A DNA stretch of 26,639 nt from positions 1-26,639 of the forward strand of contig QHOD01000001.1 of the NCBI GenBank assembly GCA_003218615.1, written 5' to 3'. Of this stretch, positions 1-26,639 are shown in pieces. Positions within the stretch are counted from its first letter, which is position 1. Each line of letters begins with the position of its first letter. Under the pieces are notes generated by a model. It worked only from the letters and a program-made list of their open reading frames with translations. It had not been told where the DNA came from and ran no database searches. The stretch comes from Verrucomicrobiota bacterium. GTDB lineage: Bacteria; Verrucomicrobiota; Verrucomicrobiia; Chthoniobacterales; UBA10450. Both the position numbers and the translations under genes were made by a program.

Positions 1-240
1 GTCTGGCTTTTCCGGCTCAGCTGTGTCTTCAAAGACATGCACGTTTACCCCGGCCGCGCGCAGCGTTTGCACGGCTGCGTCGAATTCGTTTCTCGCGACT
101 AGCGTCAACGCATCTAAGTCGCGGTTGGCATCACGTTGGAACGCATTATCTGCCGCCGTTTCCGGATTGGGATAAAACCGGCCGGGGCGGATCATCAGCA
201 CCGAATCGGTGTTTTGGGCGTGCGCAGCACTTTGCGTCAT
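1..240 (-). CDS. ctlX: Amidinotransferase-family / citrulline utilization hydrolase CtlX-like protein, N-terminal part (runs off window)
   Basis: Not in the ORF track; translated by hand from ATG at 240: MTQSAAHAQNTDSVLMIRPGRFYPNPETAADNAFQ...ARNEFDAAVQTLRAAGVNVHVFEDTAEPEKPD. Matches the VLMIRP..F..N.ETA.DN.FQ / EFD..V..LR..GV.V / DT..P..PD pattern of this family. Confidence 0.8.
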   Translation of the reverse strand, partial: MTQSAAHAQNTDSVLMIRPGRFYPNPETAADNAFQRDANRDLDALTLVARNEFDAAVQTLRAAGVNVHVFEDTAEPEKPD

Positions 241-300
241 TGACCAGCTGTACACTATCCTACTCGCGTTGATGCCGCACCTGGCGCGAAATGACGATTC

Positions 301-1377
301 TCAATCGCCGAATGAGATTTCGACGTCACGAGCAGTTTGTACCATCTCGCCGTTGGGTGGAACCAGGCGCAGACGGTTGACGGCTTCGGCAATTGGCACA
401 TGACGAACCTGGTAATTCCGATAGCTGACCATGGATCCGAAGTGCCCTTCATTCGCCAATTGGACGGCTTTAACACCGAAGCGCGCGCCGAGAATTCGAT
501 CGAGAGCTGTTGGCGCGCCGCCCCGCTGCAAATGGCCAAGCACACAACAGCGCGTCTCTTTGCCGGTGCGCTGAGCGATCTCATGCGCCACGATTTCACC
601 GATTCCGCCCAGGCGAAATTCGCCATCTTTTCTGTCCTGCCTCACCTGTTGACCGTTTTTTGGCCGAGCGCCTTCCGCGACGACAACGAGCGAGCCGAGA
701 TCGCCAGCGGCGTCGCGTGCTTTGATAACAGCCGCAATCTTGTCGTAATCAAACGGGATTTCCGGAATTAAAATGATGTCCGCGCCACCGGCGACCCCGC
801 CATGCAATGCGATCCAGCCGGCATGACGCCCCATCACTTCCACGACCATGACGCGTTTGTGACTGATGGCGGTGGTGTGCAGCCGATCCAGCGCGTCCAT
901 CACCGTCGAAACCGCGGAATAAAATCCGAACGTCGTCGCCGTGGCTTCGAGATCGTTATCGATCGTTTTTGGGACACCGATGCAATTAATGCCCGCTTCC
1001 TGCAGTTGCTGCGCAGTCGCCATCGAGCCGTCTCCGCCGATAATGATCAATGTTTTCACCTGCAGGTCGTTCAAAACGCTCCGGGCCTGCTCGATTATCT
1101 TTGGTGGAACGATCGTACGCTCACCGGCGCCGACTTTGGCCACGAAATGGCCACGGTTGGTGGTGCCGATAATTGTGCCCCCGAGCGCAATGATCCCGTT
1201 GGTACTTTCGCGATCGAGAATGAGATGAGCGTCGGGCCGCAGAAGCCCTTCGAAACCATCGCGAAAACCAATCACTTCCCAGCCGAGTTTCTCCGCGGCG
1301 AGGACGACGCCGCGCAAGACCGCATTCAGTCCGGGGCAATCGCCACCGCTGGTTAGCACACCAATCCGCGGCTTCAT
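301..1377 (-). CDS. pfkA: 6-phosphofructokinase (PfkA family, probably ATP-dependent)
   Basis: Motifs IGVLTSGGDCPGLNA, GGTIIGTTN, IGGDGS, PKTIDND, EVMGRHAGW, LGHLQRGG. Start moved from 1470 to MKPRIG at 1377 because the longer ORF overlaps the upstream gene. Confidence 0.95.
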   Translation of the reverse strand: MKPRIGVLTSGGDCPGLNAVLRGVVLAAEKLGWEVIGFRDGFEGLLRPDAHLILDRESTNGIIALGGTIIGTTNRGHFVAKVGAGERTIVPPKIIEQARSVLNDLQVKTLIIIGGDGSMATAQQLQEAGINCIGVPKTIDNDLEATATTFGFYSAVSTVMDALDRLHTTAISHKRVMVVEVMGRHAGWIALHGGVAGGADIILIPEIPFDYDKIAAVIKARDAAGDLGSLVVVAEGARPKNGQQVRQDRKDGEFRLGGIGEIVAHEIAQRTGKETRCCVLGHLQRGGAPTALDRILGARFGVKAVQLANEGHFGSMVSYRNYQVRHVPIAEAVNRLRLVPPNGEMVQTARDVEISFGD

Positions 1378-1393
1378 TTTGATAAGAGCGGGA

Positions 1394-2347
1394 TTAGAGC
1401 ATTCTTTTTGAATCGGCAAGACGGCCGCCGGCGGCCCATTGGTCGTAAAGCTGCCAGCCGCGCTGCACAAGGCCCGCGCCCTCGCCGAACCTGTTCGTGC
1501 TGCCGAGCAGCACCAGGATCAAGCGACGCGGATACACCGTTGTCGTCTGTCCTTGGGTCACGACTTCCGGCTCGCGGTTAGACGAGAGAATTAAACAGTC
1601 TCCCGCCCGAGCGGTGCGGCCAGTCTTGACTCCGTCGATTCCGTCTTTCCCCAAGAGTTCATTCGTATTGCGAAGCACATAATTGAATCGATGGCCGGCG
1701 CGATCGAATGAAATTTGACGCTCTTTTTGCGATACATAAAAACGGAAACTCGCTTTATTCATCGCGTAGCGAGTCAGGCGCGCCATATCTTCCGCCGTTG
1801 AGAACGGCATGGGCCGCACCTTGTAATCGATACCGTGCGGATTAACAAAGCGTGTGCGCTCCATCCTCAACTGCTTGGCCAAGGCGTTCATTTGGGCAAC
1901 GAACGCGTCGGCCGGCGTCAATTTCGAGGCGACGTCACTGGGCAAGAGCGATCCCAACCGAGCGCCGACGTGGTTTGCCAGCGTGTACGCCGCGATGTTG
2001 TCCGATCCGACAAGTGCCGCATAGAGAAGATCGCGCAACGTGATGCTGTCTCCCGGCTGAAAGCCGATGTTATTTTCCAAGACTCCGACGAACGCCGCCT
2101 GCGGAATTGCCACTGCCTGATTGAGATCGCCTCCTTTTTTTTCTGCCCAATCGAGTACGACGCTCGCGGTCGCAATTTTTGTCAGGCTGCCGACTTGCAG
2201 CTTTTTTCTGGGCTCCTGCTCTTCCAGCACGTAGCCGGTCTGTGCATCGACGATAACGTACGCCTGAGCAGCAGTAGCCGAACGGAGAACAGCTGCGCTA
2301 ACAAGAAACGCGAAAAAGACGAAGAGAAATCGGACTGGAAAGTGCAT
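1394..2347 (-). CDS. D-alanyl-D-alanine carboxypeptidase (peptidase S11, low-molecular-mass PBP) with signal peptide
   Basis: SxxK (SLTK), SxN (SDN) and KTG motifs, plus TRFVNPHG and STAEDMA. Hydrophobic N-terminus from MHFPVRFLFVFF at 2347; the 2695 start overlaps the DUF2062 gene. Confidence 0.92.
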   Translation of the reverse strand: MHFPVRFLFVFFAFLVSAAVLRSATAAQAYVIVDAQTGYVLEEQEPRKKLQVGSLTKIATASVVLDWAEKKGGDLNQAVAIPQAAFVGVLENNIGFQPGDSITLRDLLYAALVGSDNIAAYTLANHVGARLGSLLPSDVASKLTPADAFVAQMNALAKQLRMERTRFVNPHGIDYKVRPMPFSTAEDMARLTRYAMNKASFRFYVSQKERQISFDRAGHRFNYVLRNTNELLGKDGIDGVKTGRTARAGDCLILSSNREPEVVTQGQTTTVYPRRLILVLLGSTNRFGEGAGLVQRGWQLYDQWAAGGRLADSKRML

Positions 2348-2439
2348 AGAAGAATTGAACGGCAGCACCTTAATCGACGCATTCTGATTGGCAACACGTT
2401 CACTTTGGAAAGGTTTACCGAGCAGCGCTGTCGCGCGGA

Positions 2440-2970
2440 CTACTTTCCTGGCGCCCGGGAACGGCTCACCAGCAATCGCATTAGAACATAGACGATTATC
2501 GCCGAAGGAATGGCAAGGAACAGCGAGCCAACAAACGCGGGCCAAAAAGTGGGCCAAACCACCCGTGAGAAAACATGCCAATTTATGTAGTCGTGCAATC
2601 CGAACTGCCAGAAACGTATCCGGTGCGCAGCCGGGCGACGCAGGCTCCAGCACCCCAAATGGTATTCGGCAATGTAAATCGCAGGCATCGCCCAAATCAC
2701 TACGTCGTGTAGTGTAACCGCAATGGCAGCAGCAATCTTATTGCACCGACTGATCCACGCGACGGCGATCGATAATAATGTTTTTAGCGGGTAGAGCGGT
2801 GTGAACCCGAAAAAAATTCCGATCGCCGACCCGAGCGCAATGGAGTGCGGCGTGTCAGCGATCGTCATCAGCGTCAAGTGATGCGCGATCAGCCAGCGCT
2901 TTACCCGCGCCAGCGACTCAGGTAATCGCGACGCGTAAGCCGGCTTCGCCGTTGGCTGTGGGTTCCGCAC
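2440..2970 (-). CDS. DUF2062-family membrane protein
   Basis: DTPHSIALGSAIGIFFGFTP and CNKIAAAIA motifs with hydrophobic segments. Start uncertain; GTG at 2970 chosen, just downstream of the DUF72 stop. Confidence 0.8.
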   Translation of the reverse strand: MRNPQPTAKPAYASRLPESLARVKRWLIAHHLTLMTIADTPHSIALGSAIGIFFGFTPLYPLKTLLSIAVAWISRCNKIAAAIAVTLHDVVIWAMPAIYIAEYHLGCWSLRRPAAHRIRFWQFGLHDYINWHVFSRVVWPTFWPAFVGSLFLAIPSAIIVYVLMRLLVSRSRAPGK

Positions 2971-2983
2971 GGCGAATCGTAAT

Positions 2984-3940
2984 CTAGAACAGCTCCGGTG
3001 TCTGCGGCGGCGAAACAATGAGTTGACCAAGCGCTTCACGCAAACGCGCGGCTGCCCGCGGCGCGTAATCAAGATTATTGTTGTTGAAAATCACGTGCAG
3101 CTCGCTCGTTGTCCGGGCGAGCTTTTTGCTTCGCTCCGCGATTTCGGCAACCTCGTCGTCGCTGTAATCGTAGTCAAAACGCGCAGCCACGGTTTTCCCG
3201 GAGAGATAGCCACGCGCATTTCGTCCGTGAAGCCGCAGATACGCCAGACGCGGATTTGTGATTTCATTGAGATTCGACGGCATGATCGTGAAGTGTTCCG
3301 CACTCGGAGCATCGACGTTCACAAACGCTGCTTTGCGCTGTTTCAAAAAATCGATTGTCGATCTTAACTGATCGCCGATCACCCAATTGCGATTTCGCAG
3401 TTCGATCGCCAGACGATATTCGCGCAGTCTGTCGGTTAAAAATTCGAGGTCTTCCAGTTTGTGCATGCGCGGGGAAAATGCAGGCGAGAGCTGCAAAAGC
3501 AGCGCGCCGAGTTTCCCAGCCGAGCGCAAGATCGACATCGAACGCAAAAATGTGTTCAGCATTGCTTCTTGGAGAGCCCCCGTCGGTTTTACCTTTCCCT
3601 TCTCATCGGTTTGTACGCGCCGTTGCAATTCAGGCGGCAACAATTTTGCGGCCGTGGAGTGAAACGAAAAGAGCTGGTGCAGTTTCACATCAAAGATGAA
3701 TCCATCCGGCGTGGCGGCACACCAGCGTTCAACCATCTGCAGATCAGGCACGGAATAAAAAGTCGAGTTCACTTCGACCATCTCGAACTGCTGCGCGTAC
3801 CAACCGAGCCGTTCGTGCGCACGCATTCCCTTTGGATACCAGTGCTGAACAAAACCCGGGTCGGACCAGCTCGCTGTTCCAACAAGAATTCTGCCCGGAT
3901 GGGAAGCGTGAGAGCCGCGATTTGGTTTTCTTCCGACCAT
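2984..3940 (-). CDS. DUF72 (YecE-like) family protein
   Basis: VGTASW, YAQQFEMVEVNSTFY, TPDGFIFDVK, LLQLSPAF, IELRNRNW, YLRLHGRN, YDYSDDE and IFNN motifs. Confidence 0.92.
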   Translation of the reverse strand: MVGRKPNRGSHASHPGRILVGTASWSDPGFVQHWYPKGMRAHERLGWYAQQFEMVEVNSTFYSVPDLQMVERWCAATPDGFIFDVKLHQLFSFHSTAAKLLPPELQRRVQTDEKGKVKPTGALQEAMLNTFLRSMSILRSAGKLGALLLQLSPAFSPRMHKLEDLEFLTDRLREYRLAIELRNRNWVIGDQLRSTIDFLKQRKAAFVNVDAPSAEHFTIMPSNLNEITNPRLAYLRLHGRNARGYLSGKTVAARFDYDYSDDEVAEIAERSKKLARTTSELHVIFNNNNLDYAPRAAARLREALGQLIVSPPQTPELF

Positions 3941-4033
3941 ATTCTCATTCTGAGCGAAGCGAGAAATTTCTTAATTTAATGCCCCTTGTCACTTTTGAGA
4001 TTGATTTTGATTCGTCTTTCGGCATCTTCAACA

Positions 4034-4110
4034 CGCGGGGTGGAGCAGCCTGGTAGCTCGTCAGGCTCATAACCTGAAGGCCGCGGGTTCAAATCCCGCC
4101 CCCGCAACCA
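4034..4110 (+). tRNA. tRNA-fMet (initiator, anticodon CAT)
   Basis: CGCGGGGTGGAGCAGCCTGGTAGCTCGTCAGGCTCATAACCTGAAGGCCGCGGGTTCAAATCCCGCCCCCGCAACCA. Shows C1-A72 mismatch, A11-U24, CAT at 4068-4070, GTTCAAATC T-loop and encoded CCA. Confidence 0.97.
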
Positions 4111-4197
4111 ATTTTATCCGCTGGACCCCCATATCATCAATTGCCCCGCGAAAGGGTCTGTGCAAAGTTCAGCCCGCTCAATCGAGGAAAAAATTAA

Positions 4198-4235
4198 TCC
4201 ACCGCAGCTCAGTGGTAGAGCGGTCGGCTGTTAAC
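4198..4235 (+). repeat. Truncated 5' half of tRNA-Asn; direct repeat of 24011-24048 (att-like site)
   Basis: TCCACCGCAGCTCAGTGGTAGAGCGGTCGGCTGTTAAC is 36/38 identical to 24011-24048, with a 30-nt perfect match (4206-4235 = 24019-24048). Similarity stops one base after the anticodon loop; no T-arm or acceptor 3' strand follows. Confidence 0.92.
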
Positions 4236-4536
4236 GCTTTTCCTGCGTTTTTAAGGTGCGCGAGAGAGCCGAAGAGAAACGGTTTTACCTAGCGTAGAGC
4301 GCGTCAGAGCGTTTGGCAGTAAAAAGAGCGCGAGCGATAGGCCGGTGAAACGCCGGAGGGGTCCTGCTCAAAAAATTCCGAAAAAGGGAGTAGCCAGCCC
4401 CGGCGTCCGGCCAGCCAATGAAAACAATTCTACGGGGCGCCTGCACGCGAATTTTGTGGATCTCGCAAAAAATCTAACCGAGAGAAAAGGTCTACGGGCG
4501 CGCAAGAATCAAGGCTCCTTAACGCCGGCAAGTGCG

Positions 4537-4748
4537 TTCGAAAACCGGAGCGAAGAAAAAGCCAACGCCTACTTTGCCGTCGGAATCCAGGACGAAATTC
4601 TGACGCGCTTATCCAAGATCGCCGACTTGAAGGCCATCCCGCGCACATCCACCCAGCATTACAAAACCGCGCCGGAAAACCTGCCTAGATCGCCAGGCAA
4701 CTTGGCGTCGCGCACATCCTGGAAGGCAGCGTGCAGAAGAGCGGCGAC
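4537..4748 (+). pseudogene. Frameshifted fragment of a TolB-like domain found in adenylate cyclase/kinase-TPR proteins
   Basis: FENRSEEKANAYFAVGIQDEILTRLSKIADLKAIPRTSTQHYKTAPENLP, then a 1-nt deletion near 4687, continuing in another frame as IARQLGVAHILEGSVQKSGD. Neither the N- nor the C-terminal part of the parent gene is present. Confidence 0.8.
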
Positions 4749-4913
4749 GATCGGGCCGCGTTTCAGCGACGCGAGCCTCGTTGACTGCCGCTTGGCTAAT
4801 CACGGCGCGAGGGCCAGGAACGCTGGAAGGGGGATCAGCGTTGACAGGCTTTTCGCGGCCAAGATTGTGACCAGCGGCGAATCCCAAGGATACCCGGCTC
4901 ACTATTTACATTC

Positions 4914-5720
4914 GTGAATCCGAATCATCTTCTTCGCACTTTCAGGTTGCTTTGTGCGGTGCTTTGCGTCTGCGGCCTGGCGGCGCGAGCAGAAGGCGAA
5001 TCTTCGAGGATCTACCGCGGCCCAGGCGAAAACGCTGAAGCCTTGATGGCAAAAGGCGACGAATTCGATAAACGACTCCAAGCCAAAGAGGCACTCGAAG
5101 ACTATCTGCCGGCGAACAAGCTCGAACCGAACAATGTGGACCTTCTGGTTCGTATCGCGAGGCAGTACCGCCATTTGATGAGCGACACGACGTCGAAGAA
5201 AGAAAAGCTGCGGCTTGGAAATATCTCGCTTGAGTTCGCCAGTCGAGCCGCGACCCTCGCGCCCAATAATGCCGAAGCCCAACTCTCGCCCGCGATCAGC
5301 CTCGGTAAAATGCTGCCTTTCATGGGCAGCAAGGATCAGTTCAATGCTTCGCCGCGCATTAAGGCGGCGGTGGACCGCGCTATTCACCTTGATCCGGCCA
5401 ACGACAACGCGTGGCACATTCTCGGCCGTTGGAATCGCGTGCTTGCAAATGTTAGCGCGGTGAAACGGGTGATGGCGAAGGCTCTTTATGGCGACCTGCC
5501 GGTCACGAGCAACGAAGCGGCGGAGAAATGTCTCTTAAAAGCCATCGAAATTAACCCGAACCGGCTCATGCATTATATCGAACTAGGCCGCATCTATGCG
5601 GCGATGGGACGCAAAGACGAGGCGCGCAAGTTCATTAAAAAGGGGCTTGCTATGCCGAACAAAGAAAAAGATGACCCGGAGATGAGAGAGATCGGACAGC
5701 AGACGTTACAAAAGCTGTGA
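4914..5720 (+). CDS. Secreted TPR-like helical repeat protein, RMD1-3 (RMDN)-like
   Basis: GTG start and signal peptide (LLCAVLCVCGLAARA). Repeated A..L.P.N TPR-type motifs (AATLAPNN, AIHLDPAND, AIEINPN). Confidence 0.8.
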   Translation: MNPNHLLRTFRLLCAVLCVCGLAARAEGESSRIYRGPGENAEALMAKGDEFDKRLQAKEALEDYLPANKLEPNNVDLLVRIARQYRHLMSDTTSKKEKLRLGNISLEFASRAATLAPNNAEAQLSPAISLGKMLPFMGSKDQFNASPRIKAAVDRAIHLDPANDNAWHILGRWNRVLANVSAVKRVMAKALYGDLPVTSNEAAEKCLLKAIEINPNRLMHYIELGRIYAAMGRKDEARKFIKKGLAMPNKEKDDPEMREIGQQTLQKL

Positions 5721-5741
5721 TAATGGGTCAATGCGAGGGCG

Positions 5742-7727
5742 CTACGCCGTTTGCAAACATGCTTCGTAGCCGGACCACTCAGGCATATCTGCCAGACCGC
5801 CGCCCATGAATTGATGGTGCCAGAGCTGGGTGGCTACGACCGCAGCGAGGCCCATTTCAACCGAGAGTCGGGGCAGCGATCCGGCCCGCATTTCGCGAAA
5901 ACCTTTCCGCCAGCGCGTCACTTCGTTGACATCAAAGTAACCGGTGCGGCGGAGCGAATCCTCACTTAAAAGCTGCGCCACAAACAGCGGTTCCGGGTCC
6001 ATGTGAAAACTGTCGAGTGGTGCGCGAAAGATAACTTTGCCACGTCGAGCGATCGATTTTGGAATCCAGCGTTCCGCGAGCAGGCGCAGCAGATACTTGT
6101 CGCGGAATCCACGCAGCTTCCAACGCGGGTGCAATTTCGCGGTGAAATCAAAGACCTCCTCATCCAGGAACGGGTAACGAACTTCGACCGAGGAGTGCAT
6201 GGCCACGCGGTCGCCTTTGGCCTGTAATAGATGGCCCGCCAACAGGACCCGCGCTGCGATCCAGATGCCACGATTGAGCGGGGCCCAGCGTTTGGCTTTT
6301 TCGAGAGGAAATCCCAATTCGCCCCACGGATGGCCGTCGTTCATTACTTCGCGCATCTGCTCGGAGTAGAAACGCAGCTTCGAAATCGCGAGCAGCCCAT
6401 AGGAATCGATCCAGGCATTTTGTCCGCCTACGGAAGTTTCAACGCGCTCGCGCCATTCCGGCGGGAAATGCGGCACTTTGTTCATGCGTAGATAACAGCG
6501 GCGCGCGAGATCGCTCAGATTCACTCCCGGCACGGCGTCGAGAAATCCCATGAGCTTGGCCGCTTTGTACCATGGATAACCGACCAGCCATTCGTCGGCG
6601 CCTTCGCCGGTCAGGACGACTTTCTGGCCATTGGCATGAACGCGCTGGGCAAGTTTCAGCAAAGCGCCGCAGGCCGTGTCGATCACAGGAGCTTCGGCGG
6701 CTTCAATGAGTCGCGGATAACTTTCGAGCGCTTCGAGATCGCCGTAATTCTGGACAATCGGTGGCTTGGCTCCGATGTGCCGCGCCGACAGACTCGCTGC
6801 ACTCAGCTCATCGAACTCCGGTTTATCCACCCGCACCGTGTAAGTGTTGATCGCCGGACCTTTGAGACGGCAGGCCAGCGCAAGGATCATGCTCGAATCC
6901 ACACCGCCTGACAGATACGATCCTACTGGAACATCCGCGCGCAACCGCTCTTCGACGGCCTGCAAAAGGAGCCGCTCGAATTCATCCACCAGTGCATTCG
7001 GATTGTTTCCCCACTCCTCTTCGCCCTGCGCCGGAAAATCCATTTCCCAGTAGGCGCGTTCGGTAATGACCGGACTCGTGCCCGCACTTCCGGGCGTAAT
7101 GCGCAGGCAGTGTCCCGGGGGCAGGAGTTGAACTCCTTCGAAACAAGTTCTCGGCCCCGGCACCGCGGAGAATGTAAACACGTGATCCAGTCCCCTGCGA
7201 TCAGGTCGCGGCGGAACCATTCCTGAAGCGAGCAGGCCTTTGATTTCGGAAGCAAAAAGCAGCCAGTCGCCTTGCCGGCTCCAGAAAAGTGGCGCGATCC
7301 CGAAGCGATCGCGGCCGAGATGAAGTTGTCGTTGCCGCGCGTCCCACAAGGCGATGGCGAATTGGCCGCGCAACCGTTCCCACATCCCTTCGTGATGATC
7401 TTCCCAAATGTGCGGAATGATTTCCGTATCACAATGCGTGCGGAAGTGGTGCCCTTGCCTAACAAGTTCAGCGCGGCGTTCGACGTAGTCGAACAATTCC
7501 CCGTTAAAAACCACGAAAACGCTGCGGTCTTCGTTTGTCATCGGCTGCTGCCCATCGGCGAGGTCGACAATGCTCAGGCGTCGTGAAGCGAGTGAGATCC
7601 CTGGTTGTTCGAGAAACCCTTCCTCATCCGGACCGCGGTGAGTGATCGCACGTGCCATTCGTTGCACGACGCCTTCTGGAGCCGGGCGCTGCCCAATCAA
7701 ATCAATTATTCCCGCGATCCCGCACAT
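5742..7727 (-). CDS. asnB: Asparagine synthase (glutamine-hydrolysing)-type amidotransferase
   Basis: N-terminal MCGIAG (Ntn Cys), HRGPD, RRLSIVD, QPM, FNGE, DRFGIAPL, YLSGGVDSS (PP-loop), LTGEGADE and EVRYPFLD. Confidence 0.95.
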   Translation of the reverse strand: MCGIAGIIDLIGQRPAPEGVVQRMARAITHRGPDEEGFLEQPGISLASRRLSIVDLADGQQPMTNEDRSVFVVFNGELFDYVERRAELVRQGHHFRTHCDTEIIPHIWEDHHEGMWERLRGQFAIALWDARQRQLHLGRDRFGIAPLFWSRQGDWLLFASEIKGLLASGMVPPRPDRRGLDHVFTFSAVPGPRTCFEGVQLLPPGHCLRITPGSAGTSPVITERAYWEMDFPAQGEEEWGNNPNALVDEFERLLLQAVEERLRADVPVGSYLSGGVDSSMILALACRLKGPAINTYTVRVDKPEFDELSAASLSARHIGAKPPIVQNYGDLEALESYPRLIEAAEAPVIDTACGALLKLAQRVHANGQKVVLTGEGADEWLVGYPWYKAAKLMGFLDAVPGVNLSDLARRCYLRMNKVPHFPPEWRERVETSVGGQNAWIDSYGLLAISKLRFYSEQMREVMNDGHPWGELGFPLEKAKRWAPLNRGIWIAARVLLAGHLLQAKGDRVAMHSSVEVRYPFLDEEVFDFTAKLHPRWKLRGFRDKYLLRLLAERWIPKSIARRGKVIFRAPLDSFHMDPEPLFVAQLLSEDSLRRTGYFDVNEVTRWRKGFREMRAGSLPRLSVEMGLAAVVATQLWHHQFMGGGLADMPEWSGYEACLQTA

Positions 7728-8024
7728 AATTTCGTTCGAATAGATTAACGGCCCTCACTACCTTTTCGCGGGGGCCTTTTGACAAAGATCCTTTGGAACG
7801 TAAGAAATCTCTTGGAAGGCATCTTGCTGCCAACATCGCAGAGGACGCCGAAGAGGAAAGTTGTGAAATAATTGACGGCCAACACAATTAAGCAAAGCAG
7901 CGCCAAGAAAAAATGGTAAGGGAACGTGTGTCGAGCATATTAGAAACGAATTGATGTTGGATAAGTGAATGTTTTACCGTTATTGACGTCATAAATCCGC
8001 GACCGGATTGGTAGCTGACTTGAC

Positions 8025-11000
8025 ATGGTCACAGGCAGCGCTAATCAGTCCGCCCGTGCGGAGCAACTCACCGCCATGCAAAAAGAGCGAAAAGAGCGTA
8101 TTGCGATTATTGGAGTCGGCTGCCGTTTCCCCGGTAGCGTGAGTTCGAAGGATGCTCTTTGGAAGCTTCTCATCGAAGGCCGGGAAGGCATCGTTGAAGT
8201 GCCACCCGATCGCTGGAACGTGGCGCGATACTATGATGCTGAACCGGGCGTAGGTGGCAAATCCATCGCATCGCGGGGCGGATTTATTGACGCCATCGAT
8301 CAATTTGATCCGCAGTTCTTTGGTATCTCGCCGCGGGAAGCGCCGTACGTGGATCCGCAACATCGTCTCCTCCTCGAGACCGCATGGGAGGCGATCGAAG
8401 ATGCCGGACTCGTCCTCGATTTCGAACGTGGAACCGATCTCGGAGTTTTCGTCGGCATTTCGCATAATGATTATCAGGGAATCCAAAGTTCGAGTTTTGA
8501 TCATTTCAGTATCGGACCTTATACGCCGACCGGGAGCGCGCACAGCATTGCCGCAAACCGGATTTCGTATTGCTTGAATCTGCGCGGCCCGAGTGTCGCG
8601 ATGGATACTGCGTGCTCGTCCGCGCTCACCGCAGTTCACGCGGCGTGCGAACACATCTGGGCCGGGCGTGGAGACGTTGCCTTGGCGGGAGGCGTCACAG
8701 TGATGATTTCGCCGGGCGGGTTTATCGGGTTTTCGCAGGCTGCGATGCTTTCGCCCGAAGGCCGGTGCGCCGCCTTTGATGCATCCGCCAGCGGATTTGT
8801 CCGTGGCGAAGGTGCGGGCATGGTCCTGCTCAAGCGACTTTCGCGGGCCATCGAGGATGGCGATCCGATTCAGGGCGTGATTTTGGGGACATCGATCAAT
8901 CAAGATGGACACACCAACGGCCTTTTTTTGCCCAGCCCGGAGGCGCAAACGCGACTGATGCGAGATGCCTGCAGGGATGCTGGAATCGCGCCCGAGGCGA
9001 TCGGCTTCGTCGAAGCCCACGGTACTGGGACGGCGGTGGGCGATCCGATCGAAGCGCATGCTCTCGCGGCGGCTCTCTGTGGCAATCGCCCCGCCAACGC
9101 GCCACTACCGATTGGGTCCATAAAAACCAATCTTGGCCATTTGGAAACCGCAGCGGGCATCGCGGGGCTTCTCAAAGCGATGCTGGTTCTTAAGCACGGC
9201 CAGATTCCACCCAGTCTCCATTTTTCGACGCCGAATCCTCATATTGATTTTGAAAAGCTCAAGTTACGCGTGCCCACTCGACTCGAGCCCTTCCCGAATG
9301 GGACGGCGGAGCGCATCGCAGGTGTCAACTCGTTCGGATTCGGCGGCGCGAATGCCCATGTCATCCTGGCTGAACCTCCGCCACATCAGTCGGAAAAATC
9401 TTTGGTAATTCCAAGTTTCCGTCCATGGCCAGTGATGCTTTCCGCTCGTTCGGAAGCATCGCTCCGGACTTCGGCGGCGAATCTGAGCGCATGGGTTAAG
9501 GAACACGCCAATGCCAACGGCAGCTCGCCGGTCCTGCCGGATCTCACCTATACCCTGGGAGCCCGGCGTAATCATCACTCGCACCGGCTTACTCTTGTGG
9601 CTGACAGTTGGGCGGAACTGGCCGAGGAACTCGACGCGTTTGCGAAGAAAGAAGAAAGCCAAAAGATCCGTGCGGCTTTCACAGCGCGCCGGGAACAACC
9701 GCCGCGTATTGGCTTCATCCTGAGCGGACAGGGTCCGCAATGGTGGGGAATGGGTCGCGAGTTGATGAAGCATGAGCCGGTGTTTCGCGAGGCGATTGAA
9801 AATTGTGATGCCGCGCTCCGTCCGTGGACCAGCTTCTCGCTTTTCGAAGAGCTCGGCCGCTCCGAAGAAACATCCCAGGTGCAACGGACAGAGATTGGAC
9901 AGCCGTCCATTTTTGCCATGCAAGTGGCGCTCGCGGCGCTTTGGAAATCCTGGGGCGTTCAGCCTTCAGCCGTCGTCGGCCATAGCGTGGGAGAAATTGC
10001 GGCTGCCTGCATCGCCGGAATTTTTTCTCTCGAGGAAGCAGCCCAGATCGTCGCGCTCCGAGCGCGCCTCATGGAATCCTGCGGACGCGGAGAAGGAACG
10101 ATGCTCGCTGTTGGATTGCCTGAGGAAGAAGCCTTGGCCCTCATTGCGCGGCACGACCGCACTGTAACGATTTCGGCCTTCAACGGGCCGCGTTCCATTA
10201 CGCTCTCGGGTCCGCGCGTTTCGCTCGAGGCCATGGCCGCCGAACTCGAGGCAGAGGGAGCGTTCGCGCGACTCGTTAGGGTCGATCATCCATTTCATCA
10301 TCCGCTGATGCGGCCGGCGTCAGAGGCTTTGGAGGCTGCGCTTGCCGATTTCAAACCGCAGCCGGCCGCCGTCCCATTCTTCAGCACAGTGACGGGTGAG
10401 CGTTGCGCTGGCGAGTCATGCAACGCCGCCTACTGGGCGCGCGGCATTCGCGAGCCAGTGCGTTTTGCCTCGGCCGTGCGCGCCCTGGCGGACTTCGGCG
10501 CGAATGTGTGGTTGGAACTCAATGCCCATCCCGCGCTGGCACATCCGGTCCAGGAATGCCTTTTGTCGCGCGGAGCCAAAACCACTGTGATCTCATCGGC
10601 CCGCCGCGAGCGCGAATTTGAATCCATGCTCGAGGCTGCAATGGATCTGCATCGCGCCGGCGTTCCGCTCGATTTTTCCGCGATGACGCCTTCCCGGCAT
10701 CTCCTCTCGCTGCCCGCTTACGCATGGGAAAAGACACGATGGTGGAACGAAGCAAGCGATGCTCGAGAGGGCCGCCTCGCACCGGGTGGACGCGGCCTGT
10801 TTGATGTCCGGCTGCCACGCGCGATGCCGACTTGGATCGTTCGGCTGGACTCGCGCCACATGGCTTTTCTGAAAGATCACAAAGTAGAAAACCATGTCAT
10901 TTTCCCGGCCGCGGCATTTGTTGAGATGGCGCTTGAAGCCGGTGTGCAGTTGTTCGAGGGACAACCGTTCGTGGTTGAGGATTTCGAAATCCGCAAGCCG

Positions 11001-14000
11001 CTCATCCTGCCAGATCCGCCATCGGGCATGCAGCTCGAATTCTCATACTCGCCTAACGAACGCACCTTTTCCATCCAAAGTCGTTTTGAACAAAGCGTCA
11101 CTTGGTCCCTCCACGTAGTGGGCTCGATGCGCAGTGAGCGCACGGAATCTATCTTTGCTTCCTCAAAATGGGCGAACCCTTCTGGCACTCAATCCGTCGC
11201 GGTCGACGGCTTCTACCGCCACATGAGCGATCTGGGCTTGCGTTATGGGGATGAATTTCGATCCGTTCGCGAATTATCGGCCGGTGCCGGGCGATCCGCA
11301 GGACGCGTGGTCTTGTCGGACGCGCTGTCTCCCCGCGCGGGCGAATATGCTCTGCACCCTGTTCTCTTCGACGGAGCGCTTCAAGTTTTCTCCGCTGGTG
11401 CGGCAACGGTTGAAGGTCGTCAGGCTCGGATGAAGCTGCCGGTCGGATTTCGCCGCATTCTCTTTCTCAGCTCACCGGGCCCCTCCAGTCGGGTGTGTGC
11501 AAAGGTGCGCGAGTTCGGCGATGACTTCCTTGAAGGCGACATCACTCTATATAATGAGGGAGGAAAACCTTGCGTGCTCGTGGATGGGTTTCGGGCTATC
11601 AGCCTTTCCGGAGCAGGCCGCTCCACCGGGCCCGGCGGCACACGCGATTTAACCTATCATGTCGCCTGGCAGCGGTTGCCTAACGAGTCGTCCAAGCCGG
11701 CGCTGCCGCCGCTGCCACTCGAAGAGTTAAAAGCCACGGCACAGAGTGCACTGGACCCTGTCCTTGATCTTCGCGGCCACTCCGAACTAGAGGCGGCGCT
11801 TTGCGCTCTTGACCATCTCGCGGCCGCGCAACTGGCGCGCGGATTGCAGGAAATGGGAGTGACTCCAAATACTCCCTTTGCTGCGGCGACGCTTCAGGTA
11901 GCAGCCCCGATGCGACCTGCCTTTGAGCGGCTAATGGCCGGTCTCGTTAGGCATGGCTTGCTCCGGAAAATAGAAGCGGGATTTGAACCTGTGCCTGGTT
12001 TTGCTGAAGCGGCAGATTCCGCCGGAAAAGTTCTGCGCCATTACATCGAGAAGCACCCAGGACATCTCCCCGAAGCGCTCCTTTGCGAAGGAAACTGTGC
12101 CGAGTTGGGTTCGATTTTGCGCGGCGAAAAGGATGCGGTGCAGGTCTTGTTCTCGGGGGTGGGCGCGGAGTTGCTCGATCATTTCTATGGCGACGGCCTC
12201 TTCACCAGTCACTGGCTCGCAGCCATCGCTGCGGCGGTGAGCACAGCGGGACGAAGCCTGCCCGAAGGACGCGGCCTGCGCATTCTGGAGATCGGCGCGG
12301 GGACAGGTGGATTGGCGTCGCAGGTTCTACCACTCTTGGAGCGCGGCTTGCATTCCTACACATTCAGCGATGTCTCGGCCGCATTTTTTTCCGGCGCTGC
12401 GCAGAAGCTGGCGGCGTTTTCGGAGGTGGAGTTTAAGATTTTCGATCTCGAAAAACCAGGCGTGGAGCAGGAACTCGAAGCAGGAGCATTCGACTTCATT
12501 ATCGGGACCAACGTGCTGCACGCCGTCCGCGATGTGCGTGCCGCATTGCATAATTTGCATGGCCTGCTTGCCCCTGGGGGCAGCCTCATTTTCATGGACA
12601 CGGCTACGCCACAACTTTGGATCGAGACGGTTTTCGGCCTAACGAGCGGATGGTGGCGGTTCACCGATCGCGATCTGCGCCCGGAACAACCGTTACTCAA
12701 GCGAGCCCAATGGGAAGCCGTCTTGCAGGAAACCGGTTTTACGGAAACGGCCTCGCTGCCCGGTCTGACCGGCCCAACCGGAGGCGAAGGTCAGATCGGC
12801 CTGCTGGCACGCAAGTCTTACGAGGAAACCTCGCTGCTGCCTGAGATCCACTTGCAGGTGCCCGAGGAGAAATCATGGCTCGTTTTCGCCGATGCCTCGG
12901 GAGTGGGTGAAGGGCTGGTTTCGCGACTTCGCGCACTTGGCGCCAGGTGCCGTGTCGCCACGCACGGAAACCATTTCGAGTTCGATGGCTACGACGCTTT
13001 TACCTTGCGACCGGAGGCGCTGGAAGACTGGCAACAGCTTGCCAAGAACTGTGGGGACTCCTCACCTGAGCGCATCGTCTATCTTTGGAATCTCGATGCG
13101 CCTGTCGATGGTGCCGACATGGCGACCAATCTGGACGCACTGTTGCACCTTACGCAGGCGTTCGAATCCGCGGCGCCCGCGGCAAGATTGCGCCTGGACT
13201 TGGTAACGCGGAACGCTCAGCCCGCTGGCAACCATCCTCGACCGACGGCGGTGGCGCAGGCGCCGAGCATCGGATTGATGCGCGTGATTTTGAACGAACA
13301 TTCCAATCTCTCCTGGCGCGCCATCGATCTTCCCCCGGAACCGTCCCAGGCAGATGCGGAATCGATTTGGAGCGAGCTATCTCGCAAAGACGGGGAGCGC
13401 GAGGTCGCCCTGCGGGGTGAAGCTCGCTATGTTCGACGATTGGACCGCGGTCGCCTGTCCTCCGAACAGTGGCTCGATCCGATCCTGCCGTTGCGTCTGG
13501 AATGCCGCGAACGCGGCCGCCTCGACACCCTCCGCTTCACACCGTTCGAAATGCCGCCGTGCGGCCCGGGTCAGGTGTTGATTGAAGTGAAAGCGGCCGG
13601 AATGAATTTCCGCGACGTGCTCAAGTCGCTGGCACTTTATCCAGGCGATGCTCCGGATGCGCGAATTTTTGGCGACGAAGTCAGCGGTGTCGTCAAAGCA
13701 GTTGGCTCGGACGTCACGCACCTCGCGCCAGGAGATCGTGTGTTCGGGCTCGCCGTCTTCGGAATTGCCACCCACGCGATAGCGCGCGCGGGAGACGTGA
13801 GACGGATTCCGGCACATCTGACATTTGAAGCGGCATCAACGTTACCGGTCGTTTTCATGACCGCGTGGTATGCGTTGCGAAACGTGGGGCGGCTGCGTGA
13901 GCGCGAGCGCGTTCTTGTTCACGCGGGGGCAGGTGGAGTCGGAATGGCCGCGATCCAGATCGCGCTGCATCTTGGAGCGGAAGTGGTCGCCACCGCCGGT

Positions 14001-15737
14001 AGCCCGGGCAAACGTGCTTTGCTCAAAACGCTGGGGGTAGAACACGTAATCGACTCGCGACGCGGCGATTTTGCCGAGTCAGTGCTGAAGATAACCGCTG
14101 GCAAAGGAGTGGATTTAGTACTGAATGCACTCGCTGGGGAAGCGATCCCGATGGGTCTTTCCTGTCTCGCCGAATTCGGCCGCTTCATCGAAATTGGCAA
14201 GCGCGACATCTATCAAAACGCGCGCATCCCGCTTCGGCCTCTGCGCAATAATGCGTCGTTCCATGTCGTGGCTATGGATGCGGTTTTCCAAGGTAACGAA
14301 GAACTGACCCGCCAGATGCTGGAGGAGATTTCTGACTTGGTCGAAAAGGGTGCGTTGCGGCCGCTTCCCTTCCGGGCCTTTCCTGCCTCCCGCATTAATT
14401 CCGCGTTTCGGCTCATGGCTGGCGGAAAACACATCGGCAAGGTTGTGGTCGCATTCCCGACGCCCTTTGTTTCGCGGCGCGGTGAATTGCCCGCTCCGGG
14501 ATTCGAGGTCAAGCCGGACGGATGCTATCTCATTACCGGCGCTTTCGGCGGATACGGCAAAGTGCTGGCTCGGTGGCTGGCTGAACGCGGTGCGCGCCAT
14601 CTTGTGCTCACGAGCCGGAGCGGCGCTTCCAGTCCGGAGGCCAGCAAGTTTGTTGAGGATCTGCAGAAGCGCGGTGTGGAAGTGCGCGTTGTGTCTGCAG
14701 ATGTCGGCGCGCCCGATGACGTGCGGCGACTTTTTGCGGAAATCAAGTCCGGCGTGCAGCCGCTGCGCGGTCTCTTTCATCTTGCGATGGTAATCGATGA
14801 TGCCCCGCTCGCAGCGCTCACGCCCGAGCGCATGCGAACCGTCTTCGGACCAAAGGCGCACGGCGCATGGCTCCTCCACGAAGCAACCCGAGGAATGAAA
14901 CTCGATTGCTTTGTGATGTTCTCTTCTATCTCAAGCATTTTTGGTAATCCCGCTCAGGGAAATTACAGTGCCGCGAACGCTTTTCTCGACAGCCTGGCGC
15001 ACCATCGTCAGGCGCTCGGCCTTCCCGCGCTTACTATCAACTGGGGCGTACTCGGCGGCGAAGGCTTTGTCGCGCGCAACGAGCGTGTCGCCGATTTCCT
15101 TGCCCGGCAGGGAACAAATGCAATTTCCCCCGGTGAAGCGATGGCGCTGCTTGAGTCGTTCCTTTGTGCGGGAAGCGCCCAAGCGATTTTGATTCGGGTT
15201 GATTGGAAAAAATGGCGTCAATTCTTTAGAAGCATGCAGGAAAATCCCTTTCCGGAGCGCATTTTCGCCGCGCTTGAAAATGAGGAGACAGTCGGTGCGA
15301 CGAGTAGCTGGCGAAGCCGGATCGACGCAGCTTCTCCGGCTGAAAAGCAGGCTGTTATATGCCAGGCTGTCCGGGAAGCCGTTGGCTCCGTTTTGCGAGT
15401 CAAGCCTGACAGCCTCCGTGACGATCAACCGCTCAACGATCTTGGACTGGATTCGTTGATGGGTGTCGAAATCGAGACGTCGCTTGAAGGGGCGGTCGGC
15501 GTTGCTCTACCTCCAACGAGTCTGATGCGAGCTCGGACCATCGGTCAAATCGCGTCGTTGATCGCGGGTCACCTCGGTGGTGCGGCACCCGCCGCGGAAT
15601 CCACGCCAGTGTCGGCGCAAACCGAAGCCACTGGTGCAGTTAACCTCGATGCGATTTCCGACGAAGAAATCGAACGCCTGCTCGGGCGCGAATCCGACTC
15701 CGAAGAGACCGAAGCGATCGAAGACGCCAAGCGTTAA
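8025..15737 (+). CDS. Single-module highly reducing type I polyketide synthase, KS-AT-DH-cMT-ER-KR-ACP, no thioesterase
   Basis: KS DTACSS, HGTGT, KTNLGH; AT GQGPQW, GHSVG, HPFH; DH HKVENHVIFP, DGALQ; MT LEIGAGTGG, TNVLHA; ER NFRD, HAGAGGVG; KR ITGAFGGYG, VIDD, YSAAN; ACP LGLDSL; acidic C-terminal tail. Start may be the later MQKERK Met. Confidence 0.96.
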   Translation: MVTGSANQSARAEQLTAMQKERKERIAIIGVGCRFPGSVSSKDALWKLLIEGREGIVEVPPDRWNVARYYDAEPGVGGKSIASRGGFIDAIDQFDPQFFGISPREAPYVDPQHRLLLETAWEAIEDAGLVLDFERGTDLGVFVGISHNDYQGIQSSSFDHFSIGPYTPTGSAHSIAANRISYCLNLRGPSVAMDTACSSALTAVHAACEHIWAGRGDVALAGGVTVMISPGGFIGFSQAAMLSPEGRCAAFDASASGFVRGEGAGMVLLKRLSRAIEDGDPIQGVILGTSINQDGHTNGLFLPSPEAQTRLMRDACRDAGIAPEAIGFVEAHGTGTAVGDPIEAHALAAALCGNRPANAPLPIGSIKTNLGHLETAAGIAGLLKAMLVLKHGQIPPSLHFSTPNPHIDFEKLKLRVPTRLEPFPNGTAERIAGVNSFGFGGANAHVILAEPPPHQSEKSLVIPSFRPWPVMLSARSEASLRTSAANLSAWVKEHANANGSSPVLPDLTYTLGARRNHHSHRLTLVADSWAELAEELDAFAKKEESQKIRAAFTARREQPPRIGFILSGQGPQWWGMGRELMKHEPVFREAIENCDAALRPWTSFSLFEELGRSEETSQVQRTEIGQPSIFAMQVALAALWKSWGVQPSAVVGHSVGEIAAACIAGIFSLEEAAQIVALRARLMESCGRGEGTMLAVGLPEEEALALIARHDRTVTISAFNGPRSITLSGPRVSLEAMAAELEAEGAFARLVRVDHPFHHPLMRPASEALEAALADFKPQPAAVPFFSTVTGERCAGESCNAAYWARGIREPVRFASAVRALADFGANVWLELNAHPALAHPVQECLLSRGAKTTVISSARREREFESMLEAAMDLHRAGVPLDFSAMTPSRHLLSLPAYAWEKTRWWNEASDAREGRLAPGGRGLFDVRLPRAMPTWIVRLDSRHMAFLKDHKVENHVIFPAAAFVEMALEAGVQLFEGQPFVVEDFEIRKPLILPDPPSGMQLEFSYSPNERTFSIQSRFEQSVTWSLHVVGSMRSERTESIFASSKWANPSGTQSVAVDGFYRHMSDLGLRYGDEFRSVRELSAGAGRSAGRVVLSDALSPRAGEYALHPVLFDGALQVFSAGAATVEGRQARMKLPVGFRRILFLSSPGPSSRVCAKVREFGDDFLEGDITLYNEGGKPCVLVDGFRAISLSGAGRSTGPGGTRDLTYHVAWQRLPNESSKPALPPLPLEELKATAQSALDPVLDLRGHSELEAALCALDHLAAAQLARGLQEMGVTPNTPFAAATLQVAAPMRPAFERLMAGLVRHGLLRKIEAGFEPVPGFAEAADSAGKVLRHYIEKHPGHLPEALLCEGNCAELGSILRGEKDAVQVLFSGVGAELLDHFYGDGLFTSHWLAAIAAAVSTAGRSLPEGRGLRILEIGAGTGGLASQVLPLLERGLHSYTFSDVSAAFFSGAAQKLAAFSEVEFKIFDLEKPGVEQELEAGAFDFIIGTNVLHAVRDVRAALHNLHGLLAPGGSLIFMDTATPQLWIETVFGLTSGWWRFTDRDLRPEQPLLKRAQWEAVLQETGFTETASLPGLTGPTGGEGQIGLLARKSYEETSLLPEIHLQVPEEKSWLVFADASGVGEGLVSRLRALGARCRVATHGNHFEFDGYDAFTLRPEALEDWQQLAKNCGDSSPERIVYLWNLDAPVDGADMATNLDALLHLTQAFESAAPAARLRLDLVTRNAQPAGNHPRPTAVAQAPSIGLMRVILNEHSNLSWRAIDLPPEPSQADAESIWSELSRKDGEREVALRGEARYVRRLDRGRLSSEQWLDPILPLRLECRERGRLDTLRFTPFEMPPCGPGQVLIEVKAAGMNFRDVLKSLALYPGDAPDARIFGDEVSGVVKAVGSDVTHLAPGDRVFGLAVFGIATHAIARAGDVRRIPAHLTFEAASTLPVVFMTAWYALRNVGRLRERERVLVHAGAGGVGMAAIQIALHLGAEVVATAGSPGKRALLKTLGVEHVIDSRRGDFAESVLKITAGKGVDLVLNALAGEAIPMGLSCLAEFGRFIEIGKRDIYQNARIPLRPLRNNASFHVVAMDAVFQGNEELTRQMLEEISDLVEKGALRPLPFRAFPASRINSAFRLMAGGKHIGKVVVAFPTPFVSRRGELPAPGFEVKPDGCYLITGAFGGYGKVLARWLAERGARHLVLTSRSGASSPEASKFVEDLQKRGVEVRVVSADVGAPDDVRRLFAEIKSGVQPLRGLFHLAMVIDDAPLAALTPERMRTVFGPKAHGAWLLHEATRGMKLDCFVMFSSISSIFGNPAQGNYSAANAFLDSLAHHRQALGLPALTINWGVLGGEGFVARNERVADFLARQGTNAISPGEAMALLESFLCAGSAQAILIRVDWKKWRQFFRSMQENPFPERIFAALENEETVGATSSWRSRIDAASPAEKQAVICQAVREAVGSVLRVKPDSLRDDQPLNDLGLDSLMGVEIETSLEGAVGVALPPTSLMRARTIGQIASLIAGHLGGAAPAAESTPVSAQTEATGAVNLDAISDEEIERLLGRESDSEETEAIEDAKR

Positions 15738-15760
15738 ATGCCGGCGAGTGTGTAACCGCG

Positions 15761-17107
15761 ATGCCGGCCGATCAACGCGCTCGTCTCAAACAATGGCTCG
15801 ATCGCGGTGAAGCCCAGCTTTATCCGTTGACTTTCCCACAACGAGAACTTTGGGAAGTCTCCCCGGTGCCGGCTGAGGACAACGCGAATCACATCTGCTG
15901 TCTCATCAATGTACACGGACTCCTGACTGAGCGAGAGTGTCGCGCTGCGATCCAGCGAGTGGTCGATCGTCAGGAGGTTTTGCGTCTCTCGATCCTTCCT
16001 GGCAAAGAGCGTCCGCTCCAAATGATCCGCAAGAGTTGCGGGATCAATTTTGAATTTCGCGCAGTTGCGCCAAAAGATGCGCAACCGGAAGCGATTGAAG
16101 AATTAGCAGCAGAGATTTTCCGCGTGCCATTCGACTTCGTGCGAGGGCCGCTCTACCGCGCGGCCGACTTGCGTCGGGCGGGCAACGATCACGTGTTGGT
16201 TTTCGCGATTCATCACGCCATTGCTGACGGCTGGAGCCTGGGGGTATTAGTTCAGGACCTTTTTGCTGCTTACATCGAGGTCGTAATGGGATCGTCCGAG
16301 GCTTTGCCGCCCGTTCCACAAACCTACACGGCGTGGGGCGCAACTGAGCGCGCTTTCTGGCAACCGGCGGTTGTGGAGCAGCGCGTCGAGTTTTGGAGGG
16401 CCAAGTTAGCCGGTTCGCTTCGGATGTGGAATCTGCCGATCGCGCCGGGCCCACCCAAGCGATGGCTGTCCGCAATTCCTGCGAATCTGACTGCCGAAAC
16501 GCGCGAGCTGGCCCGTCAGACTACCGTAACATTCTTCAGCGTGCTGTTTGGGGCCTTCCAAATTGCGTTCTCCGAATGGAGCGGATTCGATAATTTGGTA
16601 GTGGGAACGCCGGTCGCCAATCGCACCAGGCAAACCGCGCGAGAAACCATGGGATATTACGCGGGTATTGTACCTCTGCGCGGGCAGATCGATCGCTCGC
16701 GGATTGCGGCCGATTATTTACGAGCGGGACATCAACAAACGATTGACTCGTTTGCCAACGCCATCCCTTTCGTCGAGTTGGTGCGCGCGCTCGGCGAGCA
16801 ATCGGAAGCGGGATATAATCCGCTTTTCGAGGTTCGCTTTGCTTTGCAGAACCATCCCATGCCGGAGGTTTCGCTGCCGAATCTTTCCGCGCGTCTGAGC
16901 ATGCGTTCGACGGGAACCGCACGTTTCCAGCTCGGATGCGAAATCACTGAAGCCGGCGACGGTCTGGAAGTCGCCTGGCTTTTTCGCGAGAATTTGTTTT
17001 CCCGACGTGACATTGAAAATCTCGATGGCATATTTCAGCGAGTTCTGGCGGGCATCTGCCGCTCGCCGGAGAACCGAATCTCTGAAGTACTGAACCGATC
17101 TCAATGA
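15761..17107 (+). CDS. Stand-alone condensation (C) domain protein / PapA-like acyltransferase
   Basis: YPLTFPQRELW, intact HHAIADG (HHxxxDG), VVGTPVANR, YNPLFEVRF. No A or PCP domain in the 448 aa. Confidence 0.92.
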   Translation: MPADQRARLKQWLDRGEAQLYPLTFPQRELWEVSPVPAEDNANHICCLINVHGLLTERECRAAIQRVVDRQEVLRLSILPGKERPLQMIRKSCGINFEFRAVAPKDAQPEAIEELAAEIFRVPFDFVRGPLYRAADLRRAGNDHVLVFAIHHAIADGWSLGVLVQDLFAAYIEVVMGSSEALPPVPQTYTAWGATERAFWQPAVVEQRVEFWRAKLAGSLRMWNLPIAPGPPKRWLSAIPANLTAETRELARQTTVTFFSVLFGAFQIAFSEWSGFDNLVVGTPVANRTRQTARETMGYYAGIVPLRGQIDRSRIAADYLRAGHQQTIDSFANAIPFVELVRALGEQSEAGYNPLFEVRFALQNHPMPEVSLPNLSARLSMRSTGTARFQLGCEITEAGDGLEVAWLFRENLFSRRDIENLDGIFQRVLAGICRSPENRISEVLNRSQ

Positions 17108-18066
17108 ACGCCGCCATCGACGAAGATTTCAGCCAGATGCATGAGCCGCACTGGGTATTGCGCGGGGCGTTTCAGCTTCTTGTTTTCGGTTTGGCTTTCG
17201 CTGAGGTGATGCTCGCTGTAACGGTGCACCGCGGATTGATCTGGCTGGCGGTGCCGCTCGTGCTTGTTGCCAGCCATTTGATGCACGGCATGCTCATCGG
17301 TCTGCACGAGGCCTCTCACGGGCTTCTCCGAAAAAGTCGCCGCCTCAATGAGTTTGATGGAGTCGTGATCGGAACGTTGAGTCTGATGAGCTTCAGTCTC
17401 TATCGCGTCGTTCATCAAACGCATCATGCGTATCTCGCGACGGAGCGAGATCACGAATTTTGGCCACTCTCTCAAACGACCGTGCCACGGTGGAAGAGAT
17501 GTCTGGCCGCATTTTTCGAGCTGAATCTCGGATTGGTTTATACTCCGTTTGTTTTCCTGCGAGCCTTCTTTTGTTCTCCTTCGCCGGTCCGAAACAAGCG
17601 TGTGCGCCGCCGCATTTGGGCGGAATTGGCGCTGACAGTTGTGACCTGGACGTTTATTCTTTGGGTGATCGCAACATTCGGCCTGTGGAAATATTTCATC
17701 TGGATGTATCTCGCGCCGGCAGTCCTGGCGGCTAATTTGCAGAGTTGGCGCAAATACATCGAGCACGTTGGAATGACGGGCGACACGGTAAATAGCACAA
17801 CTCGGAGCATCGTCGCGAAAAGCTGGCTGGGGCGGCTGGTTGCTTTCACGCTGCTTCACGAACCGTTTCATGGAGTTCATCATCAACGGGCCGGTCTGCC
17901 TCATTCCGTTTTGCCGCAACACGTTGAAAAATTGCAGCCAAAAAAACCTGGCGAACGAGCCCCGTACACAAGTTATCGTTACGCCTTGATTGAACTGGTG
18001 CGCTCCCTTGCCGATCCGCGCTTCGGGCCGCAATCGCGAACGCTTGAGTCAGTCGCCGGCAAATAA
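17104..18066 (+). CDS. Membrane fatty acid desaturase/hydroxylase-family protein
   Basis: Three His boxes HEASH, HQTHH and HGVHH with hydrophobic segments. ATGA overlap with the C-domain stop. Confidence 0.92.
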   Translation: MNAAIDEDFSQMHEPHWVLRGAFQLLVFGLAFAEVMLAVTVHRGLIWLAVPLVLVASHLMHGMLIGLHEASHGLLRKSRRLNEFDGVVIGTLSLMSFSLYRVVHQTHHAYLATERDHEFWPLSQTTVPRWKRCLAAFFELNLGLVYTPFVFLRAFFCSPSPVRNKRVRRRIWAELALTVVTWTFILWVIATFGLWKYFIWMYLAPAVLAANLQSWRKYIEHVGMTGDTVNSTTRSIVAKSWLGRLVAFTLLHEPFHGVHHQRAGLPHSVLPQHVEKLQPKKPGERAPYTSYRYALIELVRSLADPRFGPQSRTLESVAGK

Positions 18067-18115
18067 AATGTTTTTTTGGGGGCCATGTCTGCTCTCGGCT
18101 GCGAATCCCCATTAT

Positions 18116-18661
18116 ATGAAGATAAACATCACCAAAATTGGCGTGGCTTTGCTCGCCGTTGGAATTTGTATCTGGTCGACAGAGGTGCGCGCGCAGGCGA
18201 CCACGACCGTGACCACGACGAAGGGCGCATTCACAGAGTATGTTCCCGGCTCGGAAACGATGGTTGTGAGAACTGAAACGAGTTCGGCCCCGTTGCGTTA
18301 CGTGGTAAGCAAACAGACGACGATTGTTGATGAATCCGGTGCGCCGGTCGCGATCGAGCGCATTTCACCGGGTAGTCCGCTCTCGATCCAGTATACAGGT
18401 ACCGGCGAACATCTCGTAGCGTCACGCATCGTTGTGCAAAGGCCGGCCGCAGTAACCACCGAACCCGTGACAACCGCGCCCGTAGCGGCCCAGCAGGACA
18501 CGACCACGTCCACGACCACGACACGCGCTCTGAGCCATGAGGAAAAACATGCTCTAAAAGAGCAACGAGAGCATCGTAAGAAGGCAACGAAGGAAGAGAT
18601 CGAAAAGCAGAAGGATGCCTTGGACAAGGCCAAGGATAAAATCGACGACGGCAACGATTGA
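18116..18661 (+). CDS. Secreted hypothetical protein (beta-rich domain, Thr-rich linker, charged helical tail)
   Basis: Signal peptide MKINITKIGVALLAVGICIWSTEVRA from ATG at 18116; the 17990 start overlaps the desaturase. Confidence 0.8.
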   Translation: MKINITKIGVALLAVGICIWSTEVRAQATTTVTTTKGAFTEYVPGSETMVVRTETSSAPLRYVVSKQTTIVDESGAPVAIERISPGSPLSIQYTGTGEHLVASRIVVQRPAAVTTEPVTTAPVAAQQDTTTSTTTTRALSHEEKHALKEQREHRKKATKEEIEKQKDALDKAKDKIDDGND

Positions 18662-18723
18662 ACGAAGTTCGTTCGCTGTTCAGAGTGCTGGCAGATTCTC
18701 GGGAGAGCTGACAGCTTAAGCAG

Positions 18724-19413
18724 GTGACGCCGCCTTCTGCCAGCGCCCTCCTCGAGGCCAAAGCTCTGACCCGCGAGTTCGACGAAGGGCACGTCAAGGC
18801 CCTGCGCGGAGTCGATTTTTCCATCAAGGAGGGCGACTTCGTTGCCATTGTTGGACCGAGCGGATGCGGTAAATCGACCTTGCTGCAATTACTAGGTGCG
18901 TTGGATCGACCGACATCCGGAACCCTTTTCTACCGCGGAATATCGCTGCCGGATCATCCCAATCCCGCAGCATACCGTGCTCGCGAGGTCGGGTTTATTT
19001 TCCAGGCGTTTCACCTCCTGCCGACTTTCACCGCGGCCGAGAACGTGCAAATCCCAATGTTCGAGACGGATCGCTCGGCTTCTGAGCGACGCGAGCGCGC
19101 CTTCGAATTGCTAAAACTGGTTGGCCTGGAACATCGCCTCGATCATTTTCCATCCAAACTTTCCGGTGGCGAGCGACAGCGTGTCGCCATCGCGCGCAGT
19201 CTTGCTAATGAGCCGTCGCTGCTACTCGCGGATGAACCGACCGGTAATCTTGACAGTGAAAACGCTCATTCGGTTTTCGACCTCATTATTAGTCTGCAAC
19301 AAGAGCAGGGTCGCACCATGGTGCTTGTCACTCACGATCCAACTATTGCCGGGCGAGCGGGAAGGACCCTTCGCATGATGGACGGTCGAATCGTCTCGGA
19401 CGATAAACGATGA
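18724..19413 (+). CDS. ABC transporter ATP-binding protein (LolD/MacB-like)
   Basis: Walker [10 protein letters not shown], signature [13 protein letters not shown], Walker [17 protein letters not shown]. Confidence 0.95.
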
Positions 19414-20528
19414 CCTTTTTTACTGTTGTCATCCGCGGTCTCTGGCGTCGGCCCTTGCGGACGGGATTGACTCTCGCGGGAATTTCCATCGGCATTGCTG
19501 CCGTCGTGGCGTTGGTCGGGATGTCTCGAGGTTTTGAGAAAGGCTGGCAGGTTGGATTGAAGGCGCGCGGAACCGATATCGTCGTCTCTAACAGAGGGGG
19601 ATCGCTCACGCCGAAGCCGTTCGACGCCTCCGTCCGCGATCGGATCGCCGGCCTTCCGCACATCGCCGCGACCTGCAACCTTCTCGTGGAGGTGACCAGT
19701 GTTGAAGAGTCTGATCTGATGATTCTCTCCGCTCGCGAGTGGGGAGGATTTGCATGGAACAATCTGGAACTCGTCTCCGGGCGTATGCCGCGCGATGCCA
19801 CGGAAGAGGCAGCGGTTTTGGGTCAGACTGCGGCAGAAGTGCTCAAGAAAAAAATTGGCGACCCGATTCAGATTGAAACGAAGAAACTAACCGTCGTCGG
19901 AATCGTGAAGGGGGGCGCTCTCGTCGAAGACGGTTCGGTCATTCTTTCTTTACCGCTCTTACAAGGAATCATCGGCGCTCCCAACCAGATCAACGCAATC
20001 GATATTGGAGTGACGCCTTCGACTACCGAGCAACAAATCAAGGAACTTACTCGACAGATCGAACAACTGGTCCCGGAAGTTCGCGCCGTGACCGTGAGCG
20101 AACACCTCAGCCACAATGAGGGATTTCGGCTCGTTAAGGCCATGAGTTGGGGCACGTCTCTCCTCGCCATCCTTGTGGGTGTGCTTGGTGTGATGAACAC
20201 CATGCTCATGACCGTTTTCGAGCGTACCCATGAAATCTGTGTGCTGCTCGCCGTTGGTTGGACGCGCGGGCGAATCATGAGAATGATTCTTTACGAATCC
20301 GCGCTGCTTGGACTTTTCGGCGGTGTTATTGGCGTAGCTATTGGTGCCATCGGAGTCCAGGTGCTGAGCGCAACGCCGGCGATTAAAGGGTTATTGCAGC
20401 CTGACCTCAGCATTGCGCTCCTTGGCCTTTCTGTCGTCATCGCCATTGCGGTCGGAATTATCAGCGGTCTCTATCCCGCGTGGAGGAGTTCGCGGCTAAA
20501 TCCAAGCCAGGCTTTGCAAGCCGGATGA
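19410..20528 (+). CDS. ABC transporter permease (FtsX/MacB/LolE-like)
   Basis: RRPLRTGLTLAGISIGIAAVV, periplasmic domain, GVMNTMLMTVFERTHEI..L.A.GW, GLYPAWR...L.P..AL. ATGA overlap with the ATPase. Confidence 0.93.
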   Translation: MTFFTVVIRGLWRRPLRTGLTLAGISIGIAAVVALVGMSRGFEKGWQVGLKARGTDIVVSNRGGSLTPKPFDASVRDRIAGLPHIAATCNLLVEVTSVEESDLMILSAREWGGFAWNNLELVSGRMPRDATEEAAVLGQTAAEVLKKKIGDPIQIETKKLTVVGIVKGGALVEDGSVILSLPLLQGIIGAPNQINAIDIGVTPSTTEQQIKELTRQIEQLVPEVRAVTVSEHLSHNEGFRLVKAMSWGTSLLAILVGVLGVMNTMLMTVFERTHEICVLLAVGWTRGRIMRMILYESALLGLFGGVIGVAIGAIGVQVLSATPAIKGLLQPDLSIALLGLSVVIAIAVGIISGLYPAWRSSRLNPSQALQAG

Positions 20529-21361
20529 GAACCGCGCAAACCAATCGCTCAATGCGAATCCATCCTGGGAAGATATCTTTAGCCGTGAAACCTTTCTTAC
20601 CTCTCGCCATCGCCGCTGCGGCATTCTGCCTTATCTCCATTCGGGGCGCTGAACCCGCACCGCCCGCAATGTCGGCCGCAGAACTTGCTGATCAGCTGGA
20701 CGTTGTCAGCCAAGGGAGCGCCTTAATCCGCACCAAGCTTGAGGTCCGATCGCTCGCGGGCGCCAAGCGCGTCCTGCAACTTCAGATCAAGCAACGCCGG
20801 ACGAAGACGACAAGCGATCTTGCTTATCAAGTGCTTTGGCCCGATGAGCATAAGGGCGAAGCCGTTATCTTGCACCAAGCCCATGGTGTGGCGAAAGGCT
20901 CAATCATCGTTCCGCAGCAGCCAGTTCGCGCGATCAAGGCCTCGCAAATGAACGAGGGATTGTTCGACAGTGATCTCTCCTATCAGGACGCGGTGGAGAA
21001 TTTCTTTGCCTGGAAAAAGCAGGCCCTCGTCGGTTCGGAGACAATCAACGGAGTGAATTGCCAGATTCTCGAATCCAAGCCGGACAGCTCCTCCGTTTCC
21101 ATCTATGCCAAAGTGCGCAGCTGGATTGATCCTCAGCGTTTCGTGCCGATGCGGATCGAGAAATATTCATCCTCAGGCGAACTCGTCCGCCGCATTGATG
21201 TCACTCGAGTCGCGCGTGATGAAAAGCACCATCCGATTCCAGCCAGTCTCACCGTGCATGGGCCGCGGAAAAACAGTGTGACGGAATTCAATGGCGCGCG
21301 CATCGACCAGGACGTGCAGTTCACCGACGCCGATTTCACAGCTGCGGGCGTTTTGAAGTAG
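20525..21361 (+). CDS. Outer-membrane lipoprotein-sorting (LolA-like) periplasmic protein
   Basis: Signal-like segment PFLPLAIAAAAFCLISIRG, then LFDSDLSYQD, ETINGVNCQILESKP, YAKVRSWID and PMRIEKY, typical of the LolA_like family. ATGA overlap with the permease; exact start uncertain. Confidence 0.8.
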   Translation: MRTAQTNRSMRIHPGKISLAVKPFLPLAIAAAAFCLISIRGAEPAPPAMSAAELADQLDVVSQGSALIRTKLEVRSLAGAKRVLQLQIKQRRTKTTSDLAYQVLWPDEHKGEAVILHQAHGVAKGSIIVPQQPVRAIKASQMNEGLFDSDLSYQDAVENFFAWKKQALVGSETINGVNCQILESKPDSSSVSIYAKVRSWIDPQRFVPMRIEKYSSSGELVRRIDVTRVARDEKHHPIPASLTVHGPRKNSVTEFNGARIDQDVQFTDADFTAAGVLK

Positions 21362-21369
21362 CCGCACGG

Positions 21370-22659
21370 TTACCTGTTCACAGCGCTCTCAACCAGCCGG
21401 CCCGCATTGAGCAGGTCCGCCTCGGCGAGTCGCGGGCCGATCAATTGCAGGCTCGTAAAGGAAACCTTCGCGCCGGACAGGGGCACGGGGACCGCCAGCG
21501 CCGGGTTGCCCGCAAAATTGACCGCCACCGTGTTTTGCACCCGAAGCACGTACGCGTCAAGGATCCCTATTCTCAAATTGAGCAGCGGAAGTCCCGGTGG
21601 TGTTTTTTGAAGGGTTGGCAAAGCGATGAGGTCCACCTTCTCGAAAACATTGCGCAGCGTCTGCTGCCACGCGCTCCGCCTGGCCAAGGCGCTGCGGTAA
21701 CCCGTAGTGTAGTTTATCTGGCCCAGTCGAATTACAGCCTTGGTTCGAGCCGACACGCCTAGTGCGAATTGCAATCGTTCGTCACTAATCCATGTACCCG
21801 CTGAAGCAACGGTAGTGCCGTCCTTCTTCGCTTGCTCAAATTTGTCGCTCAGGCTCTCGTCCAACTCGACGACTTGGAATCCTGCTTTGGCAAGCGCATC
21901 GTCAATCGCCTGATCGATTTTTGGATCAGTACCCTTCAGCTTGAGGCGTCCGACCCGGATGCTTCGCCCAGTTGGCTTTGCCGCCTTGGCCGCCGCATAC
22001 TTGGCTGCAAAACCATCTTGAAGAAGCTCCATCCCTTGAACGGTGTGAGCGATGTCTTTCCCCATCGGGCCCACGGTGTCGAGATGCTTAGGCTCAACCG
22101 GATAAACACCTTCGATCGGAATCAAGCCGTACGTCGTCTTCAAGCCGACGACACCACAACAAGCGGCAGGCACACGAATTGAGCCGGCCGTGTCCGTCCC
22201 AAACGCCACGTCCGCCATTCCGCTCGCCAATGCGACCGCGTTTCCAGACGAGGATCCGCCCGGAATCAGATTTCGCTTCAACGGATTCACGGGCGTCCCG
22301 AAATATTCATTCAAGCCGGACGGTGAGATCGCGAATTCGGTCATGTTTGTTTTGCCGACTATCTGCAAGTTACGCTGCCGCGCGATCGCCAGACACGGGG
22401 CATCCTTTTCCGCGGGCTTGTGGGTTTCGGAAAAGATCCCCGAACCGGCGGTCGTAACTACGCCCTTCATATCAATGTTATCCTTAATCGCGAGCCGCAG
22501 TTCTTTGCGATTCGGATCCGGCGGCCAGTAGTCGATGAAGGCGCGGTTGCCGGGTAGATTCTTGTTGAAGGGCGGCAAAATTGAGCATCCGCCGCATAGG
22601 ACGAGCGACGCCAGCACAATCGGCAACCATTTAAAGCCAATGCGGCCGCATTGTTTCAT
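21370..22659 (-). CDS. Amidase-signature family amidase, predicted lipoprotein
   Basis: AIKDNI (Lys), VGKTNMTEFA, PGGSSSG and GTDTAGSIRVPAACCGVVGLKTT (Ser-cisSer). From ATG at 22659 the N-terminus MKQCGRIGFKWLPIVLASLVLCGGC ends in a lipobox-like Cys. Confidence 0.9.
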   Translation of the reverse strand: MKQCGRIGFKWLPIVLASLVLCGGCSILPPFNKNLPGNRAFIDYWPPDPNRKELRLAIKDNIDMKGVVTTAGSGIFSETHKPAEKDAPCLAIARQRNLQIVGKTNMTEFAISPSGLNEYFGTPVNPLKRNLIPGGSSSGNAVALASGMADVAFGTDTAGSIRVPAACCGVVGLKTTYGLIPIEGVYPVEPKHLDTVGPMGKDIAHTVQGMELLQDGFAAKYAAAKAAKPTGRSIRVGRLKLKGTDPKIDQAIDDALAKAGFQVVELDESLSDKFEQAKKDGTTVASAGTWISDERLQFALGVSARTKAVIRLGQINYTTGYRSALARRSAWQQTLRNVFEKVDLIALPTLQKTPPGLPLLNLRIGILDAYVLRVQNTVAVNFAGNPALAVPVPLSGAKVSFTSLQLIGPRLAEADLLNAGRLVESAVNR

Positions 22660-22828
22660 GCGCGCAACGCTGGATGTCTGCGCGCTTTTTGCAACCGCGA
22701 TTGCCAAAAAAGCATGCTCCCGGGGCGGGGTGGACAGTCGCTGAGCGCAATGAGGTTGCCCGGCGCGGATCCTTAACAAGTGAGGCGTTCGCCAAAATGG
22801 GACGACAGGCGAGATCTTTGACGCAGCG

Positions 22829-23704
22829 TTATCTTTTATAAGCGGACGCGGTTCTGACGGGATCATATGGCACCCGGCCATTTCGTGTGGGCGCATAGAC
22901 AAAGCCGTAACGGTCCCTTTTTACATCCACCGGCTCAAGAAGTAAGCCTTTGTTACCCGCCTTCTCAGTGTATTCGATCAGTACTCTGGCCGTTCCATTG
23001 AAGCCCCACATTTTAAATCCCGTCCCGAAAAGTCCGCCGTTGGGGTAAAGCTCGTCCAAACCGGCCATGGCATGAAAACAACTGATAGCGACTTTGTCAT
23101 TTCGATAAAGACGATCATCGGCGCGATACTTAATGGTTCCTCCGTCGAGCAGGCGTTTGCGTTCCACTCCGAGATCAAACCCAATTTTGTTGATCTCATA
23201 AGGTCCCCACATGGCCACCGCATTCTTTTCATCCACGGCAAGCTTGATCGTTTCTGCGAGCGTAAAGTTTCGGCCGGTCGATACGGGACAGTTATTCCGC
23301 TCTGGAATAATGCGGCTGCCCACGCCGTCAAAGACGCACAGATGGGGATTGCTCAGGAAATCGTGAGGCAGCCAGCTAATGTTAAACGCTTCAAATTCCC
23401 GATTCCTATATCTTCGTAGTTTGAGACCCGGCGTCAGCTTGGGCTGCTTATGATCGGCAAAAACTCGAATGACAGAGACAAACGAGTGCGAAAATTCCGG
23501 GTGGTTCCCGCGATCTTGGTAAGCAAAAGGAATGATGAAATACCGCTCGCGCGTGTTACTGCCCTCACCAAGGCGGGCCGAGACTTTGGCTTTGATACGA
23601 TCTACGATCTGCGTGTAGAGGGGCACATCATAGTTCGAAAAATCCACATCTGCCTGCGCGACGATGGGCAAAGTAAAAAGTAAGATGAAGGTTCTGAAAA
23701 ACAT
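22829..23704 (-). CDS. Secreted hypothetical protein
   Basis: 291-aa ORF with signal peptide MFFRTFILLFTLPIVAQA and protein-like composition. No family recognised with certainty. Confidence 0.8.
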   Translation of the reverse strand: MFFRTFILLFTLPIVAQADVDFSNYDVPLYTQIVDRIKAKVSARLGEGSNTRERYFIIPFAYQDRGNHPEFSHSFVSVIRVFADHKQPKLTPGLKLRRYRNREFEAFNISWLPHDFLSNPHLCVFDGVGSRIIPERNNCPVSTGRNFTLAETIKLAVDEKNAVAMWGPYEINKIGFDLGVERKRLLDGGTIKYRADDRLYRNDKVAISCFHAMAGLDELYPNGGLFGTGFKMWGFNGTARVLIEYTEKAGNKGLLLEPVDVKRDRYGFVYAPTRNGRVPYDPVRTASAYKR

Positions 23705-24010
23705 ATCGACAAATTACAACGAAACGACTCCGATTGGAAGTCCCGTAGCGGGATGGCTGCGCCCCTGATGATACAACTCCGAGCGAAGCGCAACCACTGG
23801 ATCGACATTTAGTCCGTGATACCTCTACAGGAAGTCTCCCGGTAGAGGCATTCGCCAACCCGAATGAAACCTGTTTCTTTTTTCTTTTTGACCTCATAAT
23901 AATCTCTCGCGATCTTTTGCGATCTCTCGAAACGGCTATCGCCGGTGAAAAGACGGGTGGAAGCAGAAATCGTAAATTATTTTCTCCAGTGCGTTTTCAG
24001 AGGTAAACGA

Positions 24011-24085
24011 TCCAGCGTAGCTCAGTGGTAGAGCGGTCGGCTGTTAACCGATTGGTCGTAGGTTCGAATCCTACCGCTGGAGCCA
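24011..24085 (+). tRNA. tRNA-Asn (anticodon GTT)
   Basis: TCCAGCG/CGCTGGA acceptor stem, AGCTCAGTGGTAGAGC D-arm, GTCGG-CTGTTAA-CCGAT anticodon arm, GGTTCGAATCC T-loop, encoded CCA. Confidence 0.97.
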
Positions 24086-24144
24086 TTTTAACCGACCGAG
24101 TCTATATCCTAAAAACAAGTCGCCGCTTCCAGGTCGGCTAAGCG

Positions 24145-24167
24145 AATGACTCGCAAACCGAGTCGTT
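24145..24167 (+). terminator. Stem-loop downstream of tRNA-Asn, possible terminator
   Basis: AATGACTCG-CAAAC-CGAGTCGTT, 9-bp stem with one G-U pair; U-tract is weak. Confidence 0.3.
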
Positions 24168-24303
24168 AATCACAATCGAACTGACAAAATTAAGCCGTCC
24201 AACACACGCGCAAGAAAACGGTCCGTGAGCAACTGAGCTCACACTCGGCAACCGACAATCGGATAAACGCACGCGAGGTGCCAGCAACGATACTTTTAAT
24301 ACC

Positions 24304-24489
24304 ATGAAAGTGTTCTTTTCAATCATGCTCGCCTTCGCCATTTCCGCTATCAGCGTTCAGGCTGGGCCTGTCCGCACGGCGAGGAACGTGGCGAAGAGCA
24401 CTGCAAACACAGCCAAGAATGTCGCGCACAGCGCTGTCAAGGGCACAAGAAGAGCCGTGCACACTGTAGTCGACACGCTCAGTCCCTAG
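24304..24489 (+). CDS. Small secreted protein (61 aa)
   Basis: Signal peptide MKVFFSIMLAFAISAISVQA followed by a basic, Ala/Thr-rich amphipathic segment; occupies an otherwise empty intergenic space. Confidence 0.7.
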   Translation: MKVFFSIMLAFAISAISVQAGPVRTARNVAKSTANTAKNVAHSAVKGTRRAVHTVVDTLSP

Positions 24490-24670
24490 TCCGAGGCACC
24501 TTAGGACTATTGTAGAGAGCGTTAATGGCAGGGGGCGCAGATTTTGCGCACCGACACTCCACGTACATCGCAATCCGATCCTGCCCCTTGGAGTTCGAAC
24601 TTCTGTGGATGAATTCGTCGTTTCTTACGACTGTTGCTAAACGCATGAGCGATTAGAGGGCACAGTTTTC

Positions 24671-24697
24671 GAACTTAAATTGTTGTAACCCTTCGGA
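24671..24697 (+). promoter_or_regulatory. Candidate ECF (sigmaE-like) promoter for the downstream membrane protein
   Basis: GAACTT-N16-TCGGA, matching the GAACTT-N16-TCnnA sigmaE pattern, 28 nt before the ATG at 24726. Confidence 0.35.
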
Positions 24698-24725
24698 TCG
24701 AACTTCTGTCTTTTCATATTAACCA

Positions 24726-26369
24726 ATGGTTGTTCGATCACTCTTCCGGCGGCTGTGCGCTGGTCAATTTGGCCGGCGCATCTTCGTTGCGCTTTTAGTG
24801 ATAACGCTCTTGGTTGCGGGGATTGGGCTCCGGCAGTGGACCTGGCAGAAGACAAAACACGTGCGTTTCCAGCACGATATCGTCAACGGCTTCTACTGGG
24901 GCAGCGAGACATTGGCCGAAGGACGCAAACTATCGCCCGACGCGCCCGATTCCTGGTTCGCATTCTTCCGAGGCTATTTCGCACTGTACGATCGCGTAAA
25001 ACGTGAAGCTTACGAAGGCGATTACGGTCTCGATTATCCACCGTTGCGGCTTCTGGCGATGTCGATCTGGGCGAGGCAAGTACGCGAACAATTCCCGGGA
25101 GTCGATGACGGGCACCCCGAGCACGTCAAACCGCTGCTGCATGCAAATCTAGTCTGCGAACTCATTTCCGCGGTGGCGCTTTTTTTCCTTGTGCGCCTTT
25201 GGATGCGCCGGGCATCGGGCGCGACAGGATCGCCTTTTTTGCGTCGCGTCCCAGCGGAGCGGCGCGCTTTGATTTGCGGTCTGACAGCAGCAAGCGTCGC
25301 CTGGCTGGAGCCATCCATGATCCTCGATGCGCACGGCTGGCCGCAGTGGGATGCATGGATCGTGCCGTTTTATTTGCTTGCGGCGCTCGCCGCATCGACA
25401 AAGCGGTGGTTCTGGTGCGGTTGCCTGTTGGCGGCTGGCGCAATGCTTAAAGGCCAGCTGCTATTTGTTGCACCTTTCTTTGTTCTCTGGCCGCTGTGGC
25501 AAAAAAGATGGGCCTCCGCGCTGCGATTACTCGCTGGTTTTACAACGACGGCCGCTTTGCTGGTGTCGCCGTGGCTTCTCCGCACTCCTGCGGCGTGGAT
25601 TAGCGTCACGATCATTGGGCTCGTTGGTTCCTTTGTCATTCTGAGGCGCAGATTGCCGCACGCAGGAGCGTGGATCGCTGGTCTAACTGCGCTGACCGCG
25701 TTCATCGCCGGCGCCCTCGCAGGCGGGAGTTTCGCCTGGTTGCAGATTGGTTTTCTCTACGGGAGCGAGCATTATCCTTATCTCTTCATCAGCTCGTGCT
25801 ATAACCTGCCATTTTTACTCGATAACCTCGGATGGTCGCTAAAATGGCCGATGTGGTCCTACGAGTTTGGGTCGCGCTATGTTGCCATCACGCCGCAATG
25901 GACATTGCGCGTCCTGTATCTGGGCACGCTGGCATTATGCGCGCGCGGAGCCGCGCGGCACACAAGAAACCGTGATCCCCGGGGGCTAATTGCAATCGCC
26001 GCGCCGTGGCTGGTGATGTTCGCGTTGCTGGGGCAAATGCAGGAACGCTATCTGGTGTGGGGTGCGGTGGTAAGCGCAGTCGCCCTCGGCGTAAGCGTTA
26101 GATTGAGCGCGATTCACTTTGTCATTTCTGTCGCGAGCACGGCGATGATCGCGCACGTAATGCTCATCGACAAGAAACTCGAGGCGACGTTGCGCGTGAT
26201 CAATCTTCTGCACAACGTCCGACCTTATGCCTCCGGTGTCGTGCTAGTTTGCGTGGCTGTTTGCCTGTGGGATGCACTCGCGGTTCGCCTTCCAATGTTC
26301 CAAAGCCGGCGCTATCGCCGGCTCGAGCCGGCTTCTCTTTCGCTCGGAGCAACTGCGGAAGAAGTCTGA
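24726..26369 (+). CDS. Polytopic membrane protein, GT-C-fold glycosyltransferase-like (Alg6/Alg8/GT87-like motifs)
   Basis: GLDYPPL after the first TM segment, DAHGWPQWD, LKGQ and MQERY motifs; many hydrophobic helices. Confidence 0.7.
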   Translation: MVVRSLFRRLCAGQFGRRIFVALLVITLLVAGIGLRQWTWQKTKHVRFQHDIVNGFYWGSETLAEGRKLSPDAPDSWFAFFRGYFALYDRVKREAYEGDYGLDYPPLRLLAMSIWARQVREQFPGVDDGHPEHVKPLLHANLVCELISAVALFFLVRLWMRRASGATGSPFLRRVPAERRALICGLTAASVAWLEPSMILDAHGWPQWDAWIVPFYLLAALAASTKRWFWCGCLLAAGAMLKGQLLFVAPFFVLWPLWQKRWASALRLLAGFTTTAALLVSPWLLRTPAAWISVTIIGLVGSFVILRRRLPHAGAWIAGLTALTAFIAGALAGGSFAWLQIGFLYGSEHYPYLFISSCYNLPFLLDNLGWSLKWPMWSYEFGSRYVAITPQWTLRVLYLGTLALCARGAARHTRNRDPRGLIAIAAPWLVMFALLGQMQERYLVWGAVVSAVALGVSVRLSAIHFVISVASTAMIAHVMLIDKKLEATLRVINLLHNVRPYASGVVLVCVAVCLWDALAVRLPMFQSRRYRRLEPASLSLGATAEEV

Positions 26370-26488
26370 ACTGCGCGTTTTGACGGAAGGCGAGATTGGA
26401 CCTTGTAATAGATTCGATGCGGCGCGCTCGGCGGTCGCGCCGTACCATCATTCGCGTCTGCGATTTCACTTTTAGAACCGCTCCGCTC

Positions 26489-26639
26489 CTAACTCATTTT
26501 GGTTCGCACAAAAACGAAATACAGCACCAGCACTATCGCGAGGAGATAGGTCAGCCAGCTAATTTCGCGCCCGCGTCCGCTAAAGCCTTTAATGACAGGA
26601 TAACTGATAAAGCCAAGCGCCAGACCGTCCGCGATCGAA
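26489..26639 (-). CDS. NCS2-family (AzgA/PbuG-like) nucleobase permease, C-terminal end only
   Basis: Not in the ORF track; translated by hand: SIADGLALGFISYPVIKGFSGRGREISWLTYLLAIVLVLYFVFVRTKMS*, the typical C-terminus of this family. Confidence 0.8.
   Translation of the reverse strand, partial: SIADGLALGFISYPVIKGFSGRGREISWLTYLLAIVLVLYFVFVRTKMS

Follow-up and report, generated by a model that had tools for sequence, protein, structure and literature searches.

The window, by which we mean the whole 26,639-nt stretch of DNA that was analysed, comes from an uncultured soil verrucomicrobium (Candidatus Udaeobacter), and its positions 4198-24085 are probably (about 0.8) a genomic island of the tyrosine-integrase type that integrated in the 5'-fragment configuration and has since been immobilised. 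Bacteria of Candidatus Udaeobacter are among the most abundant in soil and have small genomes; to our knowledge they have never been cultured, and their gene gain and loss are poorly known. In the mechanism that we propose, the attP of a circular element would have held a copy of tRNA-Asn positions 1-38 behind the element's own upstream DNA, and would have recombined with the tRNA-Asn gene of the chromosome, either within the anticodon loop or at it (we infer the exact crossover within it). The promoter and 5' half of the host gene would have been stranded as a dead fragment (attL), later altered by two substitutions, while the 5' half brought by the island and the 3' half of the host would have formed a functional tRNA-Asn (attR). 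The island would presumably once have had its own integrase, lost by deletion, or would have been moved in trans by the integrase of a sister island. Features are listed in Table 1.

Table 1. Features of the window, with two sister islands from other genomes of Udaeobacter and related Verrucomicrobiae (last two lines).
Feature	Position	Strand	Basis or remark
tRNA-Met(CAU)	4034..4110	+	ARAGORN, Rfam; native left neighbour of tRNA-Asn, pair adjacent in relatives
Native Met-Asn spacer with the promoter-like block that precedes tRNA-Asn in relatives	4111..4197	+	Alignment with G013
Proposed attL, displaced tRNA-Asn 5' fragment (positions 1-38)	4198..4235	+	36/38 identity
Left arm, type A	4236..4534	+	CGAGAGA and GTTTTACCTAGCG conserved in diverged copies
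Pseudogene fragment, about 70 codons, of an adenylate-cyclase / TM / TolB-N-like / TPR paralogous family	4535..4755	+	
Secreted TPR protein with signal peptide, first cargo gene	4914..5720	+	Pfam RMD1-3/TPR; orthologues in every cluster copy
AsnB-type glutamine amidotransferase	5742..7727	-	Pfam; NCBIfam TIGR01536 above cut-off
Single-module highly reducing type I PKS, KS-AT-DH-MT-ER-KR-ACP	8025..15737	+	Pfam domain order
Free-standing condensation-domain protein	15761..17107	+	PF00668, E 1.6e-63; weak PapA5-like match below cut-off
Membrane fatty-acid desaturase family protein	17104..18066	+	PF00487
o223, conserved, no assigned family	17990..18661	+	Orthologues in cluster copies, other position in G069 and G079
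ABC ATPase	18724..19413	+	Pfam
MacB/FtsX permease	19410..20528	+	Pfam
LolA-like protein	20480..21361	+	Pfam
Amidase-signature enzyme	21370..22902	-	PF01425
o291, conserved, no assigned family, last cargo gene	22829..23704	-	Homologue search
Conserved non-coding block upstream of o291	23745..23835	.	Homology with G101 cluster copy ends here
Right arm, not the native tRNA-Asn upstream region; tandem GCGATCT / TCTCTCG repeats	23836..24010	+	
Proposed attR, intact tRNA-Asn(GUU)	24011..24085	+	ARAGORN, Rfam; sole tRNA-Asn in the assembly
Decayed remnant of small GIY-YIG gene; outside the island, native DNA	24134..24227	+	Follows tRNA-Asn in relatives
o547, conserved core gene, native right neighbour of tRNA-Asn	24726..26369	+	Adjoins the tRNA pair in G022, G014, G006, G011 and others
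Sister island	G124:C7 60058-76176		
Sister island	G125:C7 260968-278681		

The tRNA-Asn repeat and its junctions

The fragment agrees with tRNA-Asn at 36 of its 38 positions (mismatches G5>C and U8>C), and 4206-4235 equals 24019-24048 over 30 nt without a mismatch. It begins 87 nt past tRNA-Met (gap 4111-4197) and lies upstream of the intact gene on the same strand, 19,813 nt from start to start and 19,775 nt between the repeats; the block of identity ends one base beyond the 7-nt anticodon loop (...CTGTTAA C / G). With its C1 opposite A72, the tRNA-Met is presumably an initiator, judged against E. coli tRNA-fMet. One tRNA-Asn gene was found among 45 tRNAs (ARAGORN, whole assembly), and Rfam returned nothing on the window besides tRNA-Met and tRNA-Asn. 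The fragment is the only extra tRNA-Asn copy in the whole 2.29 Mb assembly (E 8.6e-11), and is for that reason neither a chance match nor a dispersed repeat. An earlier note on this DNA had described the 38-nt copy, its distance from tRNA-Met and the intact gene 19.8 kb downstream exactly as they were found here, and the search for further copies of the 38-mer that it proposed gave none, so the half-tRNA is not dispersed. An intron-bearing or split tRNA gene was considered and rejected, because the sole 3' half found downstream is part of a complete gene that has a 5' half as well. The same note had read C5 and C8 as signs of either age or another allele; since sister islands (described below) carry an unmutated fragment, the two bases are best read as decay of the fragment in this species.

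Both junctions recur outside this assembly. Three metagenome contigs (L223, 14.5 kb; L147; L207) are collinear with the left junction at 99.6-99.9%, and a Logan contig from another run spans 4206-4566 with zero mismatches. Logan contigs are built with k = 31 and end at the perfect 30-nt repeat, so they are unable to bridge the fragment; no joint across the island, circular form or excision product turned up among these short contigs, an absence that carries no weight in either direction. Eight contigs from NCBI, ENA and JGI samples run collinear with the right junction (o291, the 306-nt spacer, tRNA-Asn and the first part of o547) at 98.3-99.4%. The join between fragment and island is not an assembly artefact. 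A chimera, made by an assembler that fused two contigs through tRNA sequence common to co-occurring Udaeobacter species, might be suspected of a 351-contig metagenome-assembled genome in a genus where more than 50 species have the very same tRNA-Asn (100% identity), the more so as a contig of G083 terminates exactly at tRNA position 38. However, the recurrence of both junctions in independent assemblies and several samples at 98-99.9% identity, the two private substitutions of the fragment (one at the nearly invariant U8) and the same geometry inside long contigs of 263 and 393 kb effectively refute it already, and we give it almost no credence.

Empty sites and native surroundings

In three relatives (G013, G018 and G101), tRNA-Met is followed by tRNA-Asn beside the same DUF72 gene, about 64 nt apart in the first two, and the closest relative without an island there (G022) has the order DUF72, tRNA-Met, tRNA-Asn, o547, with the 20 kb absent. 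These genomes, among others, hold an unoccupied target of the form that the earlier note had envisaged, in which a full tRNA-Asn comes directly after tRNA-Met. The spacer ahead of the fragment aligns with the Met-Asn spacer of G013 (GCAAAGTTCAGCCCGC versus GCAAAATTCAGGCCC) and holds a block related to GGCAAGATATACGC, which is found ahead of fragments and of empty-site tRNA genes; the sequence before the intact tRNA-Asn has no such native homology. On the other side of that gene, the GIY-YIG remnant has 72.6% DNA identity to a GIY-YIG ORF of G007 (tblastn 20 aa, E 0.006). The intact ORF of relatives matches PF01541 (E 4.8e-16), and in about 15 genomes of the genus this gene follows tRNA-Asn together with a pseudo-tRNA-Asn (common positions 34-75). 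The locus is heavily rearranged between species.

Recurrent breakpoint and sister islands

A breakpoint after tRNA-Asn position 38 was found in at least eight other genomes (G086, G089, G058, G091, G083, G002, G124 and G125) and, at the same base, in about 46 contigs, which puts the crossover site at a recognised tRNA sublocation, the anticodon loop. The sequence that follows positions 1-38 is of at least six unrelated types. Most public-contig matches to the junction pattern were intact tRNA-Asn genes with T at position 39, by their sequence of plant-organelle type (chloroplast), and were set aside.

Complete islands occur on single long contigs in G124 (16.0 kb) and G125 (17.6 kb). They have the target, the breakpoint after position 38 and the orientation seen in the window (fragment upstream, intact gene downstream), and differ from it in the presence of an integrase, in tandem AGTATCA on both arms and in unrelated cargo, namely a CLC channel, a PHO4 transporter and FG-GAP and PATR proteins in G124, and an AAA_25 ATPase with genes without known family in G125. 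The G124 integrase (L126:4225-5331) is an intact 368-aa tyrosine recombinase (PF00589, E 6.6e-12), encoded 91 nt upstream of the rebuilt tRNA and reading away from it. Homologues occupy the same place in G125 (frameshifted) and G058, and a further one stands at the start of the island-bearing contig of G089. In G124, a 5'-type and a 3'-type island flank the same tRNA-Asn, one on each side. An integrase beside a tRNA-Asn on G058:C75 was discarded, as that tRNA-Asn has a different sequence and probably belongs to another organism in the bin.

In the window itself, neither PF00589 nor a tblastn search with the sister-island integrase gave a match, in agreement with the earlier note, which had seen no integrase; neither a recognisable integrase remnant nor an excisionase was found in it. 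The three PF00589 matches in the window's own genome are all on other contigs, and across the genus the profile finds mainly XerC/XerD-like genes with no tie to tRNA-Asn. An apparent excisionase ORF, picked out by eye beyond the type A-like arm in L153, has no Pfam match and is not claimed as one. Because it has neither an integrase nor the AGTATCA motif, the window's island is a degenerate member of the 5'-type islands, a layout that, on the genomes and contigs compared, turns out to be frequent in this genus. Integration at the anticodon loop into an ancestral tRNA-Met/tRNA-Asn pair, as first put forward in the earlier note, is supported by the empty sites, by the native spacer and by islands of the same geometry that have an integrase.

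A route without any integrase would start from a double-strand break in the anticodon region of tRNA-Asn, perhaps made by the small GIY-YIG nuclease whose gene adjoins tRNA-Asn in many relatives, and end in repair with local duplication and capture of foreign DNA. The GIY-YIG gene and pseudo-tRNA-Asn of the 15 or so relatives, the remnant at 24134-24227 and the rearranged state of the locus would suit such a history, but the duplication linked to GIY-YIG has another boundary (position 34), and repair would not yield a repeat starting at tRNA position 1 each time. It also fits poorly that dozens of independent contigs break at exactly the same base, that the conserved motifs keep constant distances and that the complete islands have a tyrosine integrase next to the rebuilt tRNA, and we hold this route to be very improbable.

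Arms and composition of the island

For the left arm, a DNA search with 4236-4540 against 108 Udaeobacter genomes returned nothing but short matches of 27-29 nt. Its relatives are in metagenome contigs only, at 90-91% (L228 and L246) or about 80% (L153, L197 and L231), and every time they sit directly after tRNA position 38. The right arm (DNA search with 23740-24010) had no credible match in the genus, with one 27-nt match only. It is without the native upstream block of tRNA-Asn, and presumably supplies the promoter of that gene; a sigma-70 scan ahead of the intact tRNA-Asn found no consensus match, and such a scan is uninformative for Verrucomicrobia. The two arms have a 10-mer in common and inverted CGAGAGA motifs, a sharing only modestly above chance. 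AGTATCA, the motif of the main family, is often tandem at 13-nt spacing and lies 85-147 nt past the junction in 33 contigs and 64-79 nt ahead of the tRNA in G124 and G125; it is absent from both arms of the window. Next to the right arm, 23776-23835 is 98% identical to G101 (versus 83% for neighbouring DNA), and 23745-23776 matches as an inverted copy.

Between the left arm and the cargo lies the cyclase-family gene fragment, which as junk in this place counts against a single integrated element. The window's genome has about 10 full-length paralogues of it (69-88% DNA identity), G101 and G012 have many, and it is absent from the sister island L228. The 190-aa ORF at 4345-4917 is not a real gene.

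The earlier note had proposed to look for a shift in composition across the island. GC is almost flat (island 57.3% versus 55.2%), as expected for within-genus transfer, and tetranucleotide distance is slightly off (island 0.113 versus 0.076 +/- 0.009, from only 11 comparison windows). These differences in composition may simply reflect the large PKS gene.

Cargo and its movement between species

The cargo is a predicted polyketide-lipid cluster conserved in Udaeobacter. One of its two genes without assigned family, o223, has no match in Pfam or NCBIfam; the other, o291, has 1754 homologues, all within copies of the lipid cluster where examined. In its cargo only, the island is like the mycobacterial lipid pathways of Mas/PapA5 type, in that a single-module, fully reducing PKS is combined with a free-standing condensation-type enzyme and with functions for lipid export. 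It differs from them in a PapA5 match of 22 bits against a cut-off of 396, in the in-line methyltransferase of its PKS and in a predicted export system of MacB/LolA type, where the mycobacterial one is MmpL.

At least three other organisms carry the same left arm and cluster at this junction. In L228, L243 and L246, the type A arm, the TPR gene and AsnB come directly after an unmutated fragment, which abuts o547 on that backbone. Cargo proteins are 92-98% identical to those of the window in two organisms and 82-94% in the third (AsnB 94-98%, measured in L228 and L243; TPR 82-96% in L228, L243 and L246), and the flanking o547 is about 70% identical; the same element thus occupies the same target in other hosts and is closer than the flanking core gene. 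Because the cargo is at 82-98% and o547 at about 70%, the island has moved between species. No type A island with both ends on one contig was seen beyond this species.

The cluster is also present in other species of the genus at a minimum of four loci without a tRNA, and therefore can also move by other routes. Five o291 homologues (P0002, P0011, P0032, P0035 and P0044), in which a right end with an integrase was sought, gave cluster copies at tRNA-less loci only. The window's genome has an empty site at the place that the cluster occupies in G069, G050, G063 and G079, and in G012 the N-terminal remnant of an integrase stands beside the same cluster.

These copies away from tRNA genes would be in keeping with a two-step origin, in which an older 5'-type island lost its cargo and integrase by deletion and left the fragment and arms as a scar, the cluster entered later by ordinary recombination or another route, and the 19.8 kb are not one element. 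So would the cyclase-family fragment that separates the left arm from the cluster, the differences in the arm-to-TPR region among G000, L228, L246 and G012, and the homology with the cluster copies of G101 and L258, which stops at 23745-23835, short of the right arm. Yet in at least four organisms, on two different backbones, the fragment is followed at once by arm and cluster in collinear order, and AsnB at 94-98% where measured, versus 70% for the flanking core gene, fits the transfer of arm and cluster as one unit. We regard a two-step origin as unlikely and prefer a single integrated island.

Relation to known islands and significance

The island set of Islander has 159 of its 3919 members with a 5' tRNA fragment left behind, and the other 3760 displace a 3' fragment (Hudson, Lau and Williams 2015; PMC4383910); the layout that the earlier note had set against the usual 3' one is confirmed, and belongs to a known minority class rather than being unprecedented. 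As in the 5'-fragment islands of that set, an intact tRNA gene has a cognate end fragment, the 5' one, upstream of it and in the same direction, the block of identity stops at the anticodon loop ("A" sublocation) and the 19,775 nt between the repeats are within the length range of 2-200 kb. Islander islands have a tyrosine integrase, as do the sisters in G124, G125, G058 and G089, whereas the window has none, and the Islander integrase filter would for this reason reject its island. Its host, an uncultured verrucomicrobium, and its cargo, a polyketide-lipid cluster, also set it apart from the Islander set.

Classical islands and prophages that displace the 3' fragment likewise use site-specific recombination at a tRNA sublocation, after which the attP copy restores the gene. 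Those of P4-like and HP1-like integrases are examples. Here, in contrast, it is the 5' half that comes from the element, along with upstream (promoter) DNA that it has to provide, and the integrase of the sister islands is located 5' of the rebuilt gene.

Islands of this kind would escape tools that look for 3' fragments or depend on an integrase. The att site and the intact G124 integrase could be a tool for the insertion of DNA into Verrucomicrobia. The locus is a precisely bounded biosynthetic cluster on a site-specific island for which there is evidence of between-species transfer, and tRNA-Asn is a recombination hot spot, targeted by 5'-type islands, by classical 3'-type ones and by a small GIY-YIG cassette. 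More tentatively, the single tRNA-Asn of Udaeobacter and its relatives may be the target of a large island family whose members come in from the 5' side and put their own DNA in place of its promoter. An essential tRNA would then need island DNA for its expression, and members that have lost their integrase, this lipid-cluster island among them, would still spread between species through a recombinase supplied in trans by siblings with the same core site.

The interval between the two tRNA-Asn copies is probably (about 80%) a tyrosine-integrase island that has decayed; it is of the 5'-fragment type, and its cargo is a polyketide-lipid gene cluster. ARAGORN and Rfam found two tRNA genes in the window, and alignment bore out the 38-nt copy of the tRNA-Asn 5' end described in the earlier note downstream of tRNA-Met (36/38 identical, 30 nt perfect). 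This fragment runs from tRNA-Asn position 1 to one base past the 7-nt anticodon loop, and the 30 nt at its 3' end match 24019-24048 exactly. The window is one entire contig of a MAG (351 contigs, 2.29 Mb, 85% complete), in which tRNA-Asn has a single gene among 45 tRNAs and the fragment (E, 8.6e-11) is the single extra copy across 2.29 Mb, rather than a dispersed repeat.

Features of the probable island and its flanking tRNA genes
Feature	Position	Strand	Length	Detail
tRNA-Met(CAU)	4034-4110	+		ARAGORN, Rfam
tRNA-Asn positions 1-38, partial copy	4198-4235			Differences G5>C, U8>C
Left arm	4236-4534		299 nt	
Fragment of paralogous gene family	4535-4755		215 nt	Adenylate cyclase, TM segment, TolB-N-like domain, TPR
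Cluster				Conserved; secreted TPR protein, AsnB-type amidotransferase, PKS, free C domain, desaturase, o223, ABC/MacB/LolA-like export genes, amidase, o291
PKS of cluster				KS-AT-DH-MT-ER-KR-ACP
Right arm	23836-24010		175 nt	
tRNA-Asn(GUU)	24011-24085	+		ARAGORN, Rfam

Independent contigs show that the two-junction structure is real. The left junction (DUF72 gene, tRNA-Met, fragment, cluster) recurs in metagenome contigs L223, L147, and L207 (99.6 to 99.9% identity), and the right junction (last cargo gene o291, 306-nt spacer, tRNA-Asn, core gene o547) in eight contigs from NCBI, ENA, and JGI samples (98.3 to 99.4%). A Logan contig from another run spans 4206-4566 with zero mismatches; Logan contigs end at the 30-nt repeat and are therefore unable to bridge it.

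Neither an integrase, as previously noted, nor an integrase remnant was found in the window. An open reading frame of 190 aa (4345-4917) is spurious, because the 215-nt cyclase-family fragment accounts for it; this family has ~10 full genes in the genome, and its fragment, stranded between arm and cargo, is missing from the sister island L228. Composition shifts only slightly: GC is nearly level along the window, and the interval is mildly atypical in GC and tetranucleotides against only 11 comparison windows. Upstream of o291 (within 23745-23835), a 60-nt block adjoined by an inverted partial copy is 98% identical to genome G101, versus 83% for surrounding DNA, and may serve to regulate the cluster.

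The usual order in the genus Candidatus Udaeobacter is PFK, S11 carboxypeptidase, and DUF72 genes, then the tRNA-Met/tRNA-Asn pair, mostly followed by o547. Empty sites, with tRNA-Met directly before a full tRNA-Asn, were found in four relatives: the genes lie ~64 nt apart in G013 and G018, are likewise adjacent in G101, and in G022 (the closest relative without an island at the site) follow DUF72 and precede o547 with no insertion. Upstream of the fragment in the window, the spacer can be aligned to the one between Met and Asn in G013 and holds a promoter-like block, related to GGCAAGATATACGC, found before tRNA-Asn in other genomes, whereas DNA 5' of the intact gene has neither; the fragment therefore marks the original site of the gene's 5' half. 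Adjacent pairs and native spacer together uphold the proposed ancestral tRNA-fMet/tRNA-Asn target. Some 200 nt 5' of o547 (24255-24500), conserved in many species of the genus (72 to 82% DNA identity), may be a leader or small gene.

When 108 Udaeobacter genomes were searched with tRNA-Asn, further copies turned up that span precisely positions 1-38 (G086, G089, G058, G083, and G002) or 1-41 (G091), all with the native upstream block 5' and unrelated DNA 3' beginning at one common base. Scanning public genomes and metagenomes for the pattern brought in another ~46 contigs of Udaeobacter type, whose junction sequences fall into at least six types. Single long contigs of G124 and G125 hold complete islands of identical orientation and unrelated cargo (16.0 and 17.6 kb from fragment to intact tRNA-Asn). 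The rebuilt tRNA of G124 is preceded, at a distance of 91 nt, by the start of a 368-aa tyrosine recombinase (PF00589; E, 6.6e-12) that is transcribed away from it; homologues occupy the equivalent position in G058 and, frameshifted, in G125, and the island-bearing contig of G089 carries another at its start. The heptamer AGTATCA, often a tandem pair, lies 85 to 147 nt past the junction in 33 contigs and 64 to 79 nt upstream of the tRNA in G124 and G125, the placement expected of arm-type binding sites. Recurrent breakpoint, complete islands, integrase, and AGTATCA pattern thus establish a family of 5'-type tRNA-Asn islands. Position 38 of tRNA-Asn is also the exact end of one G083 contig (C65; L090 9936-9973); a branch in the assembly graph is possible at that point and might mean that the sample mixes island-bearing and island-free cells.

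Other elements were seen at this locus. Many Udaeobacter genomes have a GIY-YIG gene (97 aa; e.g., L039:2004-2297 in G007, L035 ~1500-1700 in G018) between tRNA-Asn and a pseudo-tRNA-Asn (positions 7-23, 17-nt hairpin TCCCGAcacagTCGGGA, positions 34-75), which looks like a small cassette with a duplicated tRNA 3' part; a decayed remnant at 24134-24227 is all that remains of it in the window. tRNA-Met 3' fragments (positions 49/53-77) lie close to the intact gene in several related species (L037, L031, L033, L090, L091, L097), so tRNA-Met too is a target of classical islands; the order and orientation of the pair also vary among species, making this a hot spot of rearrangement. In G124 (C7 40530-60132; L126), one tRNA-Asn ends the 5'-type island and starts a classical one on its 3' side; the classical island has an integrase of its own, the second at this locus (L126:2797-3933), as well as a Prim-Pol gene, and its 3' fragment (positions 49-74) lies ~19.5 kb downstream.

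The window's island shares target, breakpoint, and orientation with this family and, unlike its main members, has neither integrase nor AGTATCA. Its left arm nonetheless belongs to an element: arms 80 to 91% identical follow unmutated fragments in L228, L246, L153, L197, and L231, with conserved CGAGAGA and GTTTTACCTAGCG blocks, and the window's two arms have a 10-mer and inverted copies of CGAGAGA in common, to an extent that modestly exceeds chance. L243 also has an unmutated fragment, but its arm start looks different. After the arm, L228, L243, and L246 carry TPR and AsnB genes as in the window; o547 directly adjoins their fragment and points the other way, matching the G022-type backbone. 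Their identity to the window is 94 to 98% for AsnB and 82 to 96% for TPR versus only ~70% for o547, so that arm and cluster have moved between species and have entered one identical base of tRNA-Asn at least twice. G012 carries the same cluster (87 to 94% DNA identity), and directly next to its TPR gene the N-terminal remnant of an integrase persists in fusion with part of PPK2.

The fragment had been called old or from another allele. Both substitutions are private to the window's species (U8 is nearly invariant) while L228/L246-type fragments are unmutated, which fits decay of a dead relic.

Of 100 genomes in the genus, ~12 have orthologous clusters, located at tRNA-free loci: flanked by HhH-GPD/MBL genes on one side and an LPG-synthase-like gene on the other (G069, G050, G063, G079; empty in the window's own genome, contig C9), adjoining an asparaginase gene (G101), next to cytochrome bd genes, and next to a Pyr_redox_2 gene. 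The cluster could therefore have entered the scar of an older island in a second step; as arm and cluster were transferred together, this is unlikely. At least five chromosomal contexts and two gene orders were seen (L248, L249, L259, L258, L053, L058-L061), with o291-amidase-o223 either next to the TPR gene or, like the window's copy, at the opposite end; o291 has 1,754 homologues at 80 to 91% identity.

Empty sites, native spacer, recurrent breakpoint, and complete sister islands with integrase all support an island with reversed (5') att geometry. Islander defines an island as a tDNA plus its displaced end fragment, and the displaced piece is the 3' end in 3,760 of the islands it lists and the 5' end in 159 (PMC4383910), so the window's departure from the usual 3' layout holds as a known minority geometry, not as an unprecedented one. 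By comparison with Islander islands, which it matches on every criterion except the integrase filter, the window's island is best classed as a new, degenerate member of the 5' type. Three things are new: the genus that hosts it, the lipid cluster as cargo, and how large the 5'-type family at tRNA-Asn is.

Follow-up and report, generated by a model that had tools for sequence, protein, structure and literature searches.

In mycobacteria, methyl-branched chains for PDIM, sulfolipid and polyacyltrehalose are built by a TE-less, fully reducing, single-module PKS (Mas or Pks2-5), which takes its methyl groups from methylmalonyl-CoA. Release of the chain falls to a PapA acyltransferase, a free-standing member of the condensation superfamily, and the machinery includes a dedicated exporter of the RND (MmpL) or DrrABC type and a LolA-fold periplasmic lipid carrier (LppX/LprG). 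The cyanobacterial heterocyst glycolipid system (HglE-type PKS, DevBCA-TolC) likewise pairs an envelope lipid made by a PKS with an ABC exporter having an FtsX-type permease. Aryl polyene and flexirubin clusters, which make polyenes with type II FAS-like enzymes, carry LolA-like and exporter genes; in these lipid clusters of diderms, a LolA-like protein encoded by the cluster itself brings the product to the outer membrane. Free-standing C domains of the VibH type (vibriobactin) take an acyl group from a carrier and condense it with a free amine. Finally, AsnB-fold enzymes are encoded next to a PKS in the case of TsnB9-type AsnB homologues (7ylz), OxyD and FdmV; in oxytetracycline biosynthesis, malonamyl starters are made by AsnB homologues.

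The locus described here lies in a window of 26,639 nt, the whole stretch of DNA that was analysed (positions 1-26,639, forward strand, of contig QHOD01000001.1, assembly GCA_003218615.1), from a Verrucomicrobiota bacterium (Chthoniobacterales; UBA10450). The host is a soil verrucomicrobium. Its genome is 85% complete, and genome-wide negative results apply to this assembly. The core genes stand in the order asnB-like (divergent), then PKS, C, desaturase, ABC ATPase, MacB/FtsX permease and LolA-like, among the following features:

4197-4235, forward: 39-nt copy of the tRNA-Asn 5' half (direct repeat D1), a truncated ancestral tRNA-Asn at the left end of an insert
4914-5720, forward: periplasmic TPR protein, 268 aa, with signal peptide and with TPR and RMD1-3 Pfam matches; convergent with asnB
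5742-7727, reverse: AsnB-family glutamine-dependent amidotransferase, 661 aa (Pfam GATase_7 and Asn_synthase)
7728-8024, no strand: divergent intergenic region of 297 nt between asnB and PKS, read from the sequence, with promoters for both genes presumed
8025-15737, forward: single-module, fully reducing type I PKS, 2570 aa (Pfam domains, motifs, best solved match)
15761-17107, forward: free-standing NRPS-type condensation enzyme, 448 aa (Condensation domain, E 1.6e-63; motif; solved matches)
17104-18066, forward: membrane di-iron desaturase/hydroxylase (Pfam FA_desaturase, His boxes)
18116-18661, forward: small secreted protein with signal peptide and Thr-rich and Lys/Glu-rich stretches
18724-19413, forward: LolD/MacB-type ABC ATPase (Pfam ABC_tran)
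19410-20528, forward: MacB/LolCE-type permease, four-TM FtsX plus periplasmic MacB_PCD domain (Pfam)
20525-21361, forward: periplasmic LolA-superfamily protein with signal peptide (PF17131, E 1.9e-23)
21370-22659, reverse: Amidase-signature-family amidase with signal or lipoprotein-like N-terminus (family search)
22829-23704, reverse: secreted protein with no assigned function, present in 14 loci
24011-24085, forward: intact tRNA-Asn(GTT) at the right end of the insert, its 5' half (24010-24048) being the right repeat copy

The genes and domains listed between 5742 and 21361 by an earlier, sequence-only reading are all there and intact, as judged by ORF positions, a Pfam search and motif reading. 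The operon-like coupling that it reported is likewise present, with the C/desaturase, ATPase/permease and permease/LolA-like junctions all being ATGA overlaps; the PKS stop and the C start are 23 nt apart. Anatomy, coupling and the AsnB link thus stand, while orphan status, the parallel of the C enzyme with PapA5 and the secreted ORF as a member of the set do not. We put the probability at about 0.6 that the locus is a self-contained cassette by which a polyketide lipid is made, methyl-branched, joined to an acceptor and exported to the outer envelope.

In the PKS, Pfam domains follow the order KS, AT, DH, methyltransferase, ER (ADH_zinc_N), KR and PP-binding, and they include neither a loading module nor a TE. 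The KS motifs (TACSS, EAHGTGT, NLGH) give a normal Cys-His-His set, and those of the DH (H-x3-N-x4-P and HPxLxDxxxQ), ER (HAGAGGVG), KR (IDD, YSAAN) and ACP (LGLDSL) can also be read. The AT is of the malonyl type (GHSVGE and HPFH), and the C-methyltransferase (cMT) is active-looking in its motifs LEIGAGTGG and NVLHA. Mycocerosic acid synthase is the best solved match (1089 bits vs 825 for the runner-up), with LovB and FAS also among the solved matches. An analogy with PDIM, drawn earlier from the layout of the genes, therefore holds for the synthase. However, the methyl group here would come from SAM via an in-line cMT working with a malonyl-type AT, rather than from methylmalonyl-CoA. In the proposed pathway, a fatty acyl starter supplied by primary metabolism would be elongated for one or several rounds on this mycocerosic-acid-synthase-like PKS, to leave a saturated, alpha-methyl-branched acyl chain on the ACP.

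Many bacterial cis-AT modules act once. A non-iterative PKS, which would add two carbons to a FAS-derived acyl starter in a single elongation and pass the resulting 2-methyl-branched chain to the C enzyme, is possible, though less likely than not: the single module has no loading domain, its KS is normal, and nothing in the sequence dictates iteration. On the other hand, the nearest solved relative, mycocerosic acid synthase, is iterative, and the domain order is that of the iterative fungal highly reducing PKSs and of animal FAS. As had been noted before, the window holds no PPTase and no acyl-AMP ligase. In the 85%-complete genome one AcpS-type PPTase is encoded on another contig, and none of the Sfp type was found. 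The locus differs from the mycobacterial machinery in lacking a FAAL, and its host is a diderm.

The C protein has an intact HHAIADG motif (HHxxxDG type) and finds its best solved matches in Txo2 and TycC; it is a canonical NRPS-type C domain. PapA5-type identity was rejected, the best PapA5 model giving 22 bits against a cut-off of 396. What the locus would share with the mycobacterial machinery here is release by a separate member of the condensation superfamily and, further on, a dedicated exporter with a LolA-fold carrier. The acceptor of canonical NRPS C domains is normally carrier-bound. In the 85%-complete genome, the cluster protein is the sole Condensation match, no adenylation/PCP partner for it was found, and the only adenylation-plus-carrier pair sits in a Dlt-like polysaccharide locus; a carrier partner could be located in the missing 15%. 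In the proposed pathway, the C enzyme would instead release the chain onto the amine or hydroxyl of a free acceptor. Here it resembles VibH in being a separate C protein that has HHxxxDG and adjoins no A or PCP, and the simplest acceptor would be a soluble nucleophile; it would differ from VibH in its donor, the ACP of a PKS loaded with a reduced fatty chain. The enzyme may dock on the acidic C-terminal tail that follows the PKS ACP. This tail, with the motif DL(D/E)A(I/L)S.EEI.RLLG kept across the clade, and the N-terminal segment RARLKQWL of the C protein are both conserved from Udaeobacter-like genomes through Prosthecobacter and Luteolibacter. A predicted complex of the ACP-tail with C scored 0.01, which by the terms of the tool speaks neither for nor against binding.

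Three of the remaining proteins, the AsnB-like amidotransferase, the membrane desaturase and the TPR protein, are additions relative to the mycobacterial set. In the AsnB-like protein, the nucleophile Cys2 and a PP-loop with SGGVDS are both present. Its best solved match (166 bits, residues 1-389) is the 7ylz hydroxyamidotransferase, which amidates the carboxylate of a finished polyketide acid, although the similarity to TsnB9-type enzymes is modest. The link to the cluster that had been proposed is borne out, since the gene is divergent and adjacent in 47 of the 51 loci whose flank reaches asnB. The four congeners without the cluster have no ortholog, only paralogs of 33-39% identity, and by this comparison the gene is cluster-specific. 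The enzyme would convert a carboxylate, either on the product itself or on its head group, to a carboxamide.

It is rather unlikely, in our view, that the AsnB-like enzyme is not a tailoring enzyme at all and supplies either Asn as the acceptor for C or an OxyD-style malonamyl starter, by which a chain begins with a primary amide. That role would suit a PKS with no loading module, and the protein scores 401 bits on the NCBIfam asparagine-synthase model TIGR01536 (cut-off 267) and is the only AsnB-family member found in the 85%-complete genome. Yet E. coli AsnB can be aligned with it over the glutaminase domain only, the synthetase half being too divergent, and its nearest solved relative, at just 166 bits, works on a finished polyketide acid.

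The desaturase, which is coupled translationally to the C gene and occurs in 74/74 loci, has three His boxes (HEASH, HQTHH, HGVHH) and would desaturate or hydroxylate the lipid. A MacB/LolCDE-type transporter, in place of the RND or DrrABC exporters of mycobacteria, would then pull the lipid from the inner membrane. Its ATPase (63/65 loci) gives 247 bits on the LolD model, under the cut-off of 308, and 189 bits on the DevA model; the permease (55/59 loci) matches DevC weakly, and both Dev matches are below the family cut-offs. In contrast to the heterocyst glycolipid system, the locus lacks a glycosyltransferase and a DevB membrane-fusion protein but has a LolA-like carrier, which would take the lipid on to the outer membrane or outside. 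The LolA-like gene is there as previously listed, but its start is corrected to 20525 as the most likely position (alternative, 20480); the protein matches the solved LolA-superfamily structures 4z48, 9tp6, 3bk5 and 3buu and is present in 53/56 loci. Unlike aryl polyene and flexirubin clusters, the cassette joins such a carrier to a type I, fully reducing, methylating PKS.

The limits first given for the cluster are too narrow, as the TPR gene just outside 5742-21361 belongs to the set. In the order sample, 61 of the 80 genomes with a C gene contain an ortholog (E value of 1e-50 or less), compared with 21 of the 221 without one; none was found in the four congeners. Most often the TPR gene shares a contig with the C gene at a distance of 9-16 kb, and in Prosthecobacter, too, it adjoins the cluster. 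We count it as the eighth linked, co-occurring member of the cassette, and its periplasmic product may assist export. Other neighbours are variable. The small secreted ORF, previously counted as a member, does exist, but its start is most likely 18116 (MKINI..., signal peptide) and not 17990, it has no Pfam match, and it occurs in just 10 of 70 loci, which makes it accessory. The amidase is accessory also (17/52 loci, confined to the host's clade) and is accompanied in close relatives by the secreted protein at 22829-23704, and a PGAP1-like alpha/beta hydrolase stands beside the cluster in Prosthecobacter as well as in G522, one genome of genus g208.

The sequence-only reading called the system an orphan. 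It is not a singular one: the core is kept in the same gene order in at least 80 loci of Chthoniobacterales, Prosthecobacter and Luteolibacter, a PKS is present at 74 of 75 loci, and 536 stretches were confirmed by tblastn among species-representative genomes. Consistent with that reading, no characterised cluster of this composition and no paper describing the cassette were found in the literature searched. Presence is patchy: 80 of 301 sampled genomes of the order, 4 of 401 of the phylum and none of four congeners have it.

This patchiness would suit a lipid that is secreted for its bioactivity (an antibiotic, a surfactant or an N-acyl amide-type signal, for example) and is not a structural component of the envelope, with the pump and LolA-like protein serving secretion or self-protection. 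So would a cluster carried on an insert at a tRNA gene, a genomic position that varies among same-family genomes, and recurring accessory hydrolases (the periplasmic amidase and the PGAP1-like enzyme) that could activate or degrade the exported molecule. Soluble toxins and antibiotics, macrolides among them, are also substrates of MacB-type pumps, and thus the envelope is not the sole possible destination. Nevertheless, we think a bioactive product distinctly unlikely. A LolA-fold carrier with a periplasmic TPR partner suggests hand-over across the periplasm rather than simple efflux, and no conserved regulator or resistance gene was found at the compared loci. Moreover, the core shows about the same conservation as the glycolytic enzyme Pfk (C protein, 83-85%; Pfk, 75-84%, in the same genomes), which fits a cellular role of long standing.

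The segment from 4236 to 24009 (19.8 kb), which carries the entire set, is an insert in tRNA-Asn, bounded by a 39-nt repeat of the tRNA 5' half (4197-4235 vs 24010-24048, 95% identical), the left copy lying 86 nt past tRNA-Met (4034-4110). A congener, G592, aligns unbroken to window positions 4024-4235 (tRNA-Met, spacer and tRNA-Asn 5' half), and the site is empty in three congeners. It is possible, though doubtful, that the segment is instead ancestral here and was lost from the congeners by recombination between the 39-nt repeats, with no horizontal gain at this site. Indeed, the C protein is no closer to other genera than Pfk is, so recent transfer between genera is not indicated; the segment contains no integrase; and in one relative (L022) the DUF72-to-pfk flank is again next to the cluster, which is inverted there and has no tRNA separating it from the flank. 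Against such a history, a tRNA half duplicated at the two ends is the hallmark of site-specific integration, other partial copies of tRNA-Met or tRNA-Asn at the site in congeners mark it as an integration hot spot, and in three same-family genomes the cluster and the pfk locus are on different contigs.

In soil RNA libraries, coverage is even over the locus, the divergent intergenic region included, so that DNA carry-over is possible. The cassette is typical of soil and freshwater Verrucomicrobiota, and near-identical DNA is present in the soil metagenomes of 16 or more studies.

All of the ORFs that a sequence-only reading had placed at 5742-21361, as a PKS system, are present, and their Pfam domains agree with the functions proposed for them. 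They lie in a MAG of 2.29 Mb that is 85% complete, in which the window is one entire contig of 26.6 kb; the names carried by its closest relatives place this genome in the Chthoniobacterales, near Candidatus Udaeobacter. Together with a linked TPR gene, the cassette reads as follows:

4914-5720: TPR protein with a signal peptide, just outside the range first proposed
5742-7727, minus strand: AsnB-type amidotransferase, divergent from the PKS across a 297-nt gap
8025-15737, plus strand: PKS of 2570 aa, domain order KS-AT-DH-methyltransferase-ER-KR-ACP (Pfam)
15761-17107, plus strand: free-standing Condensation (C) protein of 448 aa (Pfam)
after the C gene: FA_desaturase protein of 320 aa (Pfam)
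between desaturase and ABC ATPase in gene order: small ORF
next: ABC ATPase (Pfam)
next: MacB_PCD/FtsX permease (Pfam)
next: LolA_like protein (Pfam)

The translational coupling that had been claimed is seen as ATGA overlaps at the C/desaturase, ATPase/permease and permease/LolA-like junctions. As was also stated, the window contains no loading module, TE, PPTase or acyl-AMP ligase; the genome has one PPTase, of the AcpS type, on another contig.

Relatives of the C protein were found as 536 tblastn-confirmed stretches, with one genome taken per species. The best 80 of these range from 98% down to 57% identity, and nearly all carry Verrucomicrobiota labels (Chthoniobacterales, Prosthecobacter, Luteolibacter, Terrimicrobiaceae); the few other labels are taken to be binning errors. 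When only loci whose flank extends far enough are used as denominators, the other genes are found beside the C gene as follows:

Occurrence of cassette and neighbouring genes in loci with sufficient flank
PKS: 74/75
asnB (divergent): 47/51
desaturase: 74/74
ABC ATPase: 63/65
permease: 55/59
LolA-like: 53/56
small secreted ORF: 10/70
amidase: 17/52

Thus the finding is real and conserved: in loci with sufficient flank, the same neighbours occur nearly always, in the same order. The small secreted protein, which had been counted as part of the system, is instead accessory, since it is present in only 10 of 70 loci. The only further conserved neighbours among the 80 loci are the amidase and a secreted protein of 291 aa, both confined to close relatives.

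The PKS, a fully reducing type I enzyme, carries its KS, AT, DH, ER, KR and ACP on a single polypeptide with intact catalytic residues and no TE, as judged by Pfam order and motifs. The KS contains TACSS and both histidines, the AT contains GHSVGE and HPFH, the ER contains HAGAGGVG, the KR contains IDD and YSAAN, and the ACP contains LGLDSL. Within the DH, the first motif keeps its His and Pro, with Gly replaced by Asn, and the second is HPxLxDxxxQ. Established motif rules predict a malonyl-type rather than a methylmalonyl-type AT; a motif search for a methylmalonyl-specific AT, the source of the branches in mycocerosic acid synthase (Mas), found none. The PKS has an in-line methyltransferase instead (motifs LEIGAGTGG and NVLHA), in line with the SAM-dependent methylation suggested earlier. 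When the PKS is searched against solved structures, Mas is the best match (1089 bits), followed by modular PKSs at ~825 bits and then by LovB and animal FAS.

For the C protein, a parallel with the acyltransferase PapA5 had been drawn. This parallel fails: the protein scores 22.3 bits against a PapA5 cut-off of 396 (NF006787), and lower still with the remaining PapA5 models. By its sequence it is instead assigned as a canonical NRPS C domain, matching PF00668 with 215 bits over profile positions 3-444 of 456, containing a catalytic motif (HHAIADG) of the HHxxxDG type, and having Txo2 and TycC as its best solved matches. It is the sole C domain in the assembled genome, and neither the window nor that genome, which is 85% complete, yielded an A-PCP partner with a carrier-bound acceptor. 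Conservation across the whole range of relatives extends to two short segments, an acidic tail on the PKS (DL-D/E-A-I/L-S-x-EEI-x-RLLG) and RARLKQWL at the N-terminus of the C protein, which fits a docking pair. A predicted complex between the PKS ACP plus tail (residues 2430-2570) and the C protein scored 0.01, a value that for this tool counts neither for nor against an interaction. Searching cluster representatives exhaustively by HMMER, with the C protein as query, returned solely multi-module NRPSs with many C domains apiece and was uninformative on distribution.

An AMP-binding enzyme and carrier protein encoded elsewhere in the genome were considered as the partner of the C protein and rejected, because this pair is Dlt-like and lies with an MBOAT and glycosyltransferases in a polysaccharide locus. 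The locus (contig C181, 1-9888; L091) contains the AMP-binding enzyme, an 80-aa carrier protein and the MBOAT amid four glycosyltransferase genes. A polysaccharide is the probable target of this set, for acylation or alanylation, and no connection to the PKS was found.

The AsnB-like protein begins with MCGIAG, which supplies the N-terminal Cys nucleophile, contains the PP-loop SGGVDS, and scores 401 bits on TIGR01536 (cut-off 267), which places it in the asparagine synthetase B family. Its best solved match is 7ylz, a polyketide-acid hydroxyamidotransferase, and E. coli AsnB aligns with its glutaminase half only, the synthetase half failing to align. Four genomes of the window's genus are without the cluster; they have no C gene, type I PKS or TPR ortholog, and their only AsnB proteins are paralogs with 33-39% identity. 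In this comparison the gene is thus confined to genomes with the cluster, so that a housekeeping AsnB lying next to the PKS by chance is disfavoured and the AsnB-like protein probably belongs to the cluster. The putative desaturase matches PF00487 with 107.5 bits and has the His boxes HEASH, HQTHH and HGVHH, as expected for a member of this family. A sequence search for solved relatives of the desaturase found none, and an ESM Atlas look-up gave no finer assignment.

The transport genes have the features of a type VII ABC system: an FtsX four-TM permease, a MacB periplasmic core and a separate ATPase, with PF12704, PF02687 and PF00005 all above their cut-offs. They fall below the LolCDE equivalog models (247 bits against 308 for LolD, 61 against 362 for lolCE). 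ATPase and permease resemble LolD, LolC/E and MacB and are of the same type VII ABC kind, but they are not the housekeeping Lol system. The LolA-like protein scores 83.5 bits on PF17131 (cut-off 30), matches the solved LolA-superfamily proteins 4z48, 9tp6, 3bk5 and 3buu, and has an N-terminal hydrophobic segment read as a signal peptide, consistent with a predicted LolA-fold carrier. The TPR gene adjoins asnB in distant relatives too, including Prosthecobacter. At a threshold of E<=1e-50, a TPR ortholog is present in 61 of the 80 genomes with a C gene versus 21 of the 221 without one in a 301-genome sample of the order, counts given without a statistical test, related genomes being non-independent. 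It usually lies on the same contig as the C gene, at a distance of 9-16 kb. The TPR protein is thus counted as the eighth member of the cassette.

Hydrolases recur beside the cassette. In the window's clade, a signal-peptide amidase of the amidase-signature family adjoins it; this amidase and the secreted 291-aa protein are both specific to the clade. In Prosthecobacter, a PGAP1-like/lipase-like alpha/beta hydrolase of ~530 aa lies between the desaturase and the ATPase, and the same type of hydrolase adjoins the cassette in G522, one genome of genus g208 of the order. The Prosthecobacter and G522 hydrolases are full-length homologs (30% identity over 489 aa), and the window's genome encodes an unlinked homolog with 35% identity. 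The coordinates of the alpha/beta hydrolases are:

locus L057: 12255-13850
locus L064: 8257-9864
locus L102 (G522): 17455-19101
contig C187 of the window's genome: 2815-3897

The recurrence of these accessory hydrolases suggests that the exported product undergoes remodelling or cleavage outside the cytoplasm. The amidase gene of the window (21370-22659) most likely starts at MKQCGR (22659); the last residues of its N-terminal segment, LVLCGGC, could form a lipoprotein signal. This amidase shares a superfamily with fatty acid amide hydrolases, which is suggestive beside a putative amide-lipid pathway. In G522, a chalcone-isomerase-like gene (fatty-acid-binding protein family; L102 19135-19815) adjoins the hydrolase beside the cassette.

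In the proposed pathway, the PKS would extend a fatty acyl starter in one or several rounds, using SAM for alpha-methylation and reducing the chain fully. Release from the PKS would follow when the C enzyme transfers the chain to a free amine or hydroxyl group. The di-iron enzyme would desaturate or hydroxylate the lipid, and the AsnB-like enzyme would amidate a carboxylate. Transit of the periplasm would be the task of the MacB-type pump and the LolA-fold carrier, perhaps together with the TPR protein. A tentative reading, to which we give only about three chances in ten, is that diderm Verrucomicrobiota, among them relatives of the very abundant soil genus Udaeobacter, produce outer-membrane lipids of a class not yet described. 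In these lipids, a free NRPS-type C enzyme would attach a SAM-methylated PKS acyl chain to a small amine or polyol, and a dedicated AsnB-like enzyme would add a carboxamide cap. The lipid would cross the periplasm by a Lol-like route of its own (MacB-type pump, LolA-fold carrier and TPR partner), the whole pathway would form a portable unit of 16-20 kb able to sit in a tRNA gene, and the system would be a Gram-negative counterpart of mycobacterial PDIM. The closest known logic is that of the mycobacterial PDIM/sulfolipid machinery, from which the cassette differs in methyl source, type of C enzyme, type of exporter and host envelope, and to which it adds AsnB, desaturase and TPR genes. In agreement with the earlier statement that no characterised cluster was recognised, the literature searched contains no description of the cassette. 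The TPR member, the co-occurrence of AsnB, the variable small ORF, the prevalence figures, and the tRNA-Asn insert with three empty congener sites are new here.

The distribution of the cassette is patchy. It is present in 80 of the 301 genomes of the order sample (49/220 among the high-quality ones), in 15 of 39 genomes of the window's own family and in none of the four congeners. An even phylum-wide sample has it in 4 of 401 genomes; the three besides the window's genome all belong to one family of another order. A published Udaeobacter MAG, reported to be without a large PKS cluster (PMC7343977), agrees with this pattern. Frameshifts or in-frame stops interrupt the PKS or C gene in several long-read MAGs (L039, L053, and the genome hits G445, G665, G576, G490 and G597), among them G445, 100% complete, with 4 stops in the C gene; these may reflect either faults of assembly or decay of the genes.

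Soil metagenomes contain near-identical copies: at least 20 runs from at least 16 studies contain 59-98% of the sampled words of 14000-21400. Soil RNA libraries yield contigs that are 95-99% identical over most of the locus, one of which (6493-8957) crosses the divergent intergenic region. As proof of transcription these contigs, mapped on 4100-24000, were rejected, since coverage is even across the genes of both strands. Soil Chthoniobacterales of the Udaeobacter type have been described as some of the most dominant bacteria in soil (Willms 2020). They are largely uncultured and have small genomes. Here, a genome of about 2.3-2.7 Mb devotes ~16 kb to one pathway. If its product is an envelope lipid, this would be a class of lipids new to the literature, with potential as a biomarker for the group, and a non-protein lipid moved by a Lol/MacB-type machine in a Gram-negative parallel to PDIM logic; if the pathway instead yields a secreted amide lipid, that metabolite would be widespread in soil. 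Since the cassette is compact and self-contained, heterologous expression is realistic.

Comparison with three of the congeners (G532, G683 and G592) reveals an empty site. In these genomes, homologs of the DUF72 gene (2984-3940) and of a gene for a 547-aa protein (24726-26369) are separated by only 0.8-2.7 kb, a stretch that includes tRNA-Met and tRNA-Asn, versus a spacing of 20.8 kb in the window. In the window, 86 nt past tRNA-Met, a 39-nt copy of the 5' half of tRNA-Asn (4197-4235) is 95% identical to the corresponding half (24010-24048) of the intact tRNA-Asn at 24011-24085. The G592 sequence aligns unbroken to 4024-4235 and separately to 24008-24086 plus the downstream flank. Given the empty sites, the repeat and this alignment, 4236-24009 is therefore an insert in the middle of tRNA-Asn. 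It has two marks of a tRNA-integrated island: the same partial tRNA sequence flanks it on either side as a direct repeat, and relatives have an empty site.

A simple mobile island is nevertheless a weakened reading. No integrase domain was found by Pfam in any ORF of 4236-24009, and the duplicated part of the tRNA is its 5' half rather than the 3' part expected of a tRNA-integrated island. A recent transfer between genera is unsupported: the C protein (83-85%) is no more similar to other genera than is Pfk (75-84%). In the relative L022 (CAWGOG010000004.1, 14991-21326), the cluster abuts the DUF72-DUF2062-carboxypeptidase-Pfk block that is also present in the window, with its amidase end facing the block, the segment inverted relative to the window and no tRNA detected between cluster and block. 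Three genomes of the same family have the cluster and the pfk locus on different contigs. We conclude that the segment was integrated site-specifically at some time, whether it was gained here or lost in the congeners. Stray partial tRNA copies at the site (42 nt of the 3' half of tRNA-Asn in G592, L101 677-718; 32 nt of the 3' end of tRNA-Met in G532, L099 415-446, and in G683, L100 2320-2351) look like scars of other integrations and suggest an integration hot spot.

Just inside the left end of the insert, at 4345-4917, lies a 190-aa ORF without a Pfam match. Part of it resembles an N-terminal domain that often precedes TPR repeats and the rest is like out-of-frame sequence, and it is probably a gene remnant. 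Soil RNA and DNA contigs have single-base indels in this ORF, at 4686, 4781, 4797 and 4831.
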